Below are positions 1 through 64,000 of a DNA stretch of 64,000 nucleotides, in pieces. Where the stretch lies: the IMG/VR virus record IMGVR_UViG_3300033273_000398; one strand, written 5' to 3'. The notes under the pieces were generated by a model. The model did not search any database. It worked only from the letters and a program-made list of their open reading frames with translations, and had not been told where the DNA came from. The position numbers and the translations under genes were made by a program. The DNA is from an uncultured virus (IMG/VR IMGVR_UViG_3300033273_000398) (lineage: Duplodnaviria; Heunggongvirae; Uroviricota; Caudoviricetes). Position 1 is the first letter of the stretch; each line of letters starts with the position of its first letter.

Positions 1-628
1 GTCTTGTGTTAGTGTTAGTGCTTCTAAAAGCAGAGCGTCATTTAAAGACATTTGCGAGGAGGATAGGTTTTTCATTATCCTTTCTATAAGAGATTTGACT
101 TTCCCAGAGCCTGAAAACGCACTAAAGGTTAATTTTACAGCTAAAAGCGGAAATCAGTACGACATTGAAATTAAAAGAGACTATTTTAAGTACTTTACAA
201 TTCCAGATGAATTAGAAAAGTACTACGATCCTGAGCTAAGAGGATTCTTGGTTAAGACCAGATCTTACGGTGAGATATTTATGAAGCCGCCATGCATTGG
301 AATTATGCAAGAGGTTACTAAGTATATCAAAGATAAGCAGGAGAAAGGAATTAACATAGACCAGTCAGTTCTGCAGATAGTTCCTTTTATAAGCACAGAT
401 TGGAGAAACTTTAACCAGAAAAAGATCTTTGAAATGGAGGTCGAGATGAATGGATGGGATAACACTAAATACTCTCTGATCTACAGATTAGCAGAGAAAA
501 TGAAAATCGGAATACAGCCCGAGATGAATGTTGCTGTGGAGGGGGAGGAGACCTCCGTTCCCATTAACTTTCGCGACGGCATCAAATCTATTTTCATTGT
601 TCAAGATTTCTCTGGAGAACTTCTTTAA
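1..628 (+). CDS. T4 gp26-like baseplate hub / tail assembly protein (5' truncated)
   Basis: Frame is open from window position 2 (SCVSVSASKS...DRFFIILSIRDLTF). The D-x-F-x-x-L-x-IR motif and C-terminal DGIKSIF resemble gp26-like proteins. It lies upstream of gp51-like and tape-measure genes. Confidence 0.6.
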   Translation, partial: SCVSVSASKSRASFKDICEEDRFFIILSIRDLTFPEPENALKVNFTAKSGNQYDIEIKRDYFKYFTIPDELEKYYDPELRGFLVKTRSYGEIFMKPPCIGIMQEVTKYIKDKQEKGINIDQSVLQIVPFISTDWRNFNQKKIFEMEVEMNGWDNTKYSLIYRLAEKMKIGIQPEMNVAVEGEETSVPINFRDGIKSIFIVQDFSGELL

Positions 629-842
629 GACAAAGTTCTACATTTATCTTAAACTACACATACAGCCTTCAGAACTGGAGGCAATGGAATACTACGAGTT
701 CCACTATCTTGTTAAGGACCTTGTTGAACATATCAAGGAAGAGAATAAGAAGAATGAGGAACAGAATGAAGCATACAAGGGAGCTGCAATGCCAAAGGTA
801 CCTAATTTAAAGGTTCCTAGCATGAACATTCCTAAGTTCTAA
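528..842 (+). CDS. T4 gp51-like baseplate hub assembly catalyst / tail chaperone second frame (true start uncertain)
   Basis: SLENFFKTKF...SELEAMEYYE...LVEHIKEEN resembles the gp51-like pattern LENYYKTNF...ELENM.PWE...HIEEEN. It overlaps the upstream ORF in the +1 frame. Confidence 0.65.
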   Translation: MLLWRGRRPPFPLTFATASNLFSLFKISLENFFKTKFYIYLKLHIQPSELEAMEYYEFHYLVKDLVEHIKEENKKNEEQNEAYKGAAMPKVPNLKVPSMNIPKF

Positions 843-844
843 AA

Positions 845-872
845 GGATAGGGGTTAATGCCCCTATCTTTTT
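845..872 (+). terminator. Rho-independent terminator
   Basis: GATAGGGG-ttaatg-CCCCTATC hairpin followed by a T run. Confidence 0.75.
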
Positions 873-873
873 G

Positions 874-885
874 GATATATAAATA
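874..885 (+). promoter_or_regulatory. Putative late promoter (GATATATA, overlapping TATAAATA)
   Basis: One of about 15 GATA(T/A)ATA motifs lying just upstream of + strand genes. Confidence 0.6.
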
Positions 886-921
886 GATCAAAAATAGACA
901 ATCCTACGGGTCTGTTAACTT

Positions 922-3636
922 ATGAATACAAAACTATTTGGTTTATTACTTAGTCCTATTTCAAGACTAGAAGCTATCGCTGTAGATAACAATGAAAAGC
1001 TTACTAGTATTGAATTACTTACGATGGATGTAAAGAATATACAATCCGATACTGCGACTGAGCTTAAGAAGCAGACTACTATTCTTGGGGATATTAAGAA
1101 ACTTATAGAAGAAAGTTCTAAGGATAAAGAAAAGGAAATGGCGAAGGGCGCTGGATTTAAGCCCTTAAGTATTAAGGAAACAGGACTCGCTGCATTTATG
1201 ATAGTAGGGATATCTGCGGCTATAGTTGCATCTGCCCTTCTATTTTCATTTATACCGGCAGTTACTCCAATGCAAATGTTAACAGCAGCATTAATAGCAG
1301 TTACATTTGTGGCCGTGGCACCTGCATTTGTAAAGATAGCAGGTGTTCTTAGTAAAATGAAAGGTGAAACATCGGCTAGCTATAAAGGAATGTCAATGTC
1401 AAAAGTAGATTCTAGTGGTATTTTACCATTAGTTGCAGGGTCTCTAATCGCAATGGTAGGAATATCTGCTGCGATAGCTATTTCTTCATTGATATTACAG
1501 CTTGTAGTTCCGGTTCATCCTATAAAGCTTTTAACTGCACTTTTGATAGGGACTGCTATGATAGGAGCATCTTATGCATTTGCTAAGATAATAGAGAATA
1601 TGAAAGGCATGGGCATGAAAGAAGTACTTATGGCTACTGGCGCTTTAGTTCTTATTTCAGGAGCTATAGTCTTGTCAAGTATTATACTATTAGCAACCGC
1701 AGTGCCTAGCGCAATGCAAATGCTATCTTTCTTATTAGTAGGCGCAATTATGATACCTGCGACATACGCATTCTCTCTTTTATTAAAGAATATGAAAGGC
1801 ATGGGCATGAAAGAAGTACTTATGGCTACTGGATCTCTTGTCCTTATTTCAGGGGCAATTGTTTTAGCAAGTATAATAATGTTAGGTACTGCTATTCCTA
1901 GTCCTATGCAGATGTTATCATTCTTAATAGTAGGCGCAATTATGATACCGGCTACATATGCATTCTCACTCTTATTAAAGAACATGAAGGGAATGGGTGT
2001 AAAAGAAATCTTACTAGCTGCAGCATCTATGGTATTAATAGCAGGTGCAATAGTCGCAGTTGGTCATATATTTACTTTATATCCGGGTGATCCTTCTAAT
2101 TTACCAGGGGTTAAGTTTGCATTCCTATCAGGTTTGGTTATATTTACATTCTCGTTTGCATTTGCATTACTTGCTAAATCTTTAAAAGGAGTTTCATTTA
2201 AGGATATGGCAAAAGCAGTTGTTTCTATAGCACTTGTAGCGATAGCAATTGTTGGAGTAGCTTACATATTCCAATATCTTGCAAGCGTAGGAGGATATGT
2301 TGCCCCTCCAGCAGATTGGTCATTAAAGTCAGGACTTGCTCTTGTTATATTCTCAGCTGGATTTGGAGTAATAGCATTATTAACAAAGACCTTAGGAATT
2401 AAAAATATGTTTATGGGTCTATTAGGAACTGCGGTTGTCGCGCTTGGTATATTGGCTACTGCATGGATATTTAGCGCAATGCCAGATACATTTATTGCAC
2501 CTCCTATAGATTGGACGTTAAAGACTATGGTAGCTATGGCCCTATTTGCTGTACCAATAACTATTATAGGGGCTATTGCAATGTCGGGTGCTGGAGCTGC
2601 CGCTATACTATTAGGGGTTGTAGGAATGATAGTTATTGCCGCTGGTATATGGGTAGTTGCATGGATCTTTAGTAAGCTGCCTGATTTAACTTCAGTTTCA
2701 CAAATGCTTACTGATGCTCTTTTAACTCCAGTCAATGGAATCGTGGATGTTCTTGCTAGACTTAAAAATGAAGTTGGGGTTGAGAATCTTCTTCCTCTTG
2801 CAGGCGGTATAGTTGCAATAGCAGGTTCTCTATTAATACTTGCAGGTGCAATGGCCGGTACGGCTGCGGCTGGTGTTTTCCAGTCTTTGGGCAATGTAGT
2901 TAGCGGCGTTTTAGACTTTTTTAGTGGAAAACAAACAAAAGGTCCTATTGATATTCTTAAAGACCTTATTGCAATTGCACCGAGTCTACCCAAGTTATCT
3001 CAGCCGCTAGATATGATTGCTAATGCAATGAATGATGCTGATATTACAAATATGGTAGACAACCTAACTAAAATAGCAACGGCCATAAAGGCTACCGCAA
3101 TACAAGGGGCACAAGATCCTAATGTAACTACTACGATAGACAGACTAAGAGAGTTATCTAAGATGAGCTTTAAGGACCAGATAGAGGACCTAGAAGCTAT
3201 TGCTAAGGCATATAATAAAATAGCAGATACGACTAACAAGATAAATGTAGAAGCAATGGATTCTACTACGAATATGTTTAAGGCGTTAGCGTATCTCTCT
3301 CAAAATGGAGGTAAGACTGCGATTGAAGCACTTGGTGAGAACTTAATAGAGGCTGTTGAAGAATTGGCTAGTATGATTGCTGATTTTGAAGGAACGGTTA
3401 AAGACCAATCTGCTAGTAACAGAGGAGTAGCTGAACAATTTGGAGGACTTACCGATTCTATAAAGAGTTCTGTTGGTTCTTTCTTCGGTGGCGGTGGTTC
3501 TAAAGAGGCTTCGCCTGCTGAAAACAATGCAGAAGTTGCTAGACAAATGAGAAAGCTAGTTAAGATGTTACAAAGTGGAGATGCCAAGATTGTTATCGCA
3601 GATGTAAATGATTCTGCGGCACAAAAACTAGCTTAA
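922..3636 (+). CDS. Tail tape-measure-like protein
   Basis: 904 aa, Ala/Gly/Ile-rich with hydrophobic helical repeats; directly follows tail-chaperone-like genes. Confidence 0.7.
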   Translation: MNTKLFGLLLSPISRLEAIAVDNNEKLTSIELLTMDVKNIQSDTATELKKQTTILGDIKKLIEESSKDKEKEMAKGAGFKPLSIKETGLAAFMIVGISAAIVASALLFSFIPAVTPMQMLTAALIAVTFVAVAPAFVKIAGVLSKMKGETSASYKGMSMSKVDSSGILPLVAGSLIAMVGISAAIAISSLILQLVVPVHPIKLLTALLIGTAMIGASYAFAKIIENMKGMGMKEVLMATGALVLISGAIVLSSIILLATAVPSAMQMLSFLLVGAIMIPATYAFSLLLKNMKGMGMKEVLMATGSLVLISGAIVLASIIMLGTAIPSPMQMLSFLIVGAIMIPATYAFSLLLKNMKGMGVKEILLAAASMVLIAGAIVAVGHIFTLYPGDPSNLPGVKFAFLSGLVIFTFSFAFALLAKSLKGVSFKDMAKAVVSIALVAIAIVGVAYIFQYLASVGGYVAPPADWSLKSGLALVIFSAGFGVIALLTKTLGIKNMFMGLLGTAVVALGILATAWIFSAMPDTFIAPPIDWTLKTMVAMALFAVPITIIGAIAMSGAGAAAILLGVVGMIVIAAGIWVVAWIFSKLPDLTSVSQMLTDALLTPVNGIVDVLARLKNEVGVENLLPLAGGIVAIAGSLLILAGAMAGTAAAGVFQSLGNVVSGVLDFFSGKQTKGPIDILKDLIAIAPSLPKLSQPLDMIANAMNDADITNMVDNLTKIATAIKATAIQGAQDPNVTTTIDRLRELSKMSFKDQIEDLEAIAKAYNKIADTTNKINVEAMDSTTNMFKALAYLSQNGGKTAIEALGENLIEAVEELASMIADFEGTVKDQSASNRGVAEQFGGLTDSIKSSVGSFFGGGGSKEASPAENNAEVARQMRKLVKMLQSGDAKIVIADVNDSAAQKLA
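1596..1998 (+). repeat. 192-nt (64-aa) tandem repeat inside the tape-measure gene
   Basis: GAATATGAAAGGCATGGGCATGAAAGAAGTACTTATGGCTACTGG occurs at 1596 and 1788, with a third diverged start near 1980. Confidence 0.85.
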
Positions 3637-3638
3637 AT

Positions 3639-3668
3639 TGAAACTTTAGGGTTAGCATCCAGTATAAC
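3639..3668 (+). promoter_or_regulatory. Putative ECF-type (middle) promoter TGAAAC-N18-TATAAC
   Basis: The same motif occurs at 36403, 50841 and 62506. Confidence 0.55.
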
Positions 3669-3687
3669 ATGTGTATGTTAAACGAAT

Positions 3688-3769
3688 GCGGATGTGGTGG
3701 AATTGGTAGACACGCTAGTTTTAGGCACTAGTGTCGCAAGACGTGAAGGTTCGAGTCCTTTCATCCGCA
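3688..3769 (+). tRNA. tRNA-Leu(TAG)
   Basis: Cloverleaf with anticodon arm CTAGT-TTTAGGC-ACTAG, long variable arm and GGTTCGAGTCC T-arm. Confidence 0.95.
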
Positions 3770-3783
3770 CTAATTTTTAATAT

Positions 3784-3857
3784 GCGCCTGTAGCTCAGTT
3801 GGATAGAGCATCTGCCTTCTAAGCAGACGGTCTCAGGTTCGAATCCTGACAGGCGTA
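3784..3857 (+). tRNA. tRNA-Arg(TCT)
   Basis: Anticodon arm TCTGC-CTTCTAA-GCAGA; canonical D and T arms. Confidence 0.95.
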
Positions 3858-3875
3858 CAAATAAATCAAAGAAAG

Positions 3876-4118
3876 ATGTTAGGTGCATCATATAAAGTAG
3901 AAGTTGTTGAATACCAACTAGAAGGTGATCTTACGGTCTATAAGATTGTAGAAAAGCATTACTTTCTCGGAATCAGATGCTACAAAGAAGAGCATAAGGC
4001 AGTATTAAGAGACCTAGAGTACGCTAAGAAAATCGCAGATAAAGTATCGACTAGAATTTATAAAGAGTATTCTCGCGATGTTCTTAGTAAGAAACCTGTA
4101 CATACTATAAAGGGATGA
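3876..4118 (+). CDS. Hypothetical protein
   Basis: 80-aa ORF with ATGA overlap to the next ORF. Confidence 0.6.
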   Translation: MLGASYKVEVVEYQLEGDLTVYKIVEKHYFLGIRCYKEEHKAVLRDLEYAKKIADKVSTRIYKEYSRDVLSKKPVHTIKG

Positions 4119-4267
4119 AAAAGAAAGACATAGTAAACCGTCTTCTAGAAGAAAAAGCGATTTCACCAGAAGAAGCAAACGTGCTTATGGGTGAAACAAG
4201 CGTTCCTTTTCATACTATAAGTAAGACAACTAATCAGGATATTAACTACATTTATCATGAAGCGTAA
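4115..4267 (+). CDS. Small hypothetical protein (50 aa, below ORF-track cutoff)
   Basis: MKKKDIVNRLLEEKAISPEEANVLMG...; overlaps both neighbours. Confidence 0.55.
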   Translation: MKKKDIVNRLLEEKAISPEEANVLMGETSVPFHTISKTTNQDINYIYHEA

Positions 4268-4403
4268 TAAGCGTAAGTCAAAAGATCTTGAATACGATCC
4301 AATTGAACGCAAGCGTAAACTAAGCTTGAAAAAACAAGTAAAGCAACGTAAACAGTCAGATGACTGGGATAACTGGGAAGAAGAAATGGACTATGATGTA
4401 TAA
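4257..4403 (+). CDS. Small basic/acidic hypothetical protein (48 aa)
   Basis: MKRNKRKSKDLEYDPIERKRK...DDWDNWEEEMDYDV; fills the gap and overlaps the next start. Confidence 0.55.
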   Translation: MKRNKRKSKDLEYDPIERKRKLSLKKQVKQRKQSDDWDNWEEEMDYDV

Positions 4404-4860
4404 GTACCTATCTCTAGCATTAGCTTTTTTTGTATCAACTAGTCTTTTTGGACAGTTTAAGCCTACTAAAGATACTTTTTCAAAAGTCTATAACAGAGTA
4501 AATACACTCGTTTATGATGATGTATACCTTGACTATATGCCAAGTCAAAGTACACAATATTTAGGTGAATTCTTTTTTAATGTTTCTTTTCCATCATCTG
4601 CTGGGCTTGATTCGCTTTACGGTGTCGTTCTCTATGACTTAGATCAAGGGCCTGTATATTTCTTTAGTTACGCAGGAGAACCTTATGAAGGATCTGAGAT
4701 TACAATGCATGAATACTTATCATATCCTGTTTACATTTTTGAAGCAGCAGACGATAAGTGGAAATACTTTGATTCTGGAGTACTAAACTATTACACAAGA
4801 GGCCCTGAAAGTTACTTAGAAGTACAAATGGGTCCTATAATTTTACAGTATTTACCATGA
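4393..4860 (+). CDS. Secreted hypothetical protein
   Basis: Signal peptide MMYKYLSLALAFFVSTSLFG-Q; start moved from 4360 to 4393. Confidence 0.65.
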   Translation: MMYKYLSLALAFFVSTSLFGQFKPTKDTFSKVYNRVNTLVYDDVYLDYMPSQSTQYLGEFFFNVSFPSSAGLDSLYGVVLYDLDQGPVYFFSYAGEPYEGSEITMHEYLSYPVYIFEAADDKWKYFDSGVLNYYTRGPESYLEVQMGPIILQYLP

Positions 4861-5330
4861 AGCTAATTTTAGTGGGAAAGGGTGCAGCGGGGAAAGACCA
4901 CCTAAAGAAAAGACTAGTATCAAAGGGATTCATTGCAGGAATTAGCTGCACAACTAGACCCCCGAGGCCTAATGAGGTTGAGGGGGTAGATTATTATTTT
5001 TTAAGTCGTTCTGAATTTGAAAGAATGCTAGAAGCAGGTGAGATGTTAGAACACATGGAATTTAATGGATGGTTCTATGGGATGACTGCTGATGAGTTTG
5101 AAAAGAGCGACGTTATGATTATGTCTAAGGATGGATTAGATATTTTGCCTAAAGAATACAGGGAAAGATGTATGGTTATCTATTTAGACGTAGATCGTAT
5201 TACAAGACTGAAAAGGCTCGAGGAGAGAAACGATATAAATGATTCAATCTGGCGTAGAATGGAAACTGATGATGAACAGTTTAAGGACTTTAAAGACTAT
5301 GATTTACGCATTAAGAATGATGATTTTTGA
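4857..5330 (+). CDS. gmk: Guanylate kinase
   Basis: GKGAAGKD P-loop, TTRPPRPNEVEGVDYYF and EFNGWFYG signature motifs. Confidence 0.9.
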   Translation: MKLILVGKGAAGKDHLKKRLVSKGFIAGISCTTRPPRPNEVEGVDYYFLSRSEFERMLEAGEMLEHMEFNGWFYGMTADEFEKSDVMIMSKDGLDILPKEYRERCMVIYLDVDRITRLKRLEERNDINDSIWRRMETDDEQFKDFKDYDLRIKNDDF

Positions 5331-5368
5331 TGATATATAGAAAAACAGTTTTTTTAAAATTTTAAAAT

Positions 5369-5893
5369 ATGCAAACACTAGAAGAGCTAAAGTCACGTCG
5401 TGAAGAGCTAGAAACAAAGGCTAACGAGGTGCAAAAACAACATGCTGAGCATGAATTTTCTATTAACCTTGAAGACAAAAAGATGATGAAAACTTTAATG
5501 AGTCATCTTGACAAAGGTTACACTTGGAAAACTGCAAATGCAGCAGTCGTAGTTACCCTTTATGATAAATTAAAATCACAACATGCAACTGCCGTTAAAG
5601 ATGATTCTGTAGCAGTTAGCGTCAAACTTAGAGGCCATGAACTAAATGGACTTTACCAGGCGCTTCTTAATGTAGAGGGAACCGGCGTTGAAAACGCTAG
5701 ACGTTTTATTAGAATGCTTACTATCGTGGGCGAAACAGTTACTGATGCAATGGCAGTCCTTGCTGAGATGAACTCTGAGATTCACTCGCTACACCAAGAA
5801 CTACAAGAGATTGACATGAAAATCGATGAGATGTCAGTTGATGTAGTATCAGATGAGGAACTAGAGCTGGTGAAAGATGAAGCAGAAAAGTAA
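5369..5893 (+). CDS. Hypothetical coiled-coil protein
   Basis: 174 aa; preceded by GATATATA at 5332. Confidence 0.7.
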   Translation: MQTLEELKSRREELETKANEVQKQHAEHEFSINLEDKKMMKTLMSHLDKGYTWKTANAAVVVTLYDKLKSQHATAVKDDSVAVSVKLRGHELNGLYQALLNVEGTGVENARRFIRMLTIVGETVTDAMAVLAEMNSEIHSLHQELQEIDMKIDEMSVDVVSDEELELVKDEAEK

Positions 5894-6413
5894 GAGTCAA
5901 AAGAGAATCGATCTCATATCGCTTATAAACGAAGCGATAACACATGACGATATCTTTAAGACAATCGATTACAAAAAGCAGTCTGAGGATAAGATAAAGC
6001 AGTTTATCTTTCCACATTTAGTAGATACCTTAGCAGAAAGCTTGGTAGACCGAAAGGGTATGACTAAAGAGGTTGCTAAAGGATATGTAAAAAGATGTCT
6101 TAAATGGGAAGGTAACGTTAATACGGTAGTTAGCCATATACTATTTATGGGTACGCAGAATAGACCTGACATGATATTAGATATGGACGGTCTAAAGATT
6201 GCAATAGAGTTTAAAGTAGGAGATAAGGGAAGCGATCTTAGATGTGGTATAGGACAATCAATGATTTATTCAACACACTACGATTTCGTAATATGTCTTA
6301 TGATAGATACATCAGAAGATAAAAGGATTCTTAACTCCAGAGGGGGCGTTAATGAAACTAATTTCGTGGACCTATTGTGGAATAAATTCAATATCAAATT
6401 TACAGTAATCTGA
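5877..6413 (+). CDS. PD-(D/E)XK nuclease-fold protein
   Basis: RPD...IAIEFK...GIGQ...Y motif arrangement. Confidence 0.6.
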   Translation: MKQKSKSQKRIDLISLINEAITHDDIFKTIDYKKQSEDKIKQFIFPHLVDTLAESLVDRKGMTKEVAKGYVKRCLKWEGNVNTVVSHILFMGTQNRPDMILDMDGLKIAIEFKVGDKGSDLRCGIGQSMIYSTHYDFVICLMIDTSEDKRILNSRGGVNETNFVDLLWNKFNIKFTVI

Positions 6414-6436
6414 ATCAAATAAACTAAGACATAAAA

Positions 6437-9400
6437 ATGAAAAGAATTTTACTACTACTAACTGCGTTTGTCTTTTCAATAGGACTTAACGCACAGCTTA
6501 TACCTCCGGCTACTTCTCCGACGCTTCAGTCAATTGAGAAGTCAGTTGATACAAAGGTAAAAACAATTGCAGATAACAGATCAAAGGGCATACTTAAGTC
6601 AGGAATTGATAGAGTACCTGTTGTGGTTCATATTATTCACCGAGGTGAACCTATTGATTTTAATGACAGAGTTATAGAGCAACCATATGGTGCTAATATA
6701 TCATATGACCAGATTGTGTCTTCTATTGATAATCTAAATGACAGATTTGCTAATACATGGGTAAACTATTGGGAAGATCCCATAGAAGATGTAAACGCAA
6801 GACAGTCTCGTTCTGTTAATTCACAAGTTCAGTTTTCTTTTGCTAAAAGAAACCCAGAAGGAGGACCTACTGACGGTATCATAAGACATAATATTAATAA
6901 CATTGGCCTAGAAGAAGCTGAGGTTATAAAATTTATGGAAGAAGGTATCAATATCTTAGGATATGAAGGAACCGGATCTGATAAGGGTGCTAGCGAGATT
7001 GCTATTAAGGAAGCTGTAGGATGGGATCCTGATAAGTATGTGAATATTTATGTTGTTCCTGAAATAATGGACAATAACTCAACATGTGGAGTTGTTTGGC
7101 ATTCTACATTCCCTAATGAAAATAATAGTCAAGGAACAAGGGATGGTATTATAATTCAGGCAAATAGAATGGGTTATGGTGCGCATACCGGCTCTCTAAA
7201 AGGTTTGAATATAGATTTAGTACAGGCAATGGGTCAGTATTTAATGCTTTACCCAGTTTGGTATGGAAATATGACATGCGATGACGCAATCGATGCTTAT
7301 AATGCAGGTCAAGAAGATCCAACATATTGTGAAACAAACGGAGACCACGTTTGTGATACTGATCCAATTCCATGGGGATGTAACTCAAATTGTTTAGAGG
7401 ATCCATGTGCTACTTTACAAAATAATCCAATGCCAGCTGGATGGGAAAGTACAACTACAAACTACATGTATCCTTTGGGTAGTAATTTCTGCCCAGATCA
7501 CTTTACACAGGGCCAGATTGACAGAATGCAAGCATGCTTAGAAGGACCTAGAAATAGTCTTATTACTAATAGTGATGTTTTAAACCCCTTAAGCGTATAT
7601 GATTTAAAGGCAGATATAAGTATAGAAAGAACGTGCTATGATAATTATAAGCCTACTGTTGTAGTTACTAATACTGGATTTAATGATGTAACAAACTATA
7701 CAGTTTCAGTAGACATTACTAGTTTAGGAATTTCTATGTCATTTGATGAAAATGATTTAGGTCCTATATTAACAGGAACGACTTTAAACATCCCATTTCC
7801 TGAGCTAGTAATTCCAAATAATGGATTTTATAGCGTAGTTGCAAATGCAAGTATAACGACCGATGGGGTTCTAGAACCATTTACTGCTAATAATACAAAG
7901 ACTTATCCATTAACAAAGTACGCTGATGGATTTATAAACATAACAGCAACATATAGGGGCACATCAGGTGCACCTCTATATTCTATTAGAAATACAGATA
8001 GTGGAGATCTCGTCTTGGACACAAAGAAGGTTTTTAATAACATAGCATTTTCAAATAGAGAAGATATTCACGCTAACATTTTCTCTTTTGCAGGATTTTT
8101 AGAATATGGTGGACAATTAGCAGAGGAATACGGTATAGATGGTAATATAGCACCGAACGTAACTTATTGGATAGGAAATTCAGGTCCAGTAGATGAGCTT
8201 CCATATAATACGGTTACAGCAAGATACTATCTACCGCCCGGCAACTATGCAATTGCAATGTCTGCTAATAGAGTGACTTCAAATAGCGGTCTTTTTAGTA
8301 TATTCTCAACATATGGATGCGATCCAGCGCCAGATGGCACTGGATGTGAGCTAACTGTAGACGCATTAAGTGATCTTTTAACAGAACTAGATAGATTGTA
8401 TACTTTAAACGAATATTCTGGCCTTGATCCAGCAACAGGATCAAACCCATACGAATATTCTGCTGAATATGTAGAAATACCGTTTACTGTAGTAAATAAC
8501 AATAACTATTCAGAATCATGTTGCGTAGATTCTAATAGCGATGGCATATGTGACGGGTTTACTCTAGATGAATTAGATCCTAGTGTCACTATTCTTAAAG
8601 ATCCTAATCCACAGCCGACATCTCTTACTATGGGTGCCGTAGTTAATCGGGAAGGGGTTTCTCAGTTACTAGATGTTGAATTTCAGCTAGCAACCGATCC
8701 TGCATTTACAAATTTAATAGCTACTGAGTTAGTACCATATTCACAAGTAAATGAAGAGTACTTTCTTCTAAAGAAAGAAATATCGGTTGAAATAACAGGA
8801 CTTACTGAAGATACACAGTATTATGGTAGAGTTCGTATAAACGATAGAGGCCAAAATTATTACAGTTCCCTTATTGCAGAAAGAACTACGGTTGACGCAT
8901 GCGGTGGAGCATCTTCTATAACCTTTAACGGAAGAGACTATCCCCTTGTTACTATAGGTAATCAGTGTTGGTTTGCAAAGAACCTACAAAGTGATAGATT
9001 AGCTGCTAGCGCAGGAGGAACATCTCTAACAGATGGAACTCTTGCATTAGATTGGTGGACAGCCTTAGGAAACGGAGGTACTCCTGCATTTGCAGCAGTA
9101 GATGGACTAAATAATACTCAATTATGGGACAACGGGTACGGTTATTTTTATAACGTTACTGCTGCTATGACTGACGGATTGTGTCCTGATGGATTTAGAG
9201 TTCCTTATAATGCGGACTGGATGCAGCTTGATACTGCTTTAGGACTTATTAAAACCGGAACAAAATTAATGATAGAGTCAAGAGGAGGAACCAACTCTAC
9301 TGGATTTAGCGATGTTCTTGCAGGAAGAAGATATGCTGCAGGCGGATCAACTGTAATTGATAATCCAGCGACCGGTACCGTAAGTGATAATAACCAAGGC

Positions 9401-10600
9401 GGATATAGCGTATTCTGGACTCAAGATCCTTTTATTCTTCAACCGCCATTGGCTAACTGGACTTCTGCAGATTCAGCATATGGATTTAGAGACTTTGCAG
9501 GATTAGGAGCTTCAACAAATGGAGAACATTATGGAAATTACATGCATTTTGAAAACTTATGGTATTACAATGGATATGGTAATAGCGGCGGATATAGCGT
9601 TAGATGTATGAAGGGTGGAATTGGAGATAATGGCGCACCTCAAGTAGTAGATGTATGCACAAAGTATTCTACTTATGTAGATAATCCAAATGGAACTGGC
9701 CAAATTGAAAAAAAATATTGCAACTATAATCCAGCAGGTACAGAATTTAATGAATCTGGATGTAGCTTTCTAGATGAATGTGGTGTTTGCGGAGGAGAAG
9801 GAATTCCAGATGGATTCTGCAATTGTGAAGGAGAAGTACTAGATGCAGTAGGAGTATGTGGTGGACCTTGTCCACAAGATGCAGACGGTGACGGTATTTG
9901 CGACGTTGTATTTAGAGAAACTGGCGGAGATGAGTCTCTTTGTGACTATGAATACTCAATAAATTACCGCGGAGTCGATTACGCAATCGGTGGTTATGGA
10001 GGTAACTGTTGGTTCTTAGATAACCTAAGAACAAATCAATGGAGCGACGGGTCGTTTATAACATCGTCTGCTGCCGGATCTTCATGGGCAGCTAATTCTG
10101 AGTCAGAATTATCGATCGTTAATACTAGATCTGATTTAAGTCCACAAGATAGAGACCTTTACGGTTACTTGTATAACTGGTACGCTGTAAATGATTCTAA
10201 GGGACTATGTCCATCTGGATGGCATGTTTCTTCAGAAGATGATTGGGAAGGATTAGAAAGATCTTTGGGCATGCCTGAAAATGAAATAATTAGAAACTCT
10301 ATACGAGGTGAAGAAAGCGGATGTGGCCAGGTTCTTAGAACAGGTGCAATTGAGTTTAATTCTAAGCCAGCTGGTATAATTACAGGAAAAGACGGTAAAA
10401 TTAGAGGAAGTGGCTTAGAAGCATACTACTGGACTTCAACACCATGGAATACAATTAAGCTACAATATCAAGACAACGCGTATCACAGAGCAATACTAGG
10501 CGAAAACACAACGGATGGTATAGTTAGATATAATCACAGCTGGGGTACTTCTGGAAGTAAGAAGCATGGATTGAGCGTTAGATGTGTAAAGAATAAATAA
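6437..10600 (+). CDS. Secreted protein: inactive M43-like domain, CARDB/FN3-like, two FISUMP domains
   Basis: Signal peptide ending NA-Q; VPVVVH and NYM Met-turn retained; zinc motif replaced by QAMGQYLMLYP; two GxQCWF/CWF...LCPxGxxV...SVRC domains; Cys-rich DECGVCGG linker. Confidence 0.85.
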   Translation: MKRILLLLTAFVFSIGLNAQLIPPATSPTLQSIEKSVDTKVKTIADNRSKGILKSGIDRVPVVVHIIHRGEPIDFNDRVIEQPYGANISYDQIVSSIDNLNDRFANTWVNYWEDPIEDVNARQSRSVNSQVQFSFAKRNPEGGPTDGIIRHNINNIGLEEAEVIKFMEEGINILGYEGTGSDKGASEIAIKEAVGWDPDKYVNIYVVPEIMDNNSTCGVVWHSTFPNENNSQGTRDGIIIQANRMGYGAHTGSLKGLNIDLVQAMGQYLMLYPVWYGNMTCDDAIDAYNAGQEDPTYCETNGDHVCDTDPIPWGCNSNCLEDPCATLQNNPMPAGWESTTTNYMYPLGSNFCPDHFTQGQIDRMQACLEGPRNSLITNSDVLNPLSVYDLKADISIERTCYDNYKPTVVVTNTGFNDVTNYTVSVDITSLGISMSFDENDLGPILTGTTLNIPFPELVIPNNGFYSVVANASITTDGVLEPFTANNTKTYPLTKYADGFINITATYRGTSGAPLYSIRNTDSGDLVLDTKKVFNNIAFSNREDIHANIFSFAGFLEYGGQLAEEYGIDGNIAPNVTYWIGNSGPVDELPYNTVTARYYLPPGNYAIAMSANRVTSNSGLFSIFSTYGCDPAPDGTGCELTVDALSDLLTELDRLYTLNEYSGLDPATGSNPYEYSAEYVEIPFTVVNNNNYSESCCVDSNSDGICDGFTLDELDPSVTILKDPNPQPTSLTMGAVVNREGVSQLLDVEFQLATDPAFTNLIATELVPYSQVNEEYFLLKKEISVEITGLTEDTQYYGRVRINDRGQNYYSSLIAERTTVDACGGASSITFNGRDYPLVTIGNQCWFAKNLQSDRLAASAGGTSLTDGTLALDWWTALGNGGTPAFAAVDGLNNTQLWDNGYGYFYNVTAAMTDGLCPDGFRVPYNADWMQLDTALGLIKTGTKLMIESRGGTNSTGFSDVLAGRRYAAGGSTVIDNPATGTVSDNNQGGYSVFWTQDPFILQPPLANWTSADSAYGFRDFAGLGASTNGEHYGNYMHFENLWYYNGYGNSGGYSVRCMKGGIGDNGAPQVVDVCTKYSTYVDNPNGTGQIEKKYCNYNPAGTEFNESGCSFLDECGVCGGEGIPDGFCNCEGEVLDAVGVCGGPCPQDADGDGICDVVFRETGGDESLCDYEYSINYRGVDYAIGGYGGNCWFLDNLRTNQWSDGSFITSSAAGSSWAANSESELSIVNTRSDLSPQDRDLYGYLYNWYAVNDSKGLCPSGWHVSSEDDWEGLERSLGMPENEIIRNSIRGEESGCGQVLRTGAIEFNSKPAGIITGKDGKIRGSGLEAYYWTSTPWNTIKLQYQDNAYHRAILGENTTDGIVRYNHSWGTSGSKKHGLSVRCVKNK

Positions 10601-10624
10601 TAAAATCAAAGAAACAATAAGACT

Positions 10625-13600
10625 ATGTTTAAACTTAAGCAACTTTTAGCTCTTTCAGCTGCCATGTTAATGTGGTTATTTGCTGATGCACAGGTTATTC
10701 AAAAGCCTACAAACTTAGGTAGTATACAGAAGTATGAAAACTCGTTAAAGTCTACTACTAATATAAGAAAAGCAGCCATCGCTGCTGGTACAAAATCAAT
10801 TCCACAATATAGTGTGCCTGTTGTAGTTCATGTTCTTCATGATTTTGATGAGGTTGACATGACCTTTAGATATCAGCAACAGGAAAGAACAACTAATATT
10901 TCTACATCTCAAATTAGAAACGCTATACAAAACTTGAATGCTAGATTTAGAAATACCTGGGTTCGTAATTGGGACCCAAATGCTGATCCAGAATCAGTAG
11001 ATATGGGTATTGGATTTGAATTGGCTACAGTAGATCCTACGGGTCGTCCCACAAATGGAATTCTTAGATATGATATAAATAATCTTGATTTCTTAACTGA
11101 TGCTCAAAAACTAGAGTTCAGTAAATATGGAATCACGTTTGATGGAGCTTCTACTAATTCAGAAAATGCACTATTACAAGTTGGAACCCGAGGTATTGAT
11201 ATTGGACTTTTCCAAAATGAATTTAACTGGGATCCAAACTATTATCTTAACATATACATTATTCCAGAAGTTAACGATAGTAATGGCCAGCTTTGTGGAA
11301 ATACTTACGCAGTTATTAACGGACCATATTCCGATCCTTCAACAACAAGACCTCAGAATGAAAGTATAGTAATGCAGTCTAACGCATTTGTATATGGCGG
11401 TTTTGCAGAGGGCGGTTTTATAAGGTATAATCTACCGTTAACACAGGCTGTAGGTTGGTGGGTAGGTCTTTTACCTACGTATTATAACACAAATGGATGT
11501 CCAGGAGAAGATGACCCATACTCCGTTGAGTACCAGTGGAGAAATCCAGAATTGTGTGAACAACTCGGTGACAGAGTTTGCGATACACAGCCGGATCTTA
11601 GAACGTGTGGAGGTCAAGCAGGATGTAATGTATCTTTGGAAGCTCAAGGATATACTATGCCATCTGGTTGGAGAGGATCTAGAGATAACTATATGAACGG
11701 AAGTGAATATAACCTATATGCAAATCATTTTACAACTGGACAGAAGGAGAGGGCACTTTCTACAATGGAAACCATAAGATCGGAAATGCTCACCGCGGCG
11801 ACATCTAGAACAGCTAGAATAAACGTACATGATATTTCTGTAACTCTTTCTATCGATAGATTGGAATACGACGTTTATCGTCCAGTGGCCTTTATAAACA
11901 ATCATGGTGGATTTGATGAAGAAGATATGAATCTAACAATAGAATTAGTAGGAGGATCTTCTTATAACTTTCCTAGTTCAGTTTTAGGTAAAGCTAGAAT
12001 TGGAGATGAATTACAAGTTGTTTTACCTAAGTTTATCATAGAAGACGAAGGTACACATACGTTTAGAGCAACTGTTTCTCTAGAAGGCGGAGTCATAGAT
12101 TCCTTTACAGACGATAATACATTTGATTATACCTTTGAAAAAGTACACGATGGAATCGTGCAGTGGGACGGAACTTTTGGAAAGTATAATGGATTTGACT
12201 TTTGGATAAAGGATAACAATATACCAGATGATCCATCTACCACAGTTTATGACGAATCTATGGTTCTAGATGGAAGAAAGACATATAATAGCGCTACTTA
12301 TTCTAAAAGAACAAAAAGGCTTTCTGAAAATTATTTTATAGGATATGGTATTAATTCAGAGGGTGTTATTGTAAACCCATATAGAACCTCCTTTGTAGGA
12401 GGATATGAAGATACTACTCTAGTAAACGCAGACGGTGGTCTAACCGCAGATCAAGATTCTTTGCTAAGAGGAGGTTTTGAAGCTAGATATTATCTACCAG
12501 AGGGAGATTATACAATGTACTATAGAGGATGGTGGGGCGTATTGAATCCTGAGGCAGCATGTGAACAATTCGGAGGTACTAACTGTTCTCAGGTTTGGGA
12601 TAATTTAGCAGCAGTAGGACTAGGGGCCGGCTTTACTGGTAAGCCATTTTATAGAGACTATGATAATGATACTCTTTTTGATTACAGAAGCTCATGTACT
12701 ACTGGAGATTGTATAGTTGAAGCTAAAGTAAATGGCGCTACAGTATTTAACGTTGACTATTCAAATCAACCGGAATACGGATATGTTGGAGTTGCACCCC
12801 CTCTTACATATGAGTTTACTAGAATGGAATTATCTGATCCTAACGATATTAATAGTCCATTAGTAGAGGTAACATATGGAGGACAACCTTGTTGGAACCC
12901 GGGAGCAGATAATTTTGACTTACCAGGCGATGAAGACAACCCGCTAAAGGGTTGCTCTAGAGGATGCTTAGCTAACTGGCATTATGACAGTGTGCAGTTT
13001 ACAGTTACAGGTTTAGAAAATATAAGTGAAGTTACTTGTAACGATAATAATGGTGATGGTATGTGTGATGGTTACGATCCAGAAGAATTTGTCGCAGCCG
13101 TACTTACACTAGAAGATATTAAAGCAACTATGTATACTCTAAACCTTAGAGCTAGGGCGGTAAGTCAAGGTTTAACTAGAATAGACTCAGCTGGTTTTGA
13201 GTTAGCAACTGATATTGCTTTCCAAAACATAGTTGTAGATACTACTAGGGCTTATAACTTTGTAAGCGATACTTATTTCCCATATAAGCCTTACTTTGAT
13301 GCAACTATAGGTGGACTAACTCCTAATACTACATATTATTATAGAGCGTTTATTGTTGATAGAGGCGAAAGAGTATATGGATTTCCAAAGCAAACTTCAA
13401 CCAATGCAAGCGAATGTCCTTCAGAAACAATCGTATATAATGGCATAACTTATGATCTCGTTAGCGTTGGAAATCAGTGTTGGTTTAATGAGGACCTTAA
13501 AACTCTTCAAGATAACCAAGGAAACCTTCTTACTGATGTAACAGTTCATAATGGAGTTTCCTCAGTAGGTGTTCAAAATGGATATACTGCATATGGAATT

Positions 13601-15661
13601 CACGTTCCAGGTGGTAGTCCAGGCGACTACATACTTTCCCCATATTTGAGACCACAATACAATCCTGATAAGTTGGATCAGGACGAAAGAAGAGACTTTT
13701 TTGAACCACTAGATAGTTTGACAGTTTATGCTAATTATAATAATGAACAGATTGTTTTTAACCAAATAGGTATTACACAAGCAGCGTTTGAAAGCGAAGG
13801 AGTTAAAAAAGGACACTTATATAATTATCACGCAGCAAGAAACGAAGCAATATGTCCTGTTGGATTTAGAGTTCCAAACGCCGCTGATTGGCAGGAATTA
13901 GAAGATTATCTAGATCCTAATGCAACTGCTAAAATAGGTTTAACTTCAGGCGCCGTAAATAGTGGTCTTGTAATGTTCCCTGCTGGAGTTTCTCTTAGAT
14001 CTTTTATTGATCCGTTCGACTGGGGAGATATTTATTGCTGTGACTTGATTAATTGGTGGGCTAAGTCAAGATGGGTTAACGAAGATGTTGCAGTATGGAA
14101 TGATGGTGCGCAGGCTGATGAACCAGAGCCAAACTTTAACGTATATCCATTTGACGGTTCTGTAAACTGGGATCCTCTAAACGACGGAAGATTCCCAACT
14201 CTTGAGATACCACATCTTAGATTTAGAAATACAGGATGGGGATCAAATAACGATACGTATGACTACGGTAGCTTTGGTCTAGGAGAAGATGAATCAGGTT
14301 ATCTCTTTTTTAATCACAACGGTATGATGCCTATACGTTGTGTTGCTACAGGTACCCCATATGTAAATGCAACTACTGGATGTACAAATCCAGATGCATG
14401 TAACTATGACCAGGCAGCGTATCCAAATAACCCGGATGCATTTGAATGCATATTTAGAGATGAATGTGGTGTTTGTGATGGAGAAGGTATTCCAGTAGGA
14501 TTCTGTGACTGCCAAGGTAATGTATTAGATGCGCTAGGTGTATGTGGAGGTACATGTCTATCTGATCTAAATAACAACTTAATATGTGATATAGATGAGC
14601 TTAGATTTAGTCCAGCTTGCGGTAATGAGGCAGCAATAGATTACTTAGGAGAGACATATACTGTTACTGGAATTGGAGATCAGTGCTGGTTTGTCGATAA
14701 CTTAAATGCAACTACATTTAACTCAACCACGGAATACCAGCCAATAACTGAAATTACAGATAATGATGTATGGAAAGATTTAGAGTCACCTGCATATTCT
14801 ACATACGATAATGACCAAATATACGCTACGGCATATGGTCGCCTTTACAATTGGTATGCAGTAGAAACCGGAAATCTTTGTCCTGTTGGTTGGAGAGTTC
14901 CATCGGATGATGATTGGAAAGATCTTGAAGATGCATTGGGTGTAACTGATGACCAAATTGTTAGAAAGGGTAATAGAGGAGAAGATGTGGCTGCTGGTGA
15001 CATGCTTAGACAAAATGTAGGTTTAACTTTCTTTACTTCTATTCCAGGTGGTATAAGACTTTCAACAGACGGTTCATTTAGACAATTTGGCGATCATGCT
15101 TACTACTGGACTTCAACCGATGCTAGCAACGCATTTTCTTCTAGAAAAAATAATGCTTATCATAGAGGCATTGCACCTCAATCTATATCAGACGGTATTT
15201 ACAGATATTCAGATAGCTGGGCAACTTCTAACTCTAAGCAACATGGCTTAAGCGTTAGATGTATGAGAGACGCAGAAATTGAAAACCCATCACTAAGTAT
15301 AGCTATAGGTACTAGAGGCAGTAATCCTACTTATGGCACTAACGAGTTTACAATTTATGCAAGGTATGGAAAATATGTCGTAAATGGAACTGAAGAAAGC
15401 CCATCTATAAGCTTGACAAGAGGAGAAACATATACGTTTAACATCTCAGCACCTGGACATCCATTTAGATTGTCTAGACTTGATCCTGGATCTGAAGGAG
15501 GATATGAAGAATATACTTCTGGCGTAAATAAGGGCACGTATAATAGTTCAACTGGAACCGGTGCAATTACATTTACAGTTCCTGCAAATGCACCTAGCGT
15601 GATGTATTATGAGTGTGAAACTCACCCAAGTATGAGAGGAACAATAAACATTTCTGACTAA
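10625..15661 (+). CDS. Secreted protein: inactive M43-like domain, two FISUMP domains, C-terminal cupredoxin-like domain
   Basis: Zinc motif replaced by QAVGWWVGLLP; C-terminal GHPF...YYECETHPSMRG. Confidence 0.85.
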   Translation: MFKLKQLLALSAAMLMWLFADAQVIQKPTNLGSIQKYENSLKSTTNIRKAAIAAGTKSIPQYSVPVVVHVLHDFDEVDMTFRYQQQERTTNISTSQIRNAIQNLNARFRNTWVRNWDPNADPESVDMGIGFELATVDPTGRPTNGILRYDINNLDFLTDAQKLEFSKYGITFDGASTNSENALLQVGTRGIDIGLFQNEFNWDPNYYLNIYIIPEVNDSNGQLCGNTYAVINGPYSDPSTTRPQNESIVMQSNAFVYGGFAEGGFIRYNLPLTQAVGWWVGLLPTYYNTNGCPGEDDPYSVEYQWRNPELCEQLGDRVCDTQPDLRTCGGQAGCNVSLEAQGYTMPSGWRGSRDNYMNGSEYNLYANHFTTGQKERALSTMETIRSEMLTAATSRTARINVHDISVTLSIDRLEYDVYRPVAFINNHGGFDEEDMNLTIELVGGSSYNFPSSVLGKARIGDELQVVLPKFIIEDEGTHTFRATVSLEGGVIDSFTDDNTFDYTFEKVHDGIVQWDGTFGKYNGFDFWIKDNNIPDDPSTTVYDESMVLDGRKTYNSATYSKRTKRLSENYFIGYGINSEGVIVNPYRTSFVGGYEDTTLVNADGGLTADQDSLLRGGFEARYYLPEGDYTMYYRGWWGVLNPEAACEQFGGTNCSQVWDNLAAVGLGAGFTGKPFYRDYDNDTLFDYRSSCTTGDCIVEAKVNGATVFNVDYSNQPEYGYVGVAPPLTYEFTRMELSDPNDINSPLVEVTYGGQPCWNPGADNFDLPGDEDNPLKGCSRGCLANWHYDSVQFTVTGLENISEVTCNDNNGDGMCDGYDPEEFVAAVLTLEDIKATMYTLNLRARAVSQGLTRIDSAGFELATDIAFQNIVVDTTRAYNFVSDTYFPYKPYFDATIGGLTPNTTYYYRAFIVDRGERVYGFPKQTSTNASECPSETIVYNGITYDLVSVGNQCWFNEDLKTLQDNQGNLLTDVTVHNGVSSVGVQNGYTAYGIHVPGGSPGDYILSPYLRPQYNPDKLDQDERRDFFEPLDSLTVYANYNNEQIVFNQIGITQAAFESEGVKKGHLYNYHAARNEAICPVGFRVPNAADWQELEDYLDPNATAKIGLTSGAVNSGLVMFPAGVSLRSFIDPFDWGDIYCCDLINWWAKSRWVNEDVAVWNDGAQADEPEPNFNVYPFDGSVNWDPLNDGRFPTLEIPHLRFRNTGWGSNNDTYDYGSFGLGEDESGYLFFNHNGMMPIRCVATGTPYVNATTGCTNPDACNYDQAAYPNNPDAFECIFRDECGVCDGEGIPVGFCDCQGNVLDALGVCGGTCLSDLNNNLICDIDELRFSPACGNEAAIDYLGETYTVTGIGDQCWFVDNLNATTFNSTTEYQPITEITDNDVWKDLESPAYSTYDNDQIYATAYGRLYNWYAVETGNLCPVGWRVPSDDDWKDLEDALGVTDDQIVRKGNRGEDVAAGDMLRQNVGLTFFTSIPGGIRLSTDGSFRQFGDHAYYWTSTDASNAFSSRKNNAYHRGIAPQSISDGIYRYSDSWATSNSKQHGLSVRCMRDAEIENPSLSIAIGTRGSNPTYGTNEFTIYARYGKYVVNGTEESPSISLTRGETYTFNISAPGHPFRLSRLDPGSEGGYEEYTSGVNKGTYNSSTGTGAITFTVPANAPSVMYYECETHPSMRGTINISD

Positions 15662-15681
15662 TTACAACTATGAAAATAAGG

Positions 15682-15710
15682 AAAGGGCCGCTGGAAAGTG
15701 GCCCTTTTTC
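15682..15710 (+). terminator. Rho-independent terminator
   Basis: AAAGGGCCGCT-ggaa-AGTGGCCCTTT followed by further Ts. Confidence 0.8.
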
Positions 15711-15714
15711 ATTT

Positions 15715-15743
15715 GATATATAAACCAGATAAATTTGATTAAA
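15715..15743 (+). promoter_or_regulatory. Putative late promoter block, duplicated at 21779
   Basis: GATATATAAACCAGATAAATTTGATTAAA is identical at 15715 and 21779. Confidence 0.65.
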
Positions 15744-15754
15744 CACGTTTAATA

Positions 15755-18700
15755 ATGGGGAAACTAAAATACGTAATAACGGGTATATTTTTTGTTCTGT
15801 CATTTAACTTATTTTCGCAAAAAAATAATGGCAGATTTTTTATACCAGGACAGGATGCTGAACTAGAATACAGCACGGCTTTACAGAGAACTATAGAAGC
15901 AACAAAAGAATACGAATCAAAAAGTTCTTATAAAAAGACTTCTGAAAATTTTAAATTTGAAGATTCAGAGGTTTTACATATTCCTGTGGTTTTTCATATT
16001 CTTAGTCTAGATAATTCTGTAGATCTTGATCCGTTTAATGTAGAAACTTCTGATGCAATCAATGTTAATGTAAATAGACATGTTATTGAACAGACCATGA
16101 AATATGTAAATTCAAGGCTTAGAAACGAATATCTAGACAGAGCGCATTACAGCCCTTCTGCCGGATTTCCAGGATCTATTGAATTTGCCAATCAGTGGTA
16201 TAATGAAACCTTAGGATTCGAGGGTGGTGATGTTTCACCTATATGGGCTGCTGAAATAGAACCAAGCTCGGTTGACGTTGGTATTGAATTCCATCTTGCA
16301 ACAATAGATCCTTCTGGAAACCCAACAGATGGCATTGTTAGACATAATATGTCAGATAACTTACCTTATAGAACTTTTGGTATTACTACAAATAACTTTT
16401 ATTTTTCAGACGAATTTGGTGTTGACAAAAGTATCGATGATTTTTTAAATAGTAATTCCAGTGCGACTGTCCAATTTGGAGTAGAGTTTGCTAGAAGAAG
16501 AGCACTTAGAGATTCTTTTAAATCGCAAGGATACTCTACAACCGGAATAGAAATAATGAGAGATATTGGGTGGCCTTCTGCAAATTACTTAAACATATTT
16601 ATAGTTGATGAAATAGACAATTTAGGTACTATATGTTCTAATCCAGGAATATGTTGTCTCAACACGCCAAACGAACCTACCGAAAATCTTTCATTAAGTG
16701 ATACACAATATGGAGTAGTCTACCCTGCTTCTAAACTAACACTCTCTACTAGTAGAAAGTCTGGAATTCATGAAACTAGTAAAGACGTTATGGTTGCTAT
16801 TGCACAATACTTTAATCTACTTCCGGTTTATGCCGGATATGACAATTGTGAAGATCTTCAAAATGCACCATCCGATCCTCTTTATGGAGATGGAGTAGCA
16901 GATACAAAGCCTACTACAGTAAATAAAGGATGTGGCATATATGTTAATGAATGTTTTAATTCAGGTTGTTCTGTTGAAGATTATCCAGAAGGAGCACCTG
17001 ACTTTCAAAATTATATGGACGGATCTTCATGCGCTAGAAGATTTACACCTGGACAAGTAGATAGATGGCGGGCTGATATTCTTGAAAACAAGTCTACAAT
17101 GCTTAACGACTTTTGGAAAGTCGACCCTACTTCTAACGTTACTGTAGATCTTTCTGTAAATAGAACTGGATATTATGAATATGAACCAGTAGTTCATTTA
17201 AAAAACACAGGAAGTGAAATTATAAATACGTATGAGATTGAAGTACACTTATTGCCCAACTTAGTAGATGACTTACGGGTATCTTTTTCTAATGCAAACT
17301 TAGGTCCAATATATCCAGATGAAGACTTTGTAGTTCGCTTTCCAGAGTTTCAACTAGTAGAGTTTAAGGAATACGTTATGAATGCTCAATTCAGTAGTGA
17401 CGAAGATCTAATTCCTTCTGATAATAACTCTACTATTCTAATTAAAAAAGAAAGAGACCTAGAAATTTCAACTCAAATAAGAACTAGAAACTATAATCCA
17501 GGTCGCACCCAGATCGGCCCCAATGTCGACAGAGATTACACCAGAAATCTTAGAAGTCAACCATTTATATGGGCTCAAAGATATAGCCAAGATACTAATA
17601 ATTATACTTTAAGGTCATTTATTGCACCACCTGGGAATATAGGAGGTTATTCTGAAGCATTTGAAAATGCACTAGTTCCTTATAAAACATATTCAACCAC
17701 TACTTATTCAGAAGGAATTGATATTGCGCTTAACGCTTCACAGCTTACCAGGGCTTCTGGAAATTTAGATTTCCCTACAAATCCAGATGACGTTGTTGAG
17801 TCTTATAGAACATTCTATAAAGAAAGTAGTAAGTTTATAGAAAGAGATTCATCCATACAGTTAAATGTAGATGAAAAAATGTATCTAAGACCAGGTTCTT
17901 GGGAAATCAACATAATGAATAAACAAAACATAGTTTCTATCATGGGCCCGGCCCCGCTTTCTTTCTTTAATGAAAATATTCCTAGGATTGGTACGCTTTT
18001 TTCATTTTTTAGCGAGTGTCAAGACCCTGACGCCCCTGTTTTTGCACAGAACGAAGCTAGTGGATATGGTGGAGTCTCTCAAAATATAGATCCAGATGAT
18101 TGTTTCTTTAAGGTTGATGCAAACTCGCAGAATATATTTGAATTAGATGCTACTGATTTTAACATAAAGCAGTCTTGTTTTAATCCAGATCTTGAAAGGT
18201 ACTCTTTTAATCCTAATGCAGTTTCCGTAGAAGAACATAATGCATATAATGAATGGAGGCGAGATTGTCTAGGACCTGGCGGTTTTGGTAATGTGATAAC
18301 AAATTGGCAAGCTGGACTTTCTTTCTTTAATGATTCACTAAATACCTTTATATACAATAATGAAAATCCAGATAATAATCCATATAGATTTTCAATTACA
18401 CGTATAATAAACACTGAAGACTATGAATCACCGGATGTAGTTCCGTGTGATGATTTTGATATTGACCCATATGGGAATAGAATTTGCATGTCTAATTTTA
18501 ACGATCTAAATCCTGCGGTTAATTTAGTAGAATTAGAATTTAACCCCCCTGATACTACAACAATAAAGTTAGGCGTATCTGTTGTTGAAATGGGTTATAT
18601 TGATTCAGATTCTATTACTTTTGAAATATCTACAGATCCATCCTTTAATTCAGGTGTTATATCTAGCACTGTTTTGTTAAACAAGATAAACAAATTGGCA

Positions 18701-21700
18701 GGTTCAGACGTATTGATGGTAGTCGGAGCAGCGCACGAAGAAAGAAGCAGGCTTTACGATGCTAATCAATCTAAGAATTCTCCAAATCCATCAACATACT
18801 ATGTCTTTGAAAATTTAGACCTAAATAATACGTACTATTATAGAATTTCTTTAGGAGAAAGACTTATTTTTGCCGGTGAAAAAGACTATGTTGGATCTTG
18901 TCCTGGATTAACTACAACTCATAATGGGGTAGTTTATGAACTAACTAGCATAGGAAACCAGTGTTGGCTAAAAAGAGAACTTGCTACTGATAAATTTAAT
19001 AACGGAGATCCTATTAAGAACGCACATAACGTATTCTTAGGAACGGAAACACCGAACACATACGAAGACATAATTAATCTAATTCAAGATAGAGAGTTTT
19101 TCCTACCCGGAGACATCACTGCATCATATGCAGAAAAGGGAATTACATTTACACCAGGAACGCAACCTTATGACAGTCTATCATATGCATTTGGAATAGA
19201 TTATTATGATGAGGACTTTAATATTATAGATACTTTAAGAAATAAAGCATCTAAAATCATAAGAGAATTACAGCTAACTGGTAGAGTTCCTTGGGGAATT
19301 GAGAGGATTTTAGATCCAGAGACAGGTTTGCCTATACCCGGAGATGGTACTCTTTATACCCAACTTACAGTACAGGACACAATGATGCAAGTTTTAACCG
19401 CAGTAGAATTTGAACAATTTGATGAATGGGTAAATACTTCTTTAGGTGACATAACTGAACCTATGTTTAAAATACCTTACGAGTCTTACCGTAATGTAAT
19501 TATAGGAACGGTTTCCGATGAGCCTTACATAAATGGTAATTTTGGAACTGGTGAATCAGGAGATGGCTATCTTACGGAAGAACAGTATGGCTGGAAACAA
19601 CAGTACTCTAGTTACCCTAATTATAAACTAAATGACAGAGGTTACATTTATAACTACGCAACCATAGTCGATGATAGGGGAATATGTCCTGCTGGATTTA
19701 GAGTTCCTTCACATCATGATATTAAAGAGTTTTATGATTATACAGTGGCCGGTGACTTTAATTCTAATTTTCTATTTGTATCTGATGAAAATCCGAATAA
19801 CAATTATGATCCAGATAATGGCGAACCTATAAACGCATACAACTCCTTGCAGGGATTTGATTCATATAACTTTGACTTTAAGCCATTTCCGGCATTAGAT
19901 CCCTTTGAGTTATTGGGTCGAATAGATCCTTGGAGAATCAAAATCGATGAAGAAGGTAAGATGTATGCGGGCTTACCTGATTTTACACCGGGCGCTTCGG
20001 GAGGAAACGCATCTGACATATATGTTAAAAAAGTAAGAGATTGGGTAAGGGGCTCTAATCTTCTTGAGGCGACTGACGGAAGAAGACGGGGCCAGTGGCA
20101 AAGATGGGTAATTGATGCTGAAAAGATGGATGACAGATTAGCTGTGATTTCATCACCAGACGTTGATGGAGATTCTACATTTTGGGGATATCATCCTAAT
20201 TGGAAAAATAAAAGCCATGGCCTTTGGTTATGGGATATGGAAAAACCAAGTCCTTCATTTTCATACGCCTCTAGAAACACCGTTGCTTTATCCCCATGGT
20301 ATGGTTTACAAATAGTGCACCCTGCAACTCCAGCAGATACTACTACATTTAGAGCAGGACCATTAAAGCTACATATACAAAATCATAATGGACTTACTAG
20401 ATTTGAGGTTGGTAATTCTTTGACTCCGGACATAGATGAAGGTTATCCTGATTTTTGTCCAATCCCAGAGGCCGCATATGGATGCGATGCCTATACTGAG
20501 GTTGATCCACCATATGTACTGCCTCCTGGATTTTGGGATAACGGAAGGCTTGGAATGTTAAATATACCTAAACCAAATAATAGCTCAGTCCATCCAAAGT
20601 CTATTGTATACTTACCACTTTATAATGAAAACGATACAATATCTACGACTGTTTCTAACTATACTACCGATGCGGCTACTAGTTTGTGGAAAACTGCCGC
20701 TATGGGCCGTGGTGTTAGATGTGTATCTGGTGGAAATGAAGTAGATTATACTACTATCGTAGGTAACCAAATTAGCCAGGCTGTCGAAGGAGGCTATGAG
20801 TTTAGTGACAACGGCATCGAGTATGAAAACCTTTACAAAAGAATGAGAGCGGTTTGCGACTTTGACGTAACTGCAAACATAAATTCAGGAGAAAGACCTA
20901 AAGTTTGGAATCAGTGTGAACAGTGTGGTGAAGAGTCAATTACATTAGATGATATATTTTGCGACTGCGAGGGCAATGTATACGATGCTATTGGAATTTG
21001 TGGAGGTACATGTTTGAACGATTTTGATAATGATGGAATTTGCGACGATGGGCCTAATTCTGGTTTATTTCAAAACCCATGTCAAGGTGAAAATGTTTTA
21101 ACTTATCAATTTTACGATTATGAACTAGTAGAAATTGCAAATCAATGTTGGTTTGCTGAAAACTTAAGGGCTCCATTGTTTAATGATAATTCAAACATAC
21201 AAGGAATATTAAACTCTAATGATTGGAAAAACGCAGAAGAACCATCATATACTTTAGCAGAAAATAGCGATGGATCGTTTAATCAAGATTATGGATTTTT
21301 CTACAACTGGTATGCAGTAGAAACTGGAAAACTATGCCCATCTGGATGGCATGTTCCTGGTGATAAAGATTGGAACACTTTAGAAAGAAATTTAGGAGTG
21401 TCAGAAAATCAAATAATTAGAAAAAGTGTAAGAGGTGAGGATGCACTAATAGGCAATAAACTTAAACCAGGTGGGATTTCCAACATGAACCTAGGACTAA
21501 ACGGATTAAGGGTAGGTGCGTCCGGCAAGTTTAAAGAAATGGGTAATAAAGGACTTTATTGGTCTTCTACTGATGCAAAGGATTCTAGATCTTCTAGAAA
21601 AGAAAACGCAATCCACCGCGGAGTTACTAGTAACTCTTCAGGAATACTTAGATATTCTGATAGTTGGTCTACTTCAAATACCAAAAAACATGGACTAAAT

Positions 21701-21727
21701 GTTAGGTGTTTAAAAGACTCACAATAA
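15755..21727 (+). CDS. Secreted protein: inactive M43-like domain, two FISUMP domains (first greatly expanded)
   Basis: Signal peptide FS-Q; zinc motif replaced by VAIAQYFNLLP; ends KHGLNVRCLKD. Confidence 0.85.
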   Translation: MGKLKYVITGIFFVLSFNLFSQKNNGRFFIPGQDAELEYSTALQRTIEATKEYESKSSYKKTSENFKFEDSEVLHIPVVFHILSLDNSVDLDPFNVETSDAINVNVNRHVIEQTMKYVNSRLRNEYLDRAHYSPSAGFPGSIEFANQWYNETLGFEGGDVSPIWAAEIEPSSVDVGIEFHLATIDPSGNPTDGIVRHNMSDNLPYRTFGITTNNFYFSDEFGVDKSIDDFLNSNSSATVQFGVEFARRRALRDSFKSQGYSTTGIEIMRDIGWPSANYLNIFIVDEIDNLGTICSNPGICCLNTPNEPTENLSLSDTQYGVVYPASKLTLSTSRKSGIHETSKDVMVAIAQYFNLLPVYAGYDNCEDLQNAPSDPLYGDGVADTKPTTVNKGCGIYVNECFNSGCSVEDYPEGAPDFQNYMDGSSCARRFTPGQVDRWRADILENKSTMLNDFWKVDPTSNVTVDLSVNRTGYYEYEPVVHLKNTGSEIINTYEIEVHLLPNLVDDLRVSFSNANLGPIYPDEDFVVRFPEFQLVEFKEYVMNAQFSSDEDLIPSDNNSTILIKKERDLEISTQIRTRNYNPGRTQIGPNVDRDYTRNLRSQPFIWAQRYSQDTNNYTLRSFIAPPGNIGGYSEAFENALVPYKTYSTTTYSEGIDIALNASQLTRASGNLDFPTNPDDVVESYRTFYKESSKFIERDSSIQLNVDEKMYLRPGSWEINIMNKQNIVSIMGPAPLSFFNENIPRIGTLFSFFSECQDPDAPVFAQNEASGYGGVSQNIDPDDCFFKVDANSQNIFELDATDFNIKQSCFNPDLERYSFNPNAVSVEEHNAYNEWRRDCLGPGGFGNVITNWQAGLSFFNDSLNTFIYNNENPDNNPYRFSITRIINTEDYESPDVVPCDDFDIDPYGNRICMSNFNDLNPAVNLVELEFNPPDTTTIKLGVSVVEMGYIDSDSITFEISTDPSFNSGVISSTVLLNKINKLAGSDVLMVVGAAHEERSRLYDANQSKNSPNPSTYYVFENLDLNNTYYYRISLGERLIFAGEKDYVGSCPGLTTTHNGVVYELTSIGNQCWLKRELATDKFNNGDPIKNAHNVFLGTETPNTYEDIINLIQDREFFLPGDITASYAEKGITFTPGTQPYDSLSYAFGIDYYDEDFNIIDTLRNKASKIIRELQLTGRVPWGIERILDPETGLPIPGDGTLYTQLTVQDTMMQVLTAVEFEQFDEWVNTSLGDITEPMFKIPYESYRNVIIGTVSDEPYINGNFGTGESGDGYLTEEQYGWKQQYSSYPNYKLNDRGYIYNYATIVDDRGICPAGFRVPSHHDIKEFYDYTVAGDFNSNFLFVSDENPNNNYDPDNGEPINAYNSLQGFDSYNFDFKPFPALDPFELLGRIDPWRIKIDEEGKMYAGLPDFTPGASGGNASDIYVKKVRDWVRGSNLLEATDGRRRGQWQRWVIDAEKMDDRLAVISSPDVDGDSTFWGYHPNWKNKSHGLWLWDMEKPSPSFSYASRNTVALSPWYGLQIVHPATPADTTTFRAGPLKLHIQNHNGLTRFEVGNSLTPDIDEGYPDFCPIPEAAYGCDAYTEVDPPYVLPPGFWDNGRLGMLNIPKPNNSSVHPKSIVYLPLYNENDTISTTVSNYTTDAATSLWKTAAMGRGVRCVSGGNEVDYTTIVGNQISQAVEGGYEFSDNGIEYENLYKRMRAVCDFDVTANINSGERPKVWNQCEQCGEESITLDDIFCDCEGNVYDAIGICGGTCLNDFDNDGICDDGPNSGLFQNPCQGENVLTYQFYDYELVEIANQCWFAENLRAPLFNDNSNIQGILNSNDWKNAEEPSYTLAENSDGSFNQDYGFFYNWYAVETGKLCPSGWHVPGDKDWNTLERNLGVSENQIIRKSVRGEDALIGNKLKPGGISNMNLGLNGLRVGASGKFKEMGNKGLYWSSTDAKDSRSSRKENAIHRGVTSNSSGILRYSDSWSTSNTKKHGLNVRCLKDSQ

Positions 21728-21745
21728 TACATATTTAGTTATAGT

Positions 21746-21774
21746 AAAGGGTCGCTGTAAAGTGGCCCTTTTTT
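21746..21774 (+). terminator. Rho-independent terminator
   Basis: AAAGGGTCGCT-gtaa-AGTGGCCCTTT followed by Ts; paralogue of the 15682 terminator. Confidence 0.8.
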
Positions 21775-21822
21775 ATGTGATATATAAACCAGATAAATTT
21801 GATTAAATTAATTTGTTTAACA

Positions 21823-24800
21823 ATGGGGAAATTAAGATACTTTTTAACAGCTATAGCATACGTGCTATTTTCAACAGTGTATTCTCAGGGAGTATTTATT
21901 GAAGGACAAAATGCACCAGATCCATATAGTGCAGGACTTGCTAAAATAAACAAGGCAGTTGCAGATAGAACAGCAGCTAAGGAAGCTTCTAAACGTGCTA
22001 GTAATCTAAAGTCATTTGAAGAAGAAGACATTTGGACAATTCCAGTAGTTGTACATGTTTTGCATAAGGGTGGTCCTATTGACTTTGACATATATGAAAT
22101 AAGTGAAAAAGAAGCACTTCGTTTATTCAATGTTTCTAGGTATCAAATCACAGGAGCCTTAGATGAATTATCAGAAAGATTTAGAGGTACTAATACTAAA
22201 CCTAAAACAGTTTCAACAGGGGTATCTGACTTATATGGAAGTAATACATTAACTGAATTTGAACTTTCTCCAGTTTCAGCTGATATGGGAATTCAATTCC
22301 AGCTTGCTACTATAGACCCAGATGGTAATCCAACTGATGGTATTGTTAGACATGATATGTCAGGTAGTAAAGCATTTATGCTTTACGGTGCTCTTACACC
22401 GGGGTTCGCAGCTTTTGATTCTTTACAATATATTAGACAAGATGTGATTGATGAAAGCCTTGCTGCTGGATATCCAGTCTACGTAAATCAAATTGCAGAG
22501 GCATACGAATGGCCAGGACATGAGTACATAAACATATACTTAATCGCTGAATTAGATGATAATGATGGTGGATGTAATAGCTCAACAGCTAGGCTTACTA
22601 TTCCAGAAGGAGTAGCAGTAGGTGAAGGTATTAGTAATGGTTTTTTCTGGAATACTGGATTTTTTAATACTGGTAGCCGTAGAGCCTCTGGCAGTGGTGA
22701 TGTATCTAGATATGTAAAATCAATAGCAGGTGCATTTGGACTTTTACCAGTATGGACGGGATATCCAAGTTGTTCTTCTCTTTTAATAGAAAGAGACTCT
22801 TTATATGGCGATGGCGTCGCAGATACACCACCAAACGTACAAGGATGTGGATGTGGTTTTAGATGTGGAAATCCAGAAGACTATGATTATGTAAATGGTA
22901 TACCCGATTATACAAATTATATGGATGGATCTTGCGGTGCTAAATTTACTCCAGGCCAAGCTGATAGATTACGGGCTTATATGGAAGAGTATTGGCCAAC
23001 TTTTGCTATCTCTAATAATCCTAGAGTACAGCAAGTTGCCATGGCAGATATAGCGGTAGAGCTTACTGCAGAAAGGGTAGGCTATAACCTTTATTATCCA
23101 ACTGCAATAGTAAAAAACTTAGGCAATACAGATATAACTAACTGGAATTTAGAAGTTACAGTTCCGGGTTCAGGTATAAGTGTCACATATAATCAAAGTG
23201 ACTTTGGGACTCTCCCATCAGGTGAGCAATTTAATCTAAAGTTACCAGTCTTTCAGTTAACTGAATTTAAAGAATATGATATAGTAGCAAACGTATCTAG
23301 TGGGCAGAATGGCTATGGTGGAAATGATCAGTTTACCTATTCTTTTGAAAAGGTATTTGACGCACCAATATCAGTTAGTGCTTCCTATTATGATTTTGGA
23401 GTATTCTCACATTATCCACATTTAGGTTTAATTCCAGCACCTGGAAACGATCTTTATCAGGCATATACTGGTAATTCTTTAAACACCGCATTTGGTAATA
23501 TATCTGAATCAGAATATAATACACAAAACTTTTTAAAAGATCCTAGAAAGGGTACGCAGGGTAAATTTAATTGGTATAATGCATATTGGACTGAGACTGC
23601 AGAGCCACTAGATCCTGGGGCAAGTTGGGCTGTTAACGCTGAAGAATTAAGATCTGATTTTGCGTTAATAGAAGCTGGTGATTCTCTAATTTTAGAAGAC
23701 ACATATTATTTAACAGAAGGTCCTTGGCGAGTAATTTTAAAAGGAACTAATGAAGTACCTAGTTTCTATGATCTGGTTGCATCTTTACAGAATGGTACTG
23801 TAGAGTCACCTATAATATCTAGAATGTCAAATATCCGCACTAATTGTCAGAATCCAGATGCAGTTGGAATAGGTTGGTCTACTGGTTATGATGCTGAAGA
23901 CTTATGGTGTAATGTTGGTCTTCGTTTTAATGGAGATACTTTATTCTATGAGGACCAAGACGATTTATATGCAAAGATAGCTTCAATTTGTACTAATCCA
24001 GGGTATTCATCATATACCGGAGATTATCAAGACTGGTTTGAAATATGTCAAGCAGTTGGAAGTAATACATTTTTTCAGTTAGGCGGTTCTGCTATTAATC
24101 CAAACATAGTAGCACAGTCTGTAGATACATTAGAAGATGGATCTACTGTTATTAGACCATGGTTAGAATATGTAGTTAATGTGTCTCAAGACAATCCATA
24201 TCAGGCACCTTCTTGTTTAGCCGGTGGTGCTACTGGAGATGGAGTATGTCAAAATTTAGGAGCAACTAACTATAATACAGACATGACATTGGGGCATGTT
24301 TACCAAAGAAATGAAAGATCGTTACATATTACTACACAGATCAATAATCCAGGATATTATTCAGTAGATTCTATAAGATATGAATTAAGTACAAGTCCAA
24401 CATTTGATCCTGCATCTACAGAGGTTATATATGTAAGAGCAAACCATATTGGAAATAGAAATATAGGTCTTGTTGCTGCAGATCAAAAGCATAACACTAG
24501 ACTTCCAATAACAGTTGGTGTTTTTGATGATTTATCACCTAACACTTTATATTATTATAGGGCATTTGCAGGTAATACAGAAGTATCTGATCAATTTGTA
24601 ACAGTTGGATTTACATGTGAAGGTATTGGTGATTCTCTTGAGTATAATGGAATAATGTACGATGTAGTAAGTATCGGCGATCAATGTTGGTTTGCTAGAG
24701 ACTTGGCAACTGATCAGTTTGCAAATGGAGATCCTATTACAAGCGGTTCTTCTACTACACACCCTAGAGATTGGGCTGATAACTGGATTGAAACTATGGA

Positions 24801-27800
24801 TAACGATCCAACAATTCCTCTACAGGTAACTCCTAGAGCCAGATATAACGGTGAAGATGTTTCAGACAGAGGAAGTCTTTATAACTATGCTGCAGTCCAA
24901 GATGACCGCGGCATCTGTCCTATTGGATGGAGAGTCCCTTCACAACAAGATATAAATGAACTGTATGATGAAATTAGACAATTATATGGAACAAATGACC
25001 CAAAGGTATTAAAGCATGTGTTGTATGATTTTGATCACCCTGACGCTATTTCAAGGTACACAAATAATTTAGGGTTTAAATTTAGATCAGCTACTCATGA
25101 TTCATTTAAGAGTAATGATGTTATACCTAATAGGACATGGATGACAGATCAGACTTCAATATGGACAGGTAATGAAGCATGGCTACAAGATTTAACTGAT
25201 GTTGTACGCCCTGGTAAAACAATAGATGCGCATGCTATTGGAAGATTTGAGAAGGCAGTAACTTTTAATAGCCAATTCTATATTCCTGGAATGACAGAAG
25301 AATTTGCTTCTGATATAACAGATCTTGGTATATCTAATAGTGTTCAATTGCAATACAACACAAATAATGCATGGAATCCGTCAGGCCCCTCTAATACACT
25401 TACAGCAGGCGGATATAATGCTTCACCAATTGGTGTTATACCTTCAAGCTATCCAAGCGGAACTGGTCTTTGTGATCCTCCTTTCCCTCCAGTGACATAT
25501 GAAGATGCAGTAGCCCAGGGATGTGGCGATGGCCCAGCTATTGGTTTTAATACATTTATGCATACTGGAAGCTTTTATGGAGATGCTAATGTAACATATT
25601 GGAGATTAATGGGACTTCACCCAGATGCAGTTGACGAATTTGGAAATCCAGCGCCAGATACTTCATATACAAATGTATCTACAGATCCATATTATATGTA
25701 CAATGAAAAGAATTTTAGAAAAGAATCAGGAGAATACGCGTCATATAGATTACCAAAAGGATATAACTTTACTGATGCAATGTGGGTTTCTGACGCTTAT
25801 AAAGACCATAGAAAAGAACTTTGGTTATTCCATCCTGGTAAAGTAGCCAATGAAAGATTTAATATCAGTTCAACTAATGAAGGTATTGCCGTCTCCGCTC
25901 CATACTACGGAGGACCTTCTTATTGGGATTCTATTTATACTCAATTTAAAGAGCCTATTGGCGAAATATCAAGCGGTGTAGATGGATTTGGTGGAATCTT
26001 TAATGAGCAAGTACTTAGACCTCTTATTTATGCAGATGATTTTACATATGGTGAACTACAAAGAATAGGCAGATATAAAAAACGACTATTTATATACGAT
26101 TCACAAGAATGGATAGGATATACTAAAGAACAATCATGGAATCCTAAAATGAGAGGAAGTTTAAGTTATTGGACCGGAGGTGGTATTGCCGAAGGAAATG
26201 GATTGCCTAGTGAACATCCAGTAAGTGTTGCAGGAATGTCTAATCTAATAAATGGTCAGCCATGGAATAATGATCCTGATTCTCCATTTTGGCCATTGCC
26301 ACCTGGCGTAACAACTGATTGGGACGGATGGCCAAAGGGTTATTCTAATAAAATTATGTCTAAAACAAGAGATATTTCTGGTAATGAATTTGGCCAAGTT
26401 TTAGGTTTTAGAGATAACATAAATATGTTTAATGTCCCAGAAGGACAAAATTACCTACCTACATCACCTAATGTAAATGCTCCAGATCCTGATTCTACGG
26501 GTTGGGCAACGTCATGGAATTCTACTAACGGATGGTATGCTCTTAATAAGCTAGACGCTGGAATAAAGGGGAATTACTTAAATAATGAAGAACAATCTAT
26601 TGCAGAATCTGCGTTTATGGGATTACGTACACGTTGTGTTACTGGAGGTACTTCTGTTCCTGATGTAAATATAGGTACTTTACATAGCCAAAAATGTGCT
26701 ATTAAAGATACTTTAAGATGGGGATATCAAGGCGGATTTACAGGAGACCCGGTTACTGGTGAACCTGCAGATGCATATATTAGTTATTATGATAATGGTA
26801 TACCTCGTCCCATGCCGTTTAATACATTTGGGTCTTCAAACGTATTTGATTTTGATGAAAATGGAAACCCTAAATCTACAAGAGATATTATCTATGAAGA
26901 TTACGGCTACGTCGGTACTTCGGGCAGCGTCGTCAATCCACAGAGTCAACCCCTCCAAGAACAAAGAACACAGTGTCTTTCTTGGACCACGCCATGCAAT
27001 TTTAACTTGGCCCTACAAGAAGAGCCAACCGATGAAAATGGCCTAGAACTTGATATAATTGCAGACGATGATGTCTTTATTGCAGATGCATGCGGGGATT
27101 GTAATGCAGTTTCTGAATTCTTAAGTAATATAGAATCTGGACAATGCGATTGTGACGGTAATGTTATTGATGCGTTAGGTGTATGTGGCGGTGATTGTGT
27201 ATCTGATAATAATAACAATGGTATTTGTGACTTCTTAGAAGCATCATATCAACAAGGATGTGGTGATATTAATGCGGTTACTTATAGTGGACATACATAC
27301 GGTGTTATAAGTGTAGGTCCTCAGTGTTGGTTTACTGAAAACCTTAGAACCCCGATCTTTAATGACCAAACATTTATACCAGAAGTACAAGTTGCTTCTT
27401 CTTGGACTGGCCTAGAAACTCCAGCTAGGGCTGCATATGATAACCTATCCGCTAACTTCGAAAATAACGGATGGCTATATAACTGGTATGCAGTTGAAAC
27501 TGGAAAATTATGTCCATCTGGATGGCATGTTCCAACTGATGATGATTGGGCAGATCTAGAGAGACTCTTAGGCATGTCTGAAAATGAAGTAATAAGAAAG
27601 GCATTTAGGGGAACAGACCAGCTTATAGGTTCTCGTGTGAAACCAGGCGGAACTACATCTCTTAACTTAGATGCAGGTGGTCTAAGAGTAGGTAGATCTG
27701 GACTATTTAAAGAAGGAGGAGAAGGAGGATACTTCTGGACTTCTACTCCATCAAATGACAGAAGATCTTCTAGAAGAGAAACGGCTATACATAGAGCCGT

Positions 27801-27903
27801 TGACGATAACTCTACTGGTATCGCAAGATATTCTGATAGTTGGTCAACTGCTAAGACTATGAAGCATGGATTAAGCGTTAGATGTCTTTTAGACTCCGAA
27901 TAA
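21823..27903 (+). CDS. Secreted protein: inactive M43-like domain, two FISUMP domains (first greatly expanded)
   Basis: Start set at ATG 21823 (MGKLRY, matching MGKLKY of the previous paralogue); zinc motif replaced by KSIAGAFGLLP. Confidence 0.85.
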   Translation: MGKLRYFLTAIAYVLFSTVYSQGVFIEGQNAPDPYSAGLAKINKAVADRTAAKEASKRASNLKSFEEEDIWTIPVVVHVLHKGGPIDFDIYEISEKEALRLFNVSRYQITGALDELSERFRGTNTKPKTVSTGVSDLYGSNTLTEFELSPVSADMGIQFQLATIDPDGNPTDGIVRHDMSGSKAFMLYGALTPGFAAFDSLQYIRQDVIDESLAAGYPVYVNQIAEAYEWPGHEYINIYLIAELDDNDGGCNSSTARLTIPEGVAVGEGISNGFFWNTGFFNTGSRRASGSGDVSRYVKSIAGAFGLLPVWTGYPSCSSLLIERDSLYGDGVADTPPNVQGCGCGFRCGNPEDYDYVNGIPDYTNYMDGSCGAKFTPGQADRLRAYMEEYWPTFAISNNPRVQQVAMADIAVELTAERVGYNLYYPTAIVKNLGNTDITNWNLEVTVPGSGISVTYNQSDFGTLPSGEQFNLKLPVFQLTEFKEYDIVANVSSGQNGYGGNDQFTYSFEKVFDAPISVSASYYDFGVFSHYPHLGLIPAPGNDLYQAYTGNSLNTAFGNISESEYNTQNFLKDPRKGTQGKFNWYNAYWTETAEPLDPGASWAVNAEELRSDFALIEAGDSLILEDTYYLTEGPWRVILKGTNEVPSFYDLVASLQNGTVESPIISRMSNIRTNCQNPDAVGIGWSTGYDAEDLWCNVGLRFNGDTLFYEDQDDLYAKIASICTNPGYSSYTGDYQDWFEICQAVGSNTFFQLGGSAINPNIVAQSVDTLEDGSTVIRPWLEYVVNVSQDNPYQAPSCLAGGATGDGVCQNLGATNYNTDMTLGHVYQRNERSLHITTQINNPGYYSVDSIRYELSTSPTFDPASTEVIYVRANHIGNRNIGLVAADQKHNTRLPITVGVFDDLSPNTLYYYRAFAGNTEVSDQFVTVGFTCEGIGDSLEYNGIMYDVVSIGDQCWFARDLATDQFANGDPITSGSSTTHPRDWADNWIETMDNDPTIPLQVTPRARYNGEDVSDRGSLYNYAAVQDDRGICPIGWRVPSQQDINELYDEIRQLYGTNDPKVLKHVLYDFDHPDAISRYTNNLGFKFRSATHDSFKSNDVIPNRTWMTDQTSIWTGNEAWLQDLTDVVRPGKTIDAHAIGRFEKAVTFNSQFYIPGMTEEFASDITDLGISNSVQLQYNTNNAWNPSGPSNTLTAGGYNASPIGVIPSSYPSGTGLCDPPFPPVTYEDAVAQGCGDGPAIGFNTFMHTGSFYGDANVTYWRLMGLHPDAVDEFGNPAPDTSYTNVSTDPYYMYNEKNFRKESGEYASYRLPKGYNFTDAMWVSDAYKDHRKELWLFHPGKVANERFNISSTNEGIAVSAPYYGGPSYWDSIYTQFKEPIGEISSGVDGFGGIFNEQVLRPLIYADDFTYGELQRIGRYKKRLFIYDSQEWIGYTKEQSWNPKMRGSLSYWTGGGIAEGNGLPSEHPVSVAGMSNLINGQPWNNDPDSPFWPLPPGVTTDWDGWPKGYSNKIMSKTRDISGNEFGQVLGFRDNINMFNVPEGQNYLPTSPNVNAPDPDSTGWATSWNSTNGWYALNKLDAGIKGNYLNNEEQSIAESAFMGLRTRCVTGGTSVPDVNIGTLHSQKCAIKDTLRWGYQGGFTGDPVTGEPADAYISYYDNGIPRPMPFNTFGSSNVFDFDENGNPKSTRDIIYEDYGYVGTSGSVVNPQSQPLQEQRTQCLSWTTPCNFNLALQEEPTDENGLELDIIADDDVFIADACGDCNAVSEFLSNIESGQCDCDGNVIDALGVCGGDCVSDNNNNGICDFLEASYQQGCGDINAVTYSGHTYGVISVGPQCWFTENLRTPIFNDQTFIPEVQVASSWTGLETPARAAYDNLSANFENNGWLYNWYAVETGKLCPSGWHVPTDDDWADLERLLGMSENEVIRKAFRGTDQLIGSRVKPGGTTSLNLDAGGLRVGRSGLFKEGGEGGYFWTSTPSNDRRSSRRETAIHRAVDDNSTGIARYSDSWSTAKTMKHGLSVRCLLDSE

Positions 27904-27914
27904 TAAAGAATAGA

Positions 27915-29978
27915 ATGAGATTTTTACTTTCAATTATAACGATCCTTTTATGCGGTAGTTTAATGTCCCAGACTGTACCATGTGGCGCCTTAGATGATAG
28001 AACACCTGCTCAAATCGAAGTAGATGAAGCTTTATATAGAAAGAATCTAGCGCTTAAAAGATCCAGCCGAGCTTACAACGATGCTAAAATAATACCAGTA
28101 GTAATTAATGTTTTACATTCTGGAAACTTTGCGTATCAAGGAATGGGCGATAGGCCTTCCGAAGTACAAATTAATACTATGATGTCTGAATTAAATAATT
28201 ACTACGAGTCTGGTTTAAATTCTGCGTCACAAAGCGATGCACAAAATGATGCAGGATTTACATTTGTTTTAGCAGACAAGGACATAAATGGTAATCCCAT
28301 GGTTGGCTTTAGAGAATATAACCTACAAGATTATCCAGAATTTTCTAATTGCATATCTAAAACATATAATTATGTTACAGCAAATTGCGATGATGAAATG
28401 TCAAGTTTCTTTGGATACGAAAGAGACTACTATTTAAACATATTCTTTTTAGGAGTACAGGCAGAATCAAATGGCGGCGTTTATGGTGGCTGGGCTAAAT
28501 ATCCTCCAAGTAGCTACGGTTTATTTATAAACCCGTACTCAAGTGGATGGGGCCAAACAGCAACTCATGAGGTTGGTCATTATTTAGGACTTAGACATAC
28601 TTTTGAACAATACGACGAAGCTATTTGTGCTACTATTAATGAAACAGACTGTGAAACACAGGGAGACTTTGTATGTGACACTGGACCTACTATTAGATCT
28701 TTTTTATGTGTGAATTTATGTAATAATCCACTAGAAGATCCAGAAAACTTTATGTCATATGCTGGCTGTTCTCATCAAAAATTTACAGATGGGCAGATAG
28801 AAAGAATGCACATACAAGCAGAAACATTTAGACAAGATGAAATAGGACATGGTCAATTCCTTTATGGAACAACTTCTGGATGTACAGATCCTACAAAGTG
28901 TAACTATGACCCTAATGCTTTAACAGATGACGGGTCATGTCTTGACAATGATGCGCTGGGGGTCTGTGGAGGTACTTGCGCAGCAGACGTTGACTCTGAT
29001 GGTATTTGTGATGACGTTGATACATGTCTTACTGGTGATGACGTTGATAATGATGGCATATGCGACAGTATAGATCCCTGTATTGGTATTCCTGATTTAG
29101 ATAATGATGGAATATGCGATCCTGATGACCCATGCGTGGGTACTTTAGATGCATGTAATGTATGTAATGGACCGGGTGCTATTTATGAGTGTGGGTGTGC
29201 AGATATCCCAGAAGGAGATTGTGATTGTAATGGAAATCAATTAGATGCGCTTGGAGTATGTGGAGGACCATGTCTAGCAGATCTAGACGGTGATGGTATA
29301 TGTGATACCCAACAAGCTAATGCATGCGCAGGAGTATCAACGGTTTCTTATAATGGATTAGATTATAGTTTAATTGAGCTCGGTAATCAATGTTGGTTCA
29401 ATTCTAATTTAGCAACAGCTAGATTTAACGACGGGTCTCTTATACAAAAAGTAAACACACCTGAAGAGTGGATGATTCAATCTGGTAATGCAGTTCCCCT
29501 AATAGGATATGTCGATCATGATAACGTAGCTAATACAGCGACTTATGGTTCCTTTTATAATTGGTACGCAGTAAACGATTCGCGTGGCCTTTGTCCTACT
29601 GGTTATCACGTTCCTACCGATAAAGAATGGATGGAACTTGAAAGATATCTTGGCCTAGAAGAAAATCTTGTTACTAGAGAGGGTTATGGTTCATCTCCTA
29701 GTAACGTTGGCGCTAAGTTAGGAGACGGTGGAAATTCTGGATTTGATTCTAAATATGCAGGTCTATTAGTGGAATCAGACGGTTCTCAGAGAGATTTACA
29801 AAAAGCAGCATACTTCTGGACGTCTACCGAATATAACAATGTATTTGAAAGCGAAAGAAATAATGCATGGTTTAGAGCTATTTACAAAAACCTTTCTGGA
29901 GTTGGTAGATACAACGAAGCGTGGCAGACTGCGAACAATAAAGGTAATGGAATGTCAGTAAGATGTTTGAAAGACTAA
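27915..29978 (+). CDS. Secreted M43 (pappalysin/ulilysin-like) zinc metalloprotease with FISUMP domain
   Basis: Signal peptide MS-Q, PCG cysteine-switch-like prosegment, intact HEVGHYLGLRH, NFMSY Met-turn, DxDxDGxCD repeats, C-terminal FISUMP. Confidence 0.9.
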   Translation: MRFLLSIITILLCGSLMSQTVPCGALDDRTPAQIEVDEALYRKNLALKRSSRAYNDAKIIPVVINVLHSGNFAYQGMGDRPSEVQINTMMSELNNYYESGLNSASQSDAQNDAGFTFVLADKDINGNPMVGFREYNLQDYPEFSNCISKTYNYVTANCDDEMSSFFGYERDYYLNIFFLGVQAESNGGVYGGWAKYPPSSYGLFINPYSSGWGQTATHEVGHYLGLRHTFEQYDEAICATINETDCETQGDFVCDTGPTIRSFLCVNLCNNPLEDPENFMSYAGCSHQKFTDGQIERMHIQAETFRQDEIGHGQFLYGTTSGCTDPTKCNYDPNALTDDGSCLDNDALGVCGGTCAADVDSDGICDDVDTCLTGDDVDNDGICDSIDPCIGIPDLDNDGICDPDDPCVGTLDACNVCNGPGAIYECGCADIPEGDCDCNGNQLDALGVCGGPCLADLDGDGICDTQQANACAGVSTVSYNGLDYSLIELGNQCWFNSNLATARFNDGSLIQKVNTPEEWMIQSGNAVPLIGYVDHDNVANTATYGSFYNWYAVNDSRGLCPTGYHVPTDKEWMELERYLGLEENLVTREGYGSSPSNVGAKLGDGGNSGFDSKYAGLLVESDGSQRDLQKAAYFWTSTEYNNVFESERNNAWFRAIYKNLSGVGRYNEAWQTANNKGNGMSVRCLKD

Positions 29979-29980
29979 TA

Positions 29981-32080
29981 ATGAGATATTTAATCACTGG
30001 ATTACTATTAACTATATTTTCATTTTCTTATTCTCAAGAAGATTTAGGAGAGTGTGGTTCAATAGATCCTATACACACTTCAGATATAACTGAAACTGAA
30101 AGACATGCTATAATTCAAAGGGAGCAGAATGCCCTTCAAAACTTACAAAATAGATCTAGGGGCCTTGCTACAAAAAATGGATCTATTAACCAACAGGTTT
30201 ATATTCCAGTAATTTTTAATTTTGTACTTACAGAAGGAGCTCCAGAATCTTTATGGTATGACCAATACGGAAACTATACAAAAACAGAAGAATGGGCTTT
30301 AGGAATTTTAGACAACATTAACGAAAGATATTCTACAGGATTATGGGAGTCTACTACATATGAAACTGAAATTGACTATGGAAATCAGGGTGCTGATTTT
30401 AATGCTATACTTATACCTGGAAATGTAGATATGGACGGAAATCCACACGATTGGATACGTGAATTTACGCTTGAAGATAGTTTAGATGTTATGGATCCAT
30501 TTTACCATAGGCCAACTCCGGATGATCCTCCTAATTATGCATATAGTAGTTATCTAAACCTCGACTCTATTATTCCATATACTACACCTTGGTCAGAAGA
30601 TCCAACCGTAGGAGCGTTTACTGAAGATGTTAATTTTAATAGCGCTACTATGGTAAATACGTTTGCTTATGAACCATATGACTATTTAAACATATTTGTT
30701 TATGGACCTACATGCTGTGGATTAAGAAATGCAGGCGCAAACTTTCCTATGGCTGCTCTTGAAGATCCAATAGAAGGAAATATATGGACGGGGCAACATC
30801 TATTTTTCGGACCAAATACGTGGAACGGTTTTTATGAATCGTCATCCGCGCCCGAGGGTATAGTAGATTATACTGACGTTCCAGCACATGAAGTTGCACA
30901 TTTTTTTAGCTTAGGTCATAGTTGGAACGGTTTTTCATCATGTAGCGCTGCATATACAAATTACACAGAAGGAGATTGCTCAACAACCGGAGATAGAGTA
31001 TGTGATACTCCACCTACAAAAAACGATTATCATGATTGCTACTCTACCGACCCTGGCGACCATTGTCTAAGTTTTGCAATACCACATAATCCGTCTAATA
31101 TTATGGACTATACTAGAAAATGTGGACAAACGCATTTTACGCAAGGTCAGGCTGATAAAGTTAGGGCTAATTTCTTTGATACAGGTACAAATAGATACCG
31201 GATTATAGAACGGGGTTATGAAATAGTAGGACATGACGGCGGATGTTTGTCGGATGTTAATGCATGTAATTATAGTCCAGGAGGTTCCTTAGATGTTCCA
31301 TGTGAATATGTAGATGCCCTAGGCGTGTGTGGCGGCACGTGCGAATCAGATTCAGACGGTGATGGAATCTGCGACGGTGCAGTAGGTCCTAGTCCATGTC
31401 TTGGAATTAATTATATGTTATACATGGGAATTACTTATGACTTAATTGAAATAGGCGATCAATGTTGGTTCGGTTCAAATATAGAACAAAATCTATTACC
31501 GCCTGATCCAAATGCTGAAAATCCTAATGTAACGGTTTCTATTCCAATAGCTGCATCAGCTGAAGAGTGGATGTCATATTCTAATAATGAACAGCCAGCA
31601 TGCGCATATCCAGGAGGTTATGATCGAGTAGATTTAAGGGAACCATATGGTCTATTATTTAATGCATATGCAATACAGCAACATGATGATATATGTCCTA
31701 GTGGGTTTCATGTTCCAACTGATGATGACTTTAAAAAATTTGAAAGATATTTAGGCTTAGAAGAATTTAATATAGTTAGAAAGGGAAAAAGAGAATCAGA
31801 TGAAAATCTAGGTATCAGGCTAACAAAGGGAGGAGATACTGGATTTGAAGCATCTCTTTCTGGTTTAATAGTTGAGTCTGATGGCTCTCATAGAGATTTT
31901 GCACAAGAATCATACATTTGGACGTCTACTCCACATAGAAATAGATTTGCTAGTGAAAAAAACAATGTATGGTACAGAAATATTTCTAGAAACAATACTG
32001 GTATTGGTAGATATAATGAAGCGTGGCAGACTGCGAATAATAAGGGTAATGGCATGTCTGTAAGATGCTTAAAAGATTAA
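29981..32080 (+). CDS. Secreted M43 zinc metalloprotease with FISUMP domain
   Basis: Signal peptide YS-Q, ECG prosegment, intact HEVAHFFSLGH, NIMDY, C-terminal FISUMP. Confidence 0.9.
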   Translation: MRYLITGLLLTIFSFSYSQEDLGECGSIDPIHTSDITETERHAIIQREQNALQNLQNRSRGLATKNGSINQQVYIPVIFNFVLTEGAPESLWYDQYGNYTKTEEWALGILDNINERYSTGLWESTTYETEIDYGNQGADFNAILIPGNVDMDGNPHDWIREFTLEDSLDVMDPFYHRPTPDDPPNYAYSSYLNLDSIIPYTTPWSEDPTVGAFTEDVNFNSATMVNTFAYEPYDYLNIFVYGPTCCGLRNAGANFPMAALEDPIEGNIWTGQHLFFGPNTWNGFYESSSAPEGIVDYTDVPAHEVAHFFSLGHSWNGFSSCSAAYTNYTEGDCSTTGDRVCDTPPTKNDYHDCYSTDPGDHCLSFAIPHNPSNIMDYTRKCGQTHFTQGQADKVRANFFDTGTNRYRIIERGYEIVGHDGGCLSDVNACNYSPGGSLDVPCEYVDALGVCGGTCESDSDGDGICDGAVGPSPCLGINYMLYMGITYDLIEIGDQCWFGSNIEQNLLPPDPNAENPNVTVSIPIAASAEEWMSYSNNEQPACAYPGGYDRVDLREPYGLLFNAYAIQQHDDICPSGFHVPTDDDFKKFERYLGLEEFNIVRKGKRESDENLGIRLTKGGDTGFEASLSGLIVESDGSHRDFAQESYIWTSTPHRNRFASEKNNVWYRNISRNNTGIGRYNEAWQTANNKGNGMSVRCLKD

Positions 32081-32083
32081 TAC

Positions 32084-32599
32084 ATGAAGATATTTGTAAC
32101 CTCTAACTTACAGCTAGGGAGACCTAACGCTATTAAGAAGTTTAAGAGACCATTTCAAGATGTTAATGAAATGAACAATACGATTATTCGTAATTGGAAT
32201 CGTGTAGTCTCAGAAGGAGATCTTGTTTATCATCTAGGTAATTTTGCATGGGATCCTAAAACAGCACAAGATGCCATATCTGCCCTAAAGGGTAATATTA
32301 GATTTGTAGAGGGTGTCCATGACGAATCTATTGCTTATCTAGATGAGAAGCAAATGTTACCTAAAAACGCAAAGGTAGTTAGCCAAATTGAAGTGGACCA
32401 CAATGCAATGTGTACTATGTCATATTGGCCAATGATGACTTGGCCTAAAAGCGAGTCAGATTACTATTCTGTTATAGGAATTCCGGATGATAAATACAAA
32501 TCAGATCCAGAAAGAAAGATTATCAACGTCAATGCAGACAAGTGGAACTATACGCCACAAGAGCTGGATAAGACTATAGACATCTTTAAAGACTTTTAA
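32084..32599 (+). CDS. Calcineurin-like metallophosphoesterase homologue with degenerate metal ligands
   Basis: Family scaffold (RPF...EMN..II.NWN..V...D.VYHLG) but SNLQLG, LGNF and EGVHD in place of DxH, GD and GNHD. Confidence 0.75.
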   Translation: MKIFVTSNLQLGRPNAIKKFKRPFQDVNEMNNTIIRNWNRVVSEGDLVYHLGNFAWDPKTAQDAISALKGNIRFVEGVHDESIAYLDEKQMLPKNAKVVSQIEVDHNAMCTMSYWPMMTWPKSESDYYSVIGIPDDKYKSDPERKIINVNADKWNYTPQELDKTIDIFKDF

Positions 32600-32657
32600 C
32601 ATTAATTTAACATTCAGATTTTCTGGTTTAAGTTTTTTTGTGTATATTTACATGTAA
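32596..32657 (+). promoter_or_regulatory. Putative early host-sigma promoter with TTAACA direct repeats
   Basis: TTAACA at 32596 and 32607; TATATTTA at 32643 resembles the Bacteroidota -7 element TAnnTTTG. Confidence 0.6.
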
Positions 32658-32678
32658 TAACTCTTAAAGGTAAAACAT

Positions 32679-33284
32679 ATGCCACAACCCTCTTATCGTG
32701 AATTGGCTGAGAACTTCCTCGCCACCCGCTCAGAACGTGATTACAAAGCTCTTTACGACCGCGTTCGCCCAGGTCTTCGTAACTACATCTTTAACGTAGT
32801 TAAAAACAACGAAGCAACAGATGATATCTTGTCTAACACCTTGACTAAGATGTGGACTAAGATTGACCAGTATGACCCAAGCTATCAGATTACTACTTGG
32901 TTGTACCGAATTGCCTTCAATGAATCTCTTGGTTGGATTCGTGAACGCAATCGCAAGTACAGCATCGAAAGTATGTCTGAGAATGGATTTGATGTCACTA
33001 GTTCTGACTCAGTCCATACTACTATCCAACAGGCTATTGAAGATCAAGAGTATCGTAGCGAGCAAGACTTTCTTGATGAAGAAAATGCTTTGATGAATCG
33101 TTACAGCATGGCTCTTAAGTGTATTAACGATCTTAAGCCCATGTACCGTGATATTGTTGCAGATCGCCTTCTTAACAACATGAAGTACGAAGATATTGCT
33201 GCAAAGCACAAGGTAAACTTGCAGACAGTAAAGAATCGTATCCGCCGCGGTAAGATGCTTATTGCGGAGTCTATGTCGGCTTAA
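32679..33284 (+). CDS. ECF-type RNA polymerase sigma-70 factor
   Basis: Region 2 (DDILSNTLTKMW...YDP...TWLYRIA.N) and region 4 HTH (MKYEDIA...LQTVKNRIRRGK); 201 aa. Confidence 0.9.
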   Translation: MPQPSYRELAENFLATRSERDYKALYDRVRPGLRNYIFNVVKNNEATDDILSNTLTKMWTKIDQYDPSYQITTWLYRIAFNESLGWIRERNRKYSIESMSENGFDVTSSDSVHTTIQQAIEDQEYRSEQDFLDEENALMNRYSMALKCINDLKPMYRDIVADRLLNNMKYEDIAAKHKVNLQTVKNRIRRGKMLIAESMSA

Positions 33285-33288
33285 TAAT

Positions 33289-33555
33289 ATGATTAAGTAT
33301 AAGAACCGATACGGTGATATTCATACGTTTAAACTAAACGAACGTGGTAATATCGATTGGAAAGGTAACTTCGAATATGGCAGCTTTGCGTACAATGACA
33401 ACAAGGAAGACATAGTTATGGTAGATCCAAGCGGTGGGCCATATATTACCATAGAATCTGATATGGGGATGCTTGGTGATGAATTGAAGGGTAAGAAAGT
33501 TAACGGTTTTATTTGGAGAAATGACTATTATGAAATTATCATCGATAAGATCTAG
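33289..33555 (+). CDS. Hypothetical phage protein
   Basis: MIKYKNRYGD...VDPSGGPYI; start moved to ATG 33289. Confidence 0.65.
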   Translation: MIKYKNRYGDIHTFKLNERGNIDWKGNFEYGSFAYNDNKEDIVMVDPSGGPYITIESDMGMLGDELKGKKVNGFIWRNDYYEIIIDKI

Positions 33556-33599
33556 GAATTAAACAAATATCAAACAAACAATATAAAAAACAAAACATC

Positions 33600-34043
33600 A
33601 TGAAACAGTATTTCATTCTAACAGCACTAGCCTGTATAAGTTTTGTAGGCTATTCACAAGTAGTTTCAAACCAAGTTACATATAATGGTGCTGCCCTTTC
33701 AGTAGAAAGTGAAACATATGACTATGGTACTATACTACAGGGTTCTGATCCATACGGGTTCTTTAATATTGTAAATTCAGGAACAGCTCCACTTATTTTT
33801 AGTAACTGTAAAGGATCGTGTGGATGTACAGTGCCTGACTGCGATAAGGCTCCTATTATGCCAGGTGATACGACTACTGTCAAAGTAAAATATGATACGA
33901 ATAGAGTAGGACCTATTAATAAGAGTGTTACAATTACTTCTAATGCACTTAACACGCCAGTACTGGTGCTTCGCATTAAAGGTATGGTACAGGCCCCTGC
34001 AGTGATGGGCGTGCAAGTCCCTGAAGAGGGTACCGAAGATTAA
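33600..34043 (+). CDS. DUF1573 Ig-like secreted protein
   Basis: YDYGTI...NSGTAPL....KGSCGCTVP...PIMPG...KYDT.RVG.INK.VT..SNA is typical of Bacteroidota DUF1573. Confidence 0.85.
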   Translation: MKQYFILTALACISFVGYSQVVSNQVTYNGAALSVESETYDYGTILQGSDPYGFFNIVNSGTAPLIFSNCKGSCGCTVPDCDKAPIMPGDTTTVKVKYDTNRVGPINKSVTITSNALNTPVLVLRIKGMVQAPAVMGVQVPEEGTED

Positions 34044-34064
34044 GGTAGAACAACGGTTCTACTT

Positions 34065-34149
34065 GGAGGATTGCCAGAGTGGTTAATGGAGCGGTTTGCT
34101 AAACCGTCAACGAGTAATTGTTGCACTGGTTCGAATCCAGTATCCTCCG
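34065..34149 (+). tRNA. tRNA-Ser(GCT)
   Basis: Anticodon arm GCGGT-TTGCTAA-ACCGT, long variable arm, G discriminator. Confidence 0.93.
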
Positions 34150-34155
34150 CAAAAT

Positions 34156-34212
34156 TTAACGATTTTTAACATTTGAGATTGTTAAACTAAACCAAAGATA
34201 CGTATATTAGCT
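34156..34212 (+). promoter_or_regulatory. Putative early promoter of the tRNA operon
   Basis: TTAACG/TTAACA at 34156/34166 and TATATTAG at 34203, the same layout as 32596, 51977 and 52972. Confidence 0.6.
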
Positions 34213-34223
34213 ACGTATCTGAT

Positions 34224-34243
34224 GAACGAAAGTTCTTTGACAT
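34224..34243 (+). promoter_or_regulatory. boxA-like antitermination element overlapping a GAAA-tetraloop hairpin
   Basis: AGTTCTTTGACAT resembles rrn boxA (GCTCTTTAACA); it overlaps GAAC-GAAA-GTTC just downstream of the promoter. Confidence 0.6.
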
Positions 34244-34314
34244 CGCGGTCTTTAGGTAAGACATAAATAAATTCGCTGATGACGCCACTGCGTAATAGAA
34301 TGGCGCACCAATAT

Positions 34315-34388
34315 GGGGACGTAGCTCAATTGGTTAGAGCATCAAGCTTATATCTTGAAGGTCGTAGGTTCAATTCCTACCGTCCCTA
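34315..34388 (+). tRNA. tRNA-Ile(TAT)
   Basis: Anticodon arm TCAAG-CTTATAT-CTTGA; canonical cloverleaf. Confidence 0.88.
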
Positions 34389-34396
34389 CATCGTCG

Positions 34397-34593
34397 GTTA
34401 CATGAGATTAGTTAACATGTAACTTCCATCGGAGTCTAATCACTCATGGATGGGAAATCTATCTCACGAAGTAATTTCATACACATACTAGATATGTTGG
34501 TAAGTTACCGTCAAGATAGTGGGGTGCGTTTAGTCGCCCTTAACAGTACTAAACTCCTTGGCATTGGATGAATGCAAGTGCCCTTCGGGGTGC
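34397..34593 (+). ncRNA. Structured spacer RNA, kissing-loop motif copy 1 (long form)
   Basis: Two hairpins with complementary loops GATTAG/CTAATC, then GGAAAT, a long stem, an H-type pseudoknot (GTTTAGT/ACTAAAC) and a terminal UUCG hairpin. Confidence 0.65.
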
Positions 34594-34599
34594 GGATCT

Positions 34600-34672
34600 G
34601 CCATTATAGCTCAGTTGGTAGAGCAGCGCATTTGTAATGCGCTGGTCGGCGGTTCGAGTCCGTCTAATGGCT
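34600..34672 (+). tRNA. tRNA-Thr(TGT)
   Basis: Anticodon arm GCGCA-TTTGTAA-TGCGC. Confidence 0.95.
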
Positions 34673-34676
34673 CACC

Positions 34677-34774
34677 TTTTGTATGTGTTGGTTAGGAAGC
34701 AGTACAAAACCAGTCGGAGGCTAACCACTCGCGGACATGGAAATCTACGCAGGTAGTAGTCGGGCTACGGCCCG
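34677..34774 (+). ncRNA. Structured spacer RNA, kissing-loop motif copy 2 (short form)
   Basis: Hairpin loops TGGTTAG/CTAACCA; shares TCGGAG.CTAA.CACTC..GGA...GGAAATCTA with copy 1; terminal UACG hairpin. Confidence 0.65.
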
Positions 34775-34778
34775 TTAT

Positions 34779-34851
34779 GCGTCAGTAGTTCAATTGGTAG
34801 AGCAGCGGTCTCCAAAACCGCAAGTTGTAGGTTCGAGTCCTGCCTGTCGCG
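34779..34851 (+). tRNA. tRNA-Trp(CCA)
   Basis: Anticodon arm GCGGT-CTCCAAA-ACCGC; one T-T mismatch in the acceptor stem. Confidence 0.92.
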
Positions 34852-34858
34852 CATAAAT

Positions 34859-34931
34859 GATCTCGTAGCTCAGCCGGTAGAGCACGACACTTTTAATGTT
34901 GGGGCCGTGGGTTCAAGTCCCACCGGGATCA
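34859..34931 (+). tRNA. tRNA-Lys(TTT)
   Basis: Anticodon arm CGACA-CTTTTAA-TGTTG. Confidence 0.93.
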
Positions 34932-34974
34932 CAGCGTGTGAGGCGACCGGGTAGTTCTAAATAGGACCACCATA

Positions 34975-35100
34975 CAAATAGCAGTGAGGGCCATTCATCC
35001 TAGAAAAAATGGCAACACGTAGTCACTGTAACCAATACGATGCGCATCGTAGAGGATCAAACTACAAGATGGGGTTCGACTCCCCACCTGCTACTATTTG
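34975..35100 (+). ncRNA. tRNA-like RNA with enlarged D and anticodon regions
   Basis: Perfect T-arm TGGGG-TTCGACT-CCCCA and acceptor-like TAGCAG/CTGCTA, but the GTAGT/ACTAC stem encloses a 37-nt insert rather than a 7-nt loop. Confidence 0.6.
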
Positions 35101-35112
35101 ATGAAGTCATAT

Positions 35113-35186
35113 CGGGATGTGGCACAGTTGGTTAGCGCGCCTGCTTTGGGAGCAGGAGGTCGCAGGTTCGAGTCCTGCTATCCCGA
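35113..35186 (+). tRNA. tRNA-Pro(TGG)
   Basis: Anticodon arm CCTGC-TTTGGGA-GCAGG; C1-G72 pair. Confidence 0.95.
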
Positions 35187-35257
35187 CGCCGCCTGAAGAC
35201 TGCAGCTTCGCCATAAACCAAGAACCTTTTTATTACAACATATACGATATATAGTAT

Positions 35258-35713
35258 ATGGAAAACAATAGAAAGGAAGTCAATCAGAAGATATCTGAAG
35301 GACTTAAAAAGTATTACGCAGAACATGGTCACCATCACCTAGGTAGAAAAGGTAAACCTTGTTCTGACGAAATGAAAGAAATCATAAGTAAAGGAGTTAA
35401 AGCGCATTGGGACAAAGTTGGAAGAAAAACAGAGGCCCAAAAGAAAGCTAGAAACAAAGCGAATGTTTACGCATATAGAGCTAGGAAACGGAATGCAATT
35501 CCACCTGACGCAGATCTAAAACTAATAAGATCAATATATGAAAACTGTCCAGATGGTTATCATGTCGATCATATTATAGCTCTTGCAGCAGGAGGTCCGC
35601 ATCACCAAGACAACTTACAATACTTGGATTCGTCTGAGAATTGTAGAAAGGGAACTAGAACTGAATATGATAAAACAAAAGCTTTAGATTGGAAGGAGTT
35701 TATTCCTCGGTAG
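35258..35713 (+). mobile_element. Free-standing HNH homing endonuclease with NUMOD3-like N-terminus
   Basis: YHVDHIIAL..GG.H..DNLQYL...ENCRKG motif; GKPCSDEMKEIIS NUMOD3-like; inserted between tRNAs with GATATATA at 35246. Confidence 0.85.
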
Positions 35714-35778
35714 CTCAGAGGTAGAGCAGCTGACTGTTAATCAGCGGGTCGGGATATCGTAATTCCCCCGAGGAGCCA
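35704..35778 (+). tRNA. tRNA-Asn(GTT) with atypical T-loop and encoded CCA
   Basis: Anticodon arm GCTGA-CTGTTAA-TCAGC; T-loop ATCGTAA. Confidence 0.85.
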
Positions 35779-35782
35779 AAAG

Positions 35783-35853
35783 GGCAGAAGTATTGGTCGC
35801 ACTGTCTGTCAAGTGATCTAGTTTCGAACGACCAGAAACTAGGTTGCGGTACT
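35783..35853 (+). ncRNA. Compact putative double-pseudoknot spacer RNA
   Basis: GGCAGA/TCTGTC and TGGTCG/CGACCA pair into the loops of the CACT/AGTG and CTAGTTTC/GAAACTAG hairpins. Confidence 0.5.
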
Positions 35854-35854
35854 C

Positions 35855-35936
35855 GGGGGTATCGCATAGTGGCTATTGCAGCTGACTGTAAATCAGCCGT
35901 CGTAAGACATCGGTGGTTCGAGTCCATCTACCCCCA
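35855..35936 (+). tRNA. tRNA-Tyr(GTA)
   Basis: Anticodon arm GCTGA-CTGTAAA-TCAGC; long variable arm. Confidence 0.93.
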
Positions 35937-35937
35937 C

Positions 35938-36066
35938 ATGAAAAAAGACGCACAGACTCTAGTAATAATGCTAGTTTTAACGTGTTTGATATTTGATCCT
36001 GAGGCTGCTAGAAATATATGTGCAGCTTTATTTGCCATATTCTTCTTTCAACGATGGATTAGATAA
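35938..36066 (+). CDS. Small membrane peptide (42 aa)
   Basis: MKKDAQTLVIMLVLTCLIF...AALFAIFFFQRWIR, between two tRNAs. Confidence 0.45.
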   Translation: MKKDAQTLVIMLVLTCLIFDPEAARNICAALFAIFFFQRWIR

Positions 36067-36086
36067 AATGTATGCCATGCAAGCGC

Positions 36087-36161
36087 GGGCGGTTAGCTCA
36101 GCTGGTTCAGAGCACCTCGTTTACACCGAGGGGGTCGGGGGTTCGAGCCCCTCACTGCCCA
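36087..36161 (+). tRNA. tRNA-Val(TAC)
   Basis: Anticodon arm CCTCG-TTTACAC-CGAGG. Confidence 0.95.
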
Positions 36162-36168
36162 CATGCAT

Positions 36169-36241
36169 GCGCCCGTAGCTCAGCGGTTAGAGCAGTTGAC
36201 TCATAATCAATTGGTCGTAGGTTCAAATCCTACCGGGCGCA
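36169..36241 (+). tRNA. tRNA-CAT, probably Ile2 (lysidine type)
   Basis: Anticodon arm GTTGA-CTCATAA-TCAAT; C4-G69 and C5-G68 pairs typical of TilS substrates; lacks initiator features. Confidence 0.85.
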
Positions 36242-36248
36242 CTTACAT

Positions 36249-36323
<75 letters not shown>

Positions 36324-36328
36324 CAAAA

Positions 36329-36400
36329 GGTTCTGTGGCTGAGTAGTTAGGCAAAGGCCCCGCAAGGCCCTTTACGGTGGTGCAAATCCATCCGGAACCT
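36329..36400 (+). tRNA. Atypical tRNA-Cys(GCA)
   Basis: GGTTCTG/CGGAACC acceptor with U73; anticodon loop CCGCAAG (C33); extended, mismatched stem; T-loop TGCAAAT. Confidence 0.6.
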
Positions 36401-36402
36401 CA

Positions 36403-36431
36403 TGAAACTAAATCAAAGAGTTTAGTACAAT
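36403..36431 (+). promoter_or_regulatory. Putative ECF-type promoter TGAAAC-N17-TACAAT
   Basis: Recurrent motif; lies directly upstream of the IMPDH/GMPR gene. Confidence 0.6.
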
Positions 36432-36447
36432 TAATAAAACTCTTAAT

Positions 36448-37491
36448 ATGCAAAGAAAGGCATTAACTTACGACGACATTCAGCTTATTCCTATGATGTC
36501 AGACATTAGTACAAGACAGACAATAGATCTTCGTACTCGAGTCTCTAAAAACTATTATATTGACGTTCCACTTGTTGCATCATGCATGGACACTGTTTGT
36601 GACAGTTCTATGGCTATTGCTATGATGCAGATGGGTGGCGTTGGATGCATTCACCGTTTTATGACCATTGAGGAACAAGTTGCTGAAGTTGCTAAAGTTA
36701 AGGACTTTCAAAACAATTCAGCTGAATCATGTTGGGATCTTCCTATTATGGCAGCAGTTGGTGTCGTTGGAGACTTCTTTAATCGAGCTGCCGCGCTAGC
36801 TGAAGCCGGATGTGATATTATCGTTATTGACGTAGCGCATGGACATCACTCTAACATGAAGACAGCCATTGAAACCCTAAAGCTTAACTTGCCAGACCAC
36901 GTTGATGTTATTGCAGGTAATGTCGCTACAGCACGTGCAGCTACAGATCTATGTGAATGGGGAGCTGATGGCCTTCGTGTAGGTATTGGCGGAGGAAGCC
37001 TTTGTACAACTAGAGTTCAAACAGGATTCGGCGTGCCTAATGTAACATCTATTGAAGACTGTTCTAAAGTAGCAGATGATTATGATGTTCCTGTTATGGC
37101 TGATGGTGGAATCAAGTCATCTGGGGATATTGCCAAGGCACTTGCAGTTGGAGCAGACTGTGTTATGTTAGGTTCACTCCTTTCTGGAACTAAAGAGTCT
37201 CCAGGTGCAATCCTAGAAAAGCCAGGAGGTCTGTTTAAAAGGTACCGTGGATCTGCCTCTCTAGAGACTAAGATTACACACAACCAGAAGCAGCGTAATG
37301 TTGAAGGTGAGTCTACTATTGTACCATTTAAAGGTGGAGTTAAGTTTATTCTTGCAGGTCTTCTTGATGGTATCAGATCTGCATTTTCATATGCCGGTTC
37401 TCACAATATCAAAGACTATCACTCAAAGGCAGATTACAACGTGGTTACTAATGCAGGAGCGATGGAGGCTAAGCCACATCTTATCATGTAA
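36448..37491 (+). CDS. IMP dehydrogenase / GMP reductase family protein (no CBS domain)
   Basis: [53 protein letters not shown] and VEG motifs. Confidence 0.92.
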
Positions 37492-37557
37492 AAAACATCT
37501 ATATAGCAAGATACATATAGTGTTGCTTAACGGCAATCAAAAACAAGCAGAAGTAAA

Positions 37558-37812
37558 ATGAACAGAATTGTATTATATTCAGCGGCGGCGTTCTTTACTG
37601 TATTCGGCACCACTTGTCAGACATCTGATATTGCACAAGAAAAGCATATAGCAGGACTTAAAAAACCAAGAGCTATCTCTAATGGAGGTGCTATTGCTAG
37701 TATCAGATGCACAACAGAGCTTACTCCTAGTATTGAGTCTATTGATACGTCATATGTTTATAAGGGATCAGGTATTCTTTGTCCTATTGTCGAGTACCCT
37801 AGTGGAGAATAA
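37558..37812 (+). CDS. Hypothetical exported protein / lipoprotein
   Basis: Hydrophobic N-terminus followed by Cys. Confidence 0.5.
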   Translation: MNRIVLYSAAAFFTVFGTTCQTSDIAQEKHIAGLKKPRAISNGGAIASIRCTTELTPSIESIDTSYVYKGSGILCPIVEYPSGE

Positions 37813-38402
37813 TGGCATTAACATCACTAGTAATAGAAGATTTCTATAGTAATCCACATGAGGTTAGGCAATTTGCTCTTTCATGTGATTATAAGATTAA
37901 AGGTAACTTTCCTGGAGCTAGAACCATTCCTCATGTAAATCCTGGAGTAAAGGAATATATTGCTAAACATTTGAGGCCAACGTGTGGAGAGATAACATAT
38001 TGGCCAGAAGGTGATAAAAGCTATTGCGGTGCATTCCAATATACAACCGCAAAAAACAGAAGTTGGATCCATGCAGATCAAACTACAACATGGGCAGGAG
38101 TTCTTTATTTGACACCAGACGCCCCAGCATCTGGCGGTACAGGACTTTTTAAGCATAAGGCTACTGGACTTTATCAGGCACCAAAGAATCCAGATGGAAC
38201 ATACAATTCTGAGATTATGGGTAAGATATATGAAGACGCACAGGATATGACAAAGTGGGAGATGGTTGACTTCATAGGTAATAAGTTTAATAAGCTTATT
38301 CTTTACAGAGGAGACTTATTTCATTCTTCACTTGATTACTTTGGAAAGGATATTAACGATGGAAGATTGTTTCAAACGTTCTTCTTTAATACAGAGCGAT
38401 AA
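37812..38402 (+). CDS. 2OG-Fe(II) oxygenase (DUF6445-like)
   Basis: WIHAD...AGVLYLTP...GT...N.LILY.G..FH.....GRLFQTFF (HxD...H...R). Confidence 0.8.
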   Translation: MALTSLVIEDFYSNPHEVRQFALSCDYKIKGNFPGARTIPHVNPGVKEYIAKHLRPTCGEITYWPEGDKSYCGAFQYTTAKNRSWIHADQTTTWAGVLYLTPDAPASGGTGLFKHKATGLYQAPKNPDGTYNSEIMGKIYEDAQDMTKWEMVDFIGNKFNKLILYRGDLFHSSLDYFGKDINDGRLFQTFFFNTER

Positions 38403-38548
38403 TGCGATATGAAAATCAGGGTAAAAGAAAACAACAGGTTGAGTTTTCAGAAAGGTTTAGTGCCTATGCATTTATGGGTATGTTTATAACAATGGGAATA
38501 TACGCAATAACCCAAATAGTTTTTATGTTTTATCAATATTTACAGTAA
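38402..38548 (+). CDS. Small membrane protein (48 aa)
   Basis: MRYENQGKRKQQVEFSE followed by a hydrophobic C-terminal half; TAATG overlap with the upstream gene. Confidence 0.55.
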   Translation: MRYENQGKRKQQVEFSERFSAYAFMGMFITMGIYAITQIVFMFYQYLQ

Positions 38549-38578
38549 TCACCATGTGGAACGAAGAATACGAAGATT

Positions 38579-38601
38579 AAGAGGCCTATGGCCTCTTTTT
38601 T
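38579..38601 (+). terminator. Rho-independent terminator
   Basis: AAGAGGCC-tat-GGCCTCTT followed by a T run. Confidence 0.8.
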
Positions 38602-38644
38602 GTTTGATATATAGAGTAGAAATCTTGCAAAAAAATCAATTGAT

Positions 38645-39367
38645 ATGAAGTACATAAAGCTATTTGAAGACTTTATGAATGAGGGTGTAAACGATCCAGC
38701 GATTCTTAAAGCATTTTTTATGGCAGGAGGACCAGGTTCTGGCAAGTCTTACGTTGCTGGAGAACTATTTGGTTTCCCTAAATCAGAGATATCTACGGTG
38801 TCTTATTCTACAGGCCTAAAGCTTGTAAACTCAGATGATGCTTTCGAGCTTCTTCTAAAGAAGGCAGGTTACGATCTTAAAAAGATAGCACAATATGCTA
38901 AGGATCCTGAAGTTTGGGATCAGGTCATGAATGTTAGAGATTCTGCTAAAAAGATTACAAAGAATAGAGAGGCTGGATATCTTGCAGGAAGACTAGGCCT
39001 AGTTATGGATGGAACTGGTAAAGACCTTAAAAAGGTTGCTAAGCAGAGAGAGAATCTTATAAACTTAGGATATGACACTTTTATGGTCTTTGTAAATACT
39101 TCGCTAGAAGTTGCAATGGAGAGAAACCAAAATAGAGAAAGAAAGTTGCCAGATGATATTGTTAAACAGATGTGGCAGCAGGTTCAAGATAACATAGGTG
39201 GATTCCAAAGACTCTTTGGAAGAGATAACATGATGATTATCGATAACTCTTCTTATGATAATAAGCAAACTTTAAGAGAGATCGAAAAGACAATTAAGGG
39301 TAAAGTAGGTTTACCTGTAGAAAACCCATTAGGAAAGAAGTGGATCGAATCTCAGAGAGGTAAATAA
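38645..39367 (+). CDS. Zeta-toxin-like / AAA_33 P-loop kinase with MKYIKLFEDF leader
   Basis: AGGPGSGKS, VNSDD, VMDGTG and FVNTSLEVA..RN..R.R motifs; GATATATA at 38606. Confidence 0.75.
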   Translation: MKYIKLFEDFMNEGVNDPAILKAFFMAGGPGSGKSYVAGELFGFPKSEISTVSYSTGLKLVNSDDAFELLLKKAGYDLKKIAQYAKDPEVWDQVMNVRDSAKKITKNREAGYLAGRLGLVMDGTGKDLKKVAKQRENLINLGYDTFMVFVNTSLEVAMERNQNRERKLPDDIVKQMWQQVQDNIGGFQRLFGRDNMMIIDNSSYDNKQTLREIEKTIKGKVGLPVENPLGKKWIESQRGK

Positions 39368-39382
39368 AATAAGTACCTTACT

Positions 39383-39769
39383 GTGAGCGAATCTAATAAG
39401 ACAAATGACCAACTAGTACGCGAACTCATCGAAGCCTTCTCAAAGCTGAAGGAAAAGATGGAAGACCCGAATTATGTGCATCTCGAAGCATCCATGAATC
39501 AACTCATGGAAAATCAGCGCGAGATGAAAGAGGATTTGTCTGAACTTAAAAGAATGCTTCTTAACCCATATGATGGTGCTATTGTTGAAATAAGAAAAAA
39601 TACTGAATTTAGAGACGAGTCTTCTGAGAAAGAAAGTGAATTTGCAGAAATCTTAGAAGAACATAAGGCATTAGTAGCCTGGAAAAAGATGGTAAGCAAA
39701 GTATTTATAGCTGCGCTTGGATCTGCAGGTGCTATTGTAACGTGGATAATAACAGAGCTGCTTAGGTGA
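39383..39769 (+). CDS. Coiled-coil protein with C-terminal transmembrane helix
   Basis: GTG start; C-terminal VFIAALGSAGAIVTWII. Confidence 0.65.
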   Translation: MSESNKTNDQLVRELIEAFSKLKEKMEDPNYVHLEASMNQLMENQREMKEDLSELKRMLLNPYDGAIVEIRKNTEFRDESSEKESEFAEILEEHKALVAWKKMVSKVFIAALGSAGAIVTWIITELLR

Positions 39770-39770
39770 T

Positions 39771-40337
39771 ATGGTATTTGATAGAATTACACTTATAAGT
39801 ATATATGATGTGCTGAAGACCATCAACGAAAACGAAAACCGCGTTTCGTCAATTCTTCTTAACCATACTTCAAAATATGGCACTAAGACTTTACCTAAGT
39901 TTAATAATGTCGCTGAATTAAGAGATTTTGTTAATAAGAACTATAGATTTATAACAATAGATGGCATAAAGACATGTATTACATGTAATGAAGGACTTTT
40001 TACTCTTCTTAGGTTTAGTGTTGTTGATGGAGATGATAGTTCAATAGTTGTTAGTAATGTTAGGAATGAGTTTGTAATTCCTAAAGGAAAAAAGCTTAAT
40101 GGAACAAGTAAAAAGATTTTAAAAGAATTAAGCGCTACATTAGCAAAATTAATAAGTATTTTCAATTCATATGTATGTTTCCCATATATTCAAAATCAGC
40201 CAGAATATGTTGTTAACACACCATATGAGTACATTCAGATTATAAGAAATGTTCATTATACTAATTTGATAAGGAACTATTACATAAAAACTAAAAGATC
40301 AGACTTCCCTGCTAGAACTAAAACGATCTGCAGATGA
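39771..40337 (+). CDS. Hypothetical protein
   Basis: 188-aa ORF starting 1 nt after the upstream stop. Confidence 0.6.
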   Translation: MVFDRITLISIYDVLKTINENENRVSSILLNHTSKYGTKTLPKFNNVAELRDFVNKNYRFITIDGIKTCITCNEGLFTLLRFSVVDGDDSSIVVSNVRNEFVIPKGKKLNGTSKKILKELSATLAKLISIFNSYVCFPYIQNQPEYVVNTPYEYIQIIRNVHYTNLIRNYYIKTKRSDFPARTKTICR

Positions 40338-40370
40338 ATATATAAAGAGATAAAAACATTGTAACCTTAA

Positions 40371-41660
40371 ATGTCCCAAAGGGTAGAGCTCTATAATTTT
40401 AACCACGGCCAACATAGGAATTTAACAACGGGTAAGTTCCTTCCACTCCAGCCTAATAAGCTTGGACGTCCACTCACGCATGAGGAGATGGACTACAACA
40501 TGGACTATATGGAGCAGACCTTGGGTGGTTATAAGATCTTTGGATCTGCACCTGATACTACTCTTTCTGAGTCAGATATAGATAAAGTTCTTATACTTCA
40601 TAGAATTACTCTTGATGACGTTGATGTTCAAAGATATCTAGACGCTAGTTTTGAACTAGGTGATTGGGTATGGGTTCCTGTAGAGGCAGGTGGAGAATAC
40701 ACGTCTGGTGAGTCTTGTCTCATAGGTATAGTTGTGTCTAGCTCAGGTCCTTCTGATTTTGGCCAGTCTACATCTTCTATATTTGTTACGGTCACGGGAC
40801 TACAGGGTAATGCAATAATCCTTATAAACGGAAATGTAGTGCAACCTGACGGAATATCAGGTAATACTTATAGATTCGATGGATATGGTGCAGGAGTTTA
40901 TACTGTAACTGCAATCGATGACGCGTTTAGTGGAAGTTCTTGTAGCACATCTAGAACTATAACCATTGAAGAGGGTCAAGATCCATGTGCTGACTTTAAC
41001 TTAACCAATATAGTTACAACTCTTTCTGGAACAGATGCAGAATTGGTTTGTGAACTAGATGGATTAATTCTAAAGTCAACGGTTAACGCTGATTTCGGAC
41101 AAAGTAATGGGGAGATATTTGTAGAAGTTTTAGGCAACGTAGATTATTCGACGCTAGTTTGGTCCCTTAACGGACAGATTATTACACCAATAAACATTGC
41201 ACAGACTAATGTATTTAATATTACTGGAGTTGCTGCTGGAAACCATAGTATAGTTGTATATGTTTCGGGTAACGCTGACTGCAGTGCTCAGTTAATAGTC
41301 ACCGTTGAAGGAAATCCAGATGATTGTGCATCATTTATTCTAACAGGAGCCAGCCATACTAATTCAGGTGGATACGAATGTAACTTAGAATCACAAACAT
41401 CTACTACTCCATCCGGGGTAACTACTGAAGATAATTGTGATAGCTTCTTAATTTCTTCTACATCTAGCACAGCATCAGGTGGATTTGACTGTTCTACATT
41501 TGTACTAACAGGACAGTTTAGTACAGAATCCGGTGGATATGATTGTTCTACATTTATTATTGCTAGTACTTCATCAGAATCAAGCGGTGGATATGAATGT
41601 GATTTAGCAGTGCCATTTAGCACTTCTACGTCATCTGGCTCGGATAGCACAGATATATAA
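40371..41660 (+). CDS. Putative tail-fibre/appendage protein with SprB-like and Ser/Thr/Cys repeats
   Basis: N-terminal GRPLTHEEMDYN resembles fibre-attachment motifs; C-terminal SGG(Y/F)(E/D)C repeats of about 18 aa. Confidence 0.55.
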   Translation: MSQRVELYNFNHGQHRNLTTGKFLPLQPNKLGRPLTHEEMDYNMDYMEQTLGGYKIFGSAPDTTLSESDIDKVLILHRITLDDVDVQRYLDASFELGDWVWVPVEAGGEYTSGESCLIGIVVSSSGPSDFGQSTSSIFVTVTGLQGNAIILINGNVVQPDGISGNTYRFDGYGAGVYTVTAIDDAFSGSSCSTSRTITIEEGQDPCADFNLTNIVTTLSGTDAELVCELDGLILKSTVNADFGQSNGEIFVEVLGNVDYSTLVWSLNGQIITPINIAQTNVFNITGVAAGNHSIVVYVSGNADCSAQLIVTVEGNPDDCASFILTGASHTNSGGYECNLESQTSTTPSGVTTEDNCDSFLISSTSSTASGGFDCSTFVLTGQFSTESGGYDCSTFIIASTSSESSGGYECDLAVPFSTSTSSGSDSTDI

Positions 41661-41695
41661 AAAGAAATCTAATAACAAAATAGAAGAAATAGATC

Positions 41696-43492
41696 ATGGC
41701 AGATTATAATAATGGCTCGGTAACGGTTACTGTCACTGGTGGACAAGCACCGTATACGTATACTTTACAAGAGCTCATAGGTAGTAATTATGTAACAGTT
41801 CCTGATAACGAGTATACTAGTCCAGCATGGGATAATCCAGTAACCGTTTCGAGTACTACTTATACTTTTGGTAACTCAGCTGGACCAGATCAAAATACAA
41901 CTATAAATGAAACAGGCATAAGACCTGGAACATATAGGGTTAGAATTGTAGACGCGTCTGGTTCATGTGAGATTTTTACAGATGCTATTGTAGTCGATGA
42001 ATTCACAGTTGGTGGTGGTAGTGCAGCATGCGTTACATTTGAAACAGCCCCAGCAGGAACTCCATTACCCAACTCGTGGGTACTTGATGTGAGTCAACCT
42101 ACTTCACAAGGCGCTTTTGGAACAATTTCTGTCGGTGTTCCAGGTTCACAAGTTAATGGTGGATTTAGTAACGAGTTTAACGCCGGCGAAATTACAGGAA
42201 AGGTTGTTCATACCAACGGAAATGAATACAACTTTGTTACATATAGTGGTGTTTCCGGGCCACTTACGACTGTGTCATATGATACTGGCCCAGTTCTGCC
42301 AGCAGGTTCGTATACTGGTTTCTTGGAGGTTCCTTCAGAAGGATGTTCAAGAAATTTAGGTAATATAACAGTAATTGCGTACCAGGTGCCTACCTTAGAC
42401 ATTACAGGTATAACAATTAGCTCGGGGGGATCTACTGTATCACCATCTAATCTTGTTGTAGGTACACCATACACTGTTACTATAAATACTAACAGTGCAA
42501 ACTTAATAGGGGTTGCGGAGTATCTATTTAGTGTAAATGGAACTACTAATTATACTCAGTCTCCAACTGGGTTTACTACTAGTAATCAATTTACAGTGAC
42601 TATAAACGCAGCAGGAACATTTAGTATGTTTGCTGCTGTTCAAGATAGTGCAAATGTTTCAACAACAGACACAGAAACTGTGTCGGTAACAGTATCTGCA
42701 GGCGGAGTCACTCCTGCCTTTACGTGTACTGATGCAGCATTTAATATGGTGGGGTCAACTACTGATCAAGTAGGTTCGCCTTCTATTAACTTTGCTTCTG
42801 TATCTCTAGGTACATTACAAAGTGTTTCACCTTCAACAATTCAGGCAGGCAATACTACATATACTGCTACTATACAAATACCTGCAGGATATCAAAATCC
42901 AGGAGGTACACTAACTACATGTACTGATACTTCTGTCGGAAATACTTCCGGTGGCGGCGGAGGTACTGGCACTACGGTATACTACTTCCACGGTGGAGCC
43001 ACAAACGTAGGATGGCCACATACAGTCGGCGGTGCTATGACAGACGCGAATGCTATTTATTATACTCCAAGTAGTACGACGGGTTCTGCTACATTATCAG
43101 ATGCAATGACATTTGTATTAGATAACTATGGTAACGGAGCTACTGCAGTTCCTGATTTCTTAGGAGGTGGTAGTGGTTACTTTATACGAAGTGTAGAATT
43201 CCCAGCTGGAACTACTTTATTAGACAACGGAGACGCCGCGTCTTCAACAGAAATTACATTCGACGCAATAGACAATGGAGACTATTGTTACATTGCAGTT
43301 CCACAAGTAACAGGATTTACAGATGATCTTGCAGCTAATCCAGGTAACATACTTTATTCCGGAATCCCTTTAAGTGGTGCAAATGCAATTCAAAAGAAAG
43401 CATTTACATGGAATGGACAACAATACATGTTGTTTAGCATAAATGCGCTTGGAATACCATTTACTCAAGAGTCTATAACTATTGATAACTAA
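41696..43492 (+). CDS. Putative virion structural protein (SprB-like beta repeats)
   Basis: GSVTVTVTGGQAPYTY...GTYRVRIVDA; Thr/Gly/Ser-rich; no signal peptide; GATATATA at 41652. Confidence 0.55.
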   Translation: MADYNNGSVTVTVTGGQAPYTYTLQELIGSNYVTVPDNEYTSPAWDNPVTVSSTTYTFGNSAGPDQNTTINETGIRPGTYRVRIVDASGSCEIFTDAIVVDEFTVGGGSAACVTFETAPAGTPLPNSWVLDVSQPTSQGAFGTISVGVPGSQVNGGFSNEFNAGEITGKVVHTNGNEYNFVTYSGVSGPLTTVSYDTGPVLPAGSYTGFLEVPSEGCSRNLGNITVIAYQVPTLDITGITISSGGSTVSPSNLVVGTPYTVTINTNSANLIGVAEYLFSVNGTTNYTQSPTGFTTSNQFTVTINAAGTFSMFAAVQDSANVSTTDTETVSVTVSAGGVTPAFTCTDAAFNMVGSTTDQVGSPSINFASVSLGTLQSVSPSTIQAGNTTYTATIQIPAGYQNPGGTLTTCTDTSVGNTSGGGGGTGTTVYYFHGGATNVGWPHTVGGAMTDANAIYYTPSSTTGSATLSDAMTFVLDNYGNGATAVPDFLGGGSGYFIRSVEFPAGTTLLDNGDAASSTEITFDAIDNGDYCYIAVPQVTGFTDDLAANPGNILYSGIPLSGANAIQKKAFTWNGQQYMLFSINALGIPFTQESITIDN

Positions 43493-43521
43493 GATAAATA
43501 CATCAAACAAACAATACAATT

Positions 43522-44733
43522 ATGGCAACAATTTTACCAACAGAAGGAACGTATAACTTACCTAGTTATATAGGTATAAATTCAACTGATTCACCACATG
43601 GTGTGTTCCCCTCTATACTCCAAGAAGGAGGATACCAAGAAATGGCTACTATAGCAGACCGAGACGCTATCCCAATGAATATAGCAGGCAGTGGTCCTGT
43701 TATGTCACCTGACGGAATGGCATGTGGCAGAAGAAGACTAGGTATGACAGTGTACGTTATAGAAGAAGACGCAGCATATCGATTAGTACCTGCAGGCTAT
43801 TTTGGTAATGAAGGTCAGGCTAATTTAGCTAACTGGAATTCACTTGATGATAATCAAAAGGCAGTACTTTTAGATCCGTCTGTTTCATATACAGTACCAG
43901 ATCCGAACGGTGGACTTGGAGCTACTATAAATGTAACTGGATCTGGAAACGCAGACGATTGCTGGGTTCGTATTTACCCTGAAGATGTCGACGGTACTCT
44001 TCCTTTAGGTGGATCTGCCGGTCAGGTTGTTATGAAGTCTCCTGATGGCCAGGCATACGAAGTAGAATGGACTGACTGGGTTGCTGGTTCAGTTTCTCCT
44101 AGAGAAGTTTTTGCTAGAATGATCCCGGCTGGAGCTTACAGATTCGTAGGGGGAACGGTAGAAACAAAAACAGTAGCTGAGGCATCTCTACCTGGTATTA
44201 AAAGCACATTAAATAAGTTCGGATATGCTAATAGTGATATCACAGCTTGGAAAGTTAATTATAAACTTGTATTTAATATAACTTCAGCAAACGCAGATCC
44301 TTGTAGTATTGAGGCTTGGGTTTCTGATGAGGATAATGGAACTAATTTCCACCCTGGAACATGGAGTGCCCACGAAACACAGGACACAACTAGCGGAAAC
44401 GGAAGAGCATACACGATAACTGGTGAAGGATTAATGCTTAGAGACCAGGGATCTGGAAACGATCTTGCTACTGGTGAGAATATTAGACTTAGAATTTCTG
44501 TTATTACAGACGGCGTCGCCAATGACGATATAGACCTACTACACGTTTATTTTGAAGTCAATGCATTATTAGATGCTGATTTAAAGACACTTAGTAATGA
44601 TAGCGCAGCATCATTAAGATCTCAGCAGGGCGATATATTTGGAACTGTAACTAACCGCACATACGGTCCAAGTGCGGATACTGCAGATTCAGCACCTGAC
44701 GGACCTGATGGTGGTGGCGGAACTCCTAGTTAA
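43522..44733 (+). CDS. Putative short tail-fibre-like protein
   Basis: Shares about 150 N-terminal aa with the 44850 protein; LPLGGSAGQVVMK...EVEW fibre-like motif. Confidence 0.6.
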   Translation: MATILPTEGTYNLPSYIGINSTDSPHGVFPSILQEGGYQEMATIADRDAIPMNIAGSGPVMSPDGMACGRRRLGMTVYVIEEDAAYRLVPAGYFGNEGQANLANWNSLDDNQKAVLLDPSVSYTVPDPNGGLGATINVTGSGNADDCWVRIYPEDVDGTLPLGGSAGQVVMKSPDGQAYEVEWTDWVAGSVSPREVFARMIPAGAYRFVGGTVETKTVAEASLPGIKSTLNKFGYANSDITAWKVNYKLVFNITSANADPCSIEAWVSDEDNGTNFHPGTWSAHETQDTTSGNGRAYTITGEGLMLRDQGSGNDLATGENIRLRISVITDGVANDDIDLLHVYFEVNALLDADLKTLSNDSAASLRSQQGDIFGTVTNRTYGPSADTADSAPDGPDGGGGTPS

Positions 44734-44762
44734 TAGTTTAACTTACATATACGTAAAATCAG

Positions 44763-44790
44763 AAAAAGAGAGCTTCGGCTCTCTTTTTTT
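44763..44790 (+). terminator. Rho-independent terminator
   Basis: AAAAAGAGAGC-TTCG-GCTCTCTTTTT followed by Ts. Confidence 0.85.
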
Positions 44791-44849
44791 ATGCTTCGTA
44801 ATTTGATATATAGTTAAGAACAAAAACTAAATAAACAATAAATTTAGAT

Positions 44850-47800
44850 ATGCCTACATTACCAACTGATGGAATTTACAATTTACCTAGTTATATAGGT
44901 ATAAATTCAACTGATTCACCACATGGTGTGTTCCCCTCTATACTCCAAGAAGGAGGTTATCAGGAACATGCTACTATTACAGATAGAAACGATATACCTG
45001 TACTTATAGGTCAATCTGGAGCTATATTATCTAGTGATGGTTTAGCGTCCGGTAGAAGAAGGTTAGGTATGACAGTTTATGTCATATCTGAAGATAAATT
45101 CTATAGACTTATACCTAAAGGCTATTTTGGTAATGGCGGTGATTTAGGTCTTACTGCATGGAATTCTCTTAGCGATAATGATAAGGCAATTCTTTTAGAT
45201 CCAGAGGCTTCTTTTTCTGTACCCGACCCTAATGGAGGTCTTGGTGCTACTATAGATTTTACGGGTTCTGGAATCGCAGATGATTGTTGGGTAGAAGGAT
45301 TTGGCCAGAAAGGAGAGAAGGGAGAAAGGGGTAGTGATGGCCTTAAGGGCGAGAAAGGTGCAACTGGTCCACAAGGTCCAAGCGGTGGCAGTGGACAAAA
45401 GGGTCAGAAAGGTGAACCTGGAGCGTCCGGCTCAGATGGTCAAGATGGCGGTTGCGTTAGAATAGAATTTGACAGAGATTTACCAGTAGATGTTAATACA
45501 TTTGCTATTGTAGATCAAGATAATTTAAATGTACTTTTAGGTGGATTTACTGACGGTACAAACAGTGAGTATAATTTAGTTTGGCGCGTTGGTTCTCCAA
45601 TAGGTCAAATTATTCCTGGAAGCTTTGGTGCAGAATATGAAGGATATCAACTTACTATTACAGGAAATGCATATGAAGACGACTATGGTAATGGGCAAGT
45701 AGTTAATTCATTTGCAATAAAGCCGCTTGCTGCTCTTTCTATACTAACTATATATGGAAATTCTTATGTTGCTCTTAGATGTAGAGTAATAATAACACAG
45801 GGAACAGGTGCAGTATATCTTAGAGACAAAGATGAATACAGAATATGTAGTATTGCTCTAGGAGAAAAAGGTGATAAAGGTGACGAAGGTGCTCAGGGTC
45901 CTAGTGGAGAGAAGGGAGATGGCGGATCTCAGGGACAAAAGGGTGAATCAGGTAATAATCAGGGATGTAGAACGTCTTTATACAATAATGGACTAAGTGG
46001 CCAAGGGCATGGATTAGAAGGATCAAATGTATTTAGTTTATTGATTGATAATCAAGACGGAACTTATGCAGTGGCTCCTAAGGTAGAAGATGCTACGACA
46101 CTAGCTATGTCACAGTCGTCTTTAGCGTATCCTCTACTTGCACAGCCAGTTAACAATAGTTTATCTGCTTCTAGGATAATTATAACTATTAGTGGATTAT
46201 TCAGCGACGGCGCAGGAAACGAGGCTCAAAATACACTTGTTTTCAAGGTAACGGACTATGTAGCTACTAACTATACTTCAGGTTGGTATCAGATGAACGG
46301 CTTAGCTTTACAGATTCCACAGGGATCTGATGCTGCTGCAACCTATGGTGCATATAGATATCCTGTAAACGGAGAGCAGCATACAATATGTTTAGGATAT
46401 GATAGTGTTGTAGGTGAAAAGGGTGAGCCTTCTGTAGAACCTGGACCACAAGGTCCTACAGGTGCTACAGGTAACGATGGTACATCTGTAAATATTAAGG
46501 GTAGCTATACTGGCCCTGTGGCTACTCAGCCTTCGGTTACTGGTGCAACTGCAGGTGATGGTTATCTTAACGATGCGGATGGCCACCTATGGGTTTGGGA
46601 TGGATCATCTTGGAGTGACGTAGGTGAAATTAGAGGTCCTAAGGGTCAAGTAGGTCCGCAAGGTGCCGATGGTACCACAGGACCACAAGGTGATACAGGT
46701 GCTAAGGGTGACGTAGGCCCACAAGGTCCAAGCGGCGGAACAGGTGCTAAGGGTGACATAGGACCAGTACGTATACCTAGATTAGTTGGATCTGATTCAG
46801 GAACCGGAGCTACAACTCCAACTGCAGGTACATTTGACGACGGAGATGTTTACTTTATTAATGGAGATGCATATCAGTACGATCTAGCTACAACATCATG
46901 GGTTGATACTAATACATTCCTATTAGGTCCACAGGGCGATCAGGGAATACAGGGTCTAGACGGTGTAACTGGTGCACAAGGTCCACAAGGTGATACAGGT
47001 CCTCAAGGAGCCGATGGTGCCAAGGGTGACGCTGGACCAGTAGGACCAGTTGCTATATTGAGAGGATCATCTTCAGGAACTGGAGCTACAACTCCAACTT
47101 CTGGAACATTTAATGAAGGCGACCTTTACTTTGTTGATGGCGTTGCTTATCAGTATGATTCTGTTAATACAACATGGGTTAATACTAATACTACATTATT
47201 AGGTCCACAGGGTCCTGTAGGTTTACAAGGTCTAGACGGTGAAACAGGTGCTACAGGTGCACAGGGTGCAACTGGTGCCGACTCTACAGTAGCAGGTCCT
47301 CAGGGTCCTACAGGTGCTACAGGTAACGATGGTACATCTGTAAATATTAAGGGTAGCTATACTGGCCCTGTGGCTACTCAGCCTTCGGTTACTGGTGCAA
47401 CTGCAGGTGATGGTTATCTTAACGATGCGGATGGTCACTTATGGGTTTACAATGGATCTGGATGGACTGATGCTGGTGAAATTAGAGGTCCTAAGGGACA
47501 AACTGGTGAAACCGGCGGTACAGGACCTCAAGGAAGTACAGGTGCACAGGGTGCAACTGGCGCACAAGGTGCAGATGGCGGAACTGGTGCTAAGGGTGAC
47601 ATAGGACCAGTACGTATACCTAGATTAGTTGGATCAACTGCAGGAACTGGAGCTACAACTCCAACTGCAGGCACGTTTGACGATGGAGACGTTTACTTCG
47701 TTGACGGCGATGCATATCAGTACGATCTAGCTACAACATCGTGGGTTGATACTAATACATTCCTACTAGGTCCACAGGGATCTGTAGGTTTACAAGGTCT

Positions 47801-50800
47801 AGACGGTGAAACTGGTGCACAAGGTCCACAAGGTGATACAGGTCCACAAGGAGCCGATGGTGCCAAGGGTGACGCTGGACCAGTAGGACCAGTTGCTATA
47901 CTGCGAGGATCATCTTCAGGAACTGGAGCTACAACTCCAACTTCTGGAACATTTAATGAAGGCGACGTTTACTTTGTTGACGGTATTGCGTATCAATATG
48001 ATCTAGCTAACACAACATGGGTTAATACTACCGCATTCTTATTAGGCCCACAGGGTCCTGTAGGTCAAGGAGGTGACCAAGGTCCTAAGGGTGATATTGG
48101 TCCTAAGGGTGAATTAGGAGCATGTGTAAGTTTAAATTATGAAAACACTAATGTCGCAACAAGCGGACTTGGAGCTGACGAGTTTTGTTTAATAGCACCA
48201 ACAGGAGGAACTTATACTCCTATAACTTCTCTTGCTGTAAACGACGAGGTTAGACTTTTAATTCCAGGAAACTCTTCTCTTGGCTTCTTAATACCTACTC
48301 AAATAGATAGAGGAGTTAGTATTAATATAGGAGGTACTGTATTTGCAGACGATCAAGCAAATACTGGAGTCAATGCGCTAGACTTTAGATTTGTTATAGG
48401 TGGTAGTGGATTTGGCGTGGTTGTTATTGACAGTGCATATTATTTTACATATCATGTAAAATTAATCGGTGATGCTGGTTCAAGTTATACACTTCCAATA
48501 GATGGAACTGGTTATACAATATGCGTAAATGCAGTAGGTTATGAAGGAGCACAAGGTCCTCAGGGTGATGATGGTCCTAAAGGAGACGTAGGTACTTCAA
48601 TTAATATAAAAGGCACAGCAGTAGGAACAGGCAACCTTCAATACCTTGCACCACATGATATTAATGATGCATATGTTATTCTAGGAGATTTATGGGTTTA
48701 TGATGGCCTTACGGGAGACGGCCGAGTTAGTGGCTTCTTAAATGTAGGTCAGTTCACAGGTGATAAAGGTGAAACAGGACCTAAAGGTATCCCTGGTCCT
48801 GTTCCTAATTTTGTTGGATCTTCTGCAACTGGAGCTACAACTCCAACTTCTGGAACGTTTGATAACGGAGATGTATATGTTGTTGGAAAGAGAATGTACC
48901 AGTATGATGTAGATACTACGTCATGGGTAGATACTTCTATTGATATTTCAGGTCCTAAGGGAAGTCAAGGTCAGGACGGTTCTACTGGTTCAACTGGTGA
49001 TACAGGTCCTCAAGGACCAACAGGTGCTAAGGGTGAAATAGGACCTCAGGGCGCCGATGGTACATCTGTAAGCATTAAGGGTAGCTATACTGGCCCTGTG
49101 GCTACTCAGCCTTCGGTTACTGGTGCAACTGCAGGTGATGGTTATCTTAACGATGCGGATGGTCACTTATGGGTTTACGATGGTTCTAGCTGGACTGATG
49201 CTGGTGAAATTAGAGGTCCTAAGGGTGATCCTGGATCTGTGGGTCCTCAAGGTAATGACGGTGATAAGGGTGATACTGGTGTTTCTGGAAAATCAGGTGT
49301 ATTTAGATACCAATATGATGGATTAGGAACTAGTACTTCAACAGTCGCAACAAGTGAATTTAGAGTAGTTAATGCAGGTTCTAATGGATTTGCGCTTGGC
49401 GCATGTGATATTATTATGTCTACGACAGATTGGGAATCAACCTCAACAGGTACATTTATTTCAGAACTGTCAGTAGGTACAAAGCTTAAGTTTACAAAAG
49501 TTAACGGGCCTTCTGTGTTCTATGTGGCAGAAATTACTAGGATAACTATTCCAGCACAGGGTGTTATTAAGATAGAAGTAGATGGACTTTATATAGGAGG
49601 TCAATCTGGAGCTGCTGATAAGGATCTATTTGATATGTCTGTAATTGATAAGGGAGACAAGGGAAATGTTGGTTCAAGAGGTCCTCAAGGCTTTAAAGGT
49701 GATAAGGGTGCTGGTGAAAAGGGTGAAAAGGGTTCAAAAGGTACTCAAGGTGAAAAGGGTGAACCTGCACCAACTGGCGCTACAGAAAGGTCAAATGATG
49801 GATCTACTGCTATTGAATATAGAAGAGGTACGTTTATAAGCGGAAATATCTTTACACAAAGTGTTGATGGTGAGTTTGATGCATTTACAACCTTTACTGC
49901 TGATCAGCAGCCAACTGGTCTAATAAGATCAGATCAACCTGCTGCAATAAAGATGCTTGTTTTTGATGACGTTGCAAGTTTCTCTAACGCTCTTGGAACC
50001 GCAGCTATGAGCAAGTATTGGACAAGTAGAAACGTTCCGTTTATTATCTCTCTAATGAGAGACGGTCTTTACGTTGAGTTCTTAGTTAAGAGAGTCCATG
50101 AAAATACAGCAGTTGGCGGTGCAAAGGATTACAGATTAGAAACTGTTCACTTGTATAGCACAGGTCCTATATTAGGAACCGATCCTATTACAATTGGATT
50201 TGGATCTGTAAACACAACTGATACGGTTGCTTCTGTATATGACGCATCTACTTCGAATGTATCTTGTAACGGGAGTGCTAAATTGGCTACAGTGACCTTG
50301 CCGACAATTAAATTCGGTGATGTTCCATTGGATGATTTTGTAACGGCATGGCAGGTTACATATGACTTTATAGTTGATCCTGGGTCTGATGTTCCTGCAA
50401 ATAGCACATTAGTTTATGATTCATGGCTTTCTAAAGTATCTTATCCAACATACATAAAGTCGTCCTTGAATACAAGTACAACGCATACGCCAGCGAATGC
50501 ACACGGTGGATACATAAAAGATTCAGTATCTCTATCGTTTATGATAAATGATTCCGATCTTGCACCTGGTGATGTTCTTGAGCTATACGTTGGATTTAAA
50601 CTAATGAACAGCTATGGTCAGATTATAAACTTAACAAGTCCTGGCGGCCCTGCTGGAAGTATAAATGGAGTACAAAATGTTCATATGACAATAACTCCTA
50701 TTTCATACCACGAATGGGTTAATGACGAGACCACTGGATTTAATATGGTGTCAGGGGTTGGTGAAACAGGAGTTCAATTAACATCTGATTCAGCACCTCC

Positions 50801-50807
50801 TTTTTAA
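44850..50807 (+). CDS. Collagen-like long tail-fibre protein
   Basis: Many Gly-X-Y runs alternate with GDGYL...[11 protein letters not shown]-type knuckle modules; 1985 aa. Confidence 0.8.
46452..49222 (+). repeat. Near-identical internal repeats in the collagen fibre gene
   Basis: 131 nt identical at 46452-46582 and 47304-47434, a third copy at about 49074-49178, and an approximately 850-bp unit duplicated in tandem. Confidence 0.9.
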
Positions 50808-50825
50808 AATTGAATAGTCTAACAG

Positions 50826-50869
50826 AAAAATAAGGCTCCTTGAAACAGGGGCCTTATTTTTTGTATAAT
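50826..50869 (+). terminator. Terminator hairpin overlapping ECF-type promoter TGAAAC-N17-TATAAT
   Basis: AAAAATAAGGCTCCT-TGAAAC-AGGGGCCTTATTTTT, with TATAAT at 50864. Confidence 0.7.
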
Positions 50870-50875
50870 ACCCAG

Positions 50876-51046
50876 ATGACAACAAAAAAGAAGATAATCC
50901 TATTCATTGCGCTAATTGCGGTTGGATATTTATTCATTGATGATGAAGCGTCTGTAAGAAATAGACTTGAACCTCATTATAGTGGCTATGATTACTATAT
51001 GGATTACATTACATATATGCAGTTAAGCAGGCCTATACCTTCTTAA
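50876..51046 (+). CDS. Small membrane-anchored hypothetical protein
   Basis: MTTKKKIILFIALIAVGYLFI; start moved downstream of the promoter. Confidence 0.5.
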   Translation: MTTKKKIILFIALIAVGYLFIDDEASVRNRLEPHYSGYDYYMDYITYMQLSRPIPS

Positions 51047-51052
51047 AAGCAT

Positions 51053-51138
51053 GGCCGGATGATGGAATTGGTAGACATGACAGACTTAAACTCTGTTGGG
51101 CCGAATGGCCCGTGCGGGTTCGACTCCCGCTCCGGCTA
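51053..51138 (+). tRNA. tRNA-Leu(TAA)
   Basis: Anticodon arm ACAGA-CTTAAAC-TCTGT; long variable arm. Confidence 0.93.
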
Positions 51139-51156
51139 CAAACAAATTAAAACACT

Positions 51157-51498
51157 ATGAAAACACTTTTTAGAATTTTAGTAGTTACAGTAATTGCAGG
51201 ATGTACTTACTATATGTTTAAGCCAGAGCCTCAGTGCCAAAAGACATGTCAAAAGACATGTACTAAAAAAGTAGAATGTGATAAGGTTCTTACACCATCG
51301 TTTATCGAGTCTATGGGTGACTCATTGAGCATGGAAGATCTTGTCTGCGTTGCGTGTCCATGTGATACTTTTTGCGTGACAACAGTTGATATGTCAAACG
51401 ATGTTACAAGCTGTTGCGAAGGTCTATGTCTTGCAAAAGGATGCAAGAATGTCAATGAACTCCTTGATAAACTATCAGAAGTAGAGGTAAATCAGTAA
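51157..51498 (+). CDS. Cys-rich exported/membrane-anchored small protein
   Basis: Hydrophobic leader ending IAGC (lipobox-like); 13 Cys in 113 aa. Confidence 0.6.
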   Translation: MKTLFRILVVTVIAGCTYYMFKPEPQCQKTCQKTCTKKVECDKVLTPSFIESMGDSLSMEDLVCVACPCDTFCVTTVDMSNDVTSCCEGLCLAKGCKNVNELLDKLSEVEVNQ

Positions 51499-51517
51499 AA
51501 ATACTGATAAATACCCT

Positions 51518-51679
51518 ATGGATGAATACGAAAGAGGACAAGAGGATCTAATAAGTTATATTAAGGCACATGTGTCTTATATAGCAAAAAATTCAAAGGG
51601 AGACGATCTTATCCTAGATCTGGTTAATCTTCTTATGAAGCTGTCTCCGCTAAAGAAACCTGAAGATGGAAAGCTATGA
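51518..51679 (+). CDS. Small hypothetical protein (53 aa)
   Basis: MDEYERGQEDLISYIK...; GATAAATA at 51506. Confidence 0.55.
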   Translation: MDEYERGQEDLISYIKAHVSYIAKNSKGDDLILDLVNLLMKLSPLKKPEDGKL

Positions 51680-51980
51680 GGGACAAAATTCAAGGATAGG
51701 AAAAGTCGGGCCAATTGGAGATGATTATAAATCACAGAACAAGTTAAACAAGATGAAGTGGTTATCCGTAGAAGATACTTCGTTAGATATAGATTCATTT
51801 AACGAAAGATATGTTGATCCTTTAATCAAAAAAGATGGTAGTGTATGGGGCGCCGTAAAAGTCCACAACTTTGAAAGAGTTGTTACTGAACTATTTAGTA
51901 AGGGATATGATAACGTAACTGTAACCGACATAGTTAGAGATCCTGATGTTGTTCCCACATACATCATCGAAGCGCTTTAA
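51666..51980 (+). CDS. Hypothetical protein
   Basis: 104-aa ORF overlapping the upstream gene. Confidence 0.55.
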   Translation: MESYEGQNSRIGKVGPIGDDYKSQNKLNKMKWLSVEDTSLDIDSFNERYVDPLIKKDGSVWGAVKVHNFERVVTELFSKGYDNVTVTDIVRDPDVVPTYIIEAL

Positions 51981-52061
51981 CATATTTTAACAAAATTAAC
52001 AGCCCAGGCATTTTTTAGTCTGGGCTTTTTTGTGTATATTGCATATGTAAGGTTAATCAGT
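51977..52061 (+). promoter_or_regulatory. Putative early promoter (three TTAACA plus TATATTGC) overlapping a terminator-like hairpin
   Basis: TTAACA at 51977, 51987 and 51996; AGCCCAG...CTGGGCT-TTTT hairpin; 28-nt block shared with 53018. Confidence 0.65.
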
Positions 52062-52074
52062 TAATCAACTACGA

Positions 52075-52323
52075 ATGCAAAAGTTTAAGAAAGTTTACAC
52101 ACTAAAGCAGATCGCTGAGGACCCTCGGGTCGAAGGCATCTCTGACGAGCGAGGACTGGGGGATGGCCTCTGGGTTTACCTCAAGAATCCTTATGTTAAT
52201 ACATTCCTCGAGACTACTTTTCTCCATGAGGATAAAGTGGCCGATCTTATTGACCAGCTTAATACCTCGGTCGTTACTGCAGATCAGCTTCCTTCTTTTG
52301 TACCTAACCCCTGGGAAAACTAA
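52075..52323 (+). CDS. Early hypothetical protein
   Basis: ORF after the early promoter with CGN/CTY-biased codons. Confidence 0.7.
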   Translation: MQKFKKVYTLKQIAEDPRVEGISDERGLGDGLWVYLKNPYVNTFLETTFLHEDKVADLIDQLNTSVVTADQLPSFVPNPWEN

Positions 52324-52329
52324 TTTGTC

Positions 52330-52635
52330 ATGAGCAAAATTTACACATACGTTTACCGAAGCCCTCTTGGCGATTCTACTGCCAATGGTCTGACTTCTAA
52401 AGTCACTGGAGTTGAGCTTTACCATGGTAAAGATCTTGACTTGTCTAATGTTCCTGATGACTCACTTGTTTTTGTTGAGCGTGAGCTTTGGGGCGAACCT
52501 TCTAACTATGCCGTTCCTGCCAGTATCTTGAAAGGCAACAAGCATTCAATGTTTGGAGGTAACTTTATTTACTCTTCGGACTCGCGTTTCCCTGAGAAGC
52601 GTCCAATTCCTGTCCATGACCGCGTTGAACTTTAA
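52330..52635 (+). CDS. Early hypothetical protein
   Basis: MFGGNFIYSSDSRF...PIPVHDRVE motif. Confidence 0.7.
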   Translation: MSKIYTYVYRSPLGDSTANGLTSKVTGVELYHGKDLDLSNVPDDSLVFVERELWGEPSNYAVPASILKGNKHSMFGGNFIYSSDSRFPEKRPIPVHDRVEL

Positions 52636-52645
52636 TAGAGGCGAT

Positions 52646-52975
52646 ATGAGCAACTCACTTCCTAAAAATGTAGATATGGTTGGCAAGTTTGTCAACCGCT
52701 ACCTGTGGTCAGATGTACAGGTCGTCGGTAAGATTGTCGATACGTTCGGAAAGACAGGTATTATTATTGAGCCATATACTGCTACTCTTGACAAGAACTG
52801 GAAGCCTGATGTAATTCCTGGTGGATTTGCAGGACACTGTGTAAACAACTACAGCCAGACTTATGACTATGCACCAAGCGGTGATGAAAACATCCGTATG
52901 CGGATTTCTTACAAGTTCTTTAAGATGCACCGGATCGAGCAAGAGCCTAACCACTTTTACGACTACAATTTTTAA
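52646..52975 (+). CDS. Early hypothetical protein
   Basis: Start moved to ATG 52646; PGGFAGHC..N..Q and FYDYNF end. Confidence 0.7.
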   Translation: MSNSLPKNVDMVGKFVNRYLWSDVQVVGKIVDTFGKTGIIIEPYTATLDKNWKPDVIPGGFAGHCVNNYSQTYDYAPSGDENIRMRISYKFFKMHRIEQEPNHFYDYNF

Positions 52976-53045
52976 CACTTTTTAACATTTAAGATTGTCA
53001 GGTTTAAAAAACTTGTCGTATATTGCATATGTAAGGTTAATCAGT
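52972..53045 (+). promoter_or_regulatory. Putative early promoter
   Basis: TTAACA at 52972 and 52982; GTATATTGCATATGTAAGGTTAATCAGT identical to 52034. Confidence 0.65.
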
Positions 53046-53059
53046 CAAACAAATTATTC

Positions 53060-53362
53060 ATGTCTATGACCCTCGATTTTAATTATGATGCTGGCCACGG
53101 TTGGCTCACTAGCAACACTTCACAGCTTATGGAGCTAGGTATTTTTGACAAAGTATCTCGCTACTCTTATATCAATACTGCTTACGCTAACGACGACGGT
53201 AGTTACAACGTCTATCTTGAAGAAGACTGTGATGCCCCTCTTCTCTTGAATGCCCTTAAAGAACGTGGCATTGATTATGTCATTGAGCATCACGATCGAG
53301 GTGAAAACTGCTTTATTCGTCGAAAGCCTCACTTCCCAAGTCAAAATCATAACGGATATTAA
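53060..53362 (+). CDS. Early hypothetical protein
   Basis: DAGHGWL...YSY...VYLEEDCDA motif. Confidence 0.7.
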   Translation: MSMTLDFNYDAGHGWLTSNTSQLMELGIFDKVSRYSYINTAYANDDGSYNVYLEEDCDAPLLLNALKERGIDYVIEHHDRGENCFIRRKPHFPSQNHNGY

Positions 53363-53371
53363 TTCAATACA

Positions 53372-53698
53372 ATGAGCAATTTTAATCAACTCTGCGTCTG
53401 GCCAGGAACTCTAATGCCAGAAGGTTCTAAAGAAGAAGCTATCAAGGAATTTGAACAATTCTTTACTGATAACCTCGGCGTCACAGTCAAGTTTGCTGAT
53501 GAGTGTAAGACTCTTCCAGGGATGGGCGGTGAAGGTGGCCGAAATGACGTTTTCTTTTACATTGCTGATGAAGATGCCATGAAGTTTGCAATCCCACGCC
53601 TTCAGCTTGGAATCCGTTGGTGGGAAGATGTCCTCGGTAATGGACATGGTGAGATCTACCCTCAAGAAATTTTGAACAAATACCCTAAAACCTGGTAA
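53372..53698 (+). CDS. Early hypothetical protein
   Basis: GGRND.FF...RL..GIRWWED motif. Confidence 0.7.
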   Translation: MSNFNQLCVWPGTLMPEGSKEEAIKEFEQFFTDNLGVTVKFADECKTLPGMGGEGGRNDVFFYIADEDAMKFAIPRLQLGIRWWEDVLGNGHGEIYPQEILNKYPKTW

Positions 53699-53699
53699 T

Positions 53700-54038
53700 A
53701 TGAATAAGTTGGAATCCCTCCGTTGCGTTGAAGTTACGTCACAACGCCAAGCCGACAACGGCACAGTCTGTTATTATGATCCGATGACTAAAGCAAGCTA
53801 CATGTCATATGAAAGTGGCTATATCCGTCGATCTTACAAGACAAAGTCATGGAGAAACGGTAAATATTTTGAAACTATCTATCAGCTGAACCCTAAGCGT
53901 CAAACTGAACAGGTTTCAGCATATACCGGCCGCACTTTTGAATGCGTTGAACGTGTTATGATTACAGATCCAGAAGAGCGCATTGATCGACTCGCAAACG
54001 CAGTAGTTAACTATCGTAACACTCTCAAAAACCGATAA
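53700..54038 (+). CDS. Early hypothetical protein
   Basis: 112 aa; YESGYIRR...YQLN. Confidence 0.65.
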   Translation: MNKLESLRCVEVTSQRQADNGTVCYYDPMTKASYMSYESGYIRRSYKTKSWRNGKYFETIYQLNPKRQTEQVSAYTGRTFECVERVMITDPEERIDRLANAVVNYRNTLKNR

Positions 54039-54040
54039 GA

Positions 54041-54235
54041 ATGAGTCTCGATAACAACCCCACTGGAAAAGAAAAGGAACTTCATACCGAACTGAATAAG
54101 CGTGCAATGTATATTGTAGAGCTTCAAGAGTTTTTGACTAAACGAAATCCAAATTTTAATGCAAATGGACTTTACCATATGCGAACAGAAGAGCTATCTT
54201 TGCTACATGAATCAATTGTAAACTGGGATGCCTAA
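54041..54235 (+). CDS. Hypothetical protein
   Basis: 64-aa ORF packed tightly between neighbours. Confidence 0.55.
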   Translation: MSLDNNPTGKEKELHTELNKRAMYIVELQEFLTKRNPNFNANGLYHMRTEELSLLHESIVNWDA

Positions 54236-54401
54236 GGCAAAAGTAATATGTAGTTTTTGTATTTCTGAGATCGATAAATCAGAATCATACACTGTATTAA
54301 TTAAAGCAATGGCCTTTGAAGAGTACTATCGAACTACGTCTTGTAAGAAATGCCTAAAGAATGAAAGAGTCATAGATGTGATTAAGAAACCTAAGAAGTA
54401 A
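54228..54401 (+). CDS. Small zinc-finger-like protein (57 aa)
   Basis: MPKAKVICSFC...SCKKCLK (two CxxC); below the ORF-track cutoff. Confidence 0.55.
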   Translation: MPKAKVICSFCISEIDKSESYTVLIKAMAFEEYYRTTSCKKCLKNERVIDVIKKPKK

Positions 54402-54437
54402 CAGTCTAAGGTTAATAACGTACGGAGATTAAGTTAA

Positions 54438-54477
54438 GCGTTGTTTTTGGGATAAATATAATACCCAAAAACAACGC
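54438..54477. repeat. Perfect 14-bp inverted repeat
   Basis: GCGTTGTTTTTGGG-ataaatataata-CCCAAAAACAACGC. Confidence 0.85.
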
Positions 54478-54483
54478 ACCCGT

Positions 54484-54732
54484 ATGAAGCCTGTAGAAAG
54501 AAACGTTGATCCTGGCAGAGCCCAGTTCGTTAAGCACCTTCGTGTAGAGAAAGGAATGAGCTATAGGGCAGTTCATAAGCACTTCCAGTTAAAGTACATA
54601 AAGGAAGAGGATTGGTACGTTAACAAAAAATGGCTTGATAAAGGAATCAAACCACCACATGGTAATATAATCATAGGTGTTAAACTCTGCTATGCGACAA
54701 TGAAGTTGCTTGGTGAGAACTGGAATGAATGA
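54484..54732 (+). CDS. Hypothetical protein (possible HTH)
   Basis: LRVEKGMSYRAV resembles the start of an HTH. Confidence 0.55.
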   Translation: MKPVERNVDPGRAQFVKHLRVEKGMSYRAVHKHFQLKYIKEEDWYVNKKWLDKGIKPPHGNIIIGVKLCYATMKLLGENWNE

Positions 54733-54920
54733 AGACATTTAAAGTAGATCAGGAAAAGTATAACGAGTACGGGGATAGAATTGGCATAATTATAAACATG
54801 TGTGACGATCTACTGTTACACCATCCTGTTGCCAGTGCAGAGAAAGAGGTTAGAGAAACCGTAGATTCTGCAGTTGAGCTATTAATTAAGGCAAAACAGT
54901 CTCTTATTAGCAGAAAATAA
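54729..54920 (+). CDS. Hypothetical protein
   Basis: 63 aa; overlaps the upstream stop. Confidence 0.55.
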   Translation: MKTFKVDQEKYNEYGDRIGIIINMCDDLLLHHPVASAEKEVRETVDSAVELLIKAKQSLISRK

Positions 54921-54960
54921 TAGATAAATATACTGGGTACTATAAACAACAATTTCCAGT

Positions 54961-55479
54961 ATGCAATTTATCAACATACAGTCCATGAAACTGATGGACT
55001 TTGTATTAAGAGGTGGACTAGTTCTGCTAGGACTCATTTATCCCTACATCATTTATCATTGGATAGGGCCACTTCCATCTATATCTGAGTACTTTATGAC
55101 AGCTGCTCAGCCTATATTTCTTTTGGTAAATGCGGGTACGTCATTCTATTTTATTACCACTAAGAACTGGAGAACCCCGGGTGTCCTTCTTTTAGGACTA
55201 TCATGTTTTTCACTAGAGTATTACGAGAGTCTCCATACGTGGATCGCTGCATCGTTCTTTATATCGTGTTTAGTCTCTATCCTTATAGGTAAGAGATACA
55301 GGCTTATATCAATACCTGTACTGTTATCAGCCTTAGGTTTATTCCATAGTATCTTTATTGCAGAGGTATTCGCTATTCTTATGATATGTACGTATCACTT
55401 TCTAATACTAAAGGATCTTTACTTAATCTATAGGGAAAGATCTGTAAAAACAATAAATGAAAATGAAACGTTATCTTAG
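54961..55479 (+). CDS. Multi-pass membrane protein
   Basis: About five hydrophobic segments; PSISEY motif. Confidence 0.65.
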   Translation: MQFINIQSMKLMDFVLRGGLVLLGLIYPYIIYHWIGPLPSISEYFMTAAQPIFLLVNAGTSFYFITTKNWRTPGVLLLGLSCFSLEYYESLHTWIAASFFISCLVSILIGKRYRLISIPVLLSALGLFHSIFIAEVFAILMICTYHFLILKDLYLIYRERSVKTINENETLS

Positions 55480-57706
55480 CTTTATAGCTTTATCTGTGAT
55501 ATTGATAGTATCAATGTCATCCTTTGTGCAACTTGATGTTGCAACATTCGCAGGCCAACGTACGGCTCAAGAAGCTGGTAGTGAAACAGGTCCATCTTGT
55601 GGAACTGATGAAATGATTATGAGGAATCCTTTTATGCAGGAAAGGTATTCTTCAAGAGTTGCTTGTGCTCCTGAAGTAGATTTGGACACAGCAGAAGTTA
55701 TAACAATTCCTGTAGTTATACATATTCTTCATGTTGGAGAAGCAATAGGTGAAGGAACAAATATATCTGACGAACAGGCTGAAAGTTGTATCAGAAACCT
55801 AAACGAAAGGTTTAGAGGTGATGTTGCCGCTTTAGCTGGGTATTTAGATGATAGTGGAAATCCAGCATACGATGAAGATGAACTAGCATTGGTAATCGAT
55901 TCAAAGATCGAATTTTGTTTAGCAGCAAGGGATCCAGATAATTTACCGACTACAGGTATCATCAGACATGATTGTAGCGATCTGAGTTATACTAATAACT
56001 TTGGAGGTCAAACTTCTACAGCTTACTATGCTGAGAAGGGCATATCAAATGGTAGCCAATGGGATATTCCGTTACAAGGTATTCCAGATGCTATTATTAA
56101 GAACACATTCCATTGGCCGATAGATAAGTACTTTAACTTCTATGTTGTTTCTGAAATCAACGGTAATGATGGAGGAGGTGGAATACAAGGTTATTCTTAT
56201 GTTGGATCTACTGGTAATGGCGCTAATGGATATTCGCAAGGCCCAGTTTGTCTATACAATATAACAGGAGATGTGGGTACTCTTAAGAATGGTAAAAGAT
56301 TAAACGCAACATGGGCGCACGAAGTTGGCCACGCATTAGATTTATATCATACATTTAATAATGGTAGTTGTAATCCTGAAACAAACTCATGTACTCAAGG
56401 AGACCAGGTTCCTGATACCCCTCCTACTTCTACAAACTATAGCTGCAGTTCTCCTGTTTGCGCGGGTGCTATGGTAGAAAACTATATGGACTATACTCAA
56501 GAGGTATGTAGAGTTGCATTTACTCAAAACCAAATAGAAAGGATGAGGGACGAGTTATGGAACAGATACGATTACTTAATCTACAATAATGTATCTTGTC
56601 AATCACCTAACGATAATGATTTGGCAATTACAGGCGTAAATTTACCATCTGCTTGGTGCCAACCTACTTTAGATTTTAATATAGTAATCAATAACTTAGG
56701 TGGCTTTAGTGCTTCAGGGGCCACTTTGACTATTAATGGAGAGTCAATAATGTCCCTTCCAACTATTCCTGCTTCTGAATCTTTCTCAGTTGAAATAACA
56801 GACTATGAAATAGGATTAGGTGATATTCAAATTAATGTAAACTGGGGCCAGGATGATTATCAAGAAAATAACAGCTATTATGCCTTTGTAGAACCAAACG
56901 CAGGTGTTTATAGCCAAGTAGTAATAAGTCCAGACGTTTGGTCCAATGAAATAGATTGGGAAGTAACCGATGAATTTGGAGAAGTTGTTATGGAAGGAGG
57001 TGATTATCCGGTCTTCTCACAGGATTTAACTTTCGAAGAAGTAGCATGTTTACAAGAAGGATGTTACACTTTTACAATCACAGATAATGGTGGTGATGGT
57101 ATGTGTCAGTGGGATTTTGATGATGATGGTATATGTGATGGTTCGTCAGACGCATTTATCAACATCGTAGTAAATGATAATCTAGTCTTTGAGCTTTCTA
57201 ATCCAGCCGAAATAGACTTTGGTTCTGAACTAACTACAACGTTCTGTGTGACTAATTGCCCTCAACCTGAATGTGCAGCTGATGTAGATGGAGATGGAGT
57301 TGTAAGTGTACAAGACTTACTTTACATGTTACCTTATATTGGAATGACATATAGCGAGTGTGAAGATATAGATCTAGATGGTGATTTAGAAATTACAGGA
57401 AACGATCTATTAGTTATCTTAGATGACTGGGGTCTAATGTGTGCTACTGGTGAAGTTATGGACATAGGTACTCCTCCTGATTGGGTATGGGATTATATAG
57501 ATGGTGATGGTAACGCACCAACCGATGGCGTTTCTGATATGCCAAATGAACAGCCAGTACCTGTTGGAAGACCAGTTTATTATAACTTAGCAGGTAAACC
57601 AATAAAGCTTGACAATAGAGCACCTAGTGGAATTTACATAAGAGTTCAGCAGATGTCATTTGGACCTGTAAAAATTGATAAAATATTTCATGCTGGTGGA
57701 TTTTGA
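55457..57706 (+). CDS. Secreted M43 metalloprotease with dockerin-like repeats and T9SS type A CTD-like end
   Basis: SCGTD prosegment, HEVGHALDLYH, NYMDY, ADVDGDGVVSVQDLL / DLDGDLEITGNDLL, C-terminal YYNLAGK...GIYI...KI. Confidence 0.85.
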   Translation: MKMKRYLSFIALSVILIVSMSSFVQLDVATFAGQRTAQEAGSETGPSCGTDEMIMRNPFMQERYSSRVACAPEVDLDTAEVITIPVVIHILHVGEAIGEGTNISDEQAESCIRNLNERFRGDVAALAGYLDDSGNPAYDEDELALVIDSKIEFCLAARDPDNLPTTGIIRHDCSDLSYTNNFGGQTSTAYYAEKGISNGSQWDIPLQGIPDAIIKNTFHWPIDKYFNFYVVSEINGNDGGGGIQGYSYVGSTGNGANGYSQGPVCLYNITGDVGTLKNGKRLNATWAHEVGHALDLYHTFNNGSCNPETNSCTQGDQVPDTPPTSTNYSCSSPVCAGAMVENYMDYTQEVCRVAFTQNQIERMRDELWNRYDYLIYNNVSCQSPNDNDLAITGVNLPSAWCQPTLDFNIVINNLGGFSASGATLTINGESIMSLPTIPASESFSVEITDYEIGLGDIQINVNWGQDDYQENNSYYAFVEPNAGVYSQVVISPDVWSNEIDWEVTDEFGEVVMEGGDYPVFSQDLTFEEVACLQEGCYTFTITDNGGDGMCQWDFDDDGICDGSSDAFINIVVNDNLVFELSNPAEIDFGSELTTTFCVTNCPQPECAADVDGDGVVSVQDLLYMLPYIGMTYSECEDIDLDGDLEITGNDLLVILDDWGLMCATGEVMDIGTPPDWVWDYIDGDGNAPTDGVSDMPNEQPVPVGRPVYYNLAGKPIKLDNRAPSGIYIRVQQMSFGPVKIDKIFHAGGF

Positions 57707-57789
57707 AACCTAAATAACATAGTTTTCTTCAAGAAAGTCTCATATATGGGGATAAATAAGTAAAGGCACTTAAAAATACAAACCCATTT

Positions 57790-59238
57790 ATGAGACTTTC
57801 TTTTATTGGCCTGGTTCTAGGAATCATGGCATTCTGTGGCGCGCAAAATAACGCAATTGCGCAAAAAGACGCGTGCGGTACAAGCGGACTTCCTGTTAGT
57901 AGAGAAGTTCAGGCTTTTGGACTGCAGAAAATGTACGAGAGAGGAGAGGCACCTAGCTATGAAGTACTAGATACAGCACAGATCTTAAGGATCCCGGTTG
58001 TATTCCATGTAGTTCACGTTGGAGAGGCAGAAGGGGACAGTACAAATATATCTGATGAGCAGATCTTTAGCGCTATTTCGGCACTAAACGATGATTTTAG
58101 AAAGGTTCCAGGTACTTCTGGAGACGGTCATGGTGTAGATACGAAGATAGAGTTTTGTATGGCTTCAGTTGATCCAGATGGTAATCCAACTGATGGTATA
58201 GTTAGACATGACGCTAGCGATTTAGTTTACTATGGAAATGGATCTATTAATATGCCATATGTAGACTATGGTGTTAATGCTGGTAATCCAAGTTACTATG
58301 GAATCCATGATACTTGGATGAAGCAGACACTAGGGGCGTGGAATACAGATCTATACCTAAATGTATGGGTTGTTAACGAGATTGCAGGAAATAATGGTGG
58401 AGCTGGAATCCAGGGATATGCATATCTTGGACCTATTAGTGCACAAAGAGATGGTATAGTTATCCTACATAATGCAGTAGGAACTGTAGGAACCCTAAAA
58501 TCTTACACTAATATGAATAAGACTCTAACTCACGAAGTTGGACACTATTTAACTCTATATCATACATTTGAGTATTCTTCAGATTGTGTTGAAGGGAACT
58601 GTAATGTTGAAGGTGATAGAGTATGTGATACCCCAGTAACAACAGGCAATACTTCTTGCTCGTCAGAGAATTGCCCAGGGGCTATTGAGGAAAACTACAT
58701 GGACTATACTCCACAGACTTGCAGAGACATGTTTACTTTAGGTCAAGCTGAAAGAATGAGAGAATGCATCTACCAGTTAAGACCAGAGCTACTAAACAGC
58801 CAAGCTGCATGTGATGTTGATGTAGATTGCCCATATGACTTTGACAATGATTACGCAACGACACTAGCTGACGTTGACATACTAATATATGATTTAGGGT
58901 GCCTCGACTGTAATGACACTGACCTAAACGCAGACGGGATAGTTACAGTTGAGGACCTTTTAATCCTACTTACTCACTTCGGAGAGGACTGCTTATCTAG
59001 CAATGGAACAGGAGGAGTTCCTGCTGATCTAGGAGCATCTTACATGAATATTGGAGATAATGCAGGTTCTAACCTAGGTACGTTCTCAAGTAGATTGGTT
59101 AACAATGGTGAACTTATCTTTGATATGGGTGGAAGAATAGTAAACGGTACACCTGAGACTCTATCTAATGGAACGTACATAGTAATCAATATGAATGAAG
59201 GGAAGATAACAACTAAAAAAATTAGCATCGTTAAATGA
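57790..59238 (+). CDS. Secreted M43 metalloprotease with dockerin-like repeat and T9SS type A CTD-like end
   Basis: HEVGHYLTLYH, NYMDY, DLNADGIVTVEDLL, IFDMGGRIV...LSNGTYIV...TKKISIVK. Confidence 0.88.
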   Translation: MRLSFIGLVLGIMAFCGAQNNAIAQKDACGTSGLPVSREVQAFGLQKMYERGEAPSYEVLDTAQILRIPVVFHVVHVGEAEGDSTNISDEQIFSAISALNDDFRKVPGTSGDGHGVDTKIEFCMASVDPDGNPTDGIVRHDASDLVYYGNGSINMPYVDYGVNAGNPSYYGIHDTWMKQTLGAWNTDLYLNVWVVNEIAGNNGGAGIQGYAYLGPISAQRDGIVILHNAVGTVGTLKSYTNMNKTLTHEVGHYLTLYHTFEYSSDCVEGNCNVEGDRVCDTPVTTGNTSCSSENCPGAIEENYMDYTPQTCRDMFTLGQAERMRECIYQLRPELLNSQAACDVDVDCPYDFDNDYATTLADVDILIYDLGCLDCNDTDLNADGIVTVEDLLILLTHFGEDCLSSNGTGGVPADLGASYMNIGDNAGSNLGTFSSRLVNNGELIFDMGGRIVNGTPETLSNGTYIVINMNEGKITTKKISIVK

Positions 59239-62093
59239 GATTAGCTAAGGGAATTATATTATTCTTGTTTGCCTTTTTCGCTAGTGGCCTACAGGCTCAG
59301 TGCGATCTAGAGCTATATAGTTTTGATCCTACAACATTAGATGCAACCATAATTGTTCATGACGGCTATGGTTGTAACCCTAATGACCCGACTGATGATG
59401 TAATTGATAAGTTCATAATAGGTATAACCTCAAATAGTTTACAGGCTGCTGGTGTGGAATGTGGAATTGTACCAGATCCTGATACAGAGGGCTTTATATT
59501 ACAGAACTATTTTCCAGGCTATGTGCTCTGGAATGATGAGGCTGCTTATCTAGGTGAAGATGGTGTATTAAACACTGGAGACACCTTAGAGTTTAATCTA
59601 TTTGGAGCTCAATTACCTGGCGCGCCAACATATGCTGAACCATGCTTTGAAGATGCTGTAAATGATGGTTACTTTGATGAGTGTATGGAGGTTATGATAT
59701 GGCAGATTAACTGCTCTAATGATATATTTGGATTTAAAGCAGGTGAAGACAACTGCGCAGATGGAACTGAAGGCAATGGTTATACATATCCTGATGTAAC
59801 GCCTGAGAATAACCTTATTACAACAGGAGAATGCTACGAAAACTCATGTGATGTAGCTATATATGGATTTGATCCTAATACAGGTGATATCACTATTAAG
59901 GTTAAGGATGGTGAAAACTGTGGATGTAATGATGCTACCCTAGTTGATGGCAATGGATGTGCAACTAGTACAGGAACACATACGCAAAATAACGATGGAG
60001 TCTCACATATAGTATTAGGAATCCATAAAGTTGATATGGATTTTAATACAGAATGTATGAGCGCGAATAACTATCCAGGATGGACCTTTGTAGCATATCA
60101 AGTACAAAGTCTACCAAACCCTTCTAATCCAGGAGCTCTTACTGGAGAGTTTATAAACTTTAATGTAATTGAAGATACGTACGGAAATACTTCATGCTTT
60201 GATGAGTTGCTACCATATCCAGAGCCTGGTGTATGTTATGAACTTGTCATCTGGCAGATAAACCTATCTCAGACTGCAAACGGAACTGACTTTCCTGGTA
60301 ACCCACATGTCTGGGTTCCTGATAACTATGCTAATGATACTCAGATGTATCCCGATTTTGCGTTGTGGGACAACTACATTACATGGTGCCAAGAAGATCC
60401 TAATCCGCCTCTAACAGAAGGTTGTACGGATCCAAATGCAACAAACTATAATGAGGATGCAGACATAGACGATGGTTCTTGTGAGTACCCTCCAGTTCCA
60501 GGTTGTACAGATCCTACTGCATGTAACTATGACTTTAATGCAGATGAAAATGATGGAAGCTGTGTATGGTGTGACCCTGCAATATGTCCAGCTTGGATAA
60601 TAAACAGCCTATGTGGATGTACCGATGAGGAAGCTGATAACTTTAACGAAGATGCTATATATGACGACGGAAGCTGCGAGTACTCTAATACTGACTCTCC
60701 TGACGCAAAGCCTTCTTTTCTTTTCAGTTCAGTAGAATGTGGTCCAAATGGTCCTGAAAATGAATATCAGTTGGTTGTATTTAACATAGGAACAGATACG
60801 TTATTTAGATACTGTGTTGAGATACCAGAAATTGGTTTAGACGAATGTTTAGATGGATATGTTAGCGCTAACGAATGGATTGCCCCAGGAGAGGGACAGT
60901 TTGTTTCTTGGGTAAACATACCATTAGATGGTTCAGTAACTCAGCTTACAGTAAACGTGTATTTTGCAGAAGACGAGCTACAAGAAGATGAAGGTAATAA
61001 CATACAAGTCTATACTATAGATCTGGGAAATGTTGAAGATCCATGTGAGTATACTAACGCATATCCTGATACAACCGCATTTAGCTTTGAATGTGTTAAT
61101 GGAGTTCCTGAAATTGTGATGGATATCTTTGTAGGAAACTCAGGAGATCTTCCAATGGTTTACTATTGCGTCGAGATACCTGAGATTGGATTAGATATTT
61201 GCTTTGATGGTAATCTAGATCCTAATCTAATAGTACAGCCAGGTGAGCAACTTAACATAACCGAATATATACCTAGTATACCTTTTGAATTAGACTACAT
61301 TACTATTAATATAAGCAATGTTAGTCCAGAGGAATCGGATGTGTTTAACAACTCATTGCAGGTAGACTTCAGCCACAGTACTGGAGACGATCCATGTATA
61401 GTTCCTGGATGTACGGATCCTACTGCAAATAATTATAATCCGGATGCTACTGAGGATGATGGTTCTTGTACATATGATATTATGGGCTGCACGGACCCTG
61501 AAGCAAATAATTATAATGCATCAGCTACAGTTGACGACGGTTCTTGTACTTATGACGTACTTGGTTGTACAGACCCAGAAGCCAACAACTACGATCCCAA
61601 CGCTAATGTGGATGATGGAACTTGTAATTATGATGTGTTTGGATGTACTGATCTTAGTGCGAATAATTACAACCCGATCGCCACTGTGGATGACGGTTCT
61701 TGTGAATATGATGTTCCTGGCTGCACTGACCAAAATGCCACAAATTATAACCCATTCGCTACTGTGGACGATGGTTCTTGCGAATATCCAGTAGATCCAT
61801 GTAATAATGAAGAGGTTCTTGTGCCTAATGCATTTACGCCTAACAACGATGGTTTAAATGATGAATGGTACCCTGTTACTAATCCAGATTGCTGGAAGTA
61901 TTGGAGTGTAAAAATCTTTAATAGATGGGGACAACTTATCTGGGAAACAGATAAAGCTGATGACAGATGGGATGGAACTGTCAAGGATAGCGATAACTGT
62001 GTTTCTGATGGAGTGTACGTATATATAATAGTAGGTGAACGCTATAACGCCGACATCTTTCAAAAAACAGGTCATATAACAGTATTCAAATGA
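59235..62093 (+). CDS. Secreted Cys/Asp-rich repeat protein with T9SS type B (gliding-motility-associated, CHU_C) CTD
   Basis: Signal peptide QA-Q; GCTDPxAxNY repeats; VPNAFTPNNDGLND...IFNRWG...WDG...DGVYVY...GHITVFK. Confidence 0.9.
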   Translation: MRLAKGIILFLFAFFASGLQAQCDLELYSFDPTTLDATIIVHDGYGCNPNDPTDDVIDKFIIGITSNSLQAAGVECGIVPDPDTEGFILQNYFPGYVLWNDEAAYLGEDGVLNTGDTLEFNLFGAQLPGAPTYAEPCFEDAVNDGYFDECMEVMIWQINCSNDIFGFKAGEDNCADGTEGNGYTYPDVTPENNLITTGECYENSCDVAIYGFDPNTGDITIKVKDGENCGCNDATLVDGNGCATSTGTHTQNNDGVSHIVLGIHKVDMDFNTECMSANNYPGWTFVAYQVQSLPNPSNPGALTGEFINFNVIEDTYGNTSCFDELLPYPEPGVCYELVIWQINLSQTANGTDFPGNPHVWVPDNYANDTQMYPDFALWDNYITWCQEDPNPPLTEGCTDPNATNYNEDADIDDGSCEYPPVPGCTDPTACNYDFNADENDGSCVWCDPAICPAWIINSLCGCTDEEADNFNEDAIYDDGSCEYSNTDSPDAKPSFLFSSVECGPNGPENEYQLVVFNIGTDTLFRYCVEIPEIGLDECLDGYVSANEWIAPGEGQFVSWVNIPLDGSVTQLTVNVYFAEDELQEDEGNNIQVYTIDLGNVEDPCEYTNAYPDTTAFSFECVNGVPEIVMDIFVGNSGDLPMVYYCVEIPEIGLDICFDGNLDPNLIVQPGEQLNITEYIPSIPFELDYITINISNVSPEESDVFNNSLQVDFSHSTGDDPCIVPGCTDPTANNYNPDATEDDGSCTYDIMGCTDPEANNYNASATVDDGSCTYDVLGCTDPEANNYDPNANVDDGTCNYDVFGCTDLSANNYNPIATVDDGSCEYDVPGCTDQNATNYNPFATVDDGSCEYPVDPCNNEEVLVPNAFTPNNDGLNDEWYPVTNPDCWKYWSVKIFNRWGQLIWETDKADDRWDGTVKDSDNCVSDGVYVYIIVGERYNADIFQKTGHITVFK
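61407..61790 (+). repeat. Five tandem 78-nt (26-aa) GCTDxxAxNYNPxAxxDDGSCxY repeats
   Basis: Copies start at 61407, 61485, 61563, 61641 and 61719; three more lie at about 60420-60680. Confidence 0.9.
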
Positions 62094-62518
62094 AGAACTT
62101 AACTAATAGAATTATGAGAGTTGAGGATTTTTGGGGATGGGTGGTAATCGGTGCACTTATGTTAGGTGTACTAATGATGCAGTCTTGCTATGCTGATCAG
62201 AATCTGATGAGCACATATCCAGAACAGGATGAAATTGGAGTAAAGTACATTTTTAGTCCTGATGGAGACGGAGTAGATGATACTTGGAAGCCAACAACCC
62301 AACAGGATTGGGATAGGTATTTCGTAGAAGTATCGGATAGCTATGGAAATACAATTTGGTGGTCTACAGATCCAAAAGAAGAGTATACTGGCAAGATTGG
62401 AGGATCAGCGATACTAGATCCATTTGTATTCTTTATTGTCTTTGCTAAAGAGAACGGTAGAAAATACTACAAGGAAGGTATTCTGGTCAACGAGCTTTAC
62501 ATAAATGAAACATACTGA
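62090..62518 (+). CDS. Membrane-anchored/lipoprotein stand-alone CHU_C-like domain protein
   Basis: Hydrophobic segment plus MQSC; FSPDGDGVDDTWKP...DSYGN.IW.S. Confidence 0.65.
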   Translation: MKNLTNRIMRVEDFWGWVVIGALMLGVLMMQSCYADQNLMSTYPEQDEIGVKYIFSPDGDGVDDTWKPTTQQDWDRYFVEVSDSYGNTIWWSTDPKEEYTGKIGGSAILDPFVFFIVFAKENGRKYYKEGILVNELYINETY

Positions 62519-62548
62519 TTCCTATTTGTATAAGTCCCATGATATATA
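62506..62548 (+). promoter_or_regulatory. Tandem ECF-type (TGAAAC-N17-TATAAG) and late (GATATATA) promoters
   Basis: Both motif classes lie directly upstream of the Hc1-like gene. Confidence 0.6.
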
Positions 62549-62571
62549 GAAAGAACTAAAAACTTTTAATC

Positions 62572-62751
62572 ATGGAAACATATAACAAAATGGTAGAGCT
62601 TCTTAATGAAGTTCAGGAAGACGTAGCAAAGTTCTACGAGAAGGGAAATAAGGCTGCAGGAACAAGAGTTCGTAAGGCTATGCAAGAGCTTAAGTCTCTA
62701 GCACAGGATCTTAGAGTTGATATTTCTAAAACTAAGAACAACGCTAGTTAA
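62572..62751 (+). CDS. Histone H1-like Hc1 family protein (59 aa, missed by ORF track)
   Basis: KFYEKGNKAAGTRVRKAMQELKSLAQDLR matches the Bacteroidota Hc1-like signature. Confidence 0.85.
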   Translation: METYNKMVELLNEVQEDVAKFYEKGNKAAGTRVRKAMQELKSLAQDLRVDISKTKNNAS

Positions 62752-62768
62752 TCTAGCGTTGTTTTTTC
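62734..62768 (+). terminator. Rho-independent terminator
   Basis: AACAACGCTAG-ttaat-CTAGCGTTGTT followed by a T run. Confidence 0.8.
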
Positions 62769-62780
62769 ATTTTTAAAACA

Positions 62781-62984
62781 ATGGAGTTACAGACTATTAT
62801 TACTATAGCTGCCGTCTTCTCGGTAGTTGTGGCCATGTTCTTTGTCTTTAAAAAGACAGCTTCTAAAGATGTACCAGTAGTTGCTAATGACAATATAGAG
62901 GACCTAAAGAAACTAAAGCAAGAGGTAGACGATCTTAAGAATATGGTACAAGACTTCGTTTCAAATAAGGAGACCGATGCTTAA
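62781..62984 (+). CDS. Small membrane-anchored coiled-coil protein
   Basis: N-terminal transmembrane helix followed by heptads. Confidence 0.6.
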   Translation: MELQTIITIAAVFSVVVAMFFVFKKTASKDVPVVANDNIEDLKKLKQEVDDLKNMVQDFVSNKETDA

Positions 62985-63447
62985 GCAAGTTATTACTATA
63001 TTAACTATTCTTATTGCATATTCTGGTATTTCTCAAGACATGCTTACATATGAGTACGTTTTACCTAGAGAGAAACACACTAAGCCCACAGACGAATATG
63101 GCAATGAAGTTTACCTAGAGGACTACAAGCCCACTGATGTGATTTATATTGGAGCCAAAGAGCTTGATTATATTCTAACAAGAGGTGAATATGGTAAGGG
63201 AATCCTTTTAGGCACTTTTGTAGTTAATGATAAGATAAGGTTTAATGGCGAACTTGTAAACACAACATGGACGCCTAAACATGACCGTTATCATCTGTCA
63301 ATATGGAAGGAAGAGCCAGAAGCTGAGACGGAAACAGGTAATACTATTAATGTATATACGGTAGGAGGTGCTTTAGGGCACCCAGGAACTAAGAGCTATG
63401 AGATTATGAGAAAGGATCTAGTGGCTCTAAGAGGACAAAAATACTAA
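62977..63447 (+). CDS. Secreted hypothetical protein
   Basis: Signal peptide ending GIS-Q. Confidence 0.65.
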   Translation: MLKQVITILTILIAYSGISQDMLTYEYVLPREKHTKPTDEYGNEVYLEDYKPTDVIYIGAKELDYILTRGEYGKGILLGTFVVNDKIRFNGELVNTTWTPKHDRYHLSIWKEEPEAETETGNTINVYTVGGALGHPGTKSYEIMRKDLVALRGQKY

Positions 63448-63453
63448 TTTACT

Positions 63454-63720
63454 ATGGACGTTAAAAAGGGAAAAGTATTCATTGATTTCTATGCTGATTG
63501 GTGTGGACCTTGTAAGATGATGGCCCCGGTCGTTGATGAACTTGCTGAAACACTTGATGGTGTAGAGGTTATAAAGATAAATGTAGATAACGAGCCTGAT
63601 TTAGCAATCGAGTATGGCGTTAGAAATATACCATGCTTCTTATACCTAGAGGATGGTGAAGTTATCAACAAAGCAATTGGAAGAAAGACAATAGAAGACC
63701 TTAAATCTATGGTGGCATGA
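63454..63720 (+). CDS. trxA: Thioredoxin
   Basis: DFYADWCGPCKMMAP and the cis-Pro IP motif. Confidence 0.93.
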   Translation: MDVKKGKVFIDFYADWCGPCKMMAPVVDELAETLDGVEVIKINVDNEPDLAIEYGVRNIPCFLYLEDGEVINKAIGRKTIEDLKSMVA

Positions 63721-64000
63721 AGTTCTTAAAGAACATTTTTTTGTATTGGGGTGAGCTATATACTGAGATACGTACATGGTATATCTTTATGCGTACTGCA
63801 AAAGAGAATGTAGATAAGCTCAATAAGGAGAATCAGCTTAGAGTAGACTGGATTGGTAGAGTCTATGGTGTGGTTAATCTTCCTGAAGAGGTTCAGGGAG
63901 CAGCCCAACAGATACAAGAGGCTTATGTTCTTCAAAAGATAACAGACTATGGAAATGTTATGCTCACCATTGGTCTTGCAGATGTAGTCTATCCTGAGAT
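63717..64000 (+). CDS. Hypothetical protein (3' truncated)
   Basis: MKFLKNIFLYW...LRVDWIGRVYGVVNLPEE; open to the window end. Confidence 0.65.
   Translation, partial: MKFLKNIFLYWGELYTEIRTWYIFMRTAKENVDKLNKENQLRVDWIGRVYGVVNLPEEVQGAAQQIQEAYVLQKITDYGNVMLTIGLADVVYPE

Follow-up and report, generated by a model that had tools for sequence, protein, structure and literature searches.

What would a phage gain from 25.6 kb of genes for six exported relatives of host proteases? Four of the six are giant and catalytically dead yet strongly conserved, and the array as a whole points to an undescribed phage action on the host envelope or surroundings. The array occupies positions 6437–32080 of the window (the whole 64,000-nt stretch of uncultured-virus DNA that was analysed) and consists of six co-oriented plus-strand genes, G1–G6. 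All share one plan, which runs from an N-terminus resembling a signal peptide through an M43 domain of the pappalysin type and a Cys-rich linker (DxxGxCGG) to FISUMP at the C-terminus. A sequence-only reading had described six such paralogues, and all six open reading frames were found on the plus strand at the positions it gave (1387, 1678, 1990, 2034, 698 and 705 aa). The family in the window nevertheless exceeds six, with two further live M43 genes at 55457–59238. The array and its immediate upstream neighbours are as follows.

5369–6413, plus strand: a pair of small genes, of 174 and 178 aa, without a signal peptide, directly upstream of G1
6437–10600, plus strand: G1, 1387 aa; signal peptide, dead M43, beta-sandwiches, FISUMP1 (aa 822–1060), Cys-rich linker, FISUMP2 (aa 1169–1386)
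7223–7255, plus strand: G1 degenerate zinc motif QAMGQYLMLYP
10625–15661, plus strand: G2, 1678 aa; G1 plan plus a C-terminal domain of ~95 aa
11444–11476, plus strand: G2 degenerate zinc motif QAVGWWVGLLP
15755–21727, plus strand: G3, 1990 aa; dead M43, a long middle part without assignment that includes an interrupted internal FISUMP, linker, FISUMP at the C-terminus
16793–16825, plus strand: G3 degenerate zinc motif VAIAQYFNLLP
21823–27903, plus strand: G4, 2026 aa from ATG; dead M43, partial internal FISUMP, linker, C-terminal FISUMP
22717–22749, plus strand: G4 degenerate zinc motif KSIAGAFGLLP
27882–29978, plus strand: G5, 698 aa; live M43, two DxxGVCGG linker repeats, FISUMP
28566–28598, plus strand: G5 zinc motif HEVGHYLGLRH (aa 229)
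29963–32080, plus strand: G6, 705 aa; live M43, linker, FISUMP
30887–30919, plus strand: G6 zinc motif HEVAHFFSLGH (aa 309)

The start of G4 is most likely the ATG at 21823 (MGKLRYF..., as in G3 and a relative), giving 2026 aa, rather than the TTG at 21799 (2034 aa), and that of G5 is probably Met12 at 27915, giving 687 aa. The ~95-aa domain that ends G2 matches phrog_677 (E 6e-19) and is common to cyanomyovirus tail-fibre and baseplate proteins, with 333 matching phage records.

The genes are phage-encoded, as had been proposed. Viral contig G001 is 95% identical to and collinear with positions 1–15772 and 27914–34625 of the window, and its 15 kb upstream of there include genes for major head, TerL and tail sheath; the array begins ~7.5 kb downstream of the sheath gene. 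The genes flanking the array are syntenic in four further viral contigs. CheckV completeness is 5–26% for relatives of 36–67 kb, which implies a jumbo genome. The closest TerL is that of a 462-kb uncultured phage (44%), followed by Tenacibaculum phages PTm1/PTm5 (32%). Contigs of independent runs bridge the upstream array junction, and the junctions and gene order recur in contigs from two DNA runs and two studies and in the separately deposited G001. The window, uniform in GC content, also holds 15 tRNAs and nucleotide-metabolism auxiliary genes (GMP reductase/IMPDH-family, guanylate kinase). It has been largely shown that the source is a marine/estuarine jumbo myovirus of Bacteroidota, with a host order that is probably Flavobacteriales.

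FISUMP was detected in all six proteins with Pfam PF09603 (93–174 bits; cut-off 33.9) and TIGR02145 (52–116 bits; cut-off 41.65), and DxxGxCGG is present in 6/6. The second FISUMP that had been ascribed to the dead copies was borne out as two PF09603 stretches in each of G1–G4, but the internal one is partial or interrupted in G3 and G4. Profile searches for M43 gave a mixed outcome: among the six, only G5 (44.5 bits) and G6 (30.7 bits) passed the Pfam Peptidase_M43 cut-off of 23, G1 (22.4) and G3 (19.1) fell slightly under it, and G2 and G4 had no match in this search. Direct BLASTP showed that the N-terminal ~350–500 aa of G1–G4 are homologous to live M43 domains; the best partner of the dead G1 domain is that of G8 (E 2e-28, 29% over 323 aa). 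In the alignment, the degenerate strings of G1–G4 line up column for column with the zinc motif, and G1–G4 still carry GDxVxDTxP, the Met-turn Met and FTxGQxxRM. Modelled with AlphaFold, G1 aa 21–830 (pLDDT 65) matched promirolysin 6r7u (E 8e-12), mirolysin 7od0, ulilysin 2cki/3lum and PAPP-A in Foldseek, with E 8e-12 to 1e-9 and TMt 0.66–0.72 against the lower pappalysins mirolysin and ulilysin. The model contains confident beta-sandwiches at model residues 370–480 and 660–800; FISUMP and linker parts were modelled at pLDDT <50, and a lectin-type fold for FISUMP is suggested by its grouping in the literature alone. These sandwiches, Pfam FN3-type matches ahead of FISUMP1 (E 0.001–0.06) and a CARDB match at the corresponding place after M43 in one viral homologue lend weak support to the CARDB/FN3-like domains proposed earlier.

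Loss of catalysis in the giants is complete at the level of residues. All quoted motifs, live and degenerate, are present: G5 and G6 keep HExxHxxxxxH, and G1–G4 lack the three His and the Glu, as the sequence-only reading had stated; the Tyr of the tyrosine switch and the Cys of the prosegment are gone from them too. Tyr at Met+2 occurs in 8/8 live and 0/8 dead sequences of the alignment; this Tyr and the prosegment Cys are described as a Tyr switch and a Cys switch (PMC11674741). Pro at the third ligand, reported for the four dead copies, holds for G1–G4 and for the dead relatives P0001–P0007, but three distant relatives have Gln. In a tree from a quick search, 13 dead domains fall on one side of a branch (SH-aLRT 100), in agreement with the suggested single inactivation before amplification. 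It is largely shown that the whole catalytic apparatus (three His, Glu, Tyr switch and Cys switch) was lost once, in one branch, and that this branch grew to 1300–2300 aa, adding beta-sandwiches and a second FISUMP.

The dead domains do not evolve neutrally. With each value resting on one genome pair and tens of substitutions per domain, omega was 0.111 for the dead M43 of G1 (22 synonymous, 10 non-synonymous; whole gene 0.128) and 0.112 for that of G2 (32.5 synonymous, 14.5 non-synonymous; whole gene 0.222), that is ~0.11, compared with 0.23 for live domains; whole-gene values for G5 and G6 were 0.116 and 0.222. Among orthologues at 96–40% identity, the dead M43 and FISUMP2 are best conserved (47–52%, against 26–39% for the middle domains). 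Natural variants hold frame: a 1-nt deletion is offset after a further 2 nt, and 145 nt take the place of a 142-nt segment. That purifying selection keeps the dead domains as a non-catalytic binding module is largely shown.

Export was called by a hydrophobicity heuristic and by eye, which found signal-peptide-like N-termini in G1–G9 and a few small open reading frames; by the same heuristic, the bona fide tail fibres X403 and TF have none. The proteins are Cys-rich (20–36 Cys each), with linkers of the Ca-binding type (DxDxDG). These features accord with the export proposed earlier, and the G1–G8 family is, as largely shown, Sec-exported and stabilised by disulfides and Ca. G7–G9 lie outside the array.

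55457–57706, plus strand: G7, 749 aa; signal peptide, live M43 (Pfam 63.8 bits), dockerin/EF-hand-like Ca-binding segment, no FISUMP
56318–56350, plus strand: G7 zinc motif HEVGHALDLYH
57790–59238, plus strand: G8, 482 aa; signal peptide, live M43 (Pfam 78.8 bits), no FISUMP
58531–58563, plus strand: G8 zinc motif HEVGHYLTLYH
59235–62093, plus strand: G9, 952 aa; signal peptide, tandem 26-aa Cys repeats (GCTDPxAxNY..DDGSC; family D5), T9SS type-B C-terminal sorting domain (PF13585 CHU_C 64.6 bits; TIGR04131 47 bits, cut-off 35)

Searches of viral databases recovered a dead giant and a live partner of ~650 aa between the same flanking genes in four phages that are ~40% identical (L012–L015); the 174- and 178-aa genes precede the dead giant there too, at 66–70% identity. 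Exported live M43 genes are common by themselves in uncultured viral contigs (61 loci), frequently with lysis genes close by, and 49 of 55 viral M43 open reading frames begin with a signal peptide, mostly followed by Q-E-C. Searches, those of GenBank phages included, otherwise agree with the earlier remark that phages have no described equivalent of the array. For all full-length M43-FISUMP proteins that were found (23 among the 120 matches listed, plus seven dead clusters), the contig is no longer than 72.5 kb, and none has a cellular name; of the 80 cellular loci retained from a FISUMP-seeded search, none continues into M43. After the seven dead-giant clusters, the next matches are cellular live M43 proteins with SprB/PKD and T9SS-CTD, named Salibacteraceae and Cytophagaceae by NCBI, and the linker repeats are plentiful in Flavobacteriales/Bacteroidota MAG proteins. 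Sequence comparison largely supports derivation of the family from host-type T9SS-secreted pappalysin (M43B) proteases, with the T9SS sorting domain replaced by the Cys-rich linker and FISUMP. That the array is a lineage-specific expansion of this family inside a jumbo phage is likewise largely shown.

The array turns over fast, through gene divergence, gain or loss of G3 and exchange of the G4 allele. Its genes are 30–45% identical in viral relatives where flanking genes are 55–73% identical. G3 is an indel cassette flanked by repeated terminators: it is missing from the 95%-identical G001 and from one DNA contig of run X4, in which 15710 is followed directly by 21775 and 6064 nt are skipped. 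G4 is hypervariable, with 65% protein identity to its 2337-aa G001 counterpart and a dS of 1.29 against ~0.15 in flanking genes; its allele is replaced in G001. The associated signals are listed below.

5330–5339, plus strand: TGATATATA promoter-like motif, 37 nt upstream of 5369
15680–15722, plus strand: terminator-like hairpin (15680–15709), then TTGATATATA promoter-like motif; left copy of the ~80-nt repeat bounding the G3 cassette
21746–21786, plus strand: second copy of the terminator hairpin (21746–21771) and GTGATATATA motif; right edge of the G3 cassette

The motif TGATATATA(A/G) precedes G3, G4, the X174-G1-G2 unit, the collagen tail fibre and X598 by 31–48 nt and directly follows a terminator hairpin in five instances; on the plus strand before 15680, only weak terminator-like hairpins were found. 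The 174- and 178-aa genes are probably co-transcribed with G1–G2 from the motif at 5330–5339, and the motif at 21746–21786 is likely the promoter of G4–G6. The fibre/baseplate domain of G2 and the tail-fibre type of promoter fit a virion role equally.

We tentatively propose, as a possible reading, a late, exported set of proteins that binds and cleaves host envelope components. The array genes would be transcribed late, as their promoter is of the type found at the tail-fibre gene. The proteins would pass to the periplasm, fold there oxidatively and, because they carry no T9SS or lipoprotein signal, be freed when the cell bursts at lysis. G5–G8, the live enzymes, would cut host envelope or surface proteins, and the dead giants may hold the same type of target uncut, with an inactivated protease cleft at one end and a FISUMP lectin at the other. 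As a ligand-binding module, FISUMP is grouped with DUF1566 and C-type-lectin-fold DGR targets (PMC5758913, PMC8143477). Receptors would be masked or destroyed and the envelope loosened, which could ease release, reduce the loss of progeny on debris or on cells that are infected already, and keep competitors out; variation of the G3/G4 cassettes would follow strain-specific variation of the surface. In the absence of those signals the giants may stay off the cell surface until lysis, so masking of receptors on the outer face would not be straightforward. The lysis genes that often accompany exported live M43 genes in viral relatives would fit this reading. As a precedent, PMC8235301 describes a secreted metzincin of phage origin that, with a partner protein, makes Listeria sensitive to phage lysis and affects neighbouring cells.

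The same genes might instead encode virion fibres or receptor-binding proteins, which we consider unlikely: the giants would be appendages of a jumbo virion, with FISUMP and dead protease as recognition heads and G5/G6 as virion-borne receptor-destroying enzymes. Their size (1400–2300 aa) would suit this role, as would a C-terminal binding domain of the class found in DGR-diversified phage and bacterial surface proteins, the match of the G2 C-terminal domain to tail-fibre and baseplate-connector proteins in the 333 cyanophage records, the promoter-like motif shared with the collagen tail fibre, the nearby sheath gene, and G3/G4 hypervariability between 95%-identical phages, which is typical of receptor-binding proteins. 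However, every member keeps a signal-peptide-like N-terminus even at ~40% identity, whereas X403 and TF lack one and share a 150-aa N-terminal anchor (72% identity) that is absent from the giants. The many Cys and the linkers of Ca-binding type speak for folding outside the cytoplasm, and PHROG structural families match only the small G2 tail domain. Tailed-phage virions are assembled in the cytoplasm; in a variant of this account, the giants could be matured in the periplasm and join particles only after lysis. A role in lysis is unlikely to the same degree. Live M43 would cut outer membrane-peptidoglycan tethers or other envelope proteins, as a protease-type spanin counterpart, with dead giants holding or timing the activity. 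Cysteine-switch zymogen features in nearly all viral M43 copies (mechanism in PMC11674741) and the Listeria Mtz/Tim precedent (PMC8235301) would be compatible with this. Of 15 viral loci sampled for live exported M43, 9 also have a holin or amidase/endolysin gene within 4.5 kb (adjacent or one gene off in L018, L022, L033 and L062), but the sampled loci are not independent, forming perhaps 8 related groups with the association in only 3–4. Tail or tail-fibre and lysis genes are neighbours in siphoviruses and many other phages regardless. No lysis gene was found within the window, including beside the array, and this account leaves four giant dead lectin-bearing copies and strain-level variability unexplained.

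Nutrient release or auxiliary metabolism strikes us as quite unlikely. Extracellular proteolysis would be raised during a long infection or after lysis, lectins would anchor the enzymes on particles, and the dead copies would serve as scaffolds that capture substrate or as adhesins that hold the infected cell to a particle. Particle-associated Bacteroidota secrete the cellular relatives, which are degradative M43 proteases, and cytophagalysin is gelatinolytic (PMC11674741); the nucleotide-metabolism genes and the dockerin/EF-hand-like Ca-binding segments also agree with this use. Against it, loss of the T9SS sorting domain would keep the enzymes from the medium until lysis, quick cassette turnover is unexpected for a bulk-protein degrader, and four dead giants would be costly and hard to justify. 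Finally, mis-assembled cellular DNA or a decaying host locus is extremely improbable. Bacteroidota cells typically carry domain families of these kinds, and the uniform GC leaves composition unable to exclude an artefact. Misassembly and a captured host island are nevertheless contradicted by the recurrence of junctions and order in G001 and the two-run contigs and by the four syntenic viral contigs; no cellular locus with the array architecture was found, and omega of 0.11–0.22 excludes decay.

For the proposed exported, envelope-directed set, the nearest known systems each match in part. Lower pappalysins (MEROPS M43B: mirolysin of Tannerella forsythia, ulilysin, cytophagalysin CPL1) have the catalytic-domain fold in common with the array, and a signal peptide, a prosegment with Cys, HExxHxxxxxH and the Met-turn with Tyr in common with its live copies; CPL1 is described as having multi-domain beta-sandwich tails, as here. 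The array differs in being phage-encoded, in its swap of the T9SS C-terminal domain for linker and FISUMP, in four members that lack any catalytic or latency residue yet are conserved, and in its tandem layout with cassette turnover. T5 Llp-type exported phage proteins that block or destroy receptors are small and single, with known targets. The proposed logic may be similar, with an exported phage protein neutralising a receptor, protecting progeny and excluding competitors, but the putative counterparts here are eight large paralogues, and the likeness would be one of analogy. Mtz/Tim of Listeria monocytogenes would be an analogue in pairing a phage-associated secreted metzincin with a non-catalytic partner at the cell envelope; this phage-origin metzincin and its TIMP-like lipoprotein boost phage-mediated lysis and affect neighbouring cells (PMC8235301). 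It differs in its Gram-positive host, in a metzincin of another family, in a partner that is an inhibitor-like substrate and not a dead paralogue, and in being a single pair on a cryptic element with no lectin domains. FISUMP/DUF1566 surface proteins that are DGR targets (Legionella LdtA class, Bacteroides uniformis phage targets) are reported to share the C-terminal FISUMP with conserved Cys and to be exported or surface-exposed, the domain serving as a variable binding head in bacteria and phages (PMC5758913, PMC8143477). Neither a template/variable repeat pair nor a reverse transcriptase was found within the window. In the array, by contrast, FISUMP is fused to a protease or pseudoprotease, and diversity comes through gene duplication and the gain, loss and replacement of cassettes.

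The array proposed in the sequence-only reading consists of six consecutive genes, four encoding long proteins that have lost the protease motif (G1–G4) and two that retain it (G5 and G6). Two further live M43 genes that lack the Fib_succ_major (FISUMP) domain, G7 and G8, lie in a second cluster.

6437–32080, + strand: six consecutive ORFs encoding 1387, 1678, 1990, 2034, 698, and 705 amino acids (G1–G6)
55457–62093: second exported cluster, with G7 and G8 (live M43 without FISUMP) and G9 (952-aa Cys-repeat protein with a T9SS type-B domain)

Of the window's 30 ORFs with 150 aa or more, only one is not on the + strand, and it is nested within the 904-aa gene. GC content is even throughout (35–47%). 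Fib_succ_major (Pfam PF09603) was detected in all six array proteins at 93–174 bits (cut-off 33.9), and NCBIfam TIGR02145 agreed, with every array protein above the curated cut-off. Pfam placed two FISUMP stretches in each long protein; G1 and G2 carry two FISUMP domains apiece, and in G3 and G4 the internal one is incomplete. Peptidase_M43 (PF05572, gathering score 23 bits) was found in G5 (44.5 bits), G6 (30.7), G7 (63.8), and G8 (78.8). Of the dead copies, G1 (22.4) and G3 (19.1) scored just under this threshold, and G2 and G4 gave no Pfam PF05572 match. By BLASTP, the N-terminal 350–600 residues of G1–G4 are homologous to the M43 domains of the live paralogues (G1 vs G8, E = 2e-28; G1 vs G7, E = 3e-19), and all eight M43 paralogues are connected. 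The linker and FISUMP regions of dead and live copies are 35–52% identical, and their M43 parts 22–27%. Self-BLAST for internal repeats in G1–G4 returned no match, an ESM Atlas search with the middle of G4 (aa 1055–1750) gave no usable match, and a phmmer search of FISUMP against PDB sequences (E up to 1) matched no solved structure. In the G1 linker region, a 142-nt segment at 9633–9776 immediately precedes the first DxxGVCGG repeat; two DNA runs have contigs in which it is swapped in the same frame for 145 unrelated nt.

An AlphaFold model of G1 residues 21–830 (15-row alignment) had a mean pLDDT of 65, with the M43 part mostly at 70–90. Its best Foldseek match was promirolysin (6r7u, E = 8e-12), with further matches to mirolysin (7od0), ulilysin (2cki/3lum; TMt 0.66–0.72), and PAPP-A; these matches assign it the pappalysin catalytic-domain fold, which is defined by an active-site helix, Met-turn, and C-terminal helix. 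In the G5 model, the M43 part reached pLDDT 80–93, and the linker and FISUMP fell below 50.

In lower pappalysins, the functional residues described include three zinc-binding His, the general-base Glu, and the Met-turn Met; the cysteine switch, in which a Cys of the prosegment blocks the zinc; and the tyrosine switch, a Tyr two residues past the Met-turn Met (PMC11674741). The three His and the Glu of the extended zinc motif, HExxHxx(G/N)xxH, are present in G5–G8, with the G/N position occupied by G in G5 and by S, D, and T in G6, G7, and G8, respectively. In G1–G4, Q/V/K, A/S, Q/W/G, and P replace H, E, H, and H. All motif strings quoted in the sequence-only reading were found, and in MAFFT alignments the four degenerate ones fall exactly on HExxHxxxxxH, in agreement with its claim that G1–G4 lost three His and the Glu and kept the Met-turn. 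The GDxVxDTxP segment, the Met-turn Met, and FTxGQxxRM are likewise retained in these alignments. Tyr occupies Met+2 in eight of eight live sequences (G5–G8, three live relatives, and the IMG/VR locus L003_18070) and in none of eight dead ones (G1–G4, the giant of the related viral contig G001, and three distant giants). A Cys follows soon after the predicted signal-peptide cleavage site in G5–G8; none does in G1–G4. Judged by these residues, the dead branch has lost zinc site, catalytic base, substrate-clamping Tyr, and latency switch, with fold and Met kept. G1–G4 are M43 family homologues that, on this evidence, cannot be zinc peptidases of the pappalysin mechanism.

The dead domains are not drifting. 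Comparison of the window with G001, a collinear IMG/VR viral contig, gave the following values.

Nei–Gojobori estimates of omega (dN/dS), window vs G001
Whole genes: G1, 0.128; G2, 0.222; G5, 0.116; G6, 0.222
G1 dead M43 domain: 0.111 (22 synonymous, 10 non-synonymous)
G2 dead M43 domain: 0.112 (32.5 synonymous, 14.5 non-synonymous)
Live M43 domains: G5, 0.235; G6, 0.231

The two dead domains are therefore under purifying selection, and neutral decay, the outcome that would have told against a maintained pseudoprotease, was not seen. A search with G1 residues 1–520 against 5.8 billion proteins gave 26 matches. Seven are dead giants (96, 85, 81, 59, 42, 41, and 40% identity), all metagenomic, with no contig exceeding 45.8 kb. 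The remaining 19 are live M43 proteins of cellular type that carry SprB/PKD repeats together with T9SS sorting domains. Over the seven dead orthologues, the best-kept parts are the dead M43 and the C-terminal FISUMP, which at the greatest distance are 47–52% identical, compared with 26–39% for the middle domains.

In a quick IQ-TREE search of 54 M43 domains, all 13 dead domains fell on one side of a branch with SH-aLRT 100, and 13 live M43-FISUMP domains on one side of another (SH-aLRT 99). Rather than joining the live FISUMP clade, the dead domains cluster with viral and cellular M43s that lack FISUMP. This topology supports the earlier proposal that a single inactivation preceded amplification, and it suggests that the linker and FISUMP cassette was shared between two M43 lineages. 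We regard a monophyletic dead branch under purifying selection as established, or nearly so.

The sequence-only reading had named misassembled cellular DNA as one way in which its interpretation could fail. G001 (45.8 kb) aligns collinearly to the window, with 95% nucleotide identity over 1–15772 and 94% over 27914–34625, and its first 15 kb, upstream of the part shared with the window, encode a major head protein, clamp loader, exonuclease, large terminase, and tail sheath. We also aligned to the window Logan contigs from two DNA runs of two studies, labelled estuary metagenomes. One contig of 8773 nt covers 5801–12572 at approximately 96% identity and runs approximately 2 kb further upstream, thereby bridging the upstream array junction; parts of G3 and G4 uncovered in run X1 were not counted as evidence. 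Contigs of 79–264 nt from RNA-library runs X19 and X20 map to G1, G2, G3, and the upstream gene, a distribution that is not proof of transcription. Four viral contigs of approximately 40% identity (L012–L015) have the same neighbour order as the window: guanylate kinase, the small genes X174 and X178, the array position, a phosphoesterase, and a sigma factor. Together, the collinear contig, the bridging contig, and this synteny rule out both misassembly and a recently captured host island, and we consider it extremely improbable that the array is an artefact or a captured island.

Other evidence points to a very large phage. CheckV completeness was 5–26% for five related records of 36–67 kb, implying a genome of several hundred kb. 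The closest terminases belong to an uncultured 462-kb phage (44%), with others in uncultured phages of 630–640 kb, Lak phages, and the Tenacibaculum phages PTm1/PTm5 (32%). The window carries 15 tRNA genes, a sigma factor, two guanine-nucleotide genes, and a 1985-aa collagen-repeat tail fibre.

3688–3858, 34065–36401, 51053–51139: tRNA genes (15), 12 of them within one 2.3-kb array
4857–5330 and 36448–37491: guanylate kinase and GMP-reductase/IMPDH-family gene (PF00478, 381 bits), guanine-nucleotide auxiliary genes

An HNH/endonuclease VII-like ORF (35258–35713) interrupts the 12-tRNA array.

At the L012–L015 locus there are only two genes, a dead giant of 1294–1428 aa and a live M43-FISUMP protein of approximately 650 aa. 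Three aligned distant giants read EAVGTYLGLYQ or EAVATYLGLYQ at the motif, and the live proteins of this locus HE(V/I)GHF(L/M)GL(Y/F)H. The window lineage expanded this pair to six genes. Identity to the distant counterparts is 30–45% for array genes and 55–73% for flanking genes. In G001, the array consists of G1, G2, one 2337-aa giant, G5, and G6, with G3 missing; the giant is 65% identical to G4 with a dS of 1.29, compared with approximately 0.15–0.26 for its neighbours. An approximately 80-nt element flanks G3 on both sides; each copy is composed of a strong hairpin followed by TTGATATATA or GTGATATATA and a shared leader.

15680–15709 and 21746–21771: terminator-like hairpins bounding G3, in the two element copies

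A contig of run X4 joins 15710 straight to 21775, a 6064-nt skip that removes exactly G3. Natural-variant indels keep the frame, as in the 1-nt loss at 9338 offset by a gain at 9340. A conserved dead and live pair, expanded here and diversified by cassettes, is thus demonstrated or close to it. A coding capacity of 25.6 kb, purifying selection, and cassette turnover between near-identical phages together mark the array as having a host-interaction function of real consequence for fitness.

Fib_succ_major and DUF1566 have been grouped as the 'CLec2' class of targets of diversity-generating retroelements (DGRs), for which lipoprotein signals were noted along with conserved Cys that point to extracellular disulfides; the DGR targets of Bacteroides uniformis phages carry motifs of the FISUMP/DUF1566 type (PMC5758913, PMC8143477). 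By this grouping, FISUMP may have a C-type-lectin-like fold. The idea of the array proteins as DGR targets, taken from this literature, was rejected, with neither a TR/VR-like repeat nor a reverse transcriptase in the window: the DGR hallmark, a template/variable repeat pair with A-specific differences, was sought at the FISUMP ends, where there were no near-identical repeats and only paralogue matches at 60–80% identity, and no window ORF of at least 150 aa contains an RT domain.

To place the family more widely, we scanned IMG/VR with profile seeds and found 61 loci on 60 contigs that encode M43 relatives. Dead giants with FISUMP occur on five of these contigs. Exported live M43 proteases proved common in uncultured viral contigs. 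A 149-kb contig (L071) encodes three tandem live M43-FISUMP genes at 118–7101 (739–853 aa, HExxH in every copy), which could represent either an independent or a related expansion. All remaining contigs carry single or double live genes of approximately 390–740 aa without FISUMP. A signal peptide begins 49 of 55 viral M43 ORFs, typically followed by Q-(E)-E-C; in the other six the start could not be defined. Cultured and deposited phages nearly lack the family: in GenBank phages (50,697 records), G8 matched one 7.6-kb fragment with an M43 homologue, and G5 yielded one weak FISUMP match only. The 'major paralogous domain' gene of Microcystis phage Mel-JY01 was set aside as a small, solitary FISUMP gene whose surroundings are uninformative.

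Cellular genomes were scanned from the FISUMP end, giving 90 relatives, of which 80 were kept; all come from Bacteroidota or neighbouring phyla. All 80 match only from residue 330 onward, mostly from 470, and no M43-FISUMP fusion was present among these loci, an ordinary host locus of this kind being the other origin that would have undone the phage interpretation. In large protein searches, full-length M43-FISUMP proteins made up 23 of the 120 matches listed, none of them on a contig longer than 72.5 kb or one with a cellular name. Numerous high-scoring partial matches are Flavobacteriales/Bacteroidota proteins rich in the Cys-rich linker repeat.

Signal peptides were called with our own heuristic (positive start, hydrophobic core, ...[AS]Q). 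It flagged G1–G3, G5–G9, and seven small ORFs; G4 fell just below threshold, with an N-terminus closely like that of G3. None of the fibre-like genes X403, TF (the collagen tail fibre), X598, and X429 had such an N-terminus by this heuristic. The M43 proteins contain 15–36 Cys each, and DxDxDG(I/V)CD segments are also present. We regard a phage-borne, exported, host-derived M43 family as demonstrated, or nearly so.

Eight genes have TGATATATA(A/G) placed 31–48 nt ahead of their start codons: X904, X174 (which opens the X174-X178-G1-G2 block), G3, G4, X240, X598, the gene for the collagen tail fibre, and a small ORF.

872–881, 5330–5339, 15713–15722, 21777–21786, 38604–38613, 41652–41661, 44803–44812, 62539–62548: TGATATATA(A/G) sites
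15386–15661: C-terminal domain of G2 (approximately 95 aa, aa 1582–1678), matching phrog_677
43522–44733 and 44850–50807: two fibre genes whose first approximately 150 residues, the virion anchor, are shared at 72% identity

Five of the sites stand directly behind a terminator-like hairpin and T-run. Allowing one mismatch, TTGATATATA was not over-represented (10 vs 16 expected), only its placement before starts and after hairpins being notable, and a sigma-70 promoter scan was not above shuffles (79 vs 75, 58 vs 55). The motif looks like a promoter element specific to the phage, possibly a late one, and the phage sigma factor (32679–33284) may recognise it. Because it is common to the array and the tail fibre, late expression of the array is suggested. 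Homologues of the G2 C-terminal domain are tail-fibre/baseplate-connector proteins in 333 phage records, mostly marine cyanomyoviruses (for example, P-SSM2 PSSM2_028 and P-TIM68 gp087). This domain also has a weak cupredoxin-like Pfam match (E = 0.046), and the 1985-aa fibre contains internally repeated units of 224–300 nt.

The fibre-type domain ending G2, the shared promoter type, and turnover like that of receptor-binding proteins (RBPs) are the strongest points in favour of virion fibres. The strongest point against them is the conserved signal peptide, which the genuine fibres lack. The array proteins show no similarity to the X403/TF anchor, and the G2 95-aa domain is their sole tail-family match; they do not combine an anchor, absence of a signal peptide, and a PHROG structural family, as tail-fibre/RBP members would. 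We consider virion fibres unlikely. Genomic context, sampled at 15 loci from perhaps eight related groups, bears on a lytic role: a holin or amidase/endolysin lies within 4.5 kb of the M43 gene in nine loci, adjacent or one gene away in four, and others follow tape-measure or giant tail genes or lie beside glycosyltransferases. At six loci on smaller viral contigs (L018, L022, L033, L062, L016, and L054), a live exported M43 gene has giant tail-type genes on one side and a holin or amidase on the other. This arrangement suggests the possibility that a protease acts in outer-membrane disruption by Bacteroidota phages. That the array proteins are purely lysis helpers seems to us improbable, and a nutrient or adhesion role a little more so.

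Our preferred reading, held tentatively and at less than even weight, is an envelope-directed 'bind and cleave' function that eases release, protects progeny from debris, and excludes competitors. The proteins would mature in the periplasm and be released at lysis; the dead cleft and FISUMP could provide two binding ends, and the targets would be host envelope or surface proteins and glycans. The predicted complex between the dead G1 and live G5 M43 domains scored 0.02 against a mark of 0.32, which speaks neither for nor against binding. A bolder version, which we think rather doubtful, gives a jumbo phage an 'extracellular arm': Sec and the periplasm would fold giant pseudoprotease-lectins and live proteases that are released by the burst and act outside the cell, either attached to progeny virions after lysis as periplasm-matured fibres or coating and stripping neighbouring hosts and debris. 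If so, progeny would reach fresh receptors once neighbouring cells and debris were stripped, and the dead protease cleft would be a new phage-borne protein-recognition module, derived from a host enzyme and diversified via terminator-flanked cassettes. The remaining weight is kept for explanations not yet thought of.

The domains of the array are known families, and pseudoenzymes retained as binding modules are well known in eukaryotes. In open-access papers and bioRxiv we found no description of a phage that maintains and diversifies a pseudoenzyme family, of a phage pseudoprotease array, M43-linker-FISUMP architecture, or terminator-flanked cassette dynamics, or of how widely uncultured Bacteroidota-type phages carry exported M43 genes. 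These searches and those of GenBank phages agree with the initial impression that the array has no described equivalent in phages. The one described precedent for a secreted metzincin of phage origin is Listeria Mtz/Tim (PMC8235301). Exported zymogen-type M43 proteases emerge as a common, unremarked accessory of uncultured Bacteroidota-type phages, often adjoining lysis genes. To our knowledge, spanin-type functions are poorly known in phages of T9SS-bearing hosts, and the M43 targets could show how such phages handle the outer membrane and surface layer.

Receptors in T9SS-bearing hosts are often T9SS cargo. In Flavobacterium, phage resistance is reported to map to gliding/T9SS genes. G1–G8 contain no T9SS sorting domain of type A (TIGR04183/PF18962) or type B (TIGR04131/PF13585) and no lipobox, and thus no signal for passage over the outer membrane. 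A type-A C-terminal domain on G7 and G8 was considered and dropped: NCBIfam at E up to 0.1 was unsupportive, and a profile of 12 cellular domains gave only 3.9 bits on G8. Among G1–G9, G9 alone is a T9SS type-B cargo member, and by virtue of this domain at least one phage protein is predicted to travel through the host T9SS; no PorP/SprF-like partner for G9 was seen in the window. Further small ORFs with signal-peptide- or lipoprotein-like starts are also present.

4360–4860, 33600–34043, 51157–51498, 62977–63447: small signal-peptide/lipoprotein-like ORFs

The phage thus appears to encode a sizeable secretome. Among the small secreted-type ORFs, one encodes a DUF1573 Ig-like protein (89 bits), and another a protein of 113 aa of which 11.5% are Cys.

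What the first reader, a model, noticed from the sequence alone, without database searches (positions are those of the whole stretch)
34397..34774. Repeated, covarying kissing-loop RNA motif in consecutive tRNA spacers (candidate new ncRNA or ribozyme class)
Seen: the Ile-Thr and Thr-Trp spacers are homologous. Copy 1: hairpin GTTACATG/CATGTAAC with loop GATTAG, then TTCCA-TCGGAG-T-CTAATC-ACTC-AT-GGA-TG-GGAAATCTA. Copy 2: hairpin TTTTGTA/TACAAAA with loop GGTTAG, then CCAG-TCGGAG-G-CTAACC-ACTC-GC-GGA-CAT-GGAAATCTA. The loop-loop helix shows a compensatory change (GATTAG/CTAATC versus GGTTAG/CTAACC), and the first stem differs in sequence yet still pairs. After GGAAAT both form a CTA.../...TAG stem (long in copy 1, short in copy 2) and end in a UNCG hairpin 4-6 nt before the next tRNA. 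Copy 1 has an extra pseudoknot. I cannot match this to hammerhead, HDV/theta, twister, pistol, tmRNA, RNase P or riboswitch consensus by eye. Inference: a stable RNA released by tRNA processing, acting as a ribozyme, protein decoy or anti-defence RNA.
Basis: partly seen in the sequence, partly recalled or inferred. Interest (0 to 1): 0.88.

Follow-up and report, generated by a model that had tools for sequence, protein, structure and literature searches.

The report
New kissing-loop RNA in phage tRNA array
Two gaps between tRNA genes of an uncultured large marine or estuarine phage each encode a copy of a small folded RNA from an uncatalogued family, whose two hairpin tips are kept complementary across related phages, but what the RNA does is unknown.

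Summary
The Ile-Thr spacer (34390-34599) and the Thr-Trp spacer (34674-34778) are paralogues. Each has about 70 nt made of two abutting hairpins, H1 and H2. The H1 and H2 loops are complementary over 6-7 nt. An invariant AAAU follows, then a CUA...UAG stem of variable length, then a UNCG-capped hairpin 4-6 nt before the next tRNA.

Homologues came from one IMG/VR contig and ten metagenome loci. They give three loop pairs, all perfectly complementary: GAUUAG/CUAAUC, GGUUAG/CUAACC and GGUUAA/UUAACC. On a MAFFT alignment, 96 of 96 cells of the loop-loop helix plus H2 pair, and 5 of 16 pairs change on both sides. All 6 differences between the two orthologous copy-1 modules form 3 compensating pairs.

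Rfam 15 matches nothing there but the tRNAs. Models built here find no copy in 61 related phage loci, T4, HK022 or prokaryote genomes. A third subtype has no tRNAs beside it and ends in an intrinsic terminator, so the RNA is an autonomous module and not a spacer-specific signal.

My best reading is a discrete, nuclease-resistant, trans-acting RNA. In arrays, tRNA-processing enzymes would release it. That step is inferred. Function is untested, and nothing supports a ribozyme. The kind is known (T4 RNAC/RNAD, ROOL/GOLLD, manA); the family is new and narrow.

The parts
34315..34389 (+). tRNA-Ile(UAU), the upstream neighbour of copy 1. No CCA is encoded.
   Evidence: ARAGORN; Rfam tRNA at 76.1 bits.
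34390..34599 (+). Copy 1 (subtype c1), the whole Ile-Thr spacer, 210 nt.
   Evidence: Sequence; fold. Orthologues are L002:3728-3961 and L069:461-672(-), with an RNAalifold consensus of 66 pairs, 6 of them with compensatory change. Model hits: R1 at 90.3 bits and R2 at 78.4 bits.
34396..34424 (+). Copy 1 H1: a 9-bp stem with an 11-nt loop. Loop-1 hexamer GATTAG is at 34406-34411.
   Evidence: H1 pairs in 9 of 9 positions on A7. 4 of 9 H1 pairs change on both sides across the family.
34425..34454 (+). Copy 1 H2: 10-11 bp with single-nucleotide bulges on the 3' strand. Loop-2 hexamer CTAATC is at 34436-34441.
   Evidence: 10 of 10 H2 pairs and 6 of 6 loop-loop pairs.
34455..34458 (+). Invariant single-stranded AAAU linker between H2 and H3.
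   Evidence: Invariant in A6 and A7. In the metagenome hits this invariance was forced by the search pattern.
34459..34519 (+). Copy 1 H3: a long arm closed by CUAUC/GAUAG (the window itself adds a sixth pair, CUAUCU/AGAUAG).
   Evidence: The interior varies among the three orthologues with compensatory changes.
34521..34557 (+). Copy 1 H4 domain, containing GTTTAG (34528-34533) paired with CTAAAC (34549-34554).
   Evidence: Nested helix in the RNAalifold consensus. The pairs never vary, so the topology is unproven.
34578..34593 (+). Copy 1 terminal hairpin capped by UUCG, 6 nt upstream of tRNA-Thr.
   Evidence: The stem covaries, for example column pair 218-225 is CG in 2 sequences and UA in 1.
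34600..34673 (+). tRNA-Thr(UGU), lying between the two copies.
34674..34778 (+). Copy 2 (subtype c2), the whole Thr-Trp spacer, 105 nt. This is the minimal form of the RNA.
   Evidence: Model hits: R1 at 70.8 bits and R2 at 91.4 bits. Orthologues are L071:561-665, L066 and L074:570-674(-).
34677..34709 (+). Copy 2 H1. The loop contains TGGTTAG at 34689-34695.
   Evidence: TTGGTTAG also occurs in the D-loops of tRNA-Ile, tRNA-Pro and tRNA-His of the same array.
34710..34740 (+). Copy 2 H2. The loop contains CTAACCA at 34721-34727.
34741..34756 (+). Copy 2 AAAU linker (34741-34744) and short H3 CUAC-GCAG-GUAG (34745-34756).
   Evidence: The H3 loop differs among orthologues (GCAG, GUAA, GUAG).
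34761..34774 (+). Copy 2 terminal hairpin capped by UACG, 4 nt upstream of tRNA-Trp.
34779..34852 (+). tRNA-Trp(CCA), the downstream neighbour of copy 2.

Best explanation
The two spacers encode paralogous members of an uncatalogued family of small structured RNAs, 105 nt and 210 nt long.

Fold. The defining module is about 70 nt. Hairpin H1 (9 bp) abuts hairpin H2 (10-11 bp, with single bulged purines on its 3' strand) with no linker. Their loops form a 6-7 bp Watson-Crick helix that locks the two hairpins side by side. An invariant AAAU leads into a stem closed by CUA/UAG, which can be 4 bp or about 60 nt long. The RNA ends in an extra-stable capped hairpin.

How it is made (inferred). In tRNA arrays the RNA is co-transcribed with the tRNAs. 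It is cut out as a discrete molecule by the enzymes that mature its neighbours: a 3' tRNA endonuclease after the discriminator of the upstream tRNA, which encodes no CCA, and RNase P at +1 of the downstream tRNA. The terminal hairpins and the locked core then protect it from exonucleases. In a third subtype the same module is made as the 3' end of an ordinary transcript that stops at an intrinsic terminator.

How it acts (inferred, least certain). It acts in trans as a protein-binding RNA. The likely binding surface is the invariant bulges of H2, the AAAU linker and the CUA/UAG junction. This would make it a scaffold or decoy during infection.

What is shown: the fold, the covariation, the strand, and the fact that the module moves between contexts. 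What is inferred: processing, accumulation, trans action and the protein partner.
For: Structure
- On MAFFT alignment A6 (9 sequences, 6 distinct), the loop-loop helix plus H2 pair in 96 of 96 cells.
- 5 of 16 pairs change on both sides. Two of these are in the loop-loop helix: AU in 3 and GC in 3 at one pair, GC in 5 and AU in 1 at another.
- With the 3' partner slid by 1-3 columns, only 26-46% of cells pair and no pair is compensatory.
- H1 pairs in 90.5% of 63 cells, with 4 of 9 pairs changed on both sides. With the refined register on A7, H1 pairs 9 of 9 in 7 of 8 rows.
- The two orthologous copy-1 modules (window and L002) differ at 6 of 66 positions. All 6 fall into 3 compensating pairs, 2 in the loop-loop helix and 1 in H2. 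Placing 6 sites at random into 3 of 25 predefined pairs has P = 2.5e-5.
- H1 and the two loops lay outside or at N positions of the search pattern, so their pairing was not forced by the search.

Strand
- The c1 rows have 3 G-U pairs, which would be A-C mismatches on the opposite strand.
- The strand is the same as that of the tRNAs.
- No ORF of 50 aa or more overlaps 34044-35131.

Autonomous module
- The same RNA sits after Ile or Thr and before Thr, Trp, Lys or a second Ile-like tRNA in different arrays.
- Copy 1 is absent from L074, where Ile and Thr are 5 nt apart, while copy 2 is present there.
- Subtype c3 (L067=L075, L068, L070, L072) has no tRNA within the 430-600 nt held. Its 5' hairpin abuts or overlaps the stop codon of a small ORF.
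- The three c3 loci scanned end in an intrinsic terminator. L075 has 9 stem pairs and L072 has 12, each followed by T7.

Release by processing
- The RNA fills the spacers flush against the tRNAs, and its capped 3' hairpin ends 4-6 nt before the next tRNA.
- T4 sets the precedent. Its small stable RNAs rnaD and rnaC lie 1 nt after tRNA-Arg and 6 nt apart and still have no known function (PMC9697503, passages read).

Weak hint of expression
- Contigs from three metatranscriptome libraries cover 34300-34424, 34414-34535, 34600-34713 and 34672-34762.
Against: - No direct evidence of a discrete RNA species. The RNA-library contigs have depth 2-4, are Logan contigs that cannot show ends or strand, and may derive from DNA.
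- MFE z-scores are ordinary, -1.59 and -0.8.
- The family is narrow and shallow, with only 7 distinct 5' modules from about five lineages. The invariance of TCGG.G, AC.C, GGA and GGAAATCTA among the metagenome hits was imposed by my search pattern.
- Covariation cannot tell a loop-loop helix within one molecule from one between molecules. For ROOL, a kissing loop first read as tertiary turned out to be quaternary (bioRxiv 10.1101/2024.12.08.627333, passages read).
- No protein partner, conserved neighbouring gene or target is known. The ORFs upstream of c3 differ between contigs.
- In the c3 loci the 5' end of the RNA is undefined. The promoter scan of L072 found none, and the one weak site in L075 is on the opposite strand.
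Confidence: 0.45

Rival explanations
1. Cis-acting spacer element. The folded module serves only the tRNA transcript. It would space and present neighbouring tRNAs to RNase P and the 3' processing enzymes, or block exonucleases, and would be degraded after cleavage.
For: It lies flush between tRNAs, with a capped hairpin 4-6 nt before the next tRNA. Other spacers of the same array are also structured and conserved. A different conserved structured RNA occupies the same post-tRNA-Ile slot in relatives L005, L006 and L007.
Against: The same module occurs with no tRNA nearby and with its own terminator. Many tRNA pairs in the same array are separated by only 4-7 nt and need no such element. In L074, Ile and Thr are 5 nt apart without copy 1. 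An invariant junction and a covarying tertiary helix are more than an exonuclease block needs.
Confidence: 0.15
2. The loop-loop pairing forms between molecules. H1 of one RNA pairs with H2 of the next, giving dimers, chains or closed rings. This would be a miniature relative in principle of ROOL/GOLLD cages.
For: The two loops are complementary to each other but not to themselves, which allows head-to-tail assembly. The two paralogues in the window carry different loop codes (GAUUAG/CUAAUC and GGUUAG/CUAACC), which would limit mixing. ROOL and GOLLD are phage RNAs often found near tRNA islands, and they oligomerise through kissing loops.
Against: H1 and H2 abut with no linker and have matched, conserved lengths (9 bp plus loop linkers against 10-11 bp). 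That fits a side-by-side kiss within one molecule. Orthogonality is only partial, because GGUUAG can pair with CUAAUC through one G-U. There are no data on assembly.
Confidence: 0.12
3. tRNA-directed RNA. The H2 loop is built to pair with the D-loop of unfolded or precursor tRNAs. H1 would be a D-loop mimic that masks H2 until it is displaced.
For: Copy 2's H1 loop shares TTGGTTAG with the D-loops of tRNA-Ile, tRNA-Pro and tRNA-His of the same array. All 4 occurrences in 64 kb lie in the array. By my own inspection, each of the three H2 loop variants could pair with GGUUAG if G-U is allowed.
Against: The octamer count is not unusual; 29 of 100 shuffles reach 4. The c1 and c3 H1 loops (GAUUAG, GGUUAA) are not D-loop sequences. 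Changes in the H2 loop are matched by Watson-Crick changes in H1, not held to a fixed tRNA target. The c3 loci show no tRNAs.
Confidence: 0.07
4. Self-cleaving ribozyme of a new class that cuts the polycistronic transcript.
For: It has a compact fold with a tertiary loop-loop helix and invariant junction nucleotides, as in the hammerhead ribozyme (recalled). The family is uncatalogued.
Against: No match to any Rfam ribozyme model at E up to 10 or in the homologues at E up to 1. Between tRNAs, RNase P and the 3' enzymes already define both ends. In c3 the RNA is simply the end of a terminated transcript. Nothing marks a cleavage site.
Confidence: 0.05
5. A put-like nascent RNA that binds the transcribing RNA polymerase and makes it resistant to pausing and termination across the long, hairpin-rich tRNA array.
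For: HK022 putL and putR are about 70 nt, made of two stem-loops with bulges, and occur as two sequence-related copies per genome (PMC9378689, passages read). The present module has the same size, two-hairpin layout and duplication. In L075 it sits upstream of a terminator that is followed by a same-strand ORF.
Against: Model R2 finds nothing in HK022 (0 hits). In L072 an ORF on the opposite strand ends 4 nt beyond the end of the RNA, so nothing obvious lies downstream to read through into. The window array shows no excess of terminator-like sites: 4 found against 2.9 expected, and only one on the + strand. put RNAs have no reported loop-loop helix; 'kissing' and 'pseudoknot' occur 0 times in that paper.
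Confidence: 0.05
6. Ligand-sensing aptamer (riboswitch-like), with two parallel hairpins joined by their loops as in purine riboswitches (recalled).
For: Side-by-side hairpins with a loop-loop contact, and invariant junction nucleotides.
Against: No closing P1 helix is supported. The RNA is not in a 5' UTR in any of the three contexts. There is no expression platform. No riboswitch family appears among the Rfam rows.
Confidence: 0.04
7. Not a functional RNA: a DNA-level repeat or a chance similarity.
For: Only two copies in the window. MFE z-scores are ordinary.
Against: Compensatory changes occur in three helices across contigs. G-U pairs are specific to the tRNA strand. The module is conserved in different genomic contexts.
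Confidence: 0.02

Closest known systems
Phage T4 small stable RNAs RNAC (species 1, 139 nt) and RNAD (species 2, 119 nt)
   Same: They are small non-tRNA RNAs encoded inside a phage tRNA cluster, flush against a tRNA, two per genome, of about 100-200 nt. rnaD lies 1 nt after tRNA-Arg and rnaC 6 nt after rnaD. Their function is still unknown (PMC9697503). That they are released by tRNA-type processing is my recollection, not a result of any call.
   Different: No homology: model R2 gives no hit on rnaC or rnaD with filters off, best hit elsewhere E 0.43. T4 rnaC folds with a T-arm-like 3' hairpin, which the kissing-loop RNA lacks. The T4 pair is tandem, whereas here a tRNA separates the copies. 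The present family also occurs away from tRNAs.
ROOL and GOLLD RNAs (Rfam; Nature 2025, PMC12286853 / bioRxiv 10.1101/2024.12.08.627333)
   Same: They are phage and prophage RNAs of unknown function, 'often near tRNA islands', held together by covarying kissing loops.
   Different: They are far larger (GOLLD members often exceed 800 nt; about 600 nt for ROOL is recalled), against 105-210 nt here. Rfam gives no match. Their kissing loops are partly intermolecular and build cages, and no assembly data exist here.
HK022 put RNAs (putL, putR)
   Same: About 70 nt, two stem-loops with bulges, and two related copies per phage genome.
   Different: No model match in HK022. put RNAs act in cis on RNA polymerase downstream of early promoters. 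They have an RNA triplex and no loop-loop helix. The context in L072 argues against a read-through role.
manA and wcaG RNA motifs of marine T4-like cyanophages (Weinberg et al. 2010, PMC2864571)
   Same: They are structured RNAs known almost only from marine metagenomes and large marine myoviruses.
   Different: They typically lie in 5' UTRs and are read as riboswitch candidates. No RF01745 or RF01761 row appears at E up to 10 in 33900-36600.
Parallel hairpins joined by loop-loop contacts in hammerhead ribozymes and purine riboswitches (recalled)
   Same: Two adjacent hairpins of matched length whose loops touch.
   Different: Those need a third, closing helix and a conserved catalytic or ligand-binding core at the junction. 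No closing helix is supported here, and neither family appears among the Rfam rows.

Membership tests
Any Rfam 15 family (4227 models). I recall these to include hammerhead, HDV-like, twister, twister-sister, pistol, hatchet, tmRNA, RNase P, riboswitches, manA, wcaG, GOLLD, ROOL, YrlA and C4. | A covariance-model match at or near the family's gathering score. | tested here: not met
   Gathering-threshold scan of the whole window: 15 hits, all tRNA. Scan of 33900-36600 at E up to 10: 28 rows. The only row touching the element is YrlA at 34738-34817, 18.7 bits against a gathering score of 69, E 1.5, and it spans the tRNA-Trp start. Scan of eight homologue loci at E up to 1: no row on the element.
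T4 RNAC/RNAD-type stable RNAs | Encoded within a phage tRNA cluster, flush with tRNA genes. | tested here: met
   for the window; for T4.
T4 RNAC/RNAD-type stable RNAs | Sequence and structure homology to rnaC or rnaD. | tested here: not met
   R2 with filters off on T4 66000-76000 gives no hit overlapping L078:4909-5172. The best hit anywhere is 10.4 bits, E 0.43.
T4 RNAC/RNAD-type stable RNAs | Accumulates as a discrete stable RNA during infection. | not testable with these tools
   Only low-depth contigs from RNA libraries are available.
HK022 put RNA | About 70 nt, two adjacent stem-loops with bulges, and paralogous copies. | tested here: met
   description of put.
HK022 put RNA | Homology to putL or putR. 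| tested here: not met
   R2 on the whole HK022 record: 0 hits at E up to 10.
HK022 put RNA | Lies between a promoter and terminators, with genes to be read through into. | tested here: inconclusive
   In L075 a terminator is followed by a same-strand ORF. In L072 an ORF on the opposite strand ends 4 nt beyond the end of the RNA. The window array shows no excess of terminators.
HK022 put RNA | Binds the RNA polymerase beta' zinc-binding domain and suppresses termination. | not testable with these tools
   Needs transcription assays.
ROOL / GOLLD | Match to the Rfam model, and a large size (GOLLD often over 800 nt). | tested here: not met
   The element is 105-210 nt.
ROOL / GOLLD | Homo-oligomerisation through kissing loops. 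| not testable with these tools
   Covariation is compatible with pairing within or between molecules.
The new family defined here (5' module, model R2) | H1 and H2 abutting, loops complementary over at least 6 nt, then AAAU and a CUA-closed stem. | tested here: met
   Both window copies score 91.4 and 78.4 bits with R2. All 8 rows of A7 pair 6 of 6 in the loop-loop helix and 10 of 10 in H2.

The most novel reading that the evidence does not exclude
The covarying loops may pair between molecules rather than within one. In that case this 105-nt RNA would be a minimal self-assembling unit: head-to-tail rings or chains made by phages alongside their tRNAs, a miniature counterpart of ROOL/GOLLD cages. 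The two different loop codes in one genome would keep the two paralogues from mixing. Equally unexcluded, and of similar weight, is that the locked two-hairpin core is a decoy for a host RNA-binding defence or decay protein.
Probability: 0.12. Interest if true: 0.8.

Novelty: new member of a known kind. Interest (0 to 1): 0.55.

Why it matters
Phage tRNA clusters are usually annotated as tRNAs plus 'spacers'. Here two spacers, and by the look several others in this phage group, are conserved folded RNAs in their own right.

This one has an unusually clean comparative signature for a tertiary or quaternary contact. Every substitution between orthologues is compensated.

It exists in a 105-nt minimal form that is small enough for probing, crystallography or cryo-EM. 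It also occurs both as a tRNA-flanked cassette and as a terminator-ended gene, so array-embedded and free-standing versions of one RNA can be compared directly.

If phages routinely load extra small RNAs into tRNA operons so that host tRNA-processing enzymes deliver them, this family is a tractable model. It would bear on the 50-year-old question of what T4 RNAC and RNAD do.

As it stands the function is unknown and the family is rare, so the finding is a solid new RNA family and not a new mechanism.

Tried and rejected
- Known RNA families: rejected by three Rfam scans.
- Cultured phages: megablast and blastn against 50,697 phage records matched only the tRNAs. The c3 RNA matched nothing. tblastn with the 705-aa neighbouring protein found no match.
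- Own genome: none is held.
- Relatives: 62 loci found with the adjacent sigma-factor gene. Only the window and the L002/L004 contig carry the RNA (R1; R2). Other rows had E 0.4-4.6. L059 was read and is an unrelated stretch with no loop partner.
- Whole records of five relatives, one a complete 256-kb genome: 1 of 5 positive, and that one is the L002 contig.
- IMG/VR pattern scans: 0, 1 and 1 contigs, always the L002 contig.
- Prokaryote genomes: the strict pattern gave 0 hits. The relaxed 22-nt pattern gave 8 hits. In 6 of them only the typed 22-26 nt match the model; the other 2 gave weak full-length alignments of 18.3 and 16.6 bits. The two that I read have no H1 partner and no GGAAATCTA. 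I count all 8 as chance.
- Records behind the metagenome loci are not held, so wider context for c3 could not be fetched.
- T4 and HK022 homology: rejected.
- A sigma-70 promoter seen by eye in front of c3 in L070 and L072 (TTGACT, 17 nt, TAAATA) was not called by the scan and is dropped.
- A tRNA-derived origin of H1 (acceptor plus D-arm layout in copy 2) does not hold in c1 or c3, by my inspection. Dropped.
- A kink-turn reading of the H2 bulges fails: the non-bulged strand lacks the GA step, by inspection of A7 against the recalled consensus.
- The supplement of PMC10690425 (10,006 viral candidate RNAs): no occurrence of the 9-nt core in the 6 files searched. Three files were not searched, so prior listing there is not excluded.
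- Literature searches turned up no description of this motif in the listed titles and abstracts. That is not proof that none is in print.
- Earlier notes of this scan: nothing by place or by sequence.
- Sequencing runs: parts of the stretch without cover are not taken as evidence of anything.
- Tools not used: the protein-level tools search for homologous proteins, structure prediction and complex prediction. The finding is an RNA.
Full report
**What is there.**

The window carries a 13-gene tRNA array on the + strand, 34065-36401. tRNA-Ile(UAU) ends at 34389, tRNA-Thr spans 34600-34673 and tRNA-Trp starts at 34779. The finding therefore covers two complete spacers: 34390-34599 (210 nt, 'copy 1') and 34674-34778 (105 nt, 'copy 2'). 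No ORF of 50 aa or more overlaps them.

- Hairpin H1 is followed directly by hairpin H2.
- Then comes GGAAAUCUA. Its two Gs close H2, and AAAU is single-stranded.
- A stem closed by CUA/UAG follows. It is 61 nt in copy 1 and 12 nt in copy 2.
- A UNCG-capped hairpin ends 6 nt (copy 1) or 4 nt (copy 2) before the next tRNA.

Loop 1 and loop 2 are complementary. Copy 1 has GAUUAG and CUAAUC. Copy 2 has UGGUUAG and CUAACCA. The MFE z-scores are ordinary (-1.59 and -0.8), so energy alone would not single these spacers out.

**Is it known?**

Rfam 15 gives only tRNAs at gathering thresholds. At E up to 10 over 33900-36600, nothing lies on the elements except one sub-threshold YrlA row that spans the start of tRNA-Trp (18.7 bits against 69). 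The same holds for eight homologue loci. Cultured-phage records match only the tRNAs.

**Relatives.**

No genome is held for the window. Neighbouring genes include a sigma factor, a phosphoesterase, an HNH endonuclease inside the array, a dehydrogenase and giant tail-fibre-like proteins of up to 2034 aa.

The sigma factor recovers 62 IMG/VR loci, from contigs of up to 256 kb. One of them is a complete genome with terminal repeats. The phage is therefore an uncultured large myovirus-like phage. An estuary metagenome run holds near-identical pieces, including 34605-34773 with no difference.

In most of the relatives scanned a tRNA array begins downstream of the sigma gene within the 6 kb held. 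Only the closest one (L002/L004, sigma factor 100% identical, dehydrogenase fragment 94% identical) carries the RNA.

A metagenome scan used a pattern that fixed only the H2 stem, bulges and linker, and left both loops and all of H1 free. It gave ten loci. They fall into three subtypes:
- **c1**, about 210-235 nt, after tRNA-Ile: the window, L002 (the same contig as L073) and L069.
- **c2**, 105 nt, after tRNA-Thr or tRNA-Ile: the window, L074, and L066 (the same sequence as L071).
- **c3**, about 205-215 nt: L067 (the same sequence as L075), L068, L070 and L072.

**The fold is under selection.**

On a MAFFT alignment from loop 1 to the linker (A6; 9 sequences, 6 distinct), the 6-bp loop-loop helix and the 10-bp H2 pair in 96 of 96 cells. 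Five of the 16 pairs change on both sides. Sliding the 3' partner by 1-3 columns drops pairing to 26-46% and leaves no compensatory pair.

Within the loop-loop helix, one pair is A-U in three sequences and G-C in three. Another is G-C in five and A-U in one.

H1, which was no part of the search pattern, pairs in 90.5% of cells with 4 of 9 pairs changed on both sides (on a model-fitted alignment). On MAFFT alignment A7 with the refined register it pairs 9 of 9 in 7 of 8 rows.

The sharpest single fact concerns the two orthologous copy-1 modules, from the window and from L002. They differ at six of 66 positions, and all six form three compensating pairs, two in the loop-loop helix and one in H2. 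The random expectation for that placement is 2.5e-5.

Three G-U pairs in the c1 rows fix the strand as that of the tRNAs.

One caveat applies. Among the metagenome hits, the invariance of TCGG.G, AC.C, GGA and GGAAAUCUA was imposed by my pattern. Only the window copies and L002 show it independently.

GUUUAG (34528-34533) and CUAAAC (34549-34554) in copy 1 do pair. In the consensus of three orthologues the pairing is a nested helix. An alternative hairpin-plus-pseudoknot reading is possible. The pairs never vary, so neither reading is proven.

**It is an autonomous module.**

The flanking tRNAs differ from array to array:
- Ile-c1-Thr and Thr-c2-Trp in the window.
- Ile-c1 followed by a second Ile-like tRNA in L002.
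- Ile-c1-Lys in L069.
- Ile-c2-Lys in L071.
- In L074, Ile and Thr are 5 nt apart with no c1, while c2 follows Thr.

Subtype c3 has no tRNA in the 430-600 nt held on either side. Its 5' hairpin abuts or overlaps the stop codon of a small ORF, and that ORF differs between contigs. The RNA ends in a strong intrinsic terminator: 9 stem pairs in L075 and 12 in L072, each followed by T7. In L072 an ORF on the opposite strand ends 4 nt beyond the end of the RNA, so the RNA is the end of its transcript.

An RNA that keeps the same core whether it is wedged between tRNAs or terminated on its own is unlikely to be a mere tRNA-processing signal.

**How it most likely works.**

Shown: a compact, selected fold on the tRNA strand, with a module that moves between contexts.

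Inferred from the established tRNA maturation pathway (RNase P at +1 of each tRNA; endonucleolytic 3' cleavage after the discriminator where CCA is not encoded, as here): in arrays the whole spacer is released as one molecule. Its ends are buried in H1 and in a UNCG hairpin.

Further inferred: it accumulates and acts in trans, most plausibly by binding a protein. The likely surface is the invariant bulged purines of H2, the AAAU linker and the CUA/UAG junction.

I put the fold at about 0.9. I put 'discrete trans-acting RNA' at about 0.45 overall. The protein-binding part is the weakest link.

The only expression data are low-depth contigs from three metatranscriptome libraries. They cover parts of both copies and could be DNA carry-over.

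**Rivals.**

- **A purely cis role (0.15)** is weakened by c3, and by the many 4-7-nt tRNA spacers in the same array.
- **Intermolecular loop pairing (0.12)** cannot be separated from intramolecular pairing by covariation. The ROOL/GOLLD work shows exactly this trap in phage RNAs that sit near tRNA islands. The zero-nucleotide junction and the matched, conserved lengths of H1 and H2 favour an intramolecular kiss, but this needs experiment.
- **A tRNA-directed role (0.07)** is prompted by the identity of copy 2's loop 1 with the D-loop octamer of three tRNAs in the array. It does not extend to c1 or c3.
- **Ribozyme (0.05), put-like antiterminator (0.05) and aptamer (0.04)** have resemblance only. 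Model searches in HK022 and T4 were negative, and the put paper reports no loop-loop helix.

**Comparison with what is known.**

In kind, the nearest precedents are these:
- T4's RNAC and RNAD: two small stable RNAs flush against tRNA-Arg, still of unknown function.
- ROOL and GOLLD.
- The marine cyanophage motifs manA and wcaG.

In family it belongs to none of them.

Earlier notes of this scan report several other uncatalogued structured RNAs, some with loop-loop pairing, in tRNA arrays of other uncultured phages. None looks like this one by sequence. I did not test those notes. They lower the surprise of the category, not the reality of this family.

**Verdict.**

It is a genuine new, narrow RNA family with an exceptionally clean covarying loop-loop helix. 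It is a new member of the known kind 'small structured RNAs of phage tRNA clusters'. Its function is unknown. Interest is moderate (0.55).

Noticed in passing
window 34933-35112 (Lys-Pro spacer); also L002:4034-4212, with its start conserved in L001 from 3832: This 180-nt conserved spacer ends in a T-arm-like hairpin (GGGGUUCGACUCCCC). An acceptor-like stem pairs with a segment about 130 nt upstream. This is a tRNA-like end without a tRNA body, reminiscent of the T-arm-like 3' end that T4 rnaC shows when folded. ARAGORN calls no tRNA or tmRNA there. Rfam gives only a 15-nt tmRNA T-arm match (E 0.02).
   Followed up: partly
L005:6823-7038, L006:6823-7025, L007:7040-7252: In relatives whose sigma factor is 72-73% identical, the slot after tRNA-Ile holds a different conserved structured RNA of about 210 nt. 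RNAalifold gives 55 pairs, 11 of them with compensatory change. In L006 it ends in a hairpin followed by a U-run. The post-Ile slot therefore seems to accept interchangeable RNA cassettes.
   Followed up: partly
window 35779-35854 (Asn-Tyr spacer); L002:4382-4457; L001:4084-4160: This 76-nt spacer forms two hairpins (z -2.42). It is conserved in three contigs, with a few compensatory changes in the second hairpin. A fourth sequence that I added (L007:7674-7803) is a different spacer and should be ignored.
   Followed up: partly
window 34151-34314 (Ser-Ile spacer); L002:3490-3652; L001 about 3320-3465: Structured spacer (z -3.2) with a conserved GAACGAAAGTTCTTTGACATC segment upstream of tRNA-Ile in all three contigs. 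It may hold the array's promoter -35 element (TTGACA), but the promoter scan did not call a site there.
   Followed up: no
window 35258-35713 (+), inside the Pro-Asn spacer: A 151-aa HNH / endonuclease VII-like ORF sits inside the tRNA array (PHROG 1035, E 1.9e-10). T4 likewise has the homing endonuclease segB inside its tRNA cluster. In L075 a GIY-YIG-like ORF follows the c3 RNA (the family name rests on recalled motifs).
   Followed up: no
window 34330, 34688, 35128, 36265 (+): The octamer TTGGTTAG occurs four times in 64 kb, and all four are in the array. Three are in the D-loops of tRNA-Ile, tRNA-Pro and tRNA-His, and one is in loop 1 of copy 2. The count itself is not unusual: 29 of 100 shuffles reach it.
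   Followed up: partly
L070 and L072, about 25-50 nt upstream of the c3 RNA (minus strand): A partial duplicate of the H2 5' half (AATCGGAGGCTAA) lies just upstream of the full RNA. It may be a scar of duplication or recombination.
   Followed up: no
window 6437-29978 and 44850-50807: A run of giant ORFs (1387, 1678, 1990, 2034 and 1985 aa), mostly without PHROG matches. One has a baseplate-wedge connector domain and one a many-domain tail-fibre signature.
   Followed up: no
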